A stretch of 64,000 nucleotides of DNA, taken from positions 2,170,001 to 2,234,000 of the forward strand of contig NEEC01000018.1 of the NCBI GenBank assembly GCA_002189035.1. The letters run 5' to 3'. This DNA comes from Utricularia gibba (taxonomy: Eukaryota > Plantae > Magnoliophyta). Under the pieces are notes generated by a model. It saw only the letters and a program-made list of their open reading frames with translations. It searched no databases and was not told where the DNA came from. The position numbers and the translations under genes are program-made. Numbering within the stretch: position 1 is the first letter of the stretch; each line of letters begins with the position of its first letter. Below, in pieces: positions 1 through 64,000 of this stretch.

Positions 1-128
1 TTCACCTTCTATGCAGTTATTATTGACATGAGTTGGGATGATAAAAACACATGTATTGCTTAATTTTTCAGAGTGTTACCTTTAATTGCGAGGGGCATTT
101 TTTTTAGAAGTTTCATGAAAATTTTCAG

Positions 129-596
129 GACGTAGATATATTGTGGCTGCGTAATCCACTGCATCATTTCTTCCCGGAAGGGGATTTTCAGATGGCATGC
201 GACTTCTACAGGTTTGGACCCACGGATAGGAGAAACAACCACAACTGCGGATTCATGTACATCAGGTCCAACCCCAGGACAATACGATTCCTCAAATTCT
301 GGTACGACTCTCGAGATTATGATCTTTCAGATCACGAACAGAATGTGCTCTACGTACTCAAGTTCAATCCGGTAGTAGATGAGATGAACATGACGATGCG
401 CTTCTTCGATACTAACTACATCAGCACTTTCTGCCAGCCAAGTAGGGATCTGGATCATGTGGTGACCATGCACGCAAACTGTCGCGTTGGCCTCCGCGCG
501 AAACTCCGTGCTCTTACAGTCGTGCTCAACGACTGGAAGAGGTATATCACGTCGTCAGAGAGGAACAAATCTTGGTCAGTCACCAGGTTTCCTTAG
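129..596 (+). CDS. Nucleotide-diphospho-sugar transferase (GT77/Nucleotid_trans-like), last exon only; 5' exons lie before the window (copy a)
   Basis: Acceptor ttttcag|GAC at 128/129, then DVDILWLRNP (DxD), FQMACD, N-CGFMY, EQNVL, VVTMHANC, stop at 594-596. Closely similar to the last exon of copy b (7235-7702). Confidence 0.9.
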   Translation, partial: DVDILWLRNPLHHFFPEGDFQMACDFYRFGPTDRRNNHNCGFMYIRSNPRTIRFLKFWYDSRDYDLSDHEQNVLYVLKFNPVVDEMNMTMRFFDTNYISTFCQPSRDLDHVVTMHANCRVGLRAKLRALTVVLNDWKRYITSSERNKSWSVTRFP

Positions 597-1532
597 TGAT
601 CTGTATCGTTTATATTTGTTATTTGAACACAGTGTTTGCTGTGGTGCCTCATTGTTTTGGGATGAAGAGGTTAACCATTCAATCGTCCACAATCTCAGAG
701 AGCAATAAATAAGAAACAGTATCATTATATGCTAAATAAATAAGCAAAAGTTTTATATGTGATGTTCTTCTTCTTCATCATTCGTGAAACTCTGCATGCG
801 CGCTTGGAAGTTGGAACGTTGTAAGGACCAATCTCAAACCATAACCCTAAATCCCATAAAATAAAATGATATTAATGGAAATCATATTGATTATAAATAC
901 GAATAGTTCGAAATTCTTATAGTCAAACCATTTGTTTCGTGAAATTTGTTGATGTTTCGTTCTTTGGCGATCAAATTCCAACAAGTTTCGTCCACTTGAG
1001 TTGAACCTGAATACAAATGCATTGTTTGTTATTGGACAAACTATCAAAATGATACCTTTAGTAGTAATTATATGTGCTTATTATAAAATGTTCTTTTGTT
1101 TTCTTATCGCTTTTTTACTGTTTTTCATCTCCAGATGATTTTCTTTGTCCATTTGTGGTTTCTCGGGACTATCTTGCCGCCATTTGTCCTGGTTGGCAGA
1201 AGTCACATTAAAACCTAAAACTGGAAAATGGATTACGAATTTATATTTGTGTATTGACTTGGTCTGTTATTTTCTCCTTTTTCTTTTCCGTGACACGATC
1301 TGAATCAGGGCACAGGATCAAAATGATGCTCGAAAATATTCCGGCGGCTTGAGTGGTAACGAAAATACCCGTATAACACGGCACAAAATAACAAGTAGCA
1401 CCCCAGGTTCACTTCAAACCAACGAGTCGTACAACGACTTTTTATTATCTTCAGCACAGATCGACAGAAACTCTTACAAAAGGTCCATACTTAGCATTGA
1501 AACAGGGACGCAAATGTTCGCCTCTCAGAACA

Positions 1533-2779
1533 TTAGGATAAGATCCAATGTTCGCCGTGGACGCCCACTCGCAATCCATGAATCTTAGCAAATAGGTTAA
1601 CCGCTCTGTTCACACCATCCATAACAACATCGTGGCCAAAGAGGACACCACCAGGGCGCAATACCTGTTGTACAGACATTACATATGGTAACAATAACGT
1701 CATCCAACACCAGTCAGGCACTATAGAAACTTGTATATATACATATTAAACACATCCTATCATTTTATCCAGGGACTACTCTCCAGAAAAGATTCTAACA
1801 GCCGGGGTATCACCCTAACTGAGTCAATCTTTGGAACACTGGTTTGGATTTTGTTTTCTAATTTCGCATTTTCAGGAGATTTTTCTGAACATTAAATAGA
1901 AAAATATAATTCTTGCAAATGGTAGGTTGATTAGTAGGAGCAAAAAGTTTCATGGATTATATTTACCTTGTAGCCGTTGTTGATGTCATCCCAGGCGGAG
2001 TGGAAGTCGTGGGCGGCATCGATCTCAACCAGGTCACCGTAAATACCCCAGGCACAGAGAGCATCGAGGGCACTTGTTGAAGAGAAGGGTAGAAATATGA
2101 TGTTTTCGGTGGCATTGGCAAGAGCAACATTCATCATGTACTGTTGGAGAAGGATGCTGTCACCGTTGAGCATTTTAATGGCTGGCCCATTGCCAGTATC
2201 AGCAAGCAAAGGCCAACCACGGAAGTCGTCAACACAGATGATTTGGGTGCCGAGACCTAATTTATTTGTGAGTGCCGCCATGTGCGTTGCCGATGCCCCC
2301 AGAAACGACCCGACTTCGATTATGGTCTTGGGCATGACCTTTCTTATCAGGTGCTCGAACACTGGATTGTGTGAGCCCCATACAACTTTCCAATCACGGC
2401 GTAGGTGCGGCGCCAAGTGCGGCGGAGGGAAATTCTGCCAGGGTGATACCCCGGCAAACACCTTATCGATAATTTTTCGACGCTCGGTGCCCTTGGGGAC
2501 GGCGCTGCTACACTTGATGTAGCTGAAATCATTGTGATCATCAATGGTAGTAGTGACGGTTTTTTGAGGAGGATTGATATGGTAATTAGATATGTATCCC
2601 AAAGTAAAACCGGTAACGATGAGGATGACTAAAATAGCTGGCCAAGCAACTTTCCTGGCTTCCTCGTTCGACGGGGATCTGTTCGCAGGGCGAAGCGAAG
2701 GAAGCAGTTGATTTGGATCAATATCCTCTTTCATTTTTCCTTCTTCTCCGTATACTCTCGATAGACGAGAGAAGGCCAT
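1533..2779 (-). CDS. Membrane-anchored class I SAM-dependent methyltransferase (Methyltransf_24-like), MT1; exons 2779-1967 and 1664-1533
   Basis: Hydrophobic N-terminal segment AILVILIVTGFTLGYI. SAM motif IIEVGSFLGASA, plus ICVDDFRGW and EIDAAHDFHSAW. Donor AAG|GTAAAT at 1967/1966 and acceptor CAG|GTA at 1665/1664 join NGYK to VLRPGGVLFGHD...HWILS*. Confidence 0.88.
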
Positions 2780-2786
2780 TTATAAC

Positions 2787-3506
2787 TACGGATGGCAAAA
2801 TGGATAATCCGGCCCACTACCCGTCAGATATCCGCCTTGTTTATTACCCGCGAGAGTCAGGTAGCGGGTAATGGGGCAGGTAGCAAAATTACCTCTACCC
2901 GACCCGCTGCCCACCTTATTATATGTTTTAAAAATTAAAATTCGTTTATTATTTAAATTTATAAATAGTAAATTGTATTTTAAAATAAGAATTTATATAT
3001 AAAAATTAGGATTTTAATGAAACCATTGAACATCGATCATTACTATACTGTTGGCCTATCCTCAATTTTTCATTTCCATTTTATATGTTAGGATCCACCA
3101 TGTTTAATTTAGTTATCACTTTCAATGATTTTTTTTGTTTATTCATAGGATTCATCATGTTTTTTTTGTTTTTTTCCTTGTAAATACTTGTGTTGCGTAG
3201 TCTGAATTAAAAACAAGAGAACTAAGATCTAGGGAAATATTAATTTTTACTCTATTTGCTTTTTTTTTTGTCAATACTTGTGTTTCAGCCATCATAATGA
3301 CATCAAGGAAAATGTCCAATTTGCCCCTCTTAGTTCTTGCAAGATCTAGGAATGGCAGGCGGGCGGGCGGGTAGTGGGGCGGGCAGCGGGGCGGGTAAGT
3401 GGATGAAACAAGCAGGGCGGGGCAGGTAGCGGTGGGCAGTTTAGGTGGCGGAGCGGGTAGCGGGTAAGAGTCTACCTGCCCCATATCCGCCCCGCTGCCA
3501 TTCCTA
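2787..3506. mobile_element. Non-autonomous hAT-type MITE (720 bp)
   Basis: Perfect 8-bp TSD TTTATAAC at 2779-2786 and 3507-3514. TIRs TACGGATGGCA and TGCCATTCCTA match at 9/11. Clustered subterminal CGGGTA/TACCCG motifs at both ends, AT-rich interior. Confidence 0.88.
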
Positions 3507-6220
3507 TTTATAACTTCTAGAGTCTAATGCTTACCCAACCACATCCTTGGATGGGGAAAAATGAAATTTTATCTGAAAAAAATTTTGTACATTGTAAATG
3601 TATATTAAATTTTAGAATTGTTATTTTATTTTTTGGAAGGTAGCTAAATATTTTTTTTAATAAAAATTGATTTTTAAGAATTAATTTAAGATTTAAATTC
3701 ATAATTATATTAATTCTTTTATAAATAATTACAACCAATATGATTCTTCAAATAAATTCTTTGTTACAATCAGTACTATTTTTTTATTCAACTAAATTAT
3801 TGAAATACTTTAATTTTTAATTATAATATAAATATAAATATATTTAAACTATGCTAATAATATAAAATATCATTTACATATTTATATATTATTTTTATAA
3901 AATGAATATAATTTTCAAATTTTTAAATTAATAAAATATGATTTTTAATAATTGTGAGTAAATATGTTACATTTAAAACATGAATGAATCTACAATAATT
4001 ATATTAATTCTTATTTTATCATGATTTTTAATTTTATTAAAATCATTTTTTAAAGTAGTTTTACTAAACGTTGCCTATATTGATAGGGGTCATTTTTGTA
4101 AAAAAAATTATATATATCAGTTTTTATTAGGCAATAAATATGTAGCTAGAAGGGAAACCCTTATTTTGCATGAAATTAAACCCTATTGGCTCAGCAACAA
4201 AAAGGCCACACTCTCAAAACACACACACACAGAGATTGTGTTTTCTTTTAAAAAAGCAAGATGTTAGAACTGCAATCTCTGGCTTATGCTTATTTTGCCA
4301 TTATTCTTTATTAACTCATCCAAGGCTTGTGCTAAAATACCTAACGTGCAAGAAACCTAGATTGTGCCCTAACTGGACTACAAACAAACATAGCTTCATC
4401 TTATTACATTTGACCTTAATGCATGCTCAAAGTGGGCTACCCACAAACATGTGTATAGGCATTAATGTGAACCGAAAGTCAGTGCACAGGTAGATACAAA
4501 TGTAGATTCATCTATTTAAATAAATGCAAATTTATTAATATGAATACAAATAAATGTTGCATTTACTGACAAACTTTCGGCAAATTGTGAAGTATACACA
4601 TTTATTAGAAAATTTCTTAATTATTTTTTATACTACCAGATTTTCAAGTTCCTTTTAAAAAATTTAATCAAAAACAAAATAAGATATTTCAAAAAATAAA
4701 TTTGAATTAATATTTTCAACTACTGTTATTCTCACACTACAATAACCTCAGCGATAGAAAAATTTTGTAATTAACATATCTTGAAAAATCATATGATTCA
4801 CAAATAATATGATGAAATTTATGGCAGATTGTAAATTTAGATTTGATATATGGAAAATAGCAATATATACGATATAGATTTAAAATTTGATATACATCTG
4901 ATTGTCAATACAATTACATACATTTTTCCCCATTATTGTTACAAACTCTACACATACAGACGAGTTAGAGAAATTAAATTGAGTTTCAATTTGAAATGGT
5001 GGCACACCACCTTCATACAAACTCTACAACACACACACACACACACATATATATGTATATACATACATATATGTGTGTGTGTTCTCTACGATTTTTTCGT
5101 ATGTCGGCTCCGTTGAGTTTAATTATGATCGTTTCGATTCTCCAATGTGTAAGTGGTGTGCCACCATACTCTTTCTTAGATCAATCCTGCGAAGTACAAG
5201 AAAATAGCAACCCTAAGCTTATTCAACAACAATGAGTTAAAACTGACAACCACTTTCGCTGTTAAATTCAGAAAGTGCTTAGCCATTCATATCCGAAGGA
5301 AGTGCCAAAATAGCAAGTCTAAAACCTTCTAAAATGCGAAAGCATAAAGAAAATCAGCAACCATAAAAAACAAATTCAAGAAAATGTTCTTCTCCAGTTC
5401 ATGCATGCACTGTATGAGTCCTTCCCCCTCGGTCCAGGAATCGCCTTCTCTCGAATGTTTCCAGCTCCCTCGGATATTCATCTTGCGTGTTGGTCTTTAT
5501 ATCAGAGTGAAAAGGAAGGATACAGTAATACTGAAAAAAAAATATAAGACGAACGAAAACTTACGCAAGGAAAGAATTGCACTTGTGCAGGATCCCAAAG
5601 ATAGCGCAGGGTTCGGAATATATTAGGCAAGAAAAGAATGCATCTTGGATATGATATAGAAACTCTTGTCTTGAGTTTGAGGAATGAAATGTTGAAATTA
5701 AGGATTCAATGTATCGATCAAACACATGTGAAACATAGGTAAATAAGAAAAAATACATCACAAATATTAGACTTAATTAATTATTAATAATTTTTTATTT
5801 CTTATAACTTGAAGATTTCATTTCAATTTTTCGATGTGGAATTATTTATTTTAATATGGCATACATTTTTCATTAATATTCTATTAAAAATAATTATTGA
5901 AATGCATCCAATGATAAGTTTTTCTCCATGGAGTTGTATCCATATTCGTAGTTGATTAATGTCGCTATATGCTGGTATTTTTGTTTAAAAAATAAATTCG
6001 TTGACTATGTATATTATTTTATTAATTATATCCCAGTGTACATTATTAACCCCCCGTGTGTGTTGTCTGCATGTTAATCTGGTCGTTTTGATCCATGGGG
6101 TTCCGTACCTCTGTTAGGTTTCAGTTGCATACCTGTATAAATGGTGCGGTCATTACGTAGCTAACCCATTCATAGCATTGTTGAGGCCGAGAAAACACTG
6201 GAGCTTCGACCCAAAATCAA

Positions 6221-7702
6221 ATGAGTTCGCCAGTGGCGGGAGGTAGTACCTCCTCCTCCCTGGACTCCCACGGCGATCCAAGTAATCTTAGGAAACGCCG
6301 CCTTTTCATTGTCGCCGGAAGGGATGTTGAGTTGACCGTGATAATATTTGTAGTAATAAGTCTCCTTGTTATCACTGCAAGACGACTTACACATGGTGAT
6401 TCCAAGCTGGTGTTAAGGAGATCTTCTACAACTGCATCCGGATATTGTGATCTCGCCAGGGAGCCCCCGGTAAGATAATCATCTCTCTCCGCGTGCGACT
6501 ACTGGTACTGATTTATCACTAGAATTATTCAACTCCGTTGCATAAGCTAGCCAGATGTGTAACTGGTTTACGACGTAAGCTGGCAAGTAACCTTAGTGAA
6601 CTGAAAATTTTGTGGGAGACAGTTCACAGCAGATAAGCAGAAGCTGAAGAACATGTTAGAAGATGCGGTGATGGAAGACAAGAAGACAGTGATTTTAACA
6701 ACTATAAACGATGCCTGGACGGAACCAAATTCGACCTTTGATTTGTTCCTCGAGAGCTTTCGAGTTGGAAATCAGACTCAACACCTACTCAACCATATGG
6801 TACTTTTCTCGTACGACCAAGTTGCATATTATCGCTGCTTGGCATTAAACCTCCATTGCTTCCCACTGCACACCGACAATGACTTTGGTGGCGATAGGGT
6901 TTTTATGGACGCAGAATACTTAAACATGAATTGGGGAAGGCTTGATCTTCTGAGAATCGTGCTTGAGTTGGGATACGATTTCGTTTTCACGGTAAATGGC
7001 TTCATCTTCTATCCAGTTACTATTAACATAAACCTGTATCATTAATTCTACTTTCATTGCTCCATCGACAACGTTGCATCGTAAGTTGTGGAATGCATGA
7101 AAATCTCATTCCTATAGTTTTCCCCTTTTGAAAATTCACCAATTTTGTGTCTCGTGTGTGGTTAATTTTTTAGGTTTTCAACATTTTCCCTTTGTATCAT
7201 TTTATCGAAGCGTCATATTGCTGAATATTTTCAGGATGTGGATATACTGTGGCTGCGTAATCCAATGCATCACTTCTACCCCGAAGGCAATTTTCAGATG
7301 GCATGTGACTCCTACAAGTTCAATTCCACCGATAGGAGAAACGTCCAAAACTGTGGATTCTTTTACATTAGATCCCATCCTAAAACCATAAAATTCTTCA
7401 AATTCTGGTACAATTATCGCGATTACTATAACGGAGCTCATGAGCAAAGTGCACTCGACGATCTCAAGTTCCATCCCCTGGTAGATGAGATGAACATGAC
7501 GATGCGCTTCTTCGATACTAACTACATCAGCACTTTCTGCGAACCAAGCAAGGATCTGGATCATGTGGTGACCATGCATGCAAACTGTCGTGTTGGACTC
7601 CCCACCAAACTCCGTCCTCTTACCATCGTGCTCAACGACTGGAAGAGGTATATCGCCTCGTCGGAGAGGAACAAATCCTGGTCAGTCACCAGGTTTCCTT
7701 AG
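6221..7702 (+). CDS. GT77/Nucleotid_trans-like glycosyltransferase copy b; exons 6221-6469, 6623-6991, 7235-7702 (about 361 aa)
   Basis: Basic KRR then TM segment (VELTVIIFVVISLLVITA). KTVILTTINDAW, FDLFLESF, LGYDFVFT|DVDILW (DxD split by intron), HANC. All junctions are GT-AG and phase 0. Confidence 0.92.
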
Positions 7703-8660
7703 TCATCTGCATCGCTTATATTTGTTATTGCTGTGGTACTTCATTTTAAGCTGTAATGTTGACACCAACGCGAATAAGATTCTAATTCCCCACTAAAATA
7801 ATTATTTATCTGTTTTTTAGCAATTAATTTAGACGTGGAATAAGTTATAGAAAATCTATTTTTGTAAAACAAAAAAAAAAAAAAAATCTGAGTAGCCGCT
7901 GTAATGTCTTTAGATGCGTACACATGAGTCTGGTGGTGTGTGCGACTCTAGTTCCATTACTTCACCATGTTTGCAATTTTTAATTCTGAGTACGAGTAGC
8001 CGCTTTGAGGCTTGAGGAACCAAGTAAATGGACTGACTACTCACTACTAGTGTTGATCTTCACTCTTTTAAAACTCGGGTTCAATTCGATAACTCGAATT
8101 CAGGGTTATTTGGATTCAATTCAATTATTTTATAAAAAATTTAAAAATATTTAAATTATTTTTATTTGAATTCATTGAAATTAAAGATTTGATGAATCGA
8201 ATGACCACACCTAAACCATAAGTGCACATCAAATATGAATCACATTAAAAAAAATTAAGTCCAATCGATTATTAATAATTTATAATTTTTTATATAATTA
8301 TCTATTTCAATTTTATTTTCCGATGTAAGATTAATTGTACTAATAGAATTCAATTCAATTCATTATAAAAAGTGTTTAATTAAAAATCATATATAAATCA
8401 TAGTTTAACCCTATTTTAAAACAGTATTGATCTTACATCTTGCACTAGAACAATAAGACTTCAAATCAATTGTCTTCAAAATTGGTTTTGGTGTCAAAAA
8501 AATGTTTTCCAAATTGTTTGGTGAAGTCGTTTACTTTTCTTCCATGGCTCAAAAGTGGTTTCTGAGGAAAATCTGCCTTTTTTTCAAGCTGATTATGATT
8601 ATGACAACATTTTAGTATCCGTATCGCGCACGACATAGAACATGAATGACGTCGATCATA

Positions 8661-10202
8661 CTAAGGAAACCCAGCCACGGACCAGTTCTTCGCGGAGGGT
8701 TCGTTTTTTGGTGAAGCAATATACCTCTTCCAGTCACTCAGGACGATCTTGAGGCCTCGTAGCTTTACCTGCATTCCAACGCGACAATTCGCATGCATGG
8801 TCACAACTGTATCAAGATCCTTGCTTGGCTCGCAGAAAGTGCTGATGTAGCTCGTATTGAAGAACCGCATCGTCATGTTGACCCGAGCTATGAATGGGCT
8901 GAATTTGATGCGGTTAAGCACATCCTGCTCGTTCACTCCAGGGAAGTAAACCTGAGCATGGTTCCAGAACTTAAAAAATTTTATAGTTCTGTTGCTGGAT
9001 TTCACGTAGAGGAATCCACAGTTGGGGCTGTTTCTCCTGTCTGTGGAGCCGAACTTGTTAGAGTCGCACGCGATCTGGAAATCACCATCCGGGTAGAAAT
9101 ATTGGAATGGATTGCGCAACCACATTATATCGACATCCTGAAATTTGAAGTTGGGTGAAACTTCTCTTAGCATGCGCTACAACACTCACAAAAGACAATG
9201 CAGTTGCAATGCTCTAAGAAATGCACGAGTGATGAAAAGCACCCAATGCCTTGTGCGATGCGCCGGGCGAATGTATGTGATTTACTTACCAGTTTTATCT
9301 GTCAAATCTCGAATTACATGCTTCTAATCAATTGAGGTAGTAAAAAAGGGTTCTTGCCATGGATGGCCAAGTGTTACCGTGAAGACGAAATCGTATCCCA
9401 ATTCAAGCACAGTTCCCAGAAGTTGAAGTCTTCTCCACATCATATAGAGGTAATCTGCGCTCATGAAAACCTTCTGACCGGACAAGTTAATGTCACTTTG
9501 TAGTGCATAGCAATGAAATCGTCCAGCCAGGCAACGAGAATATGCAATTTCATCAAACGCCACAAATACCATGTGGTTAATAAGCTTTTGAGTCTGATTT
9601 CCAATTCGAAAACTCTCGAGAAATAAATCGAGTGTTGAGTTGGGCTCCGTCCACGCTGCGTTTAAAATTGTTATAATCACTGTTTTCTTGTCCTCCATCA
9701 CCGCCTTCTCTAGTACCTTTTTGAGCTCCGCCTTCTCTTGAGTTTCCTGTTTCACAAAATATAGACAAACTAGCATTCAATTAAATTGGATATGGAATAA
9801 AAGTAACACAGATTTGAAGCTAAGAACTTCCCCAGAATGTGACCCCGCGGAATGACCATTTCATTCCCAATTCCCAAGTGTACTAGGAATGTTCCTCTTG
9901 TGATTTCGTTTGGAATCATAATAGATTGACTAGCCGATCACCTGGGAGTCTTTTGTGTGATAGCCTGATTCTGCTCCAGGACAAGATTCAGATGCGACGG
10001 AAGACGATTCCCGAAAGTACATCCTGAGATCACCATGGCCAAAGTGCCTTAGTGTGACAACAAGTATACTGATGACCACAAAAAGTATAACCATCGTCTC
10101 AACATCCCTCCCCACGACAAAAAATCTGCGCTTCTTCACAACACTCCGATTGTACTCCGAGTCGGGGGCTGAGCTGCTGCTCCCTTCCATCATGGAAGCC
10201 AT
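8661..10202 (-). CDS. GT77/Nucleotid_trans-like glycosyltransferase copy c; exons 10202-9942, 9746-9378, 9137-8661
   Basis: Same three-exon layout as copy b (exon 2 is 369 nt). Motifs KKRRFFVV-TM, TILNAAW, YDFVFT|DVDIMWLRNP, NCGFLY, NEQDVLN, TMHANC. Confidence 0.92.
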
Positions 10203-11860
10203 TTTTTTTTCCAAAGGAGTCAGCCCTATTGTCTTCTTAACTCGGAAATTATTTATAGTTAAAAGTACACAGATGCTAGGATGTTCATTGCAATTTTAGA
10301 TGCTGTAACCCCTACCATTTAAAAAAATAAACGAAAGCCAAAAAAAAAAAGCTTGCTACAACTTGCACCCGGTCGTTAACTTTTCAAAGGATGTTTGACT
10401 TTATTTTGTGTGAATGCTGGTTTCGATGGCATTTTCTTTGTGGAAAGTTAGTTGGGGTATTCTTTCAACTCCATGCCCATTGAAGGGATTCATGTTCTAA
10501 GACACAACCACATATGCCGATTACATTTCCCAAACGCTTTTTTCTCATCTTTTGGGACGTGTTATGCTTTGTTTCTTGATAATTATTTTTAATAAAACAG
10601 TAATTTGGTTTTCTATCTCTTTTTTTTTTTTTTTGAAAAAGAGTAGTTTCTAGATTTTTGTTCCTTTTGAAACAAACGTTACCAATGTTTGATTTTGAGA
10701 CGTTTTTCTTTTTATCAAAAGCACAAACTATTCTAAACAAATTCTAAGTCAGAGGACATCAGGTGTATACATAGGCTCGCCCCCACAAATATGAATTTTG
10801 TAATGGCGACATTCGCCTACTTTACTACATCCACGTTCGTGAGTCCCATCAATGATCCTCTCCCTCGTTTCCCTCTCTCTTTTACCATTTGTAATGACAA
10901 ATGGTAAAAATCTGAAATCGCCTATTTTCAAGAAAATCTGAAAGTTCGAGAAATTTTGATGAAATTTCAACGCATTGTGCACCACACGAATTACCACATG
11001 CCTGATTTGGTATTTGGTATGCCTAATTTTTTGCTCCCGCGGGATGTGGGGAATTGGTCCTACACAAACTTGATATACGAGACTTCATCACATGGAGCTA
11101 TGAACTTGGAACTCCACAGCTACGGGTCCAATACACCCTTTAGCACCGTTTATCTAAGTCCATAATTAAGTTTCCAGGAATACAATGGAGAAAACTATCT
11201 GTTCGATGATTAAATTGTTTTTTAATATTTCCCTCAAATTTCAATTTCGTAATACTAATATAGCACGATGAGAGTACTTGCAGTCCCAAAGCATGGCCTT
11301 GCTTCATTAAATACGCAGACCCAGTATTTCAGGAGACGAGAACATGAGTAATGACACATTAATTAGCATTGAGAGTAATCTAAAAGCATCTAGAGATTAG
11401 GGCAGTGGCACATAAAGACCCAAGAGAAACCCTATTAGGGGAGCACCTCCCTCCCACCTATTCACAGTTCAGTTCGTGACGGTGCCCTCTAAACATCTAG
11501 CTTTGCATCTAGTTACCTACGCTTCTCTCTTTTTATTTGACTTTGGGTTTCATTTATTTTCATTAATGCTACAACGCTGCCCTAAACGGGAATGCCTATT
11601 CTTCTTGAAGCAGCAGTGATCGAATTCAGCTTTGGCTGCGTGCACTACTACTAAAATTGTCCTTCAGCTCCATCTTGTTATCCACCAGCAGCCGGTCCTC
11701 TCTTTGCCACCATGAACTCAGAAATTGCTTCTGTTTTTTTTAATCAGCAAATATTGTTTTTTTTAAAGATAAAAACATGCTATTTGGAATAAATTGTACT
11801 TCTATAGAAACACTCAATGAATCAGTTTTGATATCAAGTACGAACGATAAAAAAAAATTA

Positions 11861-13340
11861 AAAATATAGAAATATTTCTTATTTTTAAGAAAATGCAGAA
11901 TCTTAACTTCTATTTTTTTCGAAATTACTTTTCAAAAAGTATTTTCAAGAAATTTTATCATGCTAAACGAAGGTTATCCCTCACACATGCAGGTTGAATA
12001 TCTGATTCAGTAAATTATCTGGTTCCTTATCCTGATTTTTACGCCTAACTTATTAATGAAGATTTCATAATGATAACTCTTCTAGCGTGTTACTTGGCGC
12101 GTGGTGGTGGTGGTGGTGGCGTTTTACTGTTTATGTCTCATGGACAGGTTTGTAAGCGTTTACTTGGGACTTGTTATTTTTATTTTCTCGACAACTTAGA
12201 AAAATAAGAACAAGAAAGTCGAAGTATGACCTATCTCTTATTCCTATAATAAGATACTAAGATTAAGGGGTATGTGTTTGGTACATTTACGTCATATTTG
12301 ATCCTGTTGATCAAGTGTCTTCAAATAAGACATACATTTTAGGTGTTACTGAATATACCAAAGAAAAACCCCTTTCAAATTAAATAATGAATTGCAAGCC
12401 TCCTCAAATGGATTAATTTAACCCAAATTCTATTCTAAAAGGGTTCCAAACCATTGATCATTAGATCGAGGAACCTCCTGTATATGTTTTAGTAAAAATT
12501 TCACAATTTTACGCACCATTTACAAGATATGAAAGTTTCAAAGGGGAGCCCTAGCCCATAAACCATTGACGTGCAACGAGAGATACATGAAATTAATTGG
12601 TCCATTATACATAAGATTTAGATGAATAAACATTTAGTAGGGTTTAATGGAACCATAAATAATCAACTTGATACTATTAAAAGGGCATAATGTAACTCGC
12701 AGTCCTAACCAAACCCGTTCTCTGTGTTTTCCCTTGTGAATAAAAGTTTCAAAGGGGGAGCCCTAGCCCAGAATAAACATTTTATTTCTCAATGGCAGTT
12801 GAACGTAAATTAGGTCTTGAGAAAACCCTAAATTTTTGTAGATTTTTTGTTTCCACTTTCGATTATTTTCATGATCCCTTTTTCTGATAACCCACCCTGA
12901 AACTTTTATGTGCCACCTTCGTGCCATTGTAAATCTTCAAGTTTCCAAACAACATGTTTCTGAGACGGTTTTCGAATTCAAAATTGGTATGGTATTTCGA
13001 TATCCTAAACCTAATGCTCACCCTTAATGAACATCACACAAAGCCAAAAAAAAAAAAAAAAAACTCCAATACTGCATTCCCAGTAGGTTTTCGAATTGAG
13101 ATGGTCATTGAAGCTGCAGCTGTTATGACTGCCAGGTTTAGGGTGGACTAATGTGCTGATCTACTGTAAACTCAATATTGATGAACAATACCATTTAAAT
13201 TGTGTCCGAACATTGAAATTTTATGTCGCATGTCCAAGTGTCAGCCCATTGAACCGAGCTTAAAAATTTCAATGGGCAGCCCTAGTTCTCAGGTCGCAGA
13301 TGTAATACTTCAATTGGACAAGCATCTTTTTCATTGACCG
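11861..13340. repeat. Non-coding duplicated module A, copy 1 (paralogous to 17618-19013 and 31850-32930)
   Basis: Long shared strings in all three copies, such as aagaacaagaaagtcgaa...ctatctctt, gatcattagatcgagga and actgccaggtttagggtggactaa. Confidence 0.85.
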
Positions 13341-13343
13341 CAA

Positions 13344-13595
13344 GGGTGCATTTGGTTGGATGGAAATGTGTTGATTGGGTTTAGATAATTTGGGTATAAT
13401 TTATATGGGTATAGATGGGTATTCTCAAAACCCATCTAATTAGTGGGTTTAAAAAATACTTACAAATTAGATTTATGAAGGGTTTTATGTGAGCTTTGGT
13501 GTAAAAACTAGTTAAATATTTAATAAGATATCAAATAAGGGTATCTTTTATCAACCCACTTATACCCAATTTGTATCAAACAACCAAACACACCT
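13344..13595. mobile_element. Tourist/PIF-Harbinger-like MITE (252 bp)
   Basis: 3-bp TSD CAA at 13341-13343 and 13596-13598. Ends GGGTGCATTTGG and CCAAACACACCT. The paralogous empty site ccgCAAgagattt is at 19011-19023. Confidence 0.85.
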
Positions 13596-13740
13596 CAAGA
13601 GATTTAGCTGAGTAAAGAATTAATAGCCCTAATGGAAGGCTAATTGCATTAATCAGTTAATTGAATTCGTGGAGTGGAGCTTGCAGCCCTAATCGGTCTA
13701 CTAGCCCACAAAAGATTTTAATTTCTTTTTATTGAGCCCA

Positions 13741-14360
13741 CAATTACTCCTGATCTCTTTTGCGAGCCCTTTCCGGGTGGGTGTTCTAGCTCCCTTCAGA
13801 CTTTCCATTGCTTGATAAATTCAAGAACTTCACCAAGTACTCAAATGACAGCTTATTCAAGAACTTCACCAAGAACTTCCCTTTCCGGGTGGGTATCTCA
13901 GAATTGTTGAGACAAAGCTCGTCAGGAAATTCAAGTATCTCTTCACCAAGACAACCTTATGTCTATATGCACGTTAATCAAGATTACCACGATCACGACA
14001 AACGTTTCTATTGTGAAGAAGGGCTGTTGTTTATCCAAGACGTGCCATGGCTGATAATGATGTCAAACCAGTACTTCTTCTCGATGCCACGCTTTGTTCA
14101 AGAATTGCAAAATCTTTTCCCCGACAAGGAGACCGTTTTTCACTAGCTGGGGCGGTACATGTTCCACCCCACAAATTCGGTATGGGGGCTTGTTAGAAGG
14201 TTTTATGATGGATATCTTGCTGAGACGGACCTCAAAGTAGGTGTCCAGATCCGAATTTATCACTACGAAATAATTTCCTTCCCGTTTGTCGCCGATCAGG
14301 TCCTTTCATGCACCATGAACGAGGGTATACTTTCACGTGTCTACTCGCAACAGCATGACT
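13741..14360 (+). pseudogene. Internal fragment of the GT37 fucosyltransferase (copy of about 20252-20830), truncated at both ends
   Basis: Near-identical DNA to FUT-A (caattactcc...cgtgtctac). Lacks N- and C-termini. Has stops, a 9-nt loss at aaccagtacttc-ttctcgatg and a templated insertion at about 13855-13900. Confidence 0.9.
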
Positions 14361-15679
14361 TCGTTGAATCGATAACCCTTCGAACAAGTCAGAAAATTAT
14401 ATTTAACTTTTACAAATATAATTTATGTTTTTTATATACTTTGACTTCAATCAAATCTTTAATTTCAACTAACCATACTTGGATTGGTGTCGGTTAAATC
14501 TAAAAAAAACTTCGATGATGATCCGTTGATGAAAATATTTTTTTTTGTATACTTTTAGTGTGTTTTTTCACCAACACAATAGAAATTGAATCCTAATAAT
14601 TTTGAGCATAAGGTGCACGAATTTAGAGTTCTAATGGATTAAAGATTTGATAATATTGTTGCATCAGACATCCAAATTTGTTAAAATACTACACACAAAT
14701 GTTTCTATACATCCATAAACATATTTTTTTCAATCGAATGAATGACAAATCTTTTAACACATGATGGATATTCATAAATAGAATTAATCAAAAAATTATA
14801 ATTTATGAGATATCATTGGATACAATTGCGATTAATCAATGTTTTTAAATGATTAAATTAATATGAATATATAACTAATCCATTCTATGATTTAAAAAAA
14901 TATAATTTATGACATCAAAGAGTAGTTCGACTGGAAAGTGGGTATTAGAACACATAATCCCACAACGAAAAAATAAAAAATGAAAAAATCAAATATATAT
15001 TAGAGATTGCAAATCATTTATAATTGATTGAAGTTAACTTTTTTTAATGTGATCTATCTTTGTTATGTAATTGAGATTCACACATGTTTCCATGATCAAT
15101 TGAATTCTTAATTTCAATACGAATTCAAGATGGTGAATATTGCGTAGAGACGTCAGCACAAAACAAATTGCGATACAGAATATCGTGCATACGATGACTG
15201 GTAGTTGATGTTTTATTGAAAGAGTTGGAAACTCGGTTGTCATTGGTTGCCGTTGGGAGTTCTGGTTTTTGAGGAATATGCAGAGGGCTTTGAAGCAACG
15301 CGTGGATGATAAAAGAGAGGGAGAGGGAGAGACATGAAGATAAATGTTTACATTGAAACAAACTCAAGTTTGAACCACACAATAATCTAACATTTTGAAA
15401 AGATGTCGAACGAAAAATTACTGATGGAAGTTAAGCCACCTTTGGTTGGGGTGTTTAGGTGGGTTTTAATATAGGTTTAGCAATAAACTCATATTTGATA
15501 CATGGGTTGCAAGTAGGTAAAAATATACTTATCTTGTCCCTATACATCCATCAACAACCTGTACTGATAGATTTACATAAATGGAAGGGGAGAGATCGGT
15601 TTATGTAGCATAACCGATTTCTTCCAATTTTGCCCTTCATCTGATATTAACACTTCTTTTTTAAAATAGATCTAGCAGA

Positions 15680-17620
15680 TCTAAATACCACTTATCGTAT
15701 TCCAAAAAATTCAGATAAATTTGGCATCAGGAGACGTTAATTATTTCTTGGATATCCTGCAAGCATCTAAGAGGTGGAAATTTTCTGATCTTGACTAGAA
15801 GGAATTTTTTAATTCTACTGATTCTATTTTTGATGAAACTATTTTTACTTTTACTCAAGACCTCATAACTTATGATGTAGGCCCAAAAATATGTAAATTT
15901 GGTTGTACAGTAAAATGGGCCAACTGCAACCCAATACTGCACCACTCTTAATGTGAGTCTAAAGTCTATAGCCCCAAATATTCAGTCAACAAAACCCTGA
16001 TGCAAGCCAGTCTTCTACCCACCATCAAACCCTTCCTCAATTGATGGGTTCTCACTTTAAAATCAATTGATGCCCTGCCCACTGCAACCCATGAACCTTT
16101 CAACCATTGCCCAACAGCAAGCTATCCCTCATGACGCATTACCTGTCATCGAACCCTCGGCATGTCCAACTTCCAGCATGGCTCTTCGACACTCGGGTAA
16201 CAAAAGCACATACAAAATTCCTTGACTATGTGTGTCACGCTGCATACACTTCCTCTTCGACAACCACTGATTGCACATATTCTATGAGTTCTTACCTCTC
16301 TAATGGAGAATTTAGTGCTCAGCATCAGGCTTTTCTAGCTGGTATTCACGAAGGCCAGGAACCCACTCATCCCGAGGAAGCTTTGCAGGATGCAAAATGG
16401 TGAGAGTACATGAGTGATATAATATACAATCTCATATCATAAAATGAAAATGATATAATCAAATATATAAGAAATTGTAGATTATAATTAATCGGTTAGA
16501 TCTGATTTTTTTGTAATATAATCACGTTTCTTATGCACTAGAAATTTACTTGTGCTCGCCCAACCCATCACCTCCTGAATTTCAATATGGTATCAAAGCA
16601 TTTGCCTTGTGATATGGCTTGGGTGGCGAAGATAGGTTTCGTTCTAGTCTAAGTTTCAGTTAAAAAAAAAAAGAACAAGAAGATGCATTGGACTTAAACG
16701 ACAAAAATTAAATTTACCTATGATAAAAGTAATATCTACAATTACACATAAAAAAAACAAGTCTTAATCGGATCAAAAACCACTTCGACTTGAGAGCGCG
16801 TGTTAGAATACACAATTCCACATTGAAAAATAAAAATAATATAATCAAATATATAAAAAAATTGCATATCATAAATAATCGATTGTACTTATTCTTTTCT
16901 ATTATGATCCACGTTTATTGTATATTTGGGTTTCATGTGTGCTTATCCGATCCATCGGATCCTGAATTTCAATAATGAGGAAAGAAATTGATGCCCTAGA
17001 ATCAAATAACATTTGGGCCTTAGTCTCTCCTCATCCCGGTAAAAGAATTCTAAGAAATAAGTGGGTCTTTCATATTAAGTACAACTTGGAAGGTAGCATT
17101 GAATGCTACAAAATGCACTTGGTGATAATGAGAAATACACAAGTTGGAGGCATTGACTATACAAATATATTTATGTCCGTTGCAAAAATGATTACAATTT
17201 GACTCTTCTCTTACTGACCATCGCCGTTGTTCCTTCATGGTGACCTCAACCAAGAGATATACCCTGTATTTGCCTCTCAGATTTTCAAAGGGTTCTGAAG
17301 GAAAAGTGTTCAAGTTACAAAAGTCCTTCTATGGATGGCAACAAGCTCCTAGATAGTGGGTTGCCAAGTTCATTACGTCTTTTAAACAATTTGGGTTTCA
17401 TCAATCCAAGTCGGATTACTCTCTTTTTCGATATTAGTCTTCAGAAGGTGATTTATTCATTTTCGTATACATGGATGATTTAGTTATTGTAGGCAATAGT
17501 AATGATATGGTAAACGGCTTCAAAAAAATATCTTAGCCATTGTTTCCATATGAAGGATTTAGGAAACTTTAAATTTTTTTCAGGAGTAGAGGTTGCCTGT
17601 AGCATAAATGGAATTTAAAA
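15680..17620 (+). mobile_element. Degenerate Ty1/copia retrotransposon pol fragment (post-integrase region, linker, RT)
   Basis: Decayed translations DKF...FLGYP...DETIF (about 15715-15845), HQAFLAGI...EPTHPEEALQDAKW, RKEIDALESNNIWALV...NKWVFHIKYN.EGSIE.YK..LV and gtatacatggatgat (YMDD). Many stops and frameshifts. Confidence 0.88.
16415..16974 (+). mobile_element. TRIM-like miniature LTR element nested in the copia relic
   Basis: 5-bp TSD ATGAG at 16410-16414 and 16975-16979. Diverged LTRs 16415-16587 (173 bp) and 16801-16974 (174 bp), both ending cctgaatttcaata. PBS TGGTATCAAAGC at 16588-16599 (iMet type). Purine-rich ttgagagcgcg before the 3' LTR. Confidence 0.85.
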
Positions 17621-19142
17621 ATATAGGAATATTTCTTTTTTTAGAAAATACAGAATCTTAACTTCTTTTTTTCAAAATTACTTTTGAAAAAGTATTTTCA
17701 AGAAAGTTTATCAAGCTAAAAGAACGTTATCCCTCACACACGCAGGTTGAATATCTGATCCAGTTAATTGTCTGGTTCCATATCCTGATTTCTATGCCTA
17801 ACTTAGTCATTAATGAAGATTACATGATGATAGCTCTTCTAGAGTGTTACTTAGGGCGTGGTGATGGTGGTTGCTTTTTATTGTATATGTTTAATGGACA
17901 TGCTTGCAAACGATTCCTTGGCACTTCTTATTTTTATTTACTCGAGAAATTTCTTCGCAACATAAGAACAAGAAAGTCGAAATATGGCCTATCTCTTATT
18001 CCTATTGTACTAAGATTAAGGGGTATGTGTCCGGTACATTTACGTCTTATTTGATTTTGTTGATCAAGTGTCCACAAATAAGACATGCATTTTAGGTTTT
18101 TGGTGTTTTTCTTCAACTTTTACATCTTAATCTTACTGAATACACCATAAATGAATCACAAGGCTCCTCATGTCGATTAATTTAGCCCAAATTCTAGTTT
18201 AATTGGGTTCCAAACCATAGATCATTAGATCGAGGAGCTAGCCCATAAACCATTGACGTATAACGAGGGATACATAAAATTAATTGGTCCATTATGCATA
18301 AGATTCAGATGAATAAAAATTTAGTAGGGTTTAATGGAACCATAAATAATCAACATGATACTGCTGAAAGGACATAATGTAACCCGTAGCCCTAGCCAAA
18401 CCCGTTCTCATTGTTTTCCCTTTTGAATAAAAGTTTCAAAGGGAGCCCCAGCCCATCATACGCTTTTTTTTTTCAGTGGCAGTTGAACGTAAATAAAGTC
18501 TTGAGAAAACCCTAAATTTTGGTAGATTTTTTGTTGCCACTTTCGATTATTTTCATGATCCCTTTTTCTGATAACCCACCCGGAGACTTTTATGTGCTGC
18601 CACCTTCGTGCCATTGTAAATTCGCAAGTTGCCACACAGCATGTTTCTGAGTAGGTTCTGTAATTCAAACCTAAACCCTAAACCTAATGCTCATCCTTAA
18701 TGATCATCACACAAAGCCAAAAAATAACCCCCCAATCGTGCAATCCCAGTAGGTTTTCGAATTGAGATGGCCATTTAAGTTGCAGCTGCTATGACTGCCA
18801 GGTTTAGGGTGGACTAATTTGCTGATGTACCGGAAAGTCAACGATGAACAATACCATTTCGTAATCAAATAAATCGTGTCCGAACATTGAAATTTTGTGT
18901 AGCATGTCCAAGTGAACAAATTGCACCGAGCTTAAAAATTTCAATGGGCAGCCCTAGTTCCCAGGTCGCAGGTGTAATACTCGACTTGGAGTTGCATCTT
19001 TTTTCATTGACCGCAAGAGATTTAGATGAGTAAAGAATCCTAATCGAAGGCTAATTGCATTAATCAGTGAATTGAATTCGTGGAGTGGAGCTTGCAGCCC
19101 TAATCGGTCTGCTAGCCCACAAAAGATTTTAATTTCTTTTCA
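17618..19142. repeat. Duplicated module A, copy 2, with the adjoining segment shared with 13596-13735
   Basis: Collinear similarity to 11861-13735 (without the MITE) and to 31850-32930. Confidence 0.85.
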
Positions 19143-19735
19143 TTTGAGTTTCAAACTTGGACAATGGCCGACTTTTGAGAAGAGACATGTTGTGCAATTA
19201 ATTCATCTGTAATTAAATTTAATTTACTAAGTGTATTCATGCATATTTCTCCACCATTTTTTACTTGTTGTATAATATACTAGTTTTGTCTGTAAAATGA
19301 TAAAAATAAATTAGTTATAAGATGAGAAAGAAAAAAAAATGTTTATGTCACACACATGTAAATCACGAGAATTGGTAATGGTATTCCATATTAATTATAT
19401 ATAGGAGAAATGATGTATTTAAATATATAAACCTTATTAATTTTACATAAGATTTTTTTAGACGTAAAGTAAAACCGTAAAAATTAGATGTTCAAAATAA
19501 ATAATATTGTATTTTGTGTATGATGACATTTGGTATTAACATTGAATATCCTTTTAAGATTTAGGTTAGAATTTCAACGAGTAAACATGCATCATTTACT
19601 AGTTGAAGAGGAGGCTCGCCTTGATTTTGGAGGCTCAAACAGACAACAGCTAGGCGATTAATACAGCTTTTGAAGAGAAATATTTCGGCAGGCAGAGAAG
19701 GCGAGAAGTTTCAAGGCTGTCTCAACTTTCCAGCC

Positions 19736-21352
19736 ATGAAATCAAAACCCATACTCAAGGGTTTACGCACAAATTTTTCGCAGAAACTTCTGAAATTTGC
19801 AGGTGGCTTTCTTCTTCTGGTGATGGGTATATCGTTCTTGCTCACAGTGTCTGCAGTATTGAAAGACCATATCTTTAAGTATAAGCTTAGCAGGGGTGCC
19901 TACTTTCACAACCAGCTTGAAGAAGGTCTTCTGCCAAGTGGTTTTGATGAAAGTTCTTGTGCAAGTAGATACGATTCTCTGTTGCATCAACGAGAATCAC
20001 TGAAGAAGCCTTCGGCTTACCTCAAGTCGAAGTTACGTAGCTACGAAGCGCGACACCAGAGGTGCGCTCCGTACACTCTTCTGTACAATACAACTCTGGC
20101 GACCTTGGAAACGAAAGGTTCTTCAGTACGATCAGAGTGCAACTACATCATATGGTTTGCGGTACTCGGGTTAGGGAACAGAATGATAAGCCTTGCTTCT
20201 GCGTTCCTCTATGCTCTCCTCTCCGATCGGGTTCTCCTCATTCATCCCGAGGCAATTACTCCGGATCTCTTTTGCGAGCCCTTTCCGGGAGGGTCTTGGT
20301 GGCTCCCCTCGGACTTTCCATTGCTTGATAAATTCAAGAACTTCACCAAGTACTCAAATGACAGCTTTGGTGAATTGTTGAGACAAAGCTCGTCAGGAAA
20401 TTCAAGTACCTCTCCACTACGACAACCTTATGTCTATGTGCACGTTAATCAAGATTGTGGTGATCACGACAAACGCTTCTATTGTGAAGAAGGGCAGTTG
20501 TTTATCCAAGACGTGCCATGGTTGATAATGATGTCGAACCAGTACTTCGCCCCGCCCTTCTTCTCAATGCCACGCTTTGTTCAAGAACTGCAAAATCTCT
20601 TCCCCGACAAGGAGACTGTTTTTCACTTGCTGGGGCGGTACTTGTTCCACCCCACAAATGCGGTATGGGGGCTTGTAAGAAGGTTTTATGATGGATATCT
20701 TGCTGAGGCGGACCTCAAAGTAGGTGTCCAGATCCGAATTTATCACTACGACAAAATTTCCTTCCCGTTTGTCGCCGATCAGGTCCTTTCATGCACCATG
20801 AACGAGGGTATACTTTCACGTGTCTACCCGCAACAGCGTGAAAACTTGACTGAAACCATGACATCGACGACCAAGAAGAAGAAAATCGTCGTGCTAATGA
20901 CTTCGTTGAATCGACAACCCTTCGAACAAGTCAGAAAATTATACTTGGAGAATGCAACTGTGACGGGAGATACCATCACAATCCATCAACCAAGCTTCGA
21001 AGAGCATCAAAACACAGGGGAACTAAATCATGATAAGAAAGCATTGGCAGAAATGTACCTACTCAGCCTCACAGATAAATTGCTGACAAGTGAGAAGTCA
21101 ACTTTCGGGTATGTGGCTCAAGGTCTAGGCGCGTTGAAGCCATGGGTGATCTTCATGTGGAAGAATGAGACAGGCCATGGCCGCGAATGCTCCCGAGCCG
21201 TATCAATGGAACCTTGCATGCACATTCCTCCGAGGTTCGACTGTAAGACGAGACAAACAATTGGTAAAAATGTTAACAAACCCTTCATTAGAGATTGCCA
21301 GGATTGGAATGGAGGAATTCAATTAGTTGGCAACTATAATAATACGTCCTAA
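19736..21352 (+). CDS. GT37 alpha-1,2-fucosyltransferase (xyloglucan/AGP FUT family), FUT-A, single ORF of 538 aa from ATG 19736
   Basis: N-terminal TM (FAGGFLLLVMGISFLLTVSAVL). Family motifs DESSCASRY, HQRCAPYT, GLGNRM.SLASAFLYALLSDRVLL, LFCEPFP, VFHLLGRYLFHP, VGVQIR, STFGYVAQGLG, SMEPC.H. Confidence 0.95.
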   Translation: MKSKPILKGLRTNFSQKLLKFAGGFLLLVMGISFLLTVSAVLKDHIFKYKLSRGAYFHNQLEEGLLPSGFDESSCASRYDSLLHQRESLKKPSAYLKSKLRSYEARHQRCAPYTLLYNTTLATLETKGSSVRSECNYIIWFAVLGLGNRMISLASAFLYALLSDRVLLIHPEAITPDLFCEPFPGGSWWLPSDFPLLDKFKNFTKYSNDSFGELLRQSSSGNSSTSPLRQPYVYVHVNQDCGDHDKRFYCEEGQLFIQDVPWLIMMSNQYFAPPFFSMPRFVQELQNLFPDKETVFHLLGRYLFHPTNAVWGLVRRFYDGYLAEADLKVGVQIRIYHYDKISFPFVADQVLSCTMNEGILSRVYPQQRENLTETMTSTTKKKKIVVLMTSLNRQPFEQVRKLYLENATVTGDTITIHQPSFEEHQNTGELNHDKKALAEMYLLSLTDKLLTSEKSTFGYVAQGLGALKPWVIFMWKNETGHGRECSRAVSMEPCMHIPPRFDCKTRQTIGKNVNKPFIRDCQDWNGGIQLVGNYNNTS

Positions 21353-21372
21353 GTTATTCAATCATTTGAAAA

Positions 21373-21416
21373 GTTTTGTATTGCAATGTTTTGTATTGCA
21401 ATGTTTTGTATTGCAC
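21373..21416. repeat. 15-bp tandem repeat (gttttgtattgcaat), about 3 copies, in the 3' region of FUT-A
   Basis: Units start at 21373, 21388 and 21403. Confidence 0.85.
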
Positions 21417-21629
21417 TACAACTAGACAGATATGCGTGTTGCAATGTGGAAATTGAGGTCACTCGATATATTGTGCTTGAATGGACATCTTTTTTGTAAC
21501 TATGTTTACTGTTAGAAATCATTCCAACATTAAGACTCGGAAATTGTTGCTAAATGTAATGGAAAATTGATGGGAATACATGAAGCTTCTAAGCCTCAAA
21601 TTGCAACGGATCCGGATCATGGAAATACT

Positions 21630-23239
21630 TCAGGGAATGTAGCTTTGATTGTCAAACAGCATTGTGCCTCCGGGTGAGTCTGGGCATTCTTTAATATGAG
21701 GCCCGATGACGCTTGTACCAGCTGCACGTCTCATCTTACAATAGTATTTTGGAGGTGTGTGGTAACAAGGTTCGATGGTTAGGATCCGATAGCACGGTCG
21801 GTCTCGCTCACTCTCGAGCTTCGACTTGAAGAGAATCCATGGCATCAGGCCGCTCAGACCTTGAGCAGCATAGCCGAATGTTGATGTGGCGCTTACAACC
21901 AACTGATCGGTCAAGGTGAGTAAGTATATTTCTGCCAGTGCCTTCTTGTTGTGATGGTGATTCCCTGAGTCTTGGCGCTCTTCGAAGCTTGGTTGATGGA
22001 TGGCAATGGCATCTCCGGTTATCGTTGCGTTTTCCCAATACAATCGTCTCACGTAATCGAAGTAGCTGTGGTACAGTGAAGTTATCAGCAACACGATTCT
22101 CTTCTTCTTCTTGGGAATTAGGGTTTTTGTGAAATTTTCTTGCTCCTGAGCTTCTGTATGCGGTATCAAACCCTCGTTCGTGATGCAAGAGACAACCTGA
22201 TCCAATATTTCCTCGGGTGAGATTTTGTCGTAATTGAAGGTTCGGATTTGGAGGCCTACTTTCACATCATACCCGGACAGATAAGATTCATAAAATCTTC
22301 TTACAAGCCCCAGACTACGTTGTTTGGATTCAACAGATACCCACCCAGTAAGTGAAAAACAGCTCCCTTCTCGGGAAAGAGATTCTCCAGTTCGTGCTGA
22401 AAGCTTGGCATTGTAAACAAAGCAGGAAGAAAATATTGATTTGCCATCACGATTAACCATGGAATATCTTCAACATACGATTGCTCTTCGTCGCAAAAGA
22501 AGCGTTTATCAAGATCATCAGCAAAATTGTTGAGGTACACGTATAGATAGGGAAGTGGCAACGAATCACTTGAGTTGAATGATAAACCGTTTCCCACCCG
22601 CTCCCCAAAACTATCATTCAAACCTTTTTTAAAGTGCAGCATTTCATAGTGTAAGGGAAAGTCAACAGGAAGCAGCCATGAACCTTCTGGGAAGGGTTCG
22701 CAGAAAAGACCAGCAACAGTGTCTTCAGGATGAATGAGCAAAACGCGATCCGTCAGCAAAGCATGTAGAAACGCTGAAGCAACGCTGATCATTCTGTTTG
22801 CCAGGCCGCCGTTCGAGAACCATATGCTATACTTACAAGCAGATCGAACTGCAGACGTGTTGGCCCTCAGGGCAGCCACGGTGGTGTTATAAAGGTTCGT
22901 GTATGGAGCGCATCGCTTGTGCCGTGCTTCGTATGCGCGTAGCTTCGACATGAGATACGGAGAAGGTTTCCTTAGTGTTGGGCGTTGAAGCAAGAGAGAA
23001 TCAAACCTGCTAAGGCAGGAACTCTCATCAAATCTACCTGGGGGAAGGTCTTCGTTGATCTGCCTGTAGAAATAACCTCCCCGGTCGAGCTTGTAATCGA
23101 TGAGATAATTTTTCAATACTATGGAGATGTTGAACAAGAAGGATAAGCTCATCCCTGCGAGAAGAAGACCCCCGATAAACTTCAACAGATTTTGCGACAA
23201 CCATGTCTGGAAATGCTTCCAATGTCGTCTTCTATCCAT
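21630..23239 (-). pseudogene. GT37 fucosyltransferase FUT-B, full length but with a single 1-nt frameshift at about 22308-22311 (pseudogene or consensus error)
   Basis: ORF 23239-22301 (TM, GGLANRM, LFCEPFP, VFHLLG.YLLNP) ends VWGL*. ORF 22460-21630 continues GLVRRFY...VGLQIR...STFGYAAQGL...EPC.H. TGGGGCTT here has 4 G; TGGGGGCTT in FUT-A has 5 G. Confidence 0.88.
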
Positions 23240-23660
23240 AATCCAAACATTAACACTAAGATCAAGTAAAATAACCTTAATCAGGAGGGAATTTAAGAAC
23301 GAATGACATTTGACTCTTACTAATGAATGCCGCCATCCCTACAGCGATGCAATGAGTACTAATTTTCATAGGGATAGTTATTGCGACGCTCATTTTTAAT
23401 ACATGTTCAAAGTCAAAAATCTCCTGCGGCACTCAGAGTTTCGTGTCTTTGCTGGTCCGTGAACACGTATTGGCTGTCATTAGAGTGAGTATATTTCTTA
23501 TAGCAGAATTGTTAACAATAGTGGCAACATTTCTTATAGCAGAATTGTTGGTTAGTAACTGTTCAAAGTGCAGTTCACTTGGATCTCATCCCCAGACTTG
23601 GATGGCAGTAAGCTCTTCTGGCTCAGCTGGGAAACTGCATTCGTTAGTGTTCAAGTGACG

Positions 23661-23746
23661 GGTGACAGAAAGATGAAGAGCACTCATAGATTCGAGCATC
23701 AAGTGTACTGGAAAACACTTATGAGTGCCCTCCCTCTTCTGTCACC
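23661..23746 (-). ncRNA. MIR156: MIR156/157-family precursor hairpin; predicted 5p mature UGACAGAAGAGGGAGGGCAC at 23744-23725
   Basis: Arms ggtgacagaaagatgaagagcactcat (23661-23687) and atgagtgccctccctcttctgtcacc (23721-23746) are complementary. The minus strand pairs better, because G:U replaces A-C. The 20-mer differs by 2 nt from the miR156 variant UGACAGAAGAGAGAGAGCAC. Confidence 0.85.
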
Positions 23747-23996
23747 TCCCTTACCCTTCACCAAATCAGCATTTATCATTACTACAAAAAAAAAGAATGC
23801 ATTATCCAAGTATCAAGACATTGGAGTATTCTGGTAACTTTTGCAGCCAAAAAAACATATAACATAGATATGGTATGTGCATGAAAGAACCCTAAAACCT
23901 GAAAAAGAAACCTAAAATCGTGAAAGAAGGCGGTGACTACTTGTACTTCTAGAGAAGTCCTGCCGAGTTGTGAAGACACGGGTACCAAAAGGGTCC

Positions 23997-24005
23997 TTTA
24001 TATAG
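23997..24005 (-). promoter_or_regulatory. Candidate TATA box for the MIR156-like transcript
   Basis: The minus strand reads CTATATAAA about 250 bp upstream of the hairpin, in the same orientation. Confidence 0.5.
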
Positions 24006-25350
24006 ACAACAATGAGGCTCCCACTCCCAACGCTCCAACAAATACAATAAGTGCCTGCCCACCCCTCCCAAAATAAAAAGTTTTTCCTCATTTGCATTAA
24101 ACAAAGCGCAAGAATACAGAGTCTGCTACATTGAAATGTGTGATTCACTTGATGTGTTTCTTCTTCCCGGAGACGACCAGGTTCGATTCCCACCAAGCTA
24201 CCTTCACAGAAGATGCCTGAGGCTCCTCATATCGCACATCATTCAACGCTAACTGTAAAAGTTACAACATGCCAGATGATTACACGTCTCCGGTGCATCG
24301 TGAACAGCAAGTCCCCGCCCAATTTTCATCTCCGGAGAGATGGTGAAATTGTTATTCAAATGGGTATCCACAGAAGGGGTTTGTGTGAAGTGGCTTTCAC
24401 CCCACGTGCCCTCCTGTACGGATGCATTTAATATACGGATTTGGTTTTAGATTCGTTTTGGAAGGTGTCGTCCATATCAATCCGACACCTCCGAGAAATA
24501 AAAATTGATACTACAAGCAATAAAATTTTCTTGGATGAGCTGTCCGCTCTGTTTTAAAATCATATATCAAAACCGAACCGGTTCCCTATCGACTCGATTT
24601 CGAGCCGGTTAAATTACAGTCAATATACATACAAAACTTAAGTATAAATTATAATAGCTTTATTGTTATAACTAATTCCAATACCAAAAAGAAAGGCTTA
24701 TGCAAAATGCATTAACCAATGTTAATACAAAAAAATAAAAATAAGATATAGCAATAAAACTGAATCTGAAATTGTAATTGCTAATGTAAATATCTGCTGT
24801 TAAGTTATTTAATAGATTTGAGCTTCAATATTAATAAGTTATTGAATATGTTGAAATATTGTAATTGAGTCAAATTAATATGAATATAAAAAAAAGTGGG
24901 GCTCCGATTAAATCGAATCTCGCATGTCGATTTAGTGGCTCGATTCGTTGGGCTAATACACGAGGGCGTCCTGAAAATGCTAAAATCAGGTAGCATGAAG
25001 AAAGGGGCTACCGGATTGGGCTTTTGAATTAGGACTTAAATGCCACAGGCCCAATCCAGAGTAGCCTCTCAGCCCAAGCTTGTGGGGTCTCTTCCCTTGG
25101 AGTGGGATGATTTGGTTTTTATTGTGACTTATTTTATACAATTAAAAAGTATTAGAATAAATAATCGAGAAAATTAAATTATATCAGAGATTATATTTTA
25201 TAAATTAACTTTTATGAATATGATTTATGTTTATTGTATGCGATATCCTAATAATTGACATCGTAACAATACCTGGATTAGCGTTAGCGTTAGAGAAACT
25301 ATGATGATGATCCGTTGATGAAAACAAATCCTGACTGGTTGCTTCGAGTA

Positions 25351-25625
25351 CTACACATTCATCATGAATTTGTCTTGTGCTGCAACGGAGGTTTTGTAGT
25401 GGGTGATTGCAGCTTCAATGGCGGCGTGCAATTCTTCCATCGTGCTATCGCTTTTGCCTGGGAGTCGAATCGCCCCTCGATATTAGAAACCCGCTGTTCG
25501 CAAGGGAATTCCTCACCGACTCGGGGGTCGCATTGCCCCCCTCCTCCATTTCACCTCCTTCATTCTCGTTCTCAAGTTACTGGACGATAAAGAATACGAC
25601 TGCCGATCGATCGGAGAATCCTTCC
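25351..25625 (-). pseudogene. 3' fragment of the BKI1/MAKR-like gene, part of a duplicated block (about 24670-25625, similar to about 34195-35190)
   Basis: DNA nearly matches 34907-35190 (...AAIEAAITH... end) with extra indels (37 vs 39 nt across tggaggag...gtgagg). No 5' half. Confidence 0.8.
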
Positions 25626-26164
25626 CCCCACCTCCTGCGTTGCCGCAACTCTGATAACAGACGGAAGAAGAGAGTAAGCTCGGACATGGGACTCATCATA
25701 GTATCCCAATGCCGCGAAATGGGCCATTCACCATATCCATAAGGACAAGACGCAACGATTGAGCCCACTAAGCATAGGAACTGGGCTGCACTCAAGAATC
25801 CTATACACAAAAAAGACGGCTACAAATCAGTAGTAAGTGCGGTAACGGCTATGACTTGCCCGAACGACAACGGCTCTTTTTGGGAAATGTCTATAAATAC
25901 TTGTTGCACACATGAACACCAATAATCCGGTTTTTTTTCCTGAAAGAAAGAAAGCTTTTCAAGTGAATATTGATCCATTTCAATATCCAAGCTCCACAGC
26001 ATATCATACAACAGCATATATACAATATCGCTTTCATGGTGGATCCGACGTGAAAGAAGCAAAATTGTAGAGATCAATCTCCCAAAATCCTGGTTCCACG
26101 TTCACTCTCTAACAAGTATTTCACTTGTTCTTTGTGTGTTTATCTCTCTGTATGTGCAGCGTGA

Positions 26165-26260
26165 CACAATGGCCTCAAATGTATCCTATCACAAACATAA
26201 CCCAGCCCATATTTGATGGCAAAGAATACGACATTTGAACACCAAAGATGAAAATTTACC
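26165..26260 (+). mobile_element. Possible copia gag N-terminal relic
   Basis: atggcctcaaat...cagcccatatttgatggcaaagaatacgacatttga...aagatgaaa reads like MASN...QPIFDGKEYDI(W)..KMK, with TGA in place of W. Confidence 0.45.
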
Positions 26261-27290
26261 TACAATTACATGGACTCTGGAACCTCATACCCACATATCC
26301 ACCTCCCTGCTTTGAAGGTGCCCTTTAAAAAAAACGATTAGCTGAATTTTCCGTGTTGCTTTGAATCACATACGTGGGACTCATCCCCTCAACAGCATGG
26401 TAAACATCCTCTCCTAATCATTTTAGATACGGTGGAATTTGCCGTGTTGCTTTTGAAATAAGTCACATCTCCTTTCCTGTTAAATTTCACACACTCGGTG
26501 CCCGTATCATTTCACTTTTAAAACCTACTTTCTAAAAACCAAGAAATTGTTTTGGAAAACAGCATACAATAGCTGCAAAAGGACGCATCCTGCTATTAGG
26601 TTTCATCTCATAGCATGCCTATAATTATTATGCGCAACATAGGTTAACTTCGCACTTGATATCTACTATGTCGATAGTTGGGATGTTTGTATCTACTTTT
26701 TAATGTAACTTTGTAGTTATTAATGTCTGCAGTTGCCTATATTTCTCATTAGCATGTTTGAGGTTGTCAATATGCATCTACCTTAATTTGACTCTGTGAA
26801 GTGAATTTATGTTCATATTTATCGAGTATTTTTGTTTTGTTTTTCATAAAGAACACATTTTATGTCGTTGGTAAAATGTTAATATACGAAAAAAATTACA
26901 TTTTGGGATTGTTTTTGCATCAGAAAGAAGATGTTCGATTTTATTTTTTTTGCAGCAGAGATGATTCCGATTATTTTTTTGATCAGCAAAGAATTTCTTT
27001 TTTTAATTTTTTTTTTGAAGATAAAAGTAATCAGAATACTTAGTTCGAATTACAAATTTTAAATGCTTCTATTTTATACAATTTTTCAATTCACTCTACA
27101 AGGAGACGTGAATCCAAAGTATGAAGCCCTAAATCACGACTATATTCCACATTGCAAAGTCTTAATTGAAACAATATATAATTATGATAGAATGTTGGGG
27201 AATTTCGGTGAACACCAATTCTCCAAGGGCTTGTGAGACAGCTGATCGCTTATAAGACATGAAAGCCCATGAGAAGTCTACACACAGTAC

Positions 27291-27293
<3 letters not shown>

Positions 27294-27325
<32 letters not shown>
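27294..27325. repeat. (AG)16 microsatellite directly abutting the GALT start codon
   Basis: An uninterrupted AG run ends at the A of ATG 27326. Confidence 0.95.
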
Positions 27326-27329
<4 letters not shown>

Positions 27330-29948
27330 GGAAGGTGACAACGTATAGCGTTCTTCTTCAGAGCTCAGCTAGAGTTCTGATTTTCGGTTTTTTTTTTAGC
27401 ATCATAATAATTCTGGTCGACTTTCCTGTCTTTAAAGACGGGGAGAATTCGAAGGGGAAGCAAGCTCCTGTTCGTCCTCTTTATTCCGCAAACCCAAACA
27501 AACGAAAGGAGTTGCCAAAGCCTTGGCTTTCCAGCTTGAATTTATCTGCAGCCATTTTAAATACGACCTCCGAAACACATCATATGAAGACAACAAGAGA
27601 AGCTATTGTACTAGGCAGACAGCTCTGGGAAGAAATTGAGTTGATCCACGGTGAGGCTAGTAAAAGGTCCCATGCTAAGAGTGACTCGAAGCCTTGCAGG
27701 CATTCGATATCGGTTGCTAGGGATGAATTCGCGAAGAATGAGAATTTGCTAGTTTTGCCTTGTGGGCTCACTTTCGGCTCGGCTATAACAATCGTTGGAA
27801 CGCCGAACGGTTCACAGTTGGTGGTAGAATTGCAGGGAATAAAGATAATGGAAGAGGAGTACACACCGAGATTCCTGCATTTTAATCCAAGGTTGAAGGG
27901 CGATTGGAGTGGGAAGCCTGTTATTGAAATGAATACTTGTTACAGATTTCAATGGCGAACTCCACAACGTTGTGAAGGTTTGAGGTCCCAAGCAGATGAG
28001 GAGACTGGTCAGTGCGATATTTATCAAGTTTTGCGTTAAATTTACGCTTTCCATGTATTGTTTCCTATGTAAAAATCTAAAATTTATTTCACACCTTACT
28101 TTTGTTTCTAGTTACTTGAAACATCCTTTTTGTGTTAGAAAATTATGCTCACTTTTGAATAAATTGAGACTAAAAGGAACTCTGGAAGCAAATTTAGGCT
28201 GTCGGTTGGAAATTATCCATGAGAATAGCAATACTTATGCACCCATTTTGGCTTAATTTTCTGCAGTTGACGGAATGGTCAAGTGTGAGAAGTGGATACT
28301 CGATGAGGATTACAAGCTAGAGAAATCCAATGTTACACGGAAAGCAGCAAATGCATCAGTTGATTGGCCATTTCCATTTGCACAAGGCAAAGTATTCAGT
28401 CTCACTCTCACAGCGGGCTTGGAAGGTTATCACGTCAATGTGGATAGGGAGCACCTCGCCTCCTTTCCATACCCCATTGTGAGAACTACAATGTTTAATT
28501 TTTTTAAAATGATATTTCAGAGTACTAAATTTTCACTCATATCCACCAGGGGTTCAGTCTGGGAGATGCCACCGGATTGTCAATAACCGGGGATGTGGAG
28601 GTTCAATCGGTTCATTGCGCTTCACTGCCATCATCATACCCCACATTTTCCCCCATGAGTCATCTTGAATTTTCTGAAAGATGGAAGGCACCACCTCTTA
28701 ATGATACGCCAGTTGAACTTTTCATTGGTGTTATTTCTGCTGGAAGCCATTTTACTGAAAGGATGGCTATAAGAAAGTCTTGGATGCAGCATCACTTAAT
28801 CAAGTCAACCACAGTTGCTGCACGCTTTTTCGTTGCATTGGTGAGTTCGCAAGACTTCGTTTTTGTATTTTTATCATTCTGCACACTCGGAATTGAACCT
28901 TCGGTCATCACTTGCTCCAAAGGGGCCTATGAATGTCATAGCCACACAGGCTTTGTCAAAATATCCATGAACTTACGTGTGCCTCCATGTTGCATAGAAT
29001 GGAAGGAAAGAGATCAACATGGAAGTACTGAAGGAAGCCGAGTTTTTCCAAGACACTGTTATAGTACCACACGTGGACTTCTACAACCTCACTGCTTTGA
29101 AAACTGTTGCCATTTGCGATTACGGGGTCAGCAGTCCATATTTTACTACACACTGTTTTTCTTATTATTCTACAAATCCGCTTCCAACTAACTCAACAGT
29201 TGTTTTTTCAGGTAACAAGAATTCCATCAAAATATATTATGAAGTGTGATGATGACTCGTTTATAGGGGTAGGTGGTATTATTCAGGAACTGAGAAAATT
29301 TGAAAATAAGAGCAGCTTGTATATGGGGAATATGTTGTATAATAATATGCCAACGCGTAGTGGTAAATGGACTATGAGCTTCGAGGTACTCTCTCTCTCT
29401 CTCTCTCTAGCTTATTTGTGTGAAAAATGAGCCTCTTTCTTTTTTTAGTTTTACCGGTTTTGTACTTATGCCCTTCTACAGATGTGTGTTTTGTGCCTTT
29501 TTATTTTTTCTGAATGTACAATTGGCTTACTACTTTTTAGGAATGGCCCGACAAGCCATTTCTTCCCTACGCATGTGGGCCGGGTTATATTCTATCACCT
29601 GACATTGCAAAGTACATTGTTTCCGAATTTAATCATCACAGACTTCCGGTAAGCGTAGAAAAGTTTCCTTTCCTTCACAACTACAATCACCAGTTGGATC
29701 TCAGTGAGTTTCTTTTTTTTCTTTTTCTTTTGTTCCAGTTATGCTCATTGGAAGATGTTGCAACCGGAATATGGGTGTCCAGCTACAATACTACTGTGCC
29801 AGTTAAATACATCCACAACTCCTCGAAGTTCTGCACTAAAGAGTGCGCAGAGGGTTGCATAGTGTCTCATTACCAGACTCCGCGGCAGATGTTTTGCATA
29901 TGGGACAAGTTAACTCGTTTCGAACGCCCTGCTTGTTGCAATAAGTGA
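27326..29948 (+). CDS. GT31 beta-1,3-galactosyltransferase with galectin domain (hydroxyproline O-galactosyltransferase GALT2-6-like); exons 27326-28007, 28267-28478, 28550-28840, 28998-29126, 29212-29385, 29541-29648, 29739-29948
   Basis: TM near the N-terminus. LPCGLTFGS.IT.VGTP, LHFNPRLKGDWSGKPVIEMNTCYR.QW, DGMVKCEKW, WPFPF, LFIGVISAG.HF.ERMA.RKSWMQ, KYIMKCDDD, GPGY, EDV. All seven exons join in frame at GT-AG sites. Confidence 0.93.
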
Positions 29949-31305
29949 TGAACTTACTCGGAAATACCTTGCAGCACAATTCAATTCCTGTTGGAAGACC
30001 TTTATCATATATGTAACGATAAATAAGTCCTTCATTTCCATTCGGATTAGCTCATGAAGGATTGTTCGTGTTTGATGTAGTGTTGTATCGTCTCTGCAGT
30101 GAATGCATACGAATGACAGTGTCTTTAGTGGATTAAGTCACAGCTGCTAAGTGATGAATGTCGAATATTAAAGCCGAACGTTTCCTATAATCACTACACA
30201 TGCAACAAAACAAGCTAACCCTCTGAAATAAAGATGTAAATTTATCAAAATCAATCATCAGACTGAAATACAAATGAGAGAATATAATTCTCAATACCCC
30301 CTTAATTTTGAAGTTATACCTCTAGGTGTGTTAGATTTCGAAAAAATTGATATATCAAAAAAAATTTAATAACCATGCTTAGTGGTAAAGACATATGTAT
30401 AAAAAAATATTTGATTGATAAATTGAAAGTAATATAGAAAATACTTTAGATGGATTTATTTTATAAAAATATATTTTTAAAAAAATAATATAAAAAATTA
30501 TCTAATAAATCAAATCAATAATAGAAGAATGAGAAATATTATAATGGGGTGAAAAACATAGTGCAAAAAAATGGAAATGATAGGAAAAATCCTAACATGG
30601 TCCTAGAAAGGGTAAAATTATCTTATATCATTTGAGATATTCAAATCTAACTTCTATCAAAACAAAAAACGCAAGTTCAACAAGCAATTAAATATAGTAA
30701 TAACAAGTGTGAATCCCTCTACAAAAAAAATGAATTTTAACTATAAATTGTCAAGATTACAAACTTACCACAAAGTCAATGGAGTGCTAAGGATGAGGAG
30801 AAATAAGGAAGGATGGGAGATATAATTAAGAATTGGCCTAAGGTATGAATATATTTGAGAAATAAGATATCTCTTTGATAGCAATCTTTCAATACTTTGA
30901 GCATCAAATCCGTGCAGATTCAAAGTTTACCATTTTATTGTCCATTAGTTGAATTTGTTAGTTTTTGTGGCTTGCTCTATATATAAAGTTTGAATTAGTG
31001 TAAAACCGATTGAGCAAAAATACAGAGAATTTCTTCACTGCATTTTTATTTCATAAATCTTATGCCAAATTGAAGTAGGTATTTGACAAGAGGTTTTTGG
31101 TACTCAAAAATAAAGGGAATGCATCAATTAAATCTAACTTCTCCGACAGATTGGAGACAGTTAAAAGCGTCAAGACAAGAGTTTTCACAAACCTTCATTT
31201 ATCGTCAACTAAAGTACTCTCATATTCGTAGCTTCGGGACTCATTTAGCGCCATAACGTGCTTCTCAATTCCGACATTACAAAACACAATGTCAATACTT
31301 GAACG

Positions 31306-31850
31306 TTAATAATTAATATCAGCTACAAAGTCCCTATTAATTAAAGCATGATACAAGCTACAAAATTTTAATATTAAGCTACGTTTTAACAAATCATTTT
31401 AGAATTGGGTTTAATAGAATAGTAATTAATGTCAGCTACAAAGTCCCTATTAATTAAAACATGATACCACCTACAAAATGTGAATGTTAAGCTACGTTTC
31501 AAAAAATTGTTTTCGAATTGAGTTTAATAGAATAGTAATTAATATCAACTACAAAGACCTTATTAATTAAAACATGATACCACCTACGAAATTTGAATGT
31601 TATGCTACGTTTTAAAAATTGTTTTAGAATTGAGTTTAATAGAATAGAAAGTATTATCAGCTACAAAGTCCCTATTAATTAAAACATGATACCTCCTACA
31701 AAATATGAATGTTAAGCTACGTTTTAAAAAATTGTTTTAGAATTGAGTTTAATAGAATAATATTTAATATCAGCTATCAAGACCCTATTAATTAAAACAT
31801 GATACCACCAACAAAATTTGAATGTTAAGCTACATTTTGAAAAATCGTTT
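31306..31850. repeat. Tandem repeat with a unit of about 113 bp, about 4.8 copies
   Basis: The motif cta(c)aa(g)tccctattaattaaa.catgatac recurs at 31323, 31436, 31549, 31661 and 31774. Confidence 0.92.
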
Positions 31851-32930
31851 GAAAAATAAGAACAAGAAAATCGAAATATGAACTATCTCTTATTCTTATT
31901 ATAAGATACTAAGATTAAGGGGTATGTGCTTGGTACATTTACGTCATATTTGATCCTGTTGATCAAGTGTCTACAAATAAGACATAATTTTAAGTGTTTA
32001 GTGCGTTTTCTTCAACTTTTACGTCTTAATCTTACTGAATATACCAAAGAAAAACCCCTTTTAAATTAAATAATGAAGTGCAAGCCTTCTCAAGTCGATT
32101 AATTTAACCCAAATTCTATTTTAAATGGGTTCCAAACCATAGATCATTAGATCGAGGAACCTCCTGTAATTGTTGTCCATGACCTCTCACACACACTCAC
32201 ATATTTGTTTTAGTAAAAATTTCACAATTTTACGCACCATTGACAAGATATAAAAGTTTCAAAGGGGAGCCCTAGCCCATAAACCATTGACGTGTAACGA
32301 GAGATACATGAAATTAATTGGTCCATTATACTTAAGATTTAGATGAATAAACATTTAGTCGGGTTTAATGGAACCATAAATAATCAACATGATACTATTA
32401 AAAAGATAATGTAACTCGCAGCCCTAACCAAACCCGTTCTCTTTGTTTTCAAAGGGGAGCCCTAGCCCAGAATAAGCATTTTATTTTTCAATGGCAGTTG
32501 AACGTAAATTAGGTCTTGAGAAAACCCTAAATTTTTGTAGATTTTTTGTGTCCACTTTCGATTATTTTCATGATTCCATTTTCTGATAACCCACCCTGAA
32601 ACTTTTATGTGCCACCTTCGTGCCATTGTAAATTTGCAAGTTGCCACACAACATGTTTCTGAGGTGGTTTTCGAATTCAAAATTGGTATGGTATTCGCTA
32701 TCCTAAACCTAATGCTCACCCTTAATGAACATCACAAAAAGCCAAAAAAAACCTCCAATACTGCATTCCCAGTAGGTTTTCGAATTGTGATGGCCATCGA
32801 AGCTGCAGTTGCTATGACTGCCAGGTTTAGGGTGGACTAATTTGCTGATATCCGGAAACTCAACGAACAATACCATTTTATAATCAAATAAATCATGTAC
32901 GAACATTGAAATTTTGTATAGCATATGTTA
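31850..32930. repeat. Duplicated module A, copy 3 (5'-truncated)
   Basis: Collinear with about 12198-13230 and about 17960-18905. Confidence 0.85.
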
Positions 32931-33099
32931 GAACAAATGATTCTACATTGAGATTTAAAAGTAAAATTATTATGTATATAAAAAAATATAGATTACTAAT
33001 AATTGATTTATCCTAATTTTTTAATGTTATTCATATTCCTTGTATAACTGAACTTCACATGTGCTCATCCGATATATTAGATCCTTAATTTCAATAGCA

Positions 33100-33295
33100 T
33101 GTGCAAGTACCCCCGCAGATAAGCTGCGGCCAGAAGGAAGACTGATGCAACTAGTTTACCAATGCTCTTGTAAGGATTTGAATCATCTTATTTCCCATAA
33201 TGCTTACGGTAGTTATGATGTTGAAAGCTCTGTGATTCTTGTAAGGAAAGTGAGGTTATTTATAGAACTTCTTAGATCAAACAGAAGTACATTAA
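33100..33295 (-). pseudogene. Relic of the 5' UTR and exon 1 of the MT2/MT3-type methyltransferase
   Basis: ATG at 33198 gives ATGGGAAATAAG-ATGATTCAAATCCTTACAAGAGC, against MT2 ATGGGGACTAAGGATGATTCACATCCTTACAAGAGC (1-nt loss). Upstream ctgtgattcttgtaaggaaa.tgaggttatttatagaactt is shared with 42825-42865. Confidence 0.82.
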
Positions 33296-33419
33296 ATGTA
33301 TACTACTATAAACATTGTTATAAGCTTTTTTTTTTCGCACAAAACGATGATAGTTACCCTCATTTTTACAATTCGTTTTCCATTTCTCATTATACTATTT
33401 TAATTTGTTTGGAAAAAAT

Positions 33420-34190
33420 ATATATTTTGTGTATACTTTTAGGGTGTTTTTGCACCAACACAATAAAAATTAAATCCTGATAATTTTGAGCACAAGGTGC
33501 ACGAATTTAGAGTTCTAATGGATTAAAGATGTGATAATATTGTTGCACCAGACATCCAAATTTGTTAAAATACTATATACAAATATTTCTATACATTCAT
33601 AAACATATTTTTTTTTTTCAATCGAATGAATGACAAATCTTTAAGACATGATGGATATTCATAAATAGAATTAATCAAAAAAATTATAATTATGAGATAT
33701 CATTGGATACAAGTGCGATTAATCAATGTTTTTAAATGATTAAATTAATATGAATATATAACTAACCCATTCTATGATTTAAAAAATTATAATTTATGAA
33801 ATCAAAGAGTAGTTTGACTGGAAAATAGGTATTAGAACACATCATCCCACAACAAAAAAATGAAAATAAAATAATTAAATATATATTAGAGATTGCAAAT
33901 CACTAATAATTGATTGAGGTTAATTTTTTTTAATGTGATCTATCTTTGTTATGTAATTGAGATTCACACATGTTTCCACAATCAATCAAATTCTTAATTT
34001 CAACACAAATTCAAGATGGTGAATACTACATAGAGATGTCGTCACAAAACAAACTGCGATACACAATAAACTCATATTTGGTACATGGATTGCAGGTAAA
34101 AATATACCTGTTTCGTCCCTATACACCCATCAAAAATGAGTGCAGATAGATTTACATGAACTAAAGGGGGGAGGTCAGTTTATATAAACA
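33420..34190. repeat. Duplicated non-coding block, similar to about 14540-15180 and 15480-15605
   Basis: Shared strings such as aaggtgcacgaatttagagttctaatggattaaagat and aataaactcatatttg.tacatgg.ttgca. Confidence 0.8.
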
Positions 34191-34906
34191 GCAATAACTA
34201 ATTCCAATACCAAAAAGAAAAACTTAGGCAAATGCATTAACCAATGTTAATACAATATAAAAATTGAAATAGATTCATGATTAAAAAATTAAATTAAAAT
34301 AAGATATAGCAAATAAAACTAAATCTGAAATTTGAACTGCTAATGTAAATCACTCTTGTTAAGTTATTTAATAGATTTGAACTTCAATATTAATAAGTTA
34401 TTGAATATTTTGAATTATTGTAATTGAGTCAAATTAATATGAATATCAGAAAAAAAAAGTGCAGCTCGGATTAAATCGAATCTCAAATGCCGATTGAGTG
34501 GTTCGATTCGTTGGGCTAAAAACACGGGTTGCCCTGAAAATGCTAAATTCAGGTAGCATGAAGAAAGGGGTTGCCTAATTGGGCTTTTGAATTAGGGCTT
34601 AAATGCCATAGGCCCAATCCAGAGGACCTCTTAGCCCAAGGCTGTGGGAGTCTCTTCCCCTTGGAATGGGATGATTGGGTTTTTATTGTGACTAAATCTA
34701 AAGTATTAGGGTACATAATTATACATAAAAAAAATAAAATTTTGAATATAATCTATGTTTATTGTATCTTTAGATTTCACACATATTAATCCGATCAATC
34801 GGATTTTTAATTTAAATTAAGAATGATTCAATTAGCATGGTTAAATCTAAAAAAACTCCGATGATGATCCGTTATGAAAACAAATCCTGACCGGTTGCTA
34901 AGAGTA

Positions 34907-35577
34907 CTACACATTCATCATGAATTTGTCTTGTGCTGCAACGGAGGTTTTGCAGTGGGTGATTGCAGCTTCAATGGCGGCGTGCAATTCTTTCATCGTG
35001 CTATCGCTTTTGCCCATCGGAGTCGAATCGCCCCTCGATATTAGAAACCCGCTGTTCGCAGGGGAATTCCTCACCGACTCCGGGGTCGGCATTGCCCCTC
35101 TCCTCCATTTCACCTCCTGCATTTTCGTTCTCAAGTTACTGGACGATAAAGAATACGACTTCCGATCGATCGGGGAATCCTTCGCCCCTGGCTTCCCCTG
35201 GTTTTAAGCGAGCCCAGCAACGGCTTCACCATTCCTACGTACCACTTCATAACATCGAATCTCAGTCTCCTTTTCTTGCTCTCTTTGCCGCTATCTTTGA
35301 CCCCCTTTTCCGATCTGTGAAAAGAGAATGACTTTGATTCTCCTCTTTTCTTCACCAGTTTACTCCTTTCATCAATGATTCTTCTTGAGCTCGTATTCCC
35401 TGTAGAAGATTCTTCTTTCCAGAGCCTCGATTCTGATTCCAATCCATTTGAGATTCTGTCGAGGGGGAGGAGTTGGCCGTGGAAGAAGATCTCACCCGCT
35501 GGAGACAAATCGCAGGCGGGTTTCTCCGATGAGAAGATGGCGAAGGAGAATTCGTCGGCTGGGGGAGACGCTCTCAT
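34907..35577 (-). pseudogene. BKI1/membrane-associated kinase regulator (MAKR)-like gene with a frameshift near 35190-35215
   Basis: N-part has DEFSF and LSPAGEIFFHGQLLPL plus a basic KKRR tract. In another frame the C-part has RKSYSLS, WRRG..PTPESVRNSPANSGFL and STMKELHAAIEAAITHCKTS, which are BKI1/MAKR hallmarks. Confidence 0.8.
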
Positions 35578-35719
35578 TCATACGCTAGAGTCCTAGACCA
35601 GCGCTTTGTCCCACTGCTTGTCTTTTAATAGTCATTTGCAATGAATTTTTATTTAACACATCTTGTAATGATAAATTATTATATTATCTTTATTATTTTT
35701 AAAAAATTTACAATTATCC

Positions 35720-36125
35720 ATTTTATATAATATTTTTATACAAAAAAACATGATAAATAACTATTTATTAAATAAATTTTTTAATAAAACATAATTATGT
35801 TTTTAAATTATTACTTTTGTATAAATTAATTTCATTTACCTTACAATCCATTACAGAAAGTTTCCCATTGTATGGTGTCATTCCCGCATCGCCCTGACAC
35901 GCGGACACGTGTGAATAAAAAAAACATGAGCATGTGGATTTGCTGGCATGCGTCCGCTCAGACACCCGGAACGGAATCCGACAAGAAATAGAAAACACCG
36001 AATCCATTTTACGATCCCAGGCTCTGAAAAACAGCACACCAGAGCAAAAAGAAGGAAGCAGTCAACCAGCAGCATGCATCTCCTTCCACTTTGGGTTCTC
36101 GGGTGACCCATTTTCGAAATAAGGA
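35720..36125. repeat. Duplicated block also at about 40440-40860
   Basis: Shared gtcattcccgcatcgcc, gtggatttgctggcatgcgtccgctc and ccactttgggttctcgggtgacccattttcgaaat. Confidence 0.85.
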
Positions 36126-36686
36126 ATATGCCCAAGATTATCGGGAGTTATTGGAGAGAATAACTCTGTCTATTTTAACTCTATAAGTATCTCTGATTGG
36201 CGATGAGTATTGAGTGACAAGCATGATTCTATCCGGTGTGAGTGTTGATGTGGTAAATGGAATGATGCTAATTGAAAGAAAAGTCATATATAAATCAGAG
36301 ATATTGTAAAAATATGTAAAAAAAATAATTATAGAGAAAATTAACTTTACATTTATTCAAAAATCAATAATTCATCAAAAGTCTTGAACAATTTGCTTGC
36401 TATTCTAGCACCAATACTCAGTTATTGAGGGCTGATTTTCTAACTGGTTTTACCTGGTAAAATATGCGTCCCACACAACTACAAAAACACAACATTGTAA
36501 GGCCAGCGGGAATCAGATTGCCGCTTCTTCTCGGGTGTATCCCATCAAGTTGAACAACGTTTTCTGCTCTCCAATGGCTCAAAATTGGTTTCTGAGGAAA
36601 ATCTACCTTGTTTCAAGCTGATTATGATAACATTTTAATATCCGTATCGAGTACACGTTGCAAATGACATATCACATAAAATGACG

Positions 36687-38299
36687 TTAAGGAAACCCAT
36701 CCACGGACCAGTTCCTCGCAGAGGGGTCGGTTCTGGGTGACGCCATATACCGCTTCCATTCACTCAGGACAACCTTGAGCCCTCGTAGCTTAACATCCAG
36801 GCCAATGCGACAATTCGCATGCATCGTCACAACTGTGTCAAGATCCTTGCTTGGCTCGCAGAAAGTGCTGATGTAGCTCGTATTGAAGAACCGCATCGTC
36901 ATGTTGACCCGATCTATGAATGGGCTGAATTTGACGCGGTTAAGCACATCCTGCTCGTTCGCTCCAGGGTAGTAATCCTGAGCATGGTTCCAGAACTTAA
37001 AAAATTTTATAGTCCTGTTATTGGATTTGACGTAGAAGAATCCACAGTTGAGGTTGCTTCTCCTGTCTGTGGAGCCGAACTGGTTAGAGTCGCACGCGAT
37101 CTGGAAGTCACCTTCTGGGTAGAAATATTGGAATGGATTGCGTAACCACATTATATCGACATCCTGAAATTTGAAGTGGGGTGAAACTTCTCTTAGCATG
37201 CGCTACAAAACTCACATAAGACAATGCAGTTGAAATGCTCTAAGAAATACACAGGTGATGAAAAGGGGAGAATGCACCCAATGCCTTCTGCGATGCCCTG
37301 GAAGAACGTGCGTTATGAGATTTACTTACCAGTTTCATCTTTCAAGACCTCGAATTACATTTTTCTAATCAATGGAGGTAGTAAAAACGAGTTCTTGCCA
37401 TTGATGGCCGAGTGTTACCGTGAGGACGAAATCGTATCCCAATTCAAGCACAGTTCCCAGAAGTTGAAGCCTTCTCCACATCATATAGAGGTAATCTGCG
37501 CTCATGAAAACCTTCTGTGCGGACAAGTTAATGTCACTTTGTAGCGCATAGCAATGAAATCGTGCATCCAGGCAACGTGAATACGCAATTTCATCAAACG
37601 TCACAAATACCAAGTGGTTAACAAGCCTTTGAGTCTCATTTCCAATTCGAAAACTCTCGAGAAATAAATCGAGTGTTGAGTTGGGCTCCGTCCACGCTGC
37701 GTTTAAGGTTGTTATGATCACTGTTTTCTTGTCCTCCATCACCGCCTTCTCTAGTACCTTTTTGAGCTCCGCCTTCTCTTGAGTTTCCTGTGTCATAGAT
37801 AAACTAGCATTCTATTATATCAGACATGGAATAAAAAACAACCAAGAACACACATTTGACGCTAAGAATTTCCCCAGGATGTGACCAGGCGGAATCACCA
37901 TTTCACTCCCAATTCCCAAGTGTATTTTGTGTGTCCTGATTGAAGTTTTAAGTGTTTCTTATGATATGGTTGGATGAAATCTTCATATCTTCTGAATACT
38001 GAAGATAATGTTCCTCTTGTGATTTCGCTTGGAATCACCTGGGAGTCTCTTATCCGATCACCTCCTTCTGCTCCAGGACAAGATTCAGATGCGACGGAAG
38101 ACGATTCCCGAAAGTACATCATGAGATCTTCTTGGCCAAAGTGCCTAACTGTGACAACAAGGATACTGATGACCACAAAAAGTATAACCACCGTCTCAAC
38201 GTCCCTCCACACAACAAAAAATCTGCGCTTCTTCACATCACTCCGATAGTACTCTGAGTCGGGGACTGAGCTGCTGCTCCCTTCCACCAAGGAAGCCAT
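36687..38299 (-). CDS. GT77/Nucleotid_trans-like glycosyltransferase copy d; exons 38299-38039, 37787-37419, 37163-36687
   Basis: Same exon lengths as copy c (261/369/477 nt) and closely similar sequence, including introns. DVDIMW DxD motif and HANC. Confidence 0.92.
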
Positions 38300-38422
38300 T
38301 TTTCTTTCCGAAGGAGCCAGCACTAGTGTCTTCTTAACTCGAATAATTATTTATAGTAGCTAAATGTACATAGATAAAAAAGAAACTAATTCAATAGTTG
38401 CTAATACAAATGTAGATGCATT

Positions 38423-38575
38423 AACCATAACTCGAGTTAGGTACTTAAAATCGTACTAAGCAACCATAATTCGAGTTAGGTGCTTAAAATCGTACTAAGT
38501 AACCATAATTCGAGTTAGGTATTTGAACGGTGTATTCTCTTCGTATTAAGTCCCTCCCCCACCATAATTCGAGTT
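38423..38575. repeat. 39-bp tandem repeat (aaccataattcgagttagg...) upstream of GT77 copy d
   Basis: Units start at 38423, 38462 and 38501, with a partial accataattcgagtt at 38561. Confidence 0.88.
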
Positions 38576-39112
38576 GTCCCCCCTTTTTTTATACGCACTA
38601 TTTGAAGTACCAAAATGCACGTAGACCCATTTAAAAAAGAAGAACTTGGATGGACCAAATGGTTGATAGGATTTTAGACAGTAACACGAATCTGTAAGTT
38701 TGTTCTTAACCCTAACAACAGATTTGAGAAAGGAAATTAAGAAACAAAAAAATGAGCAAAGCACCAAGATTTTTGCGAGGAAATCCTTTCCGGAAAAACC
38801 TAGAATGTTCCACACACAGGGCGAAATGCCTCACTATCAACCGTTTCAAAACAACAAGACACTGCCACTTTTGCGAAACGGGGCCACGAGGAAGCGAAAC
38901 AATAACTAGCTTGAAGTCTTTTAACAAAAATAGGTAGTAATTTATTATTAACACAGTTTGCTTTTTTCAACAACATTGGCGAAAATTGAAAACATTTCAT
39001 GAAGATAGAATTTTATTTTAACATAGGACCAGTTCGCGGCCTTGCGAAAGATCGAAGCAAATAAGTATGAAACTAAGCAGCATCCATGCTCAAGTTTAAT
39101 GCGACAGAGAAA

Positions 39113-40090
39113 TTAAACCAAGATCCAGTGCTCTTCATCGACCTTGACTTGGAAGCCATGGATCTTAGCGAAGAGCTCGACGGCTCTTTTGACGCCATCC
39201 AAAGCGATATCGTGGCCAAACAGAACACCCCCGGGGCGAAGAAGCTTGAACCCATTGTTTATGTCAATCCAGGCGGAGTGGAAGTCGTGAGCCGCATCGA
39301 TCTCCACCAGATCGGCGTAGATGCCCCACGTGCAAAGCCCGTCGAGTCCATTCGTAGTGGAGAAGGGCAGGAATATGATGTTTTCAGTAGCATTGGCGGT
39401 GTCCACATTGAGCATGAATTGGTGTAGAAGGATGCTGTCGCCGTTGATCATTTTTATTGGTGGGTGTAAGGGCCAGCTCCGAAAGTCGTCCACGCAGATG
39501 ATCAGGGTGTCGAGGCCTAGTTTCCGGACGATCCTCGCCATGTGGGTCGCCGAGGCGCCGAGGAAAGTTCCGGCTTCGATGATGACCTTGGGCTTCACCT
39601 GACGTGAAAAAAAAAAAAAAAGCTCGCTTCACGTTGAAGAGTTTACGGCAATTTAACTAGCCTTTTTTTTTTACCTGGGCAATCAGGCGTTCGAAAACTT
39701 GGTTGTTTGAGCCCATTCCACCCCATATCGTCCAGTCACGGCGGAGATGCGGAGCCGTGTTCGGCGGAGGGAAGTTTTCCCAAGGCGATGGCCCCTGGAA
39801 AACCTTGTCGAGAATGACTTTTCGCTCGGTGCCGCTGGCGACGGGGTCAGCGCATTTGATGTAGGAGAAATCTTGGTGATCTTCGAGTTTAGATACCTGT
39901 GGGAAGTAAATCAACACAAGATTTGATCAAAATGATTGAACCTCATAACTGATTTTACCGGTGGAGGATTCGGAGATATGGTTTGGTTATGAGAGGAGTA
40001 TCCCAGCAGAAAAGCTGTGGCAAAGACGATGACCAATGCAGCAAGTTTACCAAGGCTCTTGTAAGGATGTGAATCATCCTTAGTCCCCAT
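39113..40090 (-). CDS. Membrane-anchored class I SAM methyltransferase MT2; exons 40090-39959, 39896-39675, 39598-39113 (279 aa)
   Basis: TM LAALVIVFATAFLLGY. IIEAGTFLGASA, ICVDDFRSW, EIDAAHDFHSAW, LRPGGVLFGHD. Phase-0 GT-AG introns. Confidence 0.9.
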
Positions 40091-40439
40091 AATGCTTACT
40101 GTAGTTATGGATGCTGAAATGTCTGTGATTCTTGTAAGGAAAATGAGGTTATTTATTTTGAAAAGATATCAGACGAAAAAGTACTGATCGAAGTACTAGT
40201 TAAGCCGTTTGGTTGGGATATTTAGGTGGGTGTTAATGTAGGTTTAGCAATAAACCCATGTTTGAAAATGAGGTGTGACAATGGGTTTTAATTAATTAAA
40301 AGGATATATTGATAATTTTACACAAAAAAATCAATAAAATCATAGTTTTATACCCATGTACTAAATATATTTTGATTTTAAATCCAAATAAATTATAATC
40401 ATTAACCAAACAAAGATTATCTTTTAAACTAACAAAAAT

Positions 40440-40860
40440 ATATTTATCATCAACAAAAACATGATAAATAATTATTTCTTAAATACACAATTTTAATAAA
40501 ACATAATTATGTTTTTAAATTATTACTTGTTTTATAAATTAATTTCATTTGACTTACAATCCATTACAAGAAGTTTCCCATTGTGTGGTGTCATTCCCGC
40601 ATCGCCCCGACTCGGGGACACGTGTGTGTACAACAAAACACATGAGCATGTGGTCAGGAGTCGCGACGGTGGCCGTGGATTTGCTGGCATGCGTCCGCTC
40701 GAACACCTGGAACGGAATCCGACAAGAAATAGAAAACACCGAATCCATTTTGCGATCCCAAGCTCTGGAAAACAGCACACCAGAGCAAAAAGAAGGAAGC
40801 AGGCAGCAGCACGCATCTCCTTCCACTTTGGGTTCTCGGGTGACCCATTTTCGAAATGGG
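40440..40860. repeat. Duplicated block, paralog of 35720-36125
   Basis: Direct sequence similarity. This copy has an extra ggtcaggagtcgcgacggtggcc segment. Confidence 0.85.
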
Positions 40861-41813
40861 AATCTCCACACTTCCCTAGGAAACCAAACCCCAGTCCCAC
40901 TTAACCCGAGTGAGGGCCCAGAGAGTGGTTAACTTAACCACGGTCAGGCTAGCCATTTCGAACCGGAACTTGAAACTTGAACTTGAATCCATTATCGCGC
41001 ACTAATTGCATTTTTAATTCCATTCAATACTCATCATTTCCTAGGGCCAAACAATAATGTGTTGCTGTCCCTAGTGATTTGGGAGATTTGACCAACGGGG
41101 CTGCACTCCCACTGCTTGCTGTTCCACTCTTCATCTTCCCCATTGACTAGTAGGGCAAAAGGGTCACTCTTTTTTTTTTCTTCGAATTTGAGATCCTGTG
41201 GAGTAGGATGTCAACGTAGAAGGGATACATAAATGCAGTGGGAGTTAGATGAGGGAAAGAATGGGAGGTCTAGACGTGACCCCAATTATCATAATAATCA
41301 CTCGAGTCAATTATAAGTGCAACTAATGACATGCACATTAAGATCAAAGGGTAAGTTCACGATCGTTAATCTTATTATATAATATTGCAGGTTTCGAACA
41401 TTTAAATTTTCATAATTTTATGTTTTATTCTTTTGGGATAAAGATCTTTAAGAGAATGGTACGGTTTAGAGTACTAAATTACCCTAAATGGTCAATTTTT
41501 TGTTCTAGTGGCTGAACACAAATCGAATTCATAACACTTCACACTGTTTTAGGTCAACGGGTAGAGATGCACACGTCCGGGAACTATGTGACACTGTATA
41601 CTTTACTATATAAAAATGTTAGAAGGAAAATGGGACAATTAATATCGACGTGTCGAAGGATCCGTGTCGCTTGTTTCAAAAGGACACGTGAAAAATGAAA
41701 ACGTCGCATGGAGATGAAATTTTATTTTGGGGTTGAACGAGTACACGTCCCTTAAGCTTGAGGAAAAGAAGCATGAAATTGAGCATGCATGTAAGTGTGA
41801 TGCAATTGGGAAG

Positions 41814-42793
41814 CTACACCAAGATCCAGTGCTCTTCATCGACCTTGACTTGGAAGCCATGGATCTTAGCGAAGAGCTCGACAGCCCTTTTGACGCCATC
41901 CAAAGCGATATCGTGCCCAAAGAGGACGCCCCCGGGGCGGAGGAGTTTGTACCCATTGTTTATGTCATTCCAGGCGGAGTGGAAGTCGTGTGCCGCATCG
42001 ATCTCCACCAGATCGGCGTAGATACCCCACGTGCATAGCCCGTCGAGGCCGTTCGTGGTGGAGAAGGGCAGGAATATGATGTTTTCAGTAGCATTGGCGG
42101 TGTCCACATTGAGCATGAATTGGTGTAGAAGGATGCTGTCGCCGTTGATCATTTTTATTGGTGGGTGTAAGGGCCAGCTCCGAAAGTCGTCCACGCAGAT
42201 GATCAGGGTGTCGAGGCCTAGTTTCCGGACGATCCTCGCCATGTGGGTCGCCGAGGCGCCGAGGAAAGTTCCGGCTTCGATGATGACCTTGGGCTTCACC
42301 TGACGTGAAAAAAAAAAAAAAAGCTCGCTTCACGTTGAAGAGTTTACGGCAATTTAACTAGCCTTTTTTTTTTACCTGGGCAATCAGGCGTTCGAAAACT
42401 TGGTTGTTTGAGCCCATTCCACCCCATATCGTCCAGTCACGGCGGAGATGCGGAGCCGTGTTCGGCGGAGGGAAGTTTTCCCAAGGCGATGGCCCCTGGA
42501 AAACCTTGTCGAGAATGACTTTTCGCTCGGTGCCGCTGGCGACGGGGTCAGCGCATTTGATGTAGGAGAAATCTTGGTGATCTTCGAGTTTAGATACCTG
42601 TAGAAAGTTGAAGTGAATCAACACAAGATTTGATCAAGAGGATCAACACAAGATTTATCACCGGTGGAGGATTCGGAGATATGGTTTGGTTATGGGAGGA
42701 GTATCCCAGCAGATAAGCTGTGGCGAAGAGGATGACCGATGCAGCTAGTTTACCAAGGCTCTTGTAAGGGTGTGAATCATCCTTAGTCCCCAT
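41814..42793 (-). CDS. Membrane-anchored class I SAM methyltransferase MT3; exons 42793-42662, 42597-42376, 42299-41814
   Basis: Tandem paralog of MT2 with the same exon lengths (132/222/486 nt) and motifs. Confidence 0.9.
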
Positions 42794-43178
42794 AATGCCT
42801 ACTGTAGCTATGGATGCAAAATGTCTGTGATTCTTGTAAGGAAAATGAGGTTATTTATAGAACTTCTCAGGATCAAACAGAAGTACATCAATGAGGTAAC
42901 CTGAACAAGTGATGATCAGTGTTGCTCAGGAAATTGCAACAATAAACTTAGAAACAGTAAACAATTTTTCTATAGCCGTCCAAGGTTCAAGCTTTGTTTC
43001 CTGGTGAGGTAGTTGTACATCTAAAGAAGACTCTTGATACTGCCTGTCTCCACTCTCTTCTCAGATCAAAAAAACCAATCTGATTTCTCTTAAAAAAACC
43101 GTTTCAACAAGAAATAGGTTCATTCTATTGAGGCTGCTGTGCTGTACTTGAGGGACAGATCGAAGACGGAGATACTAT

Positions 43179-45558
43179 CTATTCGCTTCCGCTACTGTAT
43201 CGAGAAGCTGCTCAGGCAGACATTTGTGTGTCATTGAGTTGAACTAGAGCAACTTAGAAGAAAAGGAACAAGGAGTGCTTGCATACCTCCAGAAGGCCGC
43301 TTTCCCTCCATGGCTTCTTTCTTCTCTTGGCATTTAGAGCACAGGAAGGGGCCATCCCATGGACGTAATTTCTTTGAATCGGATCCTGCATGAATCGAAG
43401 TTCCTTCTCCGGGTTTTACTTCTACTTGACAAACCGCACACATGAAGAGCTTGAACATGTTGGAGACAGGGTACTTGGAGTCGAGCCTGAAAGTGTGAAA
43501 TGGCTTTAGAAAAATATCATAAATCAGCAGAACTTGATGAGAACCAATCTCTTGACACCTTTCTGATAGGGAAGCTGATCCTTCCTCAAAAAGTTCCTCA
43601 ACTGCATCTGGCTCAGAAAACCCGTCTTCCTTGTCACTGCGAGATGATGACTCTGAAGACTTCTTGCGAAATATAGCCTTCAGGACTCCTTTCCCTGGCT
43701 TCTTCGGAGGCAGCTTTGGAGGATCAGGTTTCTCGGGAGGCAGTATATCGACCACAATACATGTCGTGTCATCACGAAGGCCCTTTACTTGCACAGCTTC
43801 CTAGAGAATGAGAAGCAGAGATTTGGGTAAATAGATGGTGTTTCATTGTGTCTAGCAGCATATAAACATATAATGTGCAGGAAACTCTACTTTGACGATC
43901 TGTGAAGCTGCACTGTCTGGTAGCATCCCTCGACAGCACTCGAAGGCTGCTTCCGGAGATAATGCATCCCAAACTCCATCGCTTGAGACAATAAGTCTTC
44001 CACCAGATGATGATAGCTGTGGAATAAAAGATTCTGAATAAACCAAAGAAGCCAATATTTTGCCCAGAGTGTGATGATAAGCAGAAACACACCTTTACTT
44101 GCTTCACATATGGTACAGGTACAATGTATTCTCCAACATCCATATCACCAATAGATCGTGAAAGACATAATCCCCCCGGCCAGCATCGTAGTGGACCAAT
44201 CTGGATATGGATCCAACATGCTGATTAAGAATATATTTTACCCTGAACTAACCGGTCAACAGCTTGAAGTTTAGAAGGTTTGCAATACCTCCGTGCCACC
44301 ACCGGTGTTAAGCCGGCCTACCTCTCCACCACTTGAGGTTATTCGCTCCCTCCTGTTTCAGTGACATATTATGTCAGATATGAACATCACATTCCCAACC
44401 GTCGAAAAAGGAAATAGTCTTACTCTTCCTCACTGCATTCAAGTCTATGATCTGCTGACAGAAAAAATATTTCTCCTTCGGCAGACTCAAGAATGCTACG
44501 AGAATCACCAACTGAAGCAACTGTTAAGACCCATCCCTCAATTATCACAAGGGTCACTGTTGTTCCTGACGTTTGTGCTGACAAGGTTTAAGGATCCGTA
44601 AGTGTGTAGGCATGCATGAAACAATAAGGAGCAAGACCAGACAGCCTGATAAGCCGGTATAATCAAGTACTTGAAACCACCAATTAAGCAATAGTTATAT
44701 GACTTCCAACTAAGCTCTTTGAGACATCCAGCATATTTGCAAAAAAGTTGTTTTAAAAATAACCATACCTACGTCCTGGAAATCCTTGTCTGTTTTGACA
44801 AAACCTGCAACCATTGCCCGAGGAAGGGCCAAGAGCCATTCATCAGTACTGAGATCTGGAGGAATAGCACTCAAGACATTATTCAGTAGATTTTCCTTCG
44901 CATATATAGCAGCTGCTGATCCATTGTGGCCATCAAACAACTGTTGGTTCGCCAAATATATCAATACCAAGCGTTAGAAAGTACGCTCTATGTACACATT
45001 ATGATTACAGAGAAATGTTAAAAAGATTACTGAAAATTCTTGATAAAGAATAAAGCTCCGTCTATTGCCTTCTGGTTCACAACTGATTTCCCAACCAAGA
45101 TTTTCTTTTCTTTCTGTTTACAACTTTGTCCAGCATCTACTATTAAAACCAGGCTAAAAAATGGATCCAATACTATCATGGAAAGCAGGTCCAAAACAAC
45201 ACCTACATTGCTCTAGGTAAGTGAGTTGCTCTACCCCCCTTCAATTACCGAATTTTCCTATAATTAAGCGATACCATTGCACAAAATTCAACACAGCGAC
45301 CAAACACAAACAGTGTATTCACAAAAGAAAATAAGCAGGGTTCAATGATCATACTGCAAAAACGGAAAATGTGGTGACCCCATCTCCCAATGCTCTTTGG
45401 CATTCGGTTTTCACAAATGTAAAGTCTTCGCCTTTCTTACTTTGGCTCGCCTGACCATGAAAAATCTCTGGCCTCTCGATCTTCTCATTAACCAACTCCC
45501 GCTTCAACAACACCGATAATGGAACCGTGTGATTATAATTACCCTTAGGCAACATCAT
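43179..45558 (-). CDS. Protein phosphatase 2C (multi-exon, with C-terminal Cys-rich CAVCQV...CSKCQ region)
   Basis: VPLSVLLKREL, KKGEDFT, SVFA|LFDGHNG, ALPRAMVAGFVKTD, SDGVWDA, GLRDDTTCIVVDILP. Last exon ASRYSSGSE* with stop at 43181-43179. Confidence 0.92.
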
Positions 45559-46328
45559 AGACCGCTAAAATCACAAACAGAAGCCCCCCAGAAAGCATTC
45601 AGAGGAGATGATCACAATGGGATGTAATTCGAAAGAGATCAACACAGGAACCGGCATCCTCCCCCTCTCACGAAGGCAATGGCGGGTTTTACAAAAACAT
45701 TGCCGGCGAGATGACCCAGAACGAGAAGGTAACAGGATTCGCAATCATCATTCATCAAGGGACGCAGATCCCGGCAGCGTCCAATCCCCACCCAGGCCGG
45801 CCCCCAATCAATAATTGATTCTTGCGCGTTTCCTTCGGAGAGATCAACACAAACAACACAACAACAAAGGCAACGTTAATGCCAGGCATTAACGGTCTTT
45901 TCCTTGTTATTACATCGGATCCCCAAAATAATTAATACCATATTTATTAAAAAAAAAGGAAATTCCTTTCTAACCTACCTTAGTTTCTGGAATTAATATT
46001 TCTAAAAAATAAAGCGCCGGATCGGAGGGAAGAAGACGAGGGCCCTCCAACCAGACCAGTACGGCTCGGCTGCGCTCCCTCCCTCCCTCATCATCCGTTT
46101 TAGGTTGGCAGTTGGTAGTTGGTACTTGAAGCTATTAATTGCATTAACCATTTTATTTGGCTTTTTTTACTTATATATCACAAAGAAAATAATAGAAAAT
46201 TGGAAAATATTTTTACTACATAATTTAATTTTAATTTCCCTTCTATAAAAAAAATATTTATACTTTTTTACTTTTAGGAAATTAAAAATGGGTTATACAA
46301 ATTTTTACTTTTTTACTATGTACCATCG

Positions 46329-48065
46329 TCATAGTCTGGATCTGCGAATGCATTTTATGGGATTAAAATGTGGGAGTCTCCGTCCGGCGGTTATGGCTCC
46401 GGGTCCCGTCTCCCAGTCCTCGACGTTTCTGGGGAAAGAATGGCCGAACAGCAGCTGGCCGAGGACGCCGGTGGTGATCATCTTCTCCGGTGGGACGGAG
46501 AAAGAGATGTAGTGCTGCTCCCCCTGAATGTACCCGGCACCATGGCTGTCGTAGCACTCGATGAGTGAGTCATCTGTAGAGTCGACGGCTGGCCCATTGA
46601 AGCTCGAGCTTGGATTTGCTGCTGCTCTTCTTAGGTTGCACGAGTGAGGAGAGCTACTGGCGCCCATCCCAATCTTCTCAACTTTCTGCTGCTGTATCCT
46701 TTTGGAGTAAACAGTTGCAGCTTTGGTAAGTAGTTCGGTTGCAGCAGCCTTGTATTCTTCAGGGTAGCGCCGGAAATGCCCTGGTCATGTTTCCGATACA
46801 GAAAGAGGGAGGATTGTTTTAAAGAGGCTGCCGGAGTCAGAATCAATATGCCAGGCTCATCAAAACTATGCAGATTGCATACCGGCATGAGGTGAGCATT
46901 TCCATTTAACAAGAGTAACATCGCCGCCGAGTTGTCGAAGCCGTGATGCGAAGTTGTAGATGACTTGAAACGGGGCAAGATCATCATCCTCAGAGCAGAA
47001 TATGAGATAGGGAGCCTTCATTGTCTGAAACGGAATCAGTAACATTAGAGACTGATAAGAAGAGGTCACACATAAGCAGCTTGATCGGTATGCTCTGAGA
47101 CTCACAATTGTGGAGTAGAGAGTTTGCCAATACTCAGCACGCTGTAATTCAAAGTGGCTGAGAAAGAGTCTGTCTAGACATGAAGATATTCCTTCTGCAA
47201 TCCATGAAGCTAGACGCGGAGGCCGTGACATTCCAAGGGTGCTTGGATGAAGAACGAAACGAGTGCCCAAGTCACTGACAAAGTCCACCGGAGTAGAATC
47301 GAAAACATAACCGGAAACACAGTCTCGAACTAGTCGATAGTCATCCTTCAAATGAAAAATGAGAATGTTCATCCTCATACACAGAAACCAGCCACTCATA
47401 CAAGGTGCAAGGAGAGAAAGGATAGGTTACCAAAAAGGCTTGCCCTTCACACTTTCCCTGGATTATCTGAAAACAAGTGACGGGGAGTGAGCTTGTTGCA
47501 AGAATTGAGCACCAACATCATGCAGAAAGGTGTGAAAACACTTGCCGCGTTGTTGAACAGGAGTTATACCTGATGAACCTTGTACATGCATGCTTTAGGA
47601 CCACCCGAAAAAGATGAAAATACAACGGGGCGTGGCCTGAGTTTCAGTTCCTTTTCATGAATACAATCAGGTCATATTCTAACATATGCCACAAACGTTA
47701 AATATCTCCATTCTTCGAGAACTCCTGAAGTGTGTAAAAGTTTGGAGAGACTTACTTGAACAAGCTGATTGATGATTCCAAGTGCCAAGATTGCTGCTTT
47801 CTCTGGAAAAAACCTGCAAATCAATCAAATACAGGCATCATCATATGAAGGGGGAAGCATATAGGATACGAGGAAAAGAGAAAGCTTACAAATTGAGAAA
47901 TTGGGAATGACAGACTAGTGAATTCCAGCCAAGAGATGAGTAGAAATCAACATAATTCTTTAAATGCTTATCCTGACTGGATAACCAAGCAAACAGCACA
48001 ACGATTCCTTCAACTCTCCCCTTCTCCCTTCTCCCCCAGTAATACCTTCCGCCCAATCCCCACAT
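46329..48065 (-). CDS. DUF829 / TMEM53-like alpha-beta hydrolase-fold protein (multi-exon)
   Basis: Exon 1 MWGLGGRYYWGRRE...VVLFAWLSSQDKHLKNYV..YSSLGWNSLVCHS. Later FSGGPKACMYKV, FDSTPVDFVSDLG, PYLIFCSEDDDLAP and GHFRRYPEEY. Ends CIRRSRL*. Confidence 0.88.
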
Positions 48066-49207
48066 CTAGAAACACCCAGAACAAAAAAAACCAAAACGAA
48101 TAGAATCAAGTATTTCTTTAAGTTGCAGATGCTGGATTTTCAATTGAGTCATCAAAGGCTCAAAAGTATCTATCCTTCCACTGTTGAAAACAGGGGAAGA
48201 AGCTGCGAAGCCATTGTGACCGGACAAAATTTGTCAACGACGATCCTTACACAGTAACCTGAATAAAGAAAAAAAAGAAAGAAAATGAGGAGCACAAACT
48301 GGATCCGCCTTCATCCGACGAATCATGGCCAACCCGACCCAACTGCAACAGGTGATCAATCCATCAAGATAAGCCCAGTAAGCAAGGTGTGCTCCCAGTT
48401 AATATAAAGCCGTGATTCGAATTTTACTTTGTCAATGTGGAGGTTACGTGCCGTCTTTCGTTGACATCTATTAAGAATACACGAGTTTCTGCGAGGGCAG
48501 ACAGCGATACACGACGAAGGGCTCTGGCCGAGGTTCGTATTCCTTCATTCTTTGCGATTCATTCGGTTCGAAGAGCTTTTCCATGTATAGTTGTGTAGGT
48601 TATTCTTTTCCGGGATTTATCTGGGTTTATACCAATTGTGTTACATTGTTGGTTTCAAGAATTGATGGAAGTGGGAATTCGCAGTCGGGAATAGGAACCC
48701 AAAAAGAAAGGGTTTTCGTGATATGATTCGCTGCGTAAGCTCAATTGGGCTACCCCACACATTGATACAGGGCAAGGAACGGGCAACTGATTGCTCTGGA
48801 AAGTACCGATCTTTACGACATGGATGGAGCTTCTAGGATTTATTTTGTCTTTTGAAGACTTTTGGTCATTTTAGATGTCTCCGCTTCCTGAACTTAACTA
48901 GTTTCGTTTCCCAATGTCGAGCTCCTTTGATTGTCAGCCGTTTCTTACCTCTAGCAGGCTTTGTTGTTCCATAGGATGAACGCACTTGCTTTTTTCTACC
49001 CAACCCAGCGTGGTGGTACTTGGCTTAGAGTTTGAGTTCTAGGACCCCTGTTCCATATATTCAGCACTGGTCGGATCAGGCAACTAGCTCTGCGTCTCTT
49101 GCTTGATCTTGACAACATTCCATAGCGGCAGCCATGATGATCTGTTTGCTTAAATTTGAATTCTCAGGATCAGCACGGGGGGATTTGCTTCAATGGGAAG
49201 GTGAAAA

Positions 49208-49420
49208 ATGACTAGTCCTCTAAAGAAAGAGACGAGCTTTGGCGAACAGAAGCCAAAATGGAATGTGTTTGAAGATGTCAAGAGGATCTACATTGCACCA
49301 GAGGCGTTAATGGCGGAAATAAATTCTTCCATTAGCGCACTTGAATATGCTCGTGCTTCCACTTTCTTGCAATCCATGAGCCCCTCTGTTTCAAAGACTA
49401 AAACACAGCAGAAAGACTGA
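49208..49420 (+). CDS. Short 70-aa ORF resembling the N-half of a conserved uncharacterised plant protein
   Basis: ATG ORF after a likely 5'-UTR acceptor (ttctcag|gat at about 49168). The segment IAPEALMAEINSSISALEYARA looks like a conserved helix (from recall, unverified). Confidence 0.45.
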   Translation: MTSPLKKETSFGEQKPKWNVFEDVKRIYIAPEALMAEINSSISALEYARASTFLQSMSPSVSKTKTQQKD

Positions 49421-49572
49421 TTTCTGCATATACATTCATTTGTCTGAAATTCTTGATCAAACTCGTTTATATGTAAATTTCTTTTATGTACTGGAAAAAT
49501 ATATAATATGTTCCCAAAAAGCGAAAAGCATACAATTATTCTGATGATGAATTATACTTATCATCCCACCAA

Positions 49573-51811
49573 TCAGTAGGCTTCGAAGTCCCTTATAGAG
49601 AGCTGCCTCATATTTGGTAGATTCTCTGAGCGCCTGAGTTCCAAGGTGAGTGAGACATCTCCGGCCACTGGATTCCCGTCGCAGCCATCCGTCTTCTTCG
49701 TTCCGTAGCACCGTGAAATCTCGGCGATCGCCTCCGCAGAGGAGGAGGAAATGGCGCCACTCTCAGAGAGGTCATTCTCTGCTGCATTGTTGATATTTGG
49801 TTGAGGAGCTGCTGGATTCGCTGCTTCTTGTTGTTGTGCTTCATGCAGCTCCTGCTGGTACATTTCTTCCACCATGGGCTTCCATAGGCGAACCCTAGCA
49901 TTTATGAACCAATTTGATACCTGGGACAGGGAGATTTATGGCCTTTCAGTGGTGGGTGCGTATTAATTCTTCTGAGTTTCAGCTCATTCACCATTCAATG
50001 AATTTTACTCAACTTTGTAACCTTAGAAACTTCAATCCTCAATCAAATTTTGTGATCTATAAACGTAACAGCTACTTGAATTATTGCAAGTACGTGATCA
50101 TTGTACTACAGTACCTGGTTTTTGGATAAGCCTGTCTGCCTGGAGAGCAAATGCTTGTCCGCTTCACTCGGGTACCTATTTCATCATATGGATTAACAAA
50201 CAGACCAAGATAAGAAGCAGAATAAAGCAGTGAAAAGGCGTACGGGTGGAGGAAGTGCTCGAAGAGCCAAGATCGGAGAATGTTGACGCTGCGTTCCGGT
50301 AGGCCGCGCTCCGGCCGCCATGACTCGGGGTCAATGACCGCCATCTGCTGGAGGGATTTCTGCTGCCGGTATCTCTGATCCAGCATTTTAAGCCGAGGGG
50401 TTTCACCTTTAGTCAACCCTCGGCTGCCGGCGACATCTTTATCGCCTAGGAGTTGGCAGGCTGATTTCAGCTCCCCGGCAATGGCGTCCTTCATGCACCG
50501 GAAGTGCCGCGACATCGCCTTCTGGGCCAGAGCCGTATACGGCGCTGCAGCTCCACGGCCGACCATGGAGTCGAACCAATTCACCAATGCTTGCATTTGT
50601 TCACAGTATCTCATGTACCTTTCTTCCACCTTTTCAAACCCTCAAACGGCTTAGGACAATACAAAAGTAGCAGCAAATCCTAAACGAAAACCCTAAAAAG
50701 GATTGAAAATATTCCATTTTGGGCATCACTGTTTTTAATGCATTTTTTGCAACTTCAATCCCTTTTGGAACTATAGTTAATGGCTGACTGGAGTTTCAAA
50801 ACACAACCCAGGACCATAGTTTGGTGGAACATTCATGTCAGCAGGAAGTTCCCTAAGGACATTATTCCTGATTCTTAAACAATTTCCTCTTTGTATGACA
50901 ACTATAAAAAGTAGAACGATCCAGCACGTTATAACTGAATGAAAAGAAATGCAAACCTCATCAAGCATGGAGAGAAGCTTCATTTTTCTCCTCTGGTAAT
51001 CAGCTCTTTCAGAAGGCGATAGCGAGTTCCGATCTTTGGACTGCGAAGCCTTGGAGGAGCCACCGGAGTTAGGGTTTCTTTCATGGCTTCTAAGCTTGAG
51101 GTTCTTGAACTGCCCCCTCCCAACGCAACAGAATTCTTGAAGCAGCTCTTGGGAAGGTCTCAAGTAGCGTGAGTTTCTCAAGAAGTTTGCCAGAGAGTAG
51201 TTTGATAGTCCAATGCCTTGGCTACGGAAGAGCAACTCCGTCTGTTCGACGTTCATTTTGTGTAGCTTATTGGCCTCGGCGTTCCTCAATGACGGAGATA
51301 GTGATAAGAAGTTCCCGGTCCTCAGGCTGCCATCGCCGCCGGGATCCGCCCAGTTGAACAGATTTTGTGGGTGAGTGCCGGCTTGAACTAGTTGATGAAG
51401 ATAGGGAGAAGTTGAAGATGAAGATGAAGAAGAATCTTTGATCTGATTGTTCATAAAATGAAGCTGCCAGAGAGAGAGTGAGTGAAAAAAATGTAACAAT
51501 CGCATGAAACCTCATGATGACATGTTATAAAAAAGAGAAAAAAAATTACTGCAAGCTCGCTGCTGTTTTACTGCGACTCTCACCTCTTCTGCAGCAGCGC
51601 CATTTACTACTCCCACTGACAAGTGCTGTTTTTCCGGCCACCAGAAAGTTGGCTGGATCTGATTCTCCTCCACCATACTCGGCCCTTCCCCAGCCGTCAC
51701 GAACTCCGCAAGCATCTCTCCGGTCACATAATCCGGGTTTCTGGTGAACTCCCCGGCCGCCTGCATATCAAGTTCCTGACCTTTCATGATCCACTCTCCC
51801 TGTCTATGCAT
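49573..51811 (-). CDS. BEL1-like homeodomain (TALE/BLH) transcription factor; exons about 51811-51584, 51463-50957, 50629-50244, 50175-50115, 49920-49573
   Basis: SKY-like [25 protein letters not shown] domain KLLSMLDE|VEERY..YCEQMQ...[13 protein letters not shown]. Homeodomain [28 protein letters not shown]...[22 protein letters not shown]-terminal VSLTLELR. Confidence 0.95.
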
Positions 51812-53990
51812 TTCCAAATCTAAACAAAACCAAAAAAAAAAAAACTTTTCGCCTGATCAAAGCAACTTGAAAATGGATCTTTCTTCTGGAGCAACTCAGA
51901 CCAGGGAAGGAGAGAACGAATGAAAGAAAGGGAAAAAAATTCAAAGGGCTTTTGCACTTGAGGGAAGAGCCTCCTCCTCTTTCAATCCCATACTTCACTA
52001 TCAATCAGCAAATAAATATATTTCAATATGTAATAAATAGCATATTGCGAGTCACATTTTCTGAATAAAATACACATTTCGAATCTTGGGGTAATGACAA
52101 TAGGGGCCCTCTAAAGTGTTTAGGGTTGATTAGATTGTTGTTAACCCTAAACCCCACGTTAATCTCAGTTTGATGCGTCACTTGTCAATCTCCTTTTCCC
52201 TTGATTTGGAAACCTAAACCCCCATGCCCTAATCCATCCTCCTCCTTTTCTGGGGTATTCCAGAAATCATTTTTAGTAAGTTTACAAACTTACTTGAACA
52301 GGCATAGCCCTACTTGCTGCTTCTTTATTTCCATCATTAATGGGATCCAGAACTCAAACATTCATGTTTTTAGTTCAATCGAAAAGCTCCCATGTAATAG
52401 CCTCTTGACACACGTGTGATCATGAGTTAAGACAAGTAATTAATAATAATAATAATAATAATAGAGAATGTGAGACAACGAGAATATCACAATCTCCATT
52501 AGCAGAAACCTTTGCTGCTGCATGACAAGTTGAGTTTATTATTTGGTTATGTAGTTATAACACCTGAGGGGTCATTCCATGAATAAACATTGTGTTTTTG
52601 ATTAGGGTTTGGCAGGTATTATATGGTTTTATTATGTCACACATGTATTAAAAAAGTATATTCAAGTAAGGAGTCCATATATCATGGTCAATATTTAATG
52701 TCCTAAACAGTGACCTTCTGAGAATTTGAGAAAGCCTTCAAGGAGTGTGAATATTCTGACCGAGGGGTGTGGTTTATTACACATAATTCGAGCCTGGGCG
52801 ACTCCCAGACATGGAAACATGAGCAAAAGACCTGCACAAATGGATTACTTGAGTGCTTCGTTACTATTCTAACACACACAACACCCTTCCTGGTAAACTG
52901 TCGGAAATGTGTATGTAAGCATGGTGCTGATCGAACATACAATTATGATAGACTTGGACGCGTATGAATCATGATACAAGGTGGCGGTGTACCCCCCAAG
53001 CAAGTGGCGAGGTAAAAAAGAAAAGAAATGGAAGTCTGGTGAGAGAAAGAGAGAGAGGGAAGATGTATATATAAATGTTGATGACATTGATGCATGGAGG
53101 AGTCAAAGAAAGAGTGGTGAAGGTGGATGGGGACCAATAATAGGATCCATGGTCCCGGCATTGGAGAGGAGAGGAGAGGGGAGGGGGGAGGGGGGGTGTG
53201 TGGGGGACTGAGACTGAGACTGAGACCGACTGCTACTACCATAAGAAACAAACACAAATCACCAAGACCTGGCTTTTGGTAACGTGCATGTGTGTGTGTG
53301 CCTCCACCCTTCACCAAACTCGGCATCTTTTAATAATGAACTTTACTACTCTTTCTTCTAACCATGACCAGACACAGACACTAACACCACCCAAATGCGC
53401 ATCCATCTTCCTTTACAAGTGGTTCCTGGTTATGATGATCTTCTCTTTTCAAGTGTAGGGTGTGTTGTTTGTATCGTTCTTGACCTCTGCAGAGAAAAGG
53501 AGTGTTTGTTCACTTTCTACTATTACAAGCAGATCTTCCACTGTGAGCGCGGGAGTGGTGTTCTCTTACAAGCATAAGATTGATATAGGAAACAATGATG
53601 ATAATCACACCATTAACCAAAAAGGGGCTTGCGGATTGCGATTACAAAAGAACTATACAAGCAAAAAGCGAGCCCATTGTAGTATGGGAGTCGGCCCGAG
53701 AGCCTGTCTACACTTCCTTCACCAGTTCCAGGAAGTTCAAGACATGAAACACACCATAGCACAGAAAGAGATTTGCTCTTTCTGTCTTATGTTTCTGTGT
53801 ATGAACCCATCTCGGTGGTCAGAAGGATGACCACACACTTTATGTTTCTGTCTAGGCAACGGCACAAGACATATAATATATACATACACACAAGGCACTC
53901 GCAAGATGATGACCCGGAACGTGGGATCGAGCTACTTCATTCCAGAATGGAAGCAAAAAGGGGTTGTCGTCAATTACCACAAACCATTTG

Positions 53991-56163
53991 TTAAGGGGTC
54001 TTCGTTGAACTGTTTTCCTGCACAACAGAAAGACGCGTGTGGTGGTGAGCTACAAAGAGACACAGTGAAGATAGCATCATTCTGTAGGAGGACACTGAGG
54101 GAGACCCTACCGTTTGCTCACTGGTGATATAAGATACTACTACAGTGATGTCATCTAGTTTTCCTCCGTAATAGCGAAAACCAGCTTCTTGTGCTGCTGT
54201 GGAGAAAGGGGTCTGCCGGTCTTTATCCTGTGCTCGTTGGCGGGCTAGTGCTACTATCTTCTGGGCAGTCACTTGAGGACTGAAGCCTGCTCTCTGGGCA
54301 TGGACAACAACTGCAGTGATGTCACTGTTATATAAGTTGTCGAAAAGCCCATCGGTCCCAGCAATCACAACGTCACCAGGAGCAACAGCTATCGTGAAGA
54401 CCTTTGAAGAATAGGCAAGGTAAAGATTAGCAATGCAGTTATGGAAAACACATGATTACGGAGCAGTGATGCTGGTCAACCTGTCCAGAGCTAGGCAAAT
54501 CACCCGAATTGCCACTTTCCAATTGATAGGTAAAATTAAAATCGTGCTGCTGAACTGGTGACCTGAAAACCGTACACCCATCTCTCACAACCATAAATCC
54601 ACTATCTCCCAAATTAATTGCGTGAAGCCCCTGCATGTGAATACAAATAAGTTCATTCCAAGGTAAAGAAAAATACATCATGCTGATGCATATTCTGATT
54701 TTTGGTGAGTACCTGATCAGTGAGAGCTATTATACAAGCAGTGGATGAACCTCTTGCTCTTGTTTTAATATGAGCTTTTTCCAGAACTCTGGCTGGGTCA
54801 ATCAAACCTTTTGGTTCTTCTTGAATGGCACTAACTGAATTAGACATAAGCTCACGAGCATACAGGCCAGCATTGACTCCTAAATCAGCCCACCCACCAA
54901 CACCATCAGCTACACCAATGGCATGCTCGTTGGCACAAATGAAATGAGCATCCTCCCCACCAGTTTCTTCCTTTTCAGGATGAGGTAAATAGCATGATCC
55001 TGAATTGAGTTTCAGGAACCTGTTGAATGGAGAGCACCTGAAACAAAAATTTTGAATTGTGATATACCATGATGGCAAATAATGCAGTTAGAACCAACAT
55101 AGCATCTACTATGATGAGTAGAGCTGATCTAAAGGCACTCATATAAATTATGAGCTGTTACGTTGGATTTTATGTACGGATGATATGTTCACAACCTTTT
55201 TACGAAAGAAAGAGTAACCAGAGTCAATTACAGCATTGGCCCCATAAATTGAGTGCATTTATATTTTGAAAAAACTTATGCCTTTTTTGTGAAATATAAA
55301 AAAGTCCATCAGAAAAGTGATGACAAAATCTGCATTACAAACACAGTCGGGGAACAAAGCATAAATCATATGCAACAGCTACTTGAGGTATGTGACAAAA
55401 ACATTTCCCATTGCACCAAAAAAAGAAAAGAATCTTACAGCTCAGATGAATCGGCAGAAACTGATTGTTTCCCCTCCCTTATATTGTCACCAACGGATAC
55501 ATCATGTGCAGGGCTAGCAGTAGAAAATGTAGCTGATGAAATATGCAAATTCTCGAACCAGAACCCCCATAATGACTTGCCGCACCTTTTCCTTGTCACA
55601 TTGTACATGAAGTATCCAGAGAGCAGGAAATTATTGAGCTGCTTCTTATTTATCGAGCTCATGGTAATTTTCCCCACATGTTGAATATTTATTTTACCGT
55701 ATGATCTAGTAGGCTGGTAAGAAGGAAAGCCAGGTAGTACCAACCTAGAGATCAAAAGACTGGTTCCATTTACTGCCATCTGTGTCTTTTTTTTCTTGCT
55801 GACAAGAACTTGACTCGGCTCTGATAGCAAGCATTCGATATGATATCCACACGCTTGAAAGGAGGGCCCAGATATTGATGGTAAAGAAATTGCACGAGAA
55901 AACACTCTGATAACTGATAGATTATTCCTTTGATTCGATAAATGTAAACTTGCTTGAGCCGCAGCAACAGTTCCAGTTCGAACAAATGAATGCAGGTCCA
56001 TAAATGTTCCAGAATGTGGAGAATGAAACTGCCTAAAATGACGGATTGAAGCCTTCCCCAGTCCAGTCGGGACATTCAAATGATCAGTGGTACAAGCTGA
56101 AATCAGACTCCAAACTCTTTGCTGGATTCTACCACGAACTCTTGTGAAATAATCAGGTGGCAT
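53991..56163 (-). CDS. PP2C-like phosphatase of the PTC7/SpoIIE-like group (multi-exon)
   Basis: [77 protein letters not shown]. Confidence 0.92.
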
Positions 56164-57713
56164 TTCTCTGGATCAATACCTCTACTCCTAAGGCACTACT
56201 GCAGCAGAATATATAACCGCAAATTCCATGCAAAATGATGAAATCTGACATTCACGAGCATATATTCAAAAACATACAGCCAATAAGACCCCCATCGACG
56301 AACAAGCTATTAGCACAAAACCCCTGTTTAAATTACAAACTGATCAGAGAACAAAGGCATGCTAACAGGTGCAAACAGAAGATTTTAAAACTCAAAAGTT
56401 ACAATAATCTATCTAACAAAAAGAAGAATTAAATTGCCCAAGCTAATCAGATCGTATTAAGGCCACACGAAACAATCAAACAGGAATGACACGGCAATAA
56501 AGCAAACCCATGTACGGAAGAAAACTATAAAGGCCAAAGAATCTCTACGCACAGACAGACCAAAGACCACACACACACACTAAAAAGTCGCAAAAGAACC
56601 CGGCCTTTTAAAAAGAAGAGCACATTGACACAGAAATAACGGGCAATCTTAATGGAAGCATACTAAACAAAAGCACTGACCTCCAGTGATGAAAGACCCA
56701 ATCGAATCCCAACCCCTGGCCAAACAAACCAGAGCAGATCACAACTAAATCAAGAAACAAACTTTTTTTCCATCACTTGAGGATTTCTAAGACGTGGATC
56801 TCAACAAATTCCCCGTACCCACAGAAATTGGGAAGCAAACGCCAGGGAAACCCTAGGGAGCTTTGACCAATTTCGGCGAAGGGAGACCCCAGAGAGCCCC
56901 GGCCAACTTCACCCCTTCACACCCGTAGAATAGCCCACAGATTCCGACAATTTTTAAAAAAATATATACATTAATAAATGAATATCTTTTGCAGGATTAA
57001 GGTGCATTTTTTGTCAACGCCTATCAACTCATTGTCAAATTTAGACACTAATCAGTCCTTAATTAATCTCATCCCTCATTATTTCACATTATTTTAAAAA
57101 TATATATTCTTAAAAAAATAGAGGTCTGCTGGGCTACTCTTGGCCCACTAGTCAGATGCTAACGCTTTTGGGCCCGGCCCAATTCGAAAATATCAAGGAA
57201 TGATATCGTCATGCTCCAGCTCGGATCAAGGCCGTGCGTCCATGTCCTTTTCACGACCAGCTGTAAAAAGAGATTCATTCAGCAAAGGGATGCATCAGAT
57301 TTCATATTCTCTCATCATCACCAGTCCCCGCAATGGAGAATCCATTCACCGGAGCTATCAGAAGACTGGAGACTGGATTCTGATGCAGCGCTGACGTGGA
57401 TAGGATTCTACTGATATCATAACTCAGTTGGTTCACTGAGAACCGAACCTCCTTTCACTTGGTGGGAGAGATGAATCTGGTAGATATTTTCTGATATTCC
57501 CATGTCGAGGACAATGCCATACAGGCTGCAGAAATGGAATAACGAGGAACATTGTAAAGTGTTCCTCAAAGTTGTGGTTTTGTTGGCATGTGAGGGAAGC
57601 CATGTCCCCTTCAGGCTTTCTCCAAGATCCCCCTCTTCATGCGCAGGGTATAAGAGGAGGTTTCCGGTGCAGAGTTTCAGAACCACCCGCATTCGTAGGA
57701 AGACGAGTGCAGA

Positions 57714-58170
57714 ATGAGTGGGAACTCGTCTTGGACGGCGAAGCAAAATAAGGCCTTTGAGGATGCATTGGCTACTTATGACAGAGACACGCCTGACCGG
57801 TGGCAGAATTTGGCTCGGGCGGTGGGAGGGAAGAGCGTGGAGGAGGTGAAGCTGCATTACCAGAAACTTGTCCACGATATCGACCACATTGAGTCTGGGA
57901 GAGTCCCGGTGCCGAATTACAGAGACATCAACAGCAGACACAGCAGGATGGCTGAGCTACAGGATCAAAGGTAGGACGCATTTCATTTCAATGCTGCAGC
58001 AGATACAGGGATTGAGCGTTTCATACACATGCAAGAATATAGAGATAGAGGATCAAGATGACAACAAACACTTATATGGAAACTCTGAGCTCATGAATGA
58101 AGGGCCTTGCCTGCCTTGTTACAGTTTTCTCTTCTGTCCTGTCAGGATGAAATATATGAAACTTCAGTGA
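57714..58170 (+). CDS. RADIALIS-like single-repeat SANT/MYB protein; exons 57714-57970 and 58146-58170
   Basis: [63 protein letters not shown]. The AG|gtagga...cag|G splice gives the typical RMKYMKLQ* tail. Confidence 0.93.
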
Positions 58171-58619
58171 AGCCATAGCTACTGGAGTGAGTGCGTGGAC
58201 AGCATGAAAACTCAAGATAGAAGGCATCACTTATGATGAGAGCAGTTCTTTCTACAGAGTAGTATAAGGATGCTTCACCTTTCATTCCCAAGAATCTTTA
58301 TTTCTCATTTCCGCATTGAAAATGGTAGAAACTATACAGCTATGGGTTTCTGGAATAAATCATTTTCATTATGACTCAGAACTGAACCTGAATCCCACTA
58401 ATCCGGAGCCATGAGGACAGAAAATGTGGAAAATGAAACATGAGTAAACCGTACGTACCTAACTTTATGACAACCAAGACTGTTGTTTTCAATTTGTAAC
58501 CAAATAAAAGAGTGCAGAGCGCTAATGGTTCACAAAGGCTGAAAAGGTACAGTAAATACTCAACAGATAAATGAGCTGCGCCTGATACCAAAACTAGGAG
58601 AACAGCAAAGTGCGATGGA

Positions 58620-61600
58620 TCATCTTCTCTGTGATGTAGAGCAATACAAGCCAGCTGCATCGGCTCCCACAGTCGCGAGATCACAAACTGTACACAACTG
58701 TCCTTGCTGAGAAGGAACAAAATGGGCAGAGCAGTAAGGGCAAGTTATGTCTTTCTGTCCTCGATATATCGGCACGTATGTGGCTCCACAAACCACGAAA
58801 GGATTTCTGAAGTCATAGTTGAGCTGTGTGGCATCCGTCATGTTCTTTTCTGCTGCCTGTAGAACTTGGCGAGCTGTTCTATCATGATTTTCATTTGTTG
58901 GATTTGTGTCCCGAAGGCGCTGAGCAAAGTTGGCCGCAGTGCTGAGATTCTGAGCCTTGTAACAGACTGTCATGGCGTTGAGAAGAGCGAGCCTCAGGTG
59001 CGGTAGCTGCAGGCTGCAATGAGTAAAATAAGCAGCAAGTTCTTGCTGGCGAACGGAATCCCCTTCAGCTCCCTCCTCTTGAGCTCCATCTTTAGACCAA
59101 GAACATATTCTTTTGCAATGGTAATCAGTTGCCGTACCTCATCAACCTCCCTTCGTGTTTCGACAACAATCAGTGGAATTGTGTGGAGAATAGACATGAA
59201 GTGTTTAAGAGCTTCGGAAAACTTCCCTGCAGTTGTAGCCTTGTAACCAGCCTTGAGCTTATCATCCAACTGAGAGAAGTTGAACACAAGAGCTGGAGGT
59301 CCTCTTACATTAGGACTGGCCGACTCATTCCACCCCCTCTCAACTGCAATCGAAATCACTGGCGCCGAAGAAAAAGCACGCAGGTAGCTGTGGCTGCCCA
59401 ACTGAAGATCAATAAACAGGGACTTCAGTGGTGAGAAGTTGTGTATCCCGAGCTGCCGGTTCAGTAAGCGCATTGCCGTCTCAAAGTTCCCTGCAGCCGC
59501 ATGTTCAGCAGCAAGGGACGATTTCTGGACCCAAATCTGGCTGACTGGCATACCAGGTGTCGGTGCAATAAACACTGAAGCCCTTCCATTTGGAGCGGCC
59601 CTTGGTGTCTCAGCGGCAGGAGGCAAATTCAGATCCTCAAGCTCCCATCCGCCCTCTTCATCATTCTCCTTGTTGACATCCTCTTCCACCGTAGTAAACT
59701 CACCATCGACTTCCTCAGCGTCCAATGACTCTCCCCAGTTAGCGTCTGCAGCAGCCTCTTCATAATCTTCCTCTACATCTTTGACTGTATTGTCAAGACC
59801 ACCCTCGAATATACTTTTACTAACCATTAGCAAAGGCCAATCTCCAGCACAAGCTACTGGACTAGGGGGTAGTAAAAGAGAAGTTTTCCTACCCTCAGGC
59901 AGAGCAGGAATATTATCTCCCAGTTCAGCAGCTAAACGGTCTGCTGCCTCGTGAAGCCCATGTATCGAAGCTGTTATGTAAGCAAGAGGCAAATGCCCAG
60001 CAGCCTCCAGAAGCTTAACTCGCTCTTGTACATCGCCCAGGTATAGTGCATCGTGAAACTGAGCCATGACATCATTCTTCACCTCAGCTATTTTCATCAT
60101 TTTTGACAACTTGACCAGATTACCAGTTATCAGATAGTGAAAAGAGAGCCTCTCCAAGTTCTTTGTCTTTTGATAAGCATACTCAACAATTCCTGCATTT
60201 CCCTGTCGGAGGGCCTCCACACCCAATTTATACCAGTGATCTTTGTTGCCAATCTTTTTAGCAGATTCAAGTGCTTTCTCAATGTTACCACTTTCAATTG
60301 CCAAGTCAAATCGAAGTTTCTCATCCTTTACAAAATAAAGGGCAACTTGAGGGAACCCCTTCTGCTGCAGATAAGCTATCATGGCTTGTCCGCATAGATC
60401 AGTGTTTTTTATCATATTCATAACCTGATCATATCTCTTCCTCAGAAGAGACAGCTTGAATATATACTCTGTAGAATCAACAATAATAGGGCGGTTTTTC
60501 CCATCTCGATCCAAACAAAAAATGGTGTTACCATATATTTTGGTAATATACACTGGGGCATCCAGTGTCTTGATAATCCCAATATCTCCATTGGGAAGGC
60601 AATACTTAATGTGAGTCAGGGTAGTATAGATGAAAACACCACTATCATCCCAGGCTCCACTCTTGACACGAATAGTTTCATGAAAAGTGCAACGATGTGC
60701 AAGCTTTTTATCTGTTATAACAATAGAATGCTTGCTAAGTAAAGCAACATTTTCCATATCCTGCGACCAGACCACGAACCTAACAGAAGATATCTGAAGA
60801 TCCCCAAGAACAAGCCTTTGCTGAAGGTCAAAAATAGTCACCCTATCTTCAGCCTTGCACAGTAAATTTCCGGTTCCAGCATAAAAAATGGCATCAGTAG
60901 CCATGGGTAGAGGACACTTTTTTACAATTTCATTTCTTAGGTTCTTGACCACAACTTGGTTGGTGGATTTCTCAAGCACAGCAAACCTATTCCTAGCTAT
61001 AAAAACAGCCCAAGTCCCACTACCTTTTTTGGCATCTTGCACACTGTCTCCTCTGCCACTACTATCTTTAGGCACCACATAGAGTTCATACGAACCTCCG
61101 TCAACATCTGAGCAAACCAAAACAGCATTTTCGGTTGGACTATAGGAAAGAGTCCGAGGACTCTGATTTAAACTGCTGGAACCAGGATGACGAATTGGCA
61201 TCAGCTGGGAATCTCTCTGAGATGAATAGTCAAAGCTGCGCAAAAACCTTTCCTTCACATAGAGAACTGAATCACCACTCACAGAAAACGCAGGGCGCTC
61301 TCTTTCCAACTTGAAAACAATCATGCCACTGTCATGGCCTGCAGCCAGAAGACTCATTTCTGGGTGGGCTGCCAAGATCCAGAACCTGTCATGCTCCCTA
61401 CGAAACGTTTGCAATAGGGTTCTTTTGGTAGCATCCCAGACTCTTATGCTCTTGTCTTCTGAATTTGATACAATAATATCCTGTCTGGAATGAAACAAGA
61501 CACAAGAGACATTGTTCATGTGTCCTCTCAGCGTGTCCACTTCCCAAGCCTTCGTATCTGCATCATGAATTATGTACATTAGCGCTAGAAGCTTCATTTC

Positions 61601-62609
61601 ATCGCCATACATTAAGCAATATTACTAAGAAAAAACCACATAGGCCATGCAACAACATGAATTTTTCATACCATTCATGCGCCATATCTTGACTTGGCGG
61701 TCGTCTGCCCCTGAAACAATCAGAGGAAGCGTAGTATGGAAAGAAGCCCAGTTTACACCTCGATCATGGCCTTCCAAAACATACTTCACAACAGCATCAA
61801 TCCCGCCAAATAAATCAGTACTCATCTGAGGCAGCCGCAGACCATCATCAGCTGGAGATACGGACTTCTTTTTCAAGGCACCAATGTCCCACACACGAAT
61901 GGTCTGATCCAGAGAAGCTGAAACTACCAAGTCTTCTTTGGGATGGAATGAAGCACACATGACATAATGATTATGCCCAGTTAGTACTGACAGGCAAGTT
62001 CGCGACTGCCAGTTCCATAACCTTATCGTCTGATCATCACTCGCACTAACTATCCAAGGATACTCGTGATGAAACTGTGTCGTCCGTATATAATCAAGAT
62101 GGCCCAGAAGAGTAAATAGACAACGGTGCAATTTGTAATTCCATACCTTGATTTTGTAATCGTCACCTAGATATACAAACAACGATATGCATCAAGTTGA
62201 ACTAGTAAACAAACCTGGGAAACTGCATCCGATTCACCAAAGAAATGAACTTCCTACGGATCCAAAAAAGAATCAAGACCCGCAAACACGACCGCAAACG
62301 AGAACTACTAAATCCATGAACAATACAAGAAAAACTAAACAGATCAAGAAATCTATTCCAAAGATATTTGATTGAAGCAGGTGCATTGCAAACGATCCAT
62401 ACCTCCAGAAACAAAAAGAGGCTGCGATTTATGGAAGTTAATGCCTCTAACCGGACCCTCATGCTCTTCAAACCGATCAATGAGCGTACCCATGCGATAA
62501 TCCCAGAGCTGTATCACCCCGCTGTGAAGACTCGCCAGGATCCATGGTCTCTTAGGATGGAAACTCAGCCCTTCACTCTATTGCTCTTCGTCTCAAACTT
62601 GGTCAACAT
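58620..62609 (-). CDS. COPA: Coatomer subunit alpha; exons 62609-62403, 62166-61672, 61557-58620, with an apparent 1-nt frameshift near 59053-59064
   Basis: Starts [18 protein letters not shown], then WD40 repeats ([28 protein letters not shown]) and ends ...CPYC...[10 protein letters not shown]. After RRELKG the conserved [23 protein letters not shown] lies in another frame. Confidence 0.96.
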
Positions 62610-63833
62610 TTCACTAGTCCCGCGAAAATAAAAATAAAAAAAAGAGAAATAGGATCACCAAGAGACGAGGAAATCACAGCAACTCTGCGTCACAGTCACT
62701 CGGTCGGCACAAAAAAAATGTGATCTCCAAGCGGCGACTACTTCAGGCAAGTGATGCTGATCTACTCTCTACTTCCGATCCAAGAATCCAACACTAATCG
62801 ACGTCAATGGGGATTGAGCATCTTCCATCCCTCAAGACTCAGATCTGGAATCGGGTTACGGCCGTGGGTACACTCCTAATTCTTCTTATTCATCGAGTAC
62901 ACACACACACAATGGCGTCAATTCTTCTTTCATGTATTTTAGTTTCGCGAATACAATGGGCCCCATTTGCCAACGGCCCATACATTTGGGCCGTTGACGC
63001 CCAATCCACCGTCTCTACAAACAGAAGCTTTGTTGCTCCATTCATTTTGGGCCCAGCATCCAATACCCAATACCACTCCCACGGCCCACCCAGACCAAAC
63101 CATGGGCTTTTGTATTTCCCGATTTAAAATAATTTCCATTATTTAAGATCCTAAAAAAGTTTCCCGGGACCCGCAAAAAGTAGCGCCTAACTTTTCGTGC
63201 AAAGGCAATTGATATTTTTAGAACAGTGTAACTCTGTTTTGTCATTTTTCGGATGATTGTTAATTTAGAACTTTTCATTGGAATTACATTTGATTATATA
63301 TTATTATTTATTTTAATAATTATTTAATCTTTGAATGCAAAAAAAAAAGTAGTTTACTACTCGAAGAAAAAGTGTTCAAATGTACAAGAGTTTTAGTACA
63401 AATTCAATTCTCACAAAATGTGTGATGATGTAATTAGAATAAAATGGGTTTAATTTAAATAAATTCGTATATATGGAATTAAAATATTCTGGTAATTCTG
63501 AATTTATTAAATTATAAAGTGAATATGATATAATTTATAAGTATTACTTTAAATTATATTAATAATAAGCGAAATGAAAAGGGAAGGTTGAAATGCAGGG
63601 GATGGGAGGACGTGAATGGCTGAAATGGGAGCCGACTGTGTTTTTTTCTTGCAAAAACAGTGGCTCCAGAAAGTAGGTGTTTATCTGACTCATCCAACAA
63701 AAGCCATTCCCATTCTGTAACAACAGCTGGGGTGTGGGGATTTGGGTAAAGTGATATACGTGGGTGAGTGGGTGGTCTGCTACAGCCGACGCTTCTGCCA
63801 CTGAGCATCTTCCTTCGATACCATATCTGTGAA

Positions 63834-64000
63834 ATGAAAATTCTCTGCGATGTTTGTACGCAAGAAGAGGCTTCGCTCCTCTGCGTCGCCGACGAGGCCG
63901 TCCTCTGCGCTGCCTGCGACAGCGCTGTGCACTGCGCGAATAAGCTCGCCGGGAAGCACCACCGTCTCGCGCTCCGTAGCCCCCCATCTGATAAGCCTCC
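63834..64000 (+). CDS. B-box zinc-finger protein (BBX), 5' part; runs off the window
   Basis: MKILCDVCTQEEASLLCVADEAVLCAACDSAVHCANKLAGKHHRLAL, a canonical B-box1. Confidence 0.92.
   Translation, partial: MKILCDVCTQEEASLLCVADEAVLCAACDSAVHCANKLAGKHHRLALRSPPSDKP

What the first reader, a model, noticed from the sequence alone, without database searches (positions are those of the whole stretch)
129..42793. Candidate plant glycan-decoration gene cluster: GT77 x4, GT37 x2, GT31 x1 and membrane-anchored SAM methyltransferase x3
Seen in sequence: within about 43 kb almost every intact gene encodes a predicted type-II membrane enzyme from four non-homologous families. They are interleaved rather than in single-family arrays, and the block ends abruptly at a housekeeping PP2C. 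Established: GT31 GALT2-6 start Hyp-galactans on AGPs; GT37 FUT1 fucosylates xyloglucan and FUT4/6 fucosylate AGPs; GT77 includes RGXT, RRA, XEG113 and RAY1; O-methylated sugars such as 2-O-Me-Fuc occur in RG-II. Inference: the genes form a co-regulated pathway for a methylated, fucosylated AGP, pectin or mucilage glycan. Described plant biosynthetic clusters are mostly for small metabolites, so a Golgi-glycan cluster would be unusual.
Basis: partly seen in the sequence, partly recalled or inferred. Interest (0 to 1): 0.9.

Follow-up and report, generated by a model that had tools for sequence, protein, structure and literature searches.

The report
Lineage-specific block of Golgi glycan-enzyme genes
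A 43-kb stretch of a plant genome (probably from the bladderwort family) really is filled with membrane-anchored sugar-modifying enzyme genes from four unrelated families, but nothing yet shows that they work together on one glycan.

Summary
Positions 1-42,793 carry four GT77 genes, three membrane-anchored SAM O-methyltransferases, two GT37 fucosyltransferases plus a GT37 fragment, and one galectin-GT31 gene. They are interleaved and end at a PP2C gene. The only other recognisable feature is a MIR156-like hairpin.

Corrections:
- One GT37 copy has a 1-nt frameshift.
- One GT77 copy is cut by the window edge.
- A methyltransferase remnant lies at 33.1 kb.
- The GT77 genes belong to the uncharacterised At4g15970-like clade. 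They are not RGXT, RRA, XEG113 or RAY1.

Trees show each multi-copy family is one in-place expansion, so the block reduces to four founder genes. Duplicates are under purifying selection (Ka/Ks 0.07-0.37). RNA contigs show one GT77 and one methyltransferase transcribed and spliced.

In 12 loci from other plants, none holds a second of the four families within 10 kb. The block is therefore lineage-specific.

Co-regulation or a shared acceptor could not be tested properly. The few RNA runs hint at discordant presence.

My estimate is about 50% duplication-driven co-location without a shared pathway and about 33% a true glycan pathway cluster. This is an interesting candidate, not a demonstrated cluster. 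An earlier, unchecked scan note reports a second Golgi-GT block elsewhere in this genome.

The parts
123..593 (+). GT77a, last exon only. The upstream exons lie beyond the window start.
   Evidence: Pfam PF03407 3.7e-30. It is 78% aa identical to GT77b.
1533..2779 (-). MTa: membrane-anchored class-I SAM O-methyltransferase, 314 aa, 2 exons (2779-1967 and 1664-1533)
   Evidence: Methyltransf_24 3.2e-6 and a weak CmcI match. Spliced model. The homologues are the uncharacterised At1g01180/At4g01240-type proteins.
6221..7702 (+). GT77b: 361 aa, 3 exons. Exon 1 encodes the membrane anchor. DVD motif present.
   Evidence: Pfam matches. Gene model.
8661..10202 (-). GT77c: 368 aa, 3 exons
   Evidence: Pfam 3.9e-36 and 6.5e-16. 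Gene model. The block 8528-10274 is 88-89% nt identical to the GT77d block.
13668..14497 (+). GT37 pseudogene fragment, a partial copy of FUTa together with its upstream DNA
   Evidence: tblastn gives 77% aa identity to FUTa residues 207-406. Pfam XG_FTase matches profile positions 186-339 only. The stretch 11847-14358 resembles 17604-20841.
19736..21352 (+). FUTa: GT37 fucosyltransferase, a single intact exon with an N-terminal anchor
   Evidence: XG_FTase 1.1e-160. AtFUT1 scores 482 bits against 420 bits for AtFUT4.
21633..23239 (-). FUTb: GT37 copy with a 1-nt frameshift at about 22301-22306. It is either a recent pseudogene or an assembly error.
   Evidence: Two overlapping ORFs. The junction was read. 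Ka/Ks of the N-terminal part against FUTa is 0.09.
23662..23745 (-). MIR156-like hairpin inside the block. It is not an enzyme gene.
   Evidence: Rfam RF00073 56.5 bits (gathering score 62), E 2.9e-11 for the 601-base stretch searched, full model length matched. No match at the gathering threshold.
27326..29948 (+). GT31 with galectin domain, GALT2-6 type, 7 exons. Approximate exon coordinates: 27326-28009, 28266-28472, 28550-28840, 28995-29135, 29212-29385, 29541-29645, 29745-29948.
   Evidence: Pfam matches. Exon-by-exon tblastn to GALT homologues. Source names of the hits are B3GALT19 and Hyp-O-galactosyltransferase.
33106..33295 (-). Remnant of the 5' end of a methyltransferase copy
   Evidence: 85% nt identity to the exon-1 regions of MTb and MTc.
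36687..38299 (-). GT77d: about 368 aa, 3 exons, transcribed
   Evidence: Pfam 1.4e-36. An RNA contig in run X1 joins exon 1 to exon 2 and skips 251 nt with GT..AG ends on the minus strand. Gene model.
39113..40090 (-). MTb: 277 aa (the string, 279 aa, carries two residues upstream of the ATG at 40090), 3 exons, transcribed
   Evidence: Methyltransf_24 6e-13. Gene model. The X1 contig 39226-39602 continues into the end of exon 2, so the 76-nt intron is spliced out.
41814..42793 (-). MTc: recent tandem copy of MTb, 98% aa identical
   Evidence: Ks 0.11 and Ka/Ks 0.07 against MTb.
43231..45558 (-). PP2C gene, multi-exon, marking the right border of the block
   Evidence: PF00481 2.4e-8 on the exon at 44423-44584. 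ORF translations.

Best explanation
This is a real but lineage-specific physical block. It was built from four founder genes:
- an At4g15970-like GT77;
- an At1g01180/At4g01240-like membrane-anchored O-methyltransferase;
- a GT37 fucosyltransferase;
- a GALT2-6-type GT31.

In other Lamiales these genes sit in separate, partly conserved neighbourhoods. In this fast-evolving lineage, probably Lentibulariaceae, they became neighbours. Three of them were then amplified in place by repeated local duplication, in an old wave and a recent one. Most copies are kept under purifying selection, and a few are decaying.

Each product is predicted to be a type-II Golgi enzyme that adds or caps sugars on secreted glycans. 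On present evidence the co-location is best explained by genome rearrangement plus tandem-prone families. The copies may be retained for dosage. A single shared pathway is not needed to explain it.

Shown: the genes, their topology, the duplication history, selection on the copies, transcription and splicing of GT77d and an MTb-type gene, and the lack of the cluster in relatives.

Inferred: Golgi location, the enzymatic activities, and the absence of functional coupling.
For: Trees:
- MTa, MTb and MTc form one clade (100/99), sister to the Genlisea aurea protein (98/94).
- GT77a-d form one clade (100/100), sister to the Gesneriaceae At4g15970-like genes (96/87).
- FUTa and FUTb form one clade (100/100).

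Duplication history:
- The self-comparison shows several local duplications.
- Ks values fall into waves: 0.9 or more, saturated, for MTa vs MTb/c, GT77a/b vs c/d and FUTa vs FUTb; 0.55 for GT77a vs b; 0.1-0.25 for GT77c vs d, MTb vs c and FUTa vs the fragment.
- Ka/Ks is 0.07-0.37 for the intact pairs.

Relatives:
- 12 loci of the nearest homologues were fetched from Erythranthe, Brassica (two), Cochlearia, Genlisea (two), Sesamum alatum (two), Primulina, Dorcoceras and Striga (two).
- None carries a second of the four families within 10 kb, either by called genes or by tblastn on the DNA.
- The FUT-rotamase adjacency is shared by Sesamum and Striga.
- The GT77/G-patch adjacency is shared by Primulina and Dorcoceras.

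Each family is tandem-prone elsewhere:
- MT pairs occur in Erythranthe, and three MT proteins with near-consecutive locus tags lie on one Ulmus minor contig.
- GT77 arrays occur in Cryptomeria and Primulina.

RNA:
- X8 and X9 hold 5-6% of the words of the FUT-GT31 stretch.
- They were not listed as holders of the GT77d-MT stretch, and nothing from X8 could be laid on it.
Against: - Four loci in a row from the Golgi glycan machinery are expected only about 0.001-0.005 times per genome by chance.
- The founders appear to have moved here from different ancestral neighbourhoods. Recruitment by relocation is a hallmark of plant biosynthetic clusters.
- GT77 and MT genes are interleaved in two places, and their deep paralogue splits are of similar age.
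- The proteins sit on long branches yet remain under purifying selection, which would fit a new function.
- An unchecked scan note reports a second Golgi-GT block in the same genome.
- The RNA evidence against co-expression rests on tiny contig sets, so absence from a run proves little.
Confidence: 0.5

Rival explanations
1. This is a true Golgi-glycan biosynthetic gene cluster, and the four enzyme types act on one secreted glycan. The most coherent version is an arabinogalactan-protein-like or mucilage glycan:
- the GT31 starts Hyp-galactan;
- the GT77 adds a pentose;
- the GT37 adds fucose;
- the methyltransferase O-methyl-caps a terminal sugar.

Clustering and amplification would then serve co-regulation or dosage in secretory cells.
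For: - The co-location is unlikely by chance within one genome.
- The founders were recruited from different ancestral sites.
- Copies show purifying selection on long branches.
- GT77d and an MTb-type transcript are both present and spliced in run X1.
- The model of the nearest homologue of the window's methyltransferases (Genlisea P0001) best matches MeT1, whose title names no substrate; from memory it is a polysaccharide sugar O-methyltransferase. The model also matches the sugar O-methyltransferases MycF and SpnH, within the cation-dependent O-methyltransferase fold.
- Source names place the GT31 with the Hyp-O-galactosyltransferases.
- Members of the same uncharacterised GT77 group are specific to the mucilage layer in Plantago (PMC3675317) and are STK targets in the Arabidopsis transmitting tract (PMC7219087).
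Against: - There is no co-expression evidence, and the few runs look discordant.
- The block is not conserved in any relative tested.
- FUTa resembles the xyloglucan enzyme AtFUT1 more than the AGP enzyme AtFUT4.
- GT37 acceptors range over xyloglucan, AGP, RG-I and RG-II (PMC10933551).
- No member of this GT77 clade or this methyltransferase family has a known substrate.
- Most computationally seen plant clusters turn out not to be pathways (background knowledge).
Confidence: 0.33
2. This is an RG-II side-chain A module. An RGXT-type GT77 would add xylose to fucose, the neighbouring methyltransferase would make 2-O-methyl-xylose, and the GT37 would add the fucose.
For: - No RG-II O-methyltransferase had been identified by 2025 (PMC12168206).
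- RGXT4 is At4g01220 (PMC12168206). At4g01240 is annotated as an uncharacterised SAM-dependent methyltransferase; its membership of this family was not tested. The locus numbers suggest the two lie close together in Arabidopsis, but this was not tested here.
- AtFUT8 acts on RG-II (PMC10933551).
Against: - The window GT77 genes are not of the RGXT clade.
- In an HMMER search of 1.84 billion cluster representatives, all 20 top hits whose names I looked up are At4g15970-like, At1g28695-like or unnamed.
- In the tree the window genes nest inside the asterid At4g15970-like group.
- The At1g01180-type MT loci in Brassicaceae have no GT77 neighbour.
Confidence: 0.03
3. The block is partly an annotation or assembly illusion. 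Several members would be dead copies or collapsed or duplicated assembly, leaving only a few working genes.
For: - FUTb carries a frameshift.
- There is a GT37 fragment and a methyltransferase remnant.
- MTb and MTc are 98% identical.
- The X5 contig differs from MTc at 17 of 401 bases.
Against: - Nine genes give complete, stop-free spliced models with their catalytic motifs.
- Ka/Ks is well below 1.
- RNA contigs confirm two splice junctions.
- MTb and MTc differ at Ks 0.11 and in the length of their first intron (62 against 64 nt), so they are distinct loci.
Confidence: 0.07

Closest known systems
Plant biosynthetic gene clusters for specialised metabolites (for example avenacin, thalianol, momilactone; from background knowledge)
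   Same: Non-homologous enzyme genes lie side by side. They were assembled in one lineage by relocation and local duplication, and they are absent from the syntenic sites of relatives.
   Different: The known clusters make small molecules with cytosolic or ER enzymes (terpene synthases, P450s, UGTs), and they are defined by co-expression and genetics. Here every member is a predicted Golgi type-II glycan enzyme, and neither co-expression nor a product is shown.
Single-family tandem arrays of wall glycosyltransferases. Examples from memory: Arabidopsis FUT4/5/10, FUT6-9 and RGXT1/2. Example seen here: the Cryptomeria At4g15970-like array.
   Same: GT77, GT37 and the methyltransferase each expanded in place. 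These families form arrays in other plants too.
   Different: Here four unrelated families are interleaved in one 43-kb block instead of forming one array per locus.
GT77 At4g15970/At1g28695-like clade (uncharacterised)
   Same: The closest named homologues belong to this clade, and the window genes nest in it. They share the Nucleotid_trans domain, a DxD motif, type-II topology and a length of about 360 aa.
   Different: Identity to any protein found is 54% or less. No member of the clade has a known donor or acceptor. The clade is distinct from RGXT, RRA, XEG113 and RAY1.
AtFUT1 (xyloglucan alpha-1,2-fucosyltransferase, PDB 5KOE/5KOP) and AtFUT4 (PDB 9NQH)
   Same: The full-length GT37 domain matches: 482 bits to AtFUT1 and 420 bits to AtFUT4.
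   Different: FUTa and FUTb sit on a very long branch apart from the conserved FUT1-type orthologues of 39 other plants. The acceptor cannot be inferred.
Mycobacterium hassiacum MeT1, MycF, SpnH and COMT-type cation-dependent O-methyltransferases
   Same: The model of the nearest homologue of the window's methyltransferases (Genlisea P0001, pLDDT 82) matches this fold. MeT1 is the top match at E 2.8e-9, with TM 0.64 normalised by target length. CmcI is the only weak sequence match in the PDB.
   Different: Identity is only 15-20%. The plant proteins carry an N-terminal membrane anchor and a stem of about 100 aa. The substrate is unknown.

Membership tests
CAZy GT77 / Pfam Nucleotid_trans | PF03407 domain above the gathering score | tested here: met
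   All four copies match, with E from 1e-11 to 1e-36.
GT77 RGXT clade (RG-II xylosyltransferases) | Closest relatives and tree position lie within RGXT1-4/MGP4 | tested here: not met
   The nearest named proteins are At4g15970-like. The tree nests the window genes in that group. No named RGXT sequence was included in the tree, so the test rests on names and top hits.
GT77 At4g15970-like clade | Monophyly with proteins named At4g15970(-like), plus type-II anchor and DxD motif | tested here: met
   The window genes are sister to the Gesneriaceae At4g15970-like proteins (96/87) inside the asterid group. The anchor and the DVD motif appear in the models.
CAZy GT37 fucosyltransferases | Full-length XG_FTase domain and similarity to solved AtFUT1 | tested here: met
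   FUTa: 1.1e-160 over profile positions 24-475 and 482 bits to 5KOE. FUTb meets the test only if read across its frameshift.
GT37 xyloglucan-specific FUT1 orthologue | Orthology to AtFUT1, with Gal of xyloglucan as acceptor | tested here: inconclusive
   FUTa scores higher to AtFUT1 than to AtFUT4. However, the FUTa/FUTb pair lies outside the conserved FUT1-type clade on a long branch. Activity is not testable with these tools.
GT31 Hyp-O-galactosyltransferases GALT2-6 | Galectin domain followed by a Galactosyl_T domain, with GALT2-6 as nearest relatives | tested here: met
   The galectin domain is significant. The Galactosyl_T pieces are each sub-threshold but match in the right order. All exons align to GALT-type proteins. 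Source names are B3GALT19, GALT4 and Hyp-O-GALT. Separation from GALT1 by a tree was not done.
Class-I SAM methyltransferase, Methyltransf_24/CmcI type | PF13578 above the gathering score, SAM-binding motif, Rossmann-type fold | tested here: met
   PF13578 scores 50-52 bits for MTb and MTc and 28.4 bits for MTa, against a cut-off of 26.3. The invariant residues include E143, G145, D172 and D173.
Sugar O-methyltransferase acting on a wall glycan | Demonstrated methyl transfer to a glycan hydroxyl | not testable with these tools
   Only the fold resemblance to MeT1, MycF and SpnH is available. At1g01180 and At4g01240 are uncharacterised in the papers found.
Plant biosynthetic gene cluster | Three or more non-homologous enzyme genes physically adjacent | tested here: met
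   Four families lie within 43 kb with no other recognisable protein gene between them.
Plant biosynthetic gene cluster | Co-expression of the members | tested here: inconclusive
   Only small contig sets were available. X1 holds parts of both stretches. X8 and X9 hold only the FUT-GT31 stretch. X5 holds only an MTc-like piece.
Plant biosynthetic gene cluster | Members act in one pathway on one product | not testable with these tools
   No biochemical or genetic data are available.

The most novel reading that the evidence does not exclude
This would be the first plant gene cluster for a Golgi-made glycan. It would have been assembled de novo in a carnivorous or aquatic Lamiales lineage from four relocated founders and amplified in place. 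Its product would be a fucosylated, O-methylated AGP-like or mucilage glycan. It would also assign a first function to both the At4g15970-like GT77 clade and the At1g01180/At4g01240 methyltransferase family.
Probability: 0.3. Interest if true: 0.8.

Novelty: new variant of a known kind. Interest (0 to 1): 0.45.

Why it matters
Plant wall and glycoprotein glycans are built by hundreds of Golgi enzymes. Most have unknown acceptors, and their genes are normally scattered.

If this block were a working cluster, it would link two wholly uncharacterised families to a fucosyltransferase and a Hyp-galactosyltransferase. Those families are the At4g15970-like GT77 clade and the membrane-anchored At1g01180/At4g01240-type methyltransferases. 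That would give a concrete, testable hypothesis for their substrates and for the origin of O-methyl sugars in a secreted glycan.

If it is not a working cluster, it still shows how tandem-prone families and genome rearrangement in a compact genome can mimic a biosynthetic cluster. That is useful as a caution for cluster-mining tools.

Tried and rejected
1. RG-II module idea (RGXT plus the xylose 2-O-methyltransferase). I dropped it once the GT77 genes proved to be At4g15970-like.

2. Conserved GT77-MT or FUT-GT31 adjacency in other plants. I used all 12 context look-ups, and none showed a second family within 10 kb. Striga has its FUT and GT31 on one contig, but about 750 kb apart.

3. This was not feasible. 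The protein search accepts only stop-free references and limits hit length, so multi-exon anchors could not be used. COPA lies too far from the block for 10-kb flanks.

4. ESM Atlas look-ups for GT77 and GT31. They gave only family-level names.

5. Sequence search of the methyltransferase against the PDB. It gave only marginal CmcI and COMT matches, so the fold search was needed.

6. Co-expression. Only seven to nine very small RNA contig sets exist for this organism, and only one read-laying run of 6 kb was allowed, so no real test was possible.

7. A search for other genes in the gaps. Twenty ORFs had no Pfam family above threshold.

8. A literature search for this kind of cluster, or for functions of At1g01180, At4g01240 or At4g15970. 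It found no characterisation.

Full report
**What is in the sequence**

tblastn of each exon against the window then mapped every copy. From left to right the block contains:

| Feature | Coordinates | Strand | Note |
|---|---|---|---|
| GT77a | 123-593 | + | last exon only; the gene runs off the window start |
| MTa | 1533-2779 | - | |
| GT77b | 6221-7702 | + | |
| GT77c | 8661-10202 | - | |
| GT37 fragment | 13668-14497 | + | pseudogene piece |
| FUTa | 19736-21352 | + | |
| FUTb | 21633-23239 | - | frameshifted |
| MIR156-like hairpin | 23662-23745 | - | 56.5 bits, just under Rfam's gathering score of 62 |
| GT31 with galectin domain | 27326-29948 | + | |
| Methyltransferase 5' remnant | 33106-33295 | - | 190 bp |
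| GT77d | 36687-38299 | - | |
| MTb | 39113-40090 | - | |
| MTc | 41814-42793 | - | |

A multi-exon PP2C follows (PF00481 2.4e-8). After it come DUF829, a BEL1-like homeobox gene and COPA. Twenty further ORFs in the gaps gave no Pfam family above threshold.

**Gene integrity**

- Spliced models give complete proteins with an N-terminal membrane helix for MTa (314 aa), MTb and MTc (277 and 279 aa), and GT77b, c and d (361-368 aa, with a DVD motif).
- FUTa is one intact exon.
- The GT31 gene has seven exons. All of them align to GALT-type homologues, including the GPGY segment.
- FUTb is otherwise full length. It carries a 1-nt deletion at about 22301-22306 that shifts the frame between ...VVWGL and VRRFY.... 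This is either a very recent pseudogene or an assembly error.
- The GT37 fragment covers only residues of about 171-426 of FUTa and is interrupted.

**Which subfamilies**

- **GT77.** The genes are not RGXT, RRA, XEG113 or RAY1.
  - An exhaustive HMMER search of 1.84 billion cluster representatives gave at most 54% identity.
  - All 20 hits whose names I looked up are "uncharacterized protein At4g15970(-like)", At1g28695-like or unnamed.
  - In a tree the four window genes form one clade (100/100), sister to the Gesneriaceae At4g15970-like genes (96/87).
- **Methyltransferases.** They belong to the uncharacterised plant family that includes At1g01180-like proteins. Two papers call At4g01240 an uncharacterised SAM-dependent methyltransferase. 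I did not check whether it belongs to this family.
  - An AlphaFold model of the closest homologue (pLDDT 82) matches the cation-dependent O-methyltransferase fold.
  - MeT1 of Mycobacterium hassiacum is the top match. The sugar O-methyltransferases MycF and SpnH are among the hits.
  - An O-methyltransferase acting on a sugar is therefore plausible, but it is not shown.
- **GT37.** FUTa scores 482 bits to AtFUT1 and 420 bits to AtFUT4. FUTa and FUTb sit together on a very long branch outside the conserved FUT1-type orthologues. GT37 enzymes are known to act on xyloglucan, AGP-type arabinosides, RG-I and RG-II (PMC10933551), so the acceptor is open.
- **GT31.** Its nearest named relatives are B3GALT19 and Hyp-O-galactosyltransferase-type proteins.

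**How the block arose**

- Each multi-copy family is a single in-place expansion. MTa, MTb and MTc are monophyletic and sister to the Genlisea aurea protein, which suggests a Lentibulariaceae-like source. GT77a-d are monophyletic, and so are FUTa and FUTb. The block therefore reduces to four founders.
- The self-comparison shows several local duplications:
  - the GT77c block resembles the GT77d block at 88-89% nt identity;
  - MTb resembles MTc at 91% nt identity over 1.2 kb;
  - FUTa and its upstream DNA were partly copied to 11.8-14.4 kb;
  - a repeat is present in three copies.
- Ks values fall into waves:
  - old and near-saturated splits for MTa vs MTb/c (1.35), GT77a/b vs c/d (0.9 or more) and FUTa vs FUTb;
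  - 0.55 for GT77a vs b;
  - 0.1-0.25 for GT77c vs d, MTb vs c and FUTa vs its fragment.
- Ka/Ks is 0.07-0.37 for the intact pairs, so the copies are maintained by selection.

**Is the block conserved elsewhere?**

No, in every case I could test. I fetched 12 loci around the nearest homologues.

| Family | Species | Neighbourhood |
|---|---|---|
| MT | Erythranthe | tandem MT pair beside a bHLH gene |
| MT | three Brassicaceae | At1g01180-type locus |
| MT | Genlisea (two loci) | no other family of the four |
| MT | Sesamum alatum | 50 Mb from the FUT on the same chromosome |
| FUT | Sesamum alatum, Striga | beside a rotamase gene in both |
| GT77 | Primulina, Dorcoceras | beside a G-patch gene in both |
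| GT31 | Striga | about 750 kb from the FUT |

Neither the called genes nor tblastn of the window proteins on the locus DNA found a second of the four families within 10 kb. The founders thus came from different neighbourhoods that are partly conserved in other Lamiales. They were brought together in this lineage.

**Expression**

Only a handful of very small RNA contig sets exist for this organism, and I could lay reads once.

- In run X1 a contig joins GT77d exon 1 to exon 2. It skips 251 nt with GT..AG ends on the minus strand.
- Another X1 contig covers MTb exon 3 and runs on into the end of exon 2, with two synonymous differences. The 76-nt intron is therefore spliced. Both genes are transcribed.
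- X8 and X9 hold 5-6% of the words of the FUT-GT31 stretch, but X8 gave nothing on the GT77d-MT stretch.
- X5 holds an MTc-like piece (4% divergent) and next to nothing of the FUT-GT31 stretch.
- This hints at discordant expression. The depth is far too low to count as a test.

**Chance**

If 1.5-2.1% of genes are glycosyltransferases (Arabidopsis has more than 573 GTs, PMC7866395), four such loci in a row are expected 0.001-0.005 times per genome. Over some two million genes scanned the expectation is 0.1-0.4. The co-location is unusual for one genome but not compelling across a very large scan. Genes are also not placed at random.

**Verdict**

  - one frameshifted FUT;
  - one edge-truncated GT77;
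  - an extra GT37 fragment;
  - a methyltransferase remnant;
  - a MIR156-like locus inside the block;
- The pathway interpretation remains open.
  - I put about 50% on duplication-driven co-location without a shared pathway.
  - I put about 33% on a true glycan cluster. An AGP-like or mucilage glycan is the most coherent version.
  - I put a few per cent each on the RG-II idea, which the clade assignment largely refutes, and on assembly or annotation artefacts.
- No paper I found describes a Golgi-glycan cluster of this composition, or a function for At1g01180, At4g01240 or At4g15970.
- Leads only: a GT77 of the same uncharacterised group is specific to the mucilage layer in Plantago (PMC3675317), and another is an STK target in the Arabidopsis transmitting tract (PMC7219087).

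**Limits**

- Orthology of the FUT genes is uncertain because of the long branch.
- I could not calibrate whether the long branches are genome-wide or specific to the block.
- The left border of the block lies outside the window.
- The species' own genome-wide gene order was not available.

Noticed in passing
window 1665-1966, 39599-39674, 39897-39958, 42300-42375, 42598-42661: The methyltransferase family is intronless in every other plant locus fetched; there, gene length equals the coding length. The window copies do carry introns: 302 nt in MTa, and 62/64 nt plus 76 nt in MTb and MTc. All lie between AG|GT...AG|GT boundaries. The 76-nt intron is spliced in RNA. First-stage notes list about 206 candidate intron gains in this genome, including a 62-bp introner-like element. 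These introns may belong to that genome-wide phenomenon.
   Followed up: partly
window 23662-23745 (-): A MIR156-like hairpin lies about 420 bp upstream of FUTb on the same strand. Rfam RF00073 scores 56.5 bits over the full model, just under the gathering score of 62, with E 2.9e-11 for the 601-base stretch searched. No match appeared at the gathering threshold.
   Followed up: partly
window 11847-13344, 17604-19017, 31848-32924: A repeat of about 1-1.5 kb without a recognisable protein domain is present in three copies (81-84% identity). Two of them lie directly upstream of FUTa and of the FUT fragment. It may have mediated the local duplications.
   Followed up: no
another piece of the same genome (note s1-202837): A first-stage note reports an uninterrupted 15-kb block of six Golgi-type glycosyltransferases from two unrelated families elsewhere in this genome. 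If real, blocks of Golgi GT genes are a recurring feature of this genome.
   Followed up: no
L006 and L012 (Sesamum alatum, Striga hermonthica): The nearest FUT homologues in two Lamiales families share the same neighbour, a rotamase/parvulin gene immediately downstream on the opposite strand. This marks a conserved ancestral FUT locus that differs from the window's context.
   Followed up: partly
window 27812-27830 region of GT31 exon 1: The galectin domain of the GT31 protein lacks about 20 residues that are present in the Striga homologue, between ...TIVGTPNG and SQLVVELQG.... The effect on lectin function is unknown.
   Followed up: no

Follow-up and report, generated by a model that had tools for sequence, protein, structure and literature searches.

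Three intact AT1G01180-family genes of Utricularia gibba encode membrane-anchored Methyltransf_24 proteins that may act as lumenal glycan O-methyltransferases

The stretch of Utricularia gibba DNA analysed here (the window: 64,000 nucleotides of contig NEEC01000018.1, positions 2,170,001 to 2,234,000 of the forward strand, GenBank assembly GCA_002189035.1) carries three methyltransferase genes, MT1, MT2 and MT3, together with four PF03407 genes, GT77a to GT77d (Table 1). MT1, MT2 and MT3 are confirmed as intact genes, and all five of their introns have GT-AG ends. MT2 and MT3 are recent copies (dS 0.11) under purifying selection (dN/dS 0.07), and for MT1 against MT3, where dS is saturated, the ratio is about 0.06. 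Searches took the spliced models one exon at a time, the exons being kept separate throughout.

Table 1. Positions of the methyltransferase and GT77 features, numbered from the first letter of the window.
Feature	Start	End	Strand	Content
GT77a	141	596	plus	last exon, PF03407 E 3.7e-30; 5′ part at or outside the left window edge
MT1 exon 2	1533	1664	minus	43 codons (1664-1536) and stop (1535-1533)
MT1 intron	1665	1966	minus	302 nt, GT-AG, phase 0
MT1 exon 1	1967	2779	minus	271 codons: cytosolic tail, anchor 45-63, N-terminal cap, most of Methyltransf_24
GT77b	6653	7702	plus	two ORF pieces, PF03407
GT77c	8661	9776	minus	two ORF pieces, PF03407; first exon unmapped
GT77d	36687	38323	minus	three ORF pieces including N-terminal anchor exon
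MT2 exon 3	39113	39598	minus	161 codons (39598-39116) and stop; entire Rossmann-type SAM domain
MT2 exon 2	39675	39896	minus	74 codons: N-terminal cap, invariant Cys, SP..FPPP motif
MT2 exon 1	39959	40090	minus	44 codons: short tail and anchor 12-30
MT3 exon 3	41814	42299	minus	161 codons (42299-41817) and stop; SAM domain
MT3 exon 2	42376	42597	minus	74 codons; protein identical to MT2 exon 2
MT3 exon 1	42662	42793	minus	44 codons: tail and anchor

The first exon of MT1, which matches M569_03595 of Genlisea aurea at 58% identity (E 7e-85), ends at ...NNGYK, and the domain begun there continues in exon 2. The intervening intron has a G+C content of 34%, against 50% in exon 1, and is placed immediately 5′ of the coding sequence for LRPGG. 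Exon 2 encodes LRPGG...GHD together with a C-terminal helix and hairpin, and shares 72% identity with the corresponding stretch of MT3. A transposon origin for the intron was considered and rejected, as the search for terminal inverted repeats, for target duplications and for further copies in the window found none.

Among the GT77 genes, GT77a and GT77b are 78% identical, and GT77c and GT77d (dS 0.11-0.17) are recent duplicates. GT77a-d are assigned to PF03407 only, under generic names, and the four genes may be closer to the At4g15970/At1g28695 group than to RGXT. An earlier note on this DNA had remarked on the repeated position of the methyltransferase genes beside GT77 genes, and the adjacency is physically real: GT77a and MT1 stand tail to tail, with 937 bp between the end of GT77a (596) and the MT1 stop, and 790 bp downstream of the MT2 stop comes the start of GT77d (~38323). 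Within 42 kb of MT1-3 are four PF03407 genes, two to three GT37 genes (PF03254) and one galectin-domain gene. The region is gene-dense, so that any neighbour lies about 1 kb away.

The description of MT1-3 as Methyltransf_24-like proteins with a class I SAM domain is borne out by profile searches, in which each of the three genes exceeded the gathering cut-off of PF13578 (Methyltransf_24; 26.3 bits), with 28.3 bits in MT1 exon 1 (E 3.5e-6), 50 bits in MT2 exon 3 (E 6.1e-13) and 52.5 bits in MT3 exon 3 (E 9.9e-14). The score for MT1 is lower because the last 43 residues sit in exon 2, which was searched separately. The motifs named in that description (E-x-G-x-F-x-G-A-S, DAAHD and LRPGG...GHD) are present in MT1-3, and the E-x-G-x-x-x-G-x-S and C-V-D-D elements of the class I SAM fold are conserved in the family. 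That the proteins lack features of the DUF579 (GXM/AGM) family, first judged by eye, agrees with the Pfam search, where no MT exon matched DUF579, Methyltransf_29 or Methyltransf_3 (PF01596) at E <= 1. The MT proteins share the fold of the family-3 O-methyltransferases but fall outside that family, with no PF01596 match and with D-A-A-H-D and H-D replacing D-A-D-K and D-N. Similarity to the CmcI/rhamnosyl O-methyltransferase family is a weak local match (E 5e-4 to 3e-3; CmcI 2BR3, E ~0.1) covering the SAM-binding loop and strand 2, with scores below the cut-offs for both PF04989 RMNT_CmcI (18-20.3 bits vs 23.2) and the NF045824 rhamnosyl O-methyltransferase model (15.4-17 bits vs 400).

The hydrophobic anchor spans residues 45-63 in MT1 (mean Kyte-Doolittle 2.0) and residues 12-30 in MT2 and MT3 (2.0 and 1.55), with Lys/Arg on its N-terminal side in each protein. 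Across 181 full-length relatives the most hydrophobic 19-residue window begins before residue 70 in 92%, and the mean number of Lys/Arg per 12 flanking residues is 3.0 on the N-terminal side of the anchor against 0.63 on the C-terminal side. This is a type II signal anchor with a positive-inside pattern, and the short N-terminus, single transmembrane segment and Golgi glycosyltransferase-like topology described in the earlier note are upheld by it; by the charge pattern, the catalytic domain would be lumenal. At least 147 of 162 family members retain an N-x-S/T sequon at the NAT site, with a variable middle residue (A, Q, E, F, H, V, K, L or S), and exactly three cysteines follow the anchor in 161 of the 181 relatives. 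Retention of the sequon and the presence of three cysteines in the catalytic domain are consistent with a lumenal location. The stem described beyond the anchor is in part a linker; residues ~71-115, however, are modelled as well structured in a full-length relative (pLDDT 85-98), and residues ~78-106 carry conserved positions (Cys78, and S100/P101 and F105/P106 of the SP...FP motif), so that this segment belongs to the catalytic domain.

Relatives of MT1-3 numbered 110 in one search and 492 in another, nearly all of them plant proteins of ~300 aa with PF13578, and the residues that are at least 93% conserved across the family are nearly all kept in MT1-3. The alignment of MT1-3 with these relatives is collinear and places them in the AT1G01180 orthogroup, and in a tree of 61 rows MT1, MT2 and MT3 form a single clade (SH-aLRT 89) within core Lamiales (100). 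By this phylogeny, MT1-3 are lineage-specific paralogues within one land-plant AT1G01180 orthogroup, a low-copy group that follows the species tree through the sampled ferns, monocots and eudicots. Members of the orthogroup have the architecture, length and motifs of MT1-3 at 45-67% identity, and MT1-3 are nested in its core-Lamiales branch. They differ from it in copy number (three here, one or two in most genomes sampled), in an altered KGWGS motif and a replaced Tyr after GHD, and in gained introns, of which MT1 has one and MT2/MT3 have two, whereas nine relatives with a gene span equal to coding length are intronless. The gene neighbourhood of MT1-3 is also unlike that of AT1G01180 orthologues. 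Brassicaceae members lie in a neighbourhood of the At1g01160-At1g01190 type (SSXT, DUF1138, P450), and gene order around the family differs among Brassicaceae, Sesamum, Cucumis, Genlisea, Andrographis, Zostera and the window. Synteny is no defining feature of this orthogroup over such distances. In the papers searched we found no function for any member of the AT1G01180 group.

The full-length fold discussed here is that of a model of a 58%-identical relative (P0001, pLDDT 84.9) rather than of an MT protein, and MT3 exon 3 was modelled directly (pLDDT 91.8, pTM 0.87), giving seven strands in Rossmann order. The top solved match of both models is MeT1 of Mycobacterium hassiacum (6G7D/6G80), which was recovered by Foldseek at E 1.9e-9 and by VIA at Z 17.7 for the P0001 model; 6G7D aligned with 155 of the 161 residues of the MT3 exon-3 model at Z 16.7. 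The family profile aligns with MeT1 over 144 positions (E 1.1e-5) with D-x-x-H and H-D in common. The substrates of MeT1 are 3-O-methylated oligomannosides of methylmannose polysaccharide (PMC9883506), so the best structural match is an enzyme that acts on oligosaccharides. Nevertheless, MeT1 matches at only 14-19% identity and is a soluble, cytoplasmic bacterial enzyme that has neither an anchor nor the plant N-terminal cap. It methylates an anomeric 1-OH, a reaction for which we know of no clear equivalent in plants. Three sugar O-methyltransferases, MycF, SpnH and NovP, are within the top structural tier, in which sugar, catechol, tRNA-hydroxyuridine and CCoAOMT-like methyltransferases tie within one Z unit. 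Comparison with characterised sugar O-methyltransferases by HMM and structure, which the earlier note had advised, was therefore favourable in that MeT1 is the nearest solved relative by profile and fold, but the match is tied with those to non-sugar enzymes. The TylF-type enzymes MycF, NovP, SpnH and CalS11 have a metal-dependent class I fold (Z 14-17.6) and methylate deoxysugar hydroxyls; they differ from MT1-3 in being soluble bacterial proteins of 12-20% identity that act on glycosylated small molecules, and PF05711 is not matched.

The explanation we favour, with roughly even confidence, is that the AT1G01180 paralogues MT1-3 act as single-pass type II lumenal glycan O-methyltransferases. 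The short N-terminus would be cytosolic and the Methyltransf_24 domain with its N-terminal cap would lie in the secretory lumen, most likely that of the Golgi, where Golgi SAM transporters would deliver SAM and the methyl group would be moved to a hydroxyl of a glycan, either a polysaccharide or a glycoprotein. The putative active site comprises the invariant Asp of (E/V)-x-D-A-x-H-D, the His three residues on, and the His-Asp that follows LRPGG. Equivalent positions in COMT, CCoAOMT and TylF-type enzymes coordinate a divalent cation and position the acceptor hydroxyl, and the MT enzymes may likewise be metal-dependent. The other known plant methyltransferases of type II topology (DUF579 GXM/AGM and the QUA2 group) act on polysaccharides in the Golgi. 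DUF579 and QUA2/Methyltransf_29 enzymes have the type II topology and presumed lumenal use of SAM proposed here for MT1-3, although they are unrelated or distant, with no match at E <= 1. Methylation of a sugar in the Golgi is plausible as a reasonable but unproven hypothesis, given MeT1 as the nearest solved relative by profile and fold, the sequon and the three cysteines, and this part of the earlier proposal stands.

The link to GT77 is not supported. It held that each MT methylates a sugar added by the adjacent GT77, making the window a glycan-decoration cluster, which we consider quite improbable. The PF03407, GT37 and galectin-domain genes within 42 kb of the MT genes do fit such a cluster, as does the continued residence of MT1 in one cluster with MT2/3 after an old split (dS saturated). 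However, in 10 other species, 11 orthologous places, two Genlisea contigs among them, showed no GT77 within ~10 kb of the MT orthologue; called genes were checked at all 11 places, and tblastn with seven GT77 pieces covered all but one Genlisea contig. Tandem arrays of the family also form alone, as in Zostera, where three MT-family copies stand in tandem with no GT77, and a gene-dense region supplies close neighbours of any kind. Nor does the PF03407 assignment of GT77a-d specify a sugar. Because MT1-3 are one lineage-specific clade, GT77d is a recent copy of GT77c, and no GT77 was seen near the orthologues sampled elsewhere, the two adjacencies go back to one local duplication history and are not independent observations. 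The adjacency itself is not upheld as evidence for methylation of a GT77-added sugar, and a gene-cluster argument for the MT substrate should not be relied on. Less probable again is that one or more of the MT copies are inactive relics, as would be the case for MT1 if the 302-nt insert were left unspliced and the protein truncated before LRPGG...GHD. The insert is indeed absent from MT2, MT3 and the nine relatives of coding-length span, but it is an AT-rich, phase 0, GT-AG intron with no transposon hallmarks, MT1 exon 2 retains every conserved family residue, and dN/dS between MT1 and MT3 is as low as given above.

An N-terminal anchor joined to the same fold does not itself call for a glycan, as mammalian membrane-bound COMT illustrates, and MT1-3 could by analogy act on either face of an endomembrane and methylate a catechol, a phenolic or another small hydroxyl compound. 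We regard this as unlikely. It draws on COMT, SafC, PFOMT and CCoAOMT-like enzymes, which match the models as well as the sugar enzymes do (Z 15-17), and on the strongest PDB sequence-profile matches, which are small-molecule family-3 O-methyltransferases (E 4e-7); the fold specifies chemistry and not substrate, and structure cannot tell sugar from catechol or other hydroxyl acceptors. Plant papers also group PF13578 matches with CCoAOMT-type enzymes (PMC11528125, PMC4631826). COMT, CCoAOMT and PFOMT share with the MT family the fold, SAM motif I and the metal-ligand positions after strands 4 and 5, but the family has H-D for D-N, and in HMMER alignments the Lys of the CCoAOMT D-A-D-K falls opposite a family Phe, with a conserved family His two residues earlier. 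The lack of a PF01596 match at E <= 1 also argues against a small-molecule enzyme, as does the indication of a lumenal domain in the conserved sequon, three cysteines and positive-inside pattern. Plant COMT/CCoAOMT-type enzymes are soluble and cytosolic. A low-copy orthogroup that follows the species tree from ferns to eudicots would, in addition, be unusual for specialised metabolism. Somewhat less likely still is a lumenal methyltransferase for a non-glycan macromolecule or lipid, such as a secretory protein side chain or a lipid head group. The topology evidence serves this alternative as well as it serves a glycan enzyme, and the class I fold is substrate-agnostic, with tRNA and protein methyltransferases among the matches; yet the active-site motifs are those of hydroxyl O-methyltransferases, and the papers searched yielded no precedent for an enzyme of this kind in the secretory pathway of plants.

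One possible though doubtful identity for the AT1G01180 family, MT1-3 included, is the missing Golgi O-methyltransferase of RG-II that forms 2-O-methyl-fucose and/or 2-O-methyl-xylose. RG-II is essential for growth and highly conserved in structure, and to our knowledge no other sugar methyl ether conserved across vascular plants lacks a known enzyme. The range of the family agrees with the RG-II reading, with sampled relatives in ferns, monocots and eudicots, and its low copy number, strong conservation, lumenal signals and fold agree as well. Plant cell-wall reviews of 2021 (bioRxiv 10.1101/2021.07.06.451061) and 2025 (PMC12168206) still named no enzyme for RG-II methylation. The family is a concrete low-copy candidate of suitable topology and chemistry, which would make RG-II methylation directly testable in Arabidopsis; the window itself serves as little more than a pointer to the family, and what counts is the family-level evidence.

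When the Brassica orthologue of AT1G01180 served as query, the best 120 matches listed included a single Brassicaceae group, and at1g01180 is apparently the sole close Arabidopsis member among the best matches listed. Arabidopsis At4g01240, which we take to be annotated as a SAM methyltransferase and to lie two loci from RGXT4 (At4g01220), finds no support as a family member in those best 120 matches, and the papers that name it give no domain. In viral proteins, PF13578 domains of the shape seen here are fused to GT4, GT2 or GT-A glycosyltransferases, which counts in favour of a glycan substrate.

MT1, the only gene between 1533 and 2779, lies on the minus strand, and its paralogues MT2 and MT3 lie farther along the window (Table), which is plant nuclear DNA of high gene density whose proteins have their closest relatives in Lamiales, foremost Genlisea aurea. 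In profile searches run one exon at a time, PF13578 (Methyltransf_24) scored above the Pfam gathering cut-off in all three genes (E 3.5e-6 for MT1 exon 1 and about 1e-13 for exon 3 of MT2 and of MT3), in agreement with the family named in the earlier note, and the motifs cited there are found in the MT sequences. The single N-terminal anchor that it described corresponds to hydrophobic segments at residues 45-63 of MT1 and 12-30 of MT2 and MT3, with Lys/Arg on the N-terminal side. PF04989 (CmcI/rhamnosyl O-methyltransferase) matched below threshold, and DUF579, Methyltransf_29 and Methyltransf_3 gave no Pfam match at E <= 1, consistent with the stated lack of DUF579 (GXM) features.

Table. Coordinates of MT genes and other features in the window
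Feature	Position	Strand	Remarks
MT1 exon 1	2779-1967	minus	271 codons
MT1 intron	1966-1665	minus	302 nt, GT-AG, phase 0
MT1 exon 2	1664-1536	minus	43 codons, then stop
MT2	40090-39113	minus	three exons: 44, 74, 161 codons
MT2 introns	39599-39674, 39897-39958	minus	GT-AG, 62-76 nt
MT3	42793-41814	minus	three exons: 44, 74, 161 codons
MT3 introns	42300-42375, 42598-42661	minus	GT-AG, 62-76 nt
Short FUT-like ORF fragments	13808-14497	plus	repeat parts of first GT37 gene
First GT37 gene (PF03254, xyloglucan-fucosyltransferase family)	19670-21352	plus	tail to tail with next
Second GT37 gene (PF03254)	21630-23239	minus	two overlapping ORFs (intron or frameshift)
ORF with N-terminal anchor and galactoside-binding lectin domain	27326-29191	plus	PF00337, E 2.9e-11
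DUF829 gene	46866-47399	minus	
BEL1-type POX-domain gene	50081-51505	minus	
Coatomer alpha subunit gene	58994-62182	minus	COPI_C, E 2.7e-91

Relatives of MT1-3 (110 in one search, 492 in another) are nearly all plant proteins of about 300 residues with PF13578, named in their sources only as 'SAM-dependent methyltransferases superfamily protein' or 'like AT1G01180'. In Brassicaceae, three members are flanked by SSXT/DUF1138 genes on one side and a P450 gene on the other, which we take to be the neighbourhood of At1g01180 itself. A 61-row tree branches in agreement with species relationships (ferns, monocots, early eudicots, rosids, asterids) and places MT1-3 as a single clade (SH-aLRT 89) within core Lamiales (100), beside Genlisea sequences, so that they represent lineage-specific paralogues within a single orthogroup, conserved and low in copy number. 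The literature searched gives no function for AT1G01180, and MT1-3 are new additions to a Pfam family already known and to a plant orthogroup that is likewise known but uncharacterised. The AT1G01180 family is prone to local duplication: three of its Methyltransf_24 genes stand in tandem in Zostera marina (LFYR01001429.1, 1836-10864), and three Ulmus minor members share one contig, as do two from Andrographis.

Among 181 full-length relatives, 92% have an N-terminal hydrophobic segment, Lys/Arg residues are five times as numerous on its N-side as on its C-side, and 161 have exactly three cysteines past the anchor; an N-x-S/T sequon at the NAT site of MT1-3 recurs in at least 147 of 162 relatives, its middle residue freely variable. 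Anchor position, charge bias, sequon and cysteines together favour an N-in, C-lumen orientation in which the catalytic domain would be glycosylated. This is the arrangement of known plant Golgi polysaccharide methyltransferases. In the full-length model, of the Genlisea relative P0001 (58% identical to MT1, pLDDT 84.9), a membrane helix leads through a short, variable linker to a conserved N-terminal cap that is well ordered (residues about 71-115) and then to a Rossmann core of seven strands; MT3 exon 3, the window's own sequence, was modelled with pLDDT 91.8 and pTM 0.87. For both, the top solved match is the methyltransferase MeT1 of Mycobacterium hassiacum (Foldseek E 1.9e-9; VIA Z 17.7 against P0001, and 16.7 against MT3 with 155/161 residues aligned, rmsd 2.4), which acts on oligomannosides of methylmannose polysaccharide (PMC9883506). 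Over 144 positions aligned with the family profile, MeT1 shares Asp-x-x-His after strand 4 and His-Asp after strand 5, residues that are invariant or nearly so even in the most distant aligned relatives. From the predicted fold, the reaction would be O-methylation of a hydroxyl group, assisted by a metal.

The reading we favour, given about an even chance, is that MT1-3 work in the lumen of the secretory pathway as metal-dependent O-methyltransferases of glycans. Structure comparison lends plausibility to the earlier proposal of a sugar substrate in that the top match acts on an oligosaccharide, but it is not selective: within about one Z unit lie not only the sugar O-methyltransferases MycF, SpnH and NovP but also TrmR, COMT and CCoAOMT-like enzymes, so that the fold speaks to the chemistry rather than the substrate. 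COMT and CCoAOMT-like structural matches would suit a membrane-anchored small-molecule O-methyltransferase, which the missing Methyltransf_3 match argues against and which we consider unlikely; a lumenal enzyme on another macromolecule or a lipid is less likely again. Inactive copies are very improbable, since low dN/dS marks all three as maintained genes: MT2 and MT3 are 98-99% identical as proteins (dS 0.11, dN/dS 0.07), and MT1 differs from MT3 at about 28% of domain residues with dS saturated and dN/dS about 0.06. Among predicted structures of the same shape are viral proteins that join PF13578 to GT4, GT2 or GT-A glycosyltransferase domains, and these offer circumstantial, family-level support for work on glycans. 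Glycan methylation is a reasonable idea on circumstantial evidence, and the family's function bears on the open question of RG-II O-methylation, for which reviews report no identified methyltransferase (PMC12168206; bioRxiv 10.1101/2021.07.06.451061); that it supplies the RG-II 2-O-methyl ethers is a tentative suggestion, itself unlikely.

Coupling to neighbouring GT77 enzymes, the specific reading of the earlier note, is improbable. The adjacency is physically real (937 bp separate the end of GT77a from the stop codon of MT1, and 790 bp lie between MT2 and the GT77d start downstream of it), and the same 42 kb hold, besides the MT genes, four PF03407 genes (GT77a-d), a galectin-domain gene and two or three GT37 genes. 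However, the two adjacencies are not independent, because the MT genes form one local clade and GT77c and GT77d arose by a recent duplication (dS 0.11-0.17), as old as that of MT2 and MT3. Nor did the pattern recur at eleven loci sampled from ten species (two Brassica species, Cochlearia, Sesamum, Cucumis, Rehmannia, Impatiens, Andrographis, Zostera and two Genlisea contigs), where no called PF03407 gene lay within about 10 kb of an MT orthologue; tblastn with the window's GT77 pieces found no match at any of these loci but one Genlisea contig, to which the search did not extend, and the Zostera tandem array is without any GT77. The window-specific adjacency argument for MT function does not hold. 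GT77a-d may be closer to the At4g15970/At1g28695 group than to RGXT. Between GT77c and GT77d (8661-9776; 36687-37796) dN/dS is fairly high, about 0.37 against 0.07 for the equally old MT2/MT3, which indicates either relaxed constraint on the GT77 copies or their diversification.

Intron number (one in MT1, two in MT2 and MT3) and position differ between the paralogues, whereas gene span equals exact coding length in nine relatives from other plants (two Brassica species, Cochlearia, Sesamum, Cucumis, Impatiens, Genlisea, Andrographis, Zostera); this looks as if two paralogue lines within a single lineage had each gained introns independently. The MT1 intron is intron-like in composition, and no transposon hallmarks were found in it. 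After G-H-D-Y (columns about 407-441 of the orthogroup alignment A1), core Lamiales have 2-3 residues before G-V versus about 6 elsewhere, among displayed rows that there do not include MT1-3; by length, MT1 exon 2 and MT3 exon 3 agree with the shorter form. The short segment is consistent with the strongly supported Lamiales branch. The FUT-like fragments near 13.8-14.5 kb are probably a decayed third GT37 copy. The ORF after the galectin-domain ORF had no Pfam match when searched alone, and the GT31 identity assumed earlier was not confirmed. Right of the cluster the neighbours are ordinary housekeeping genes.
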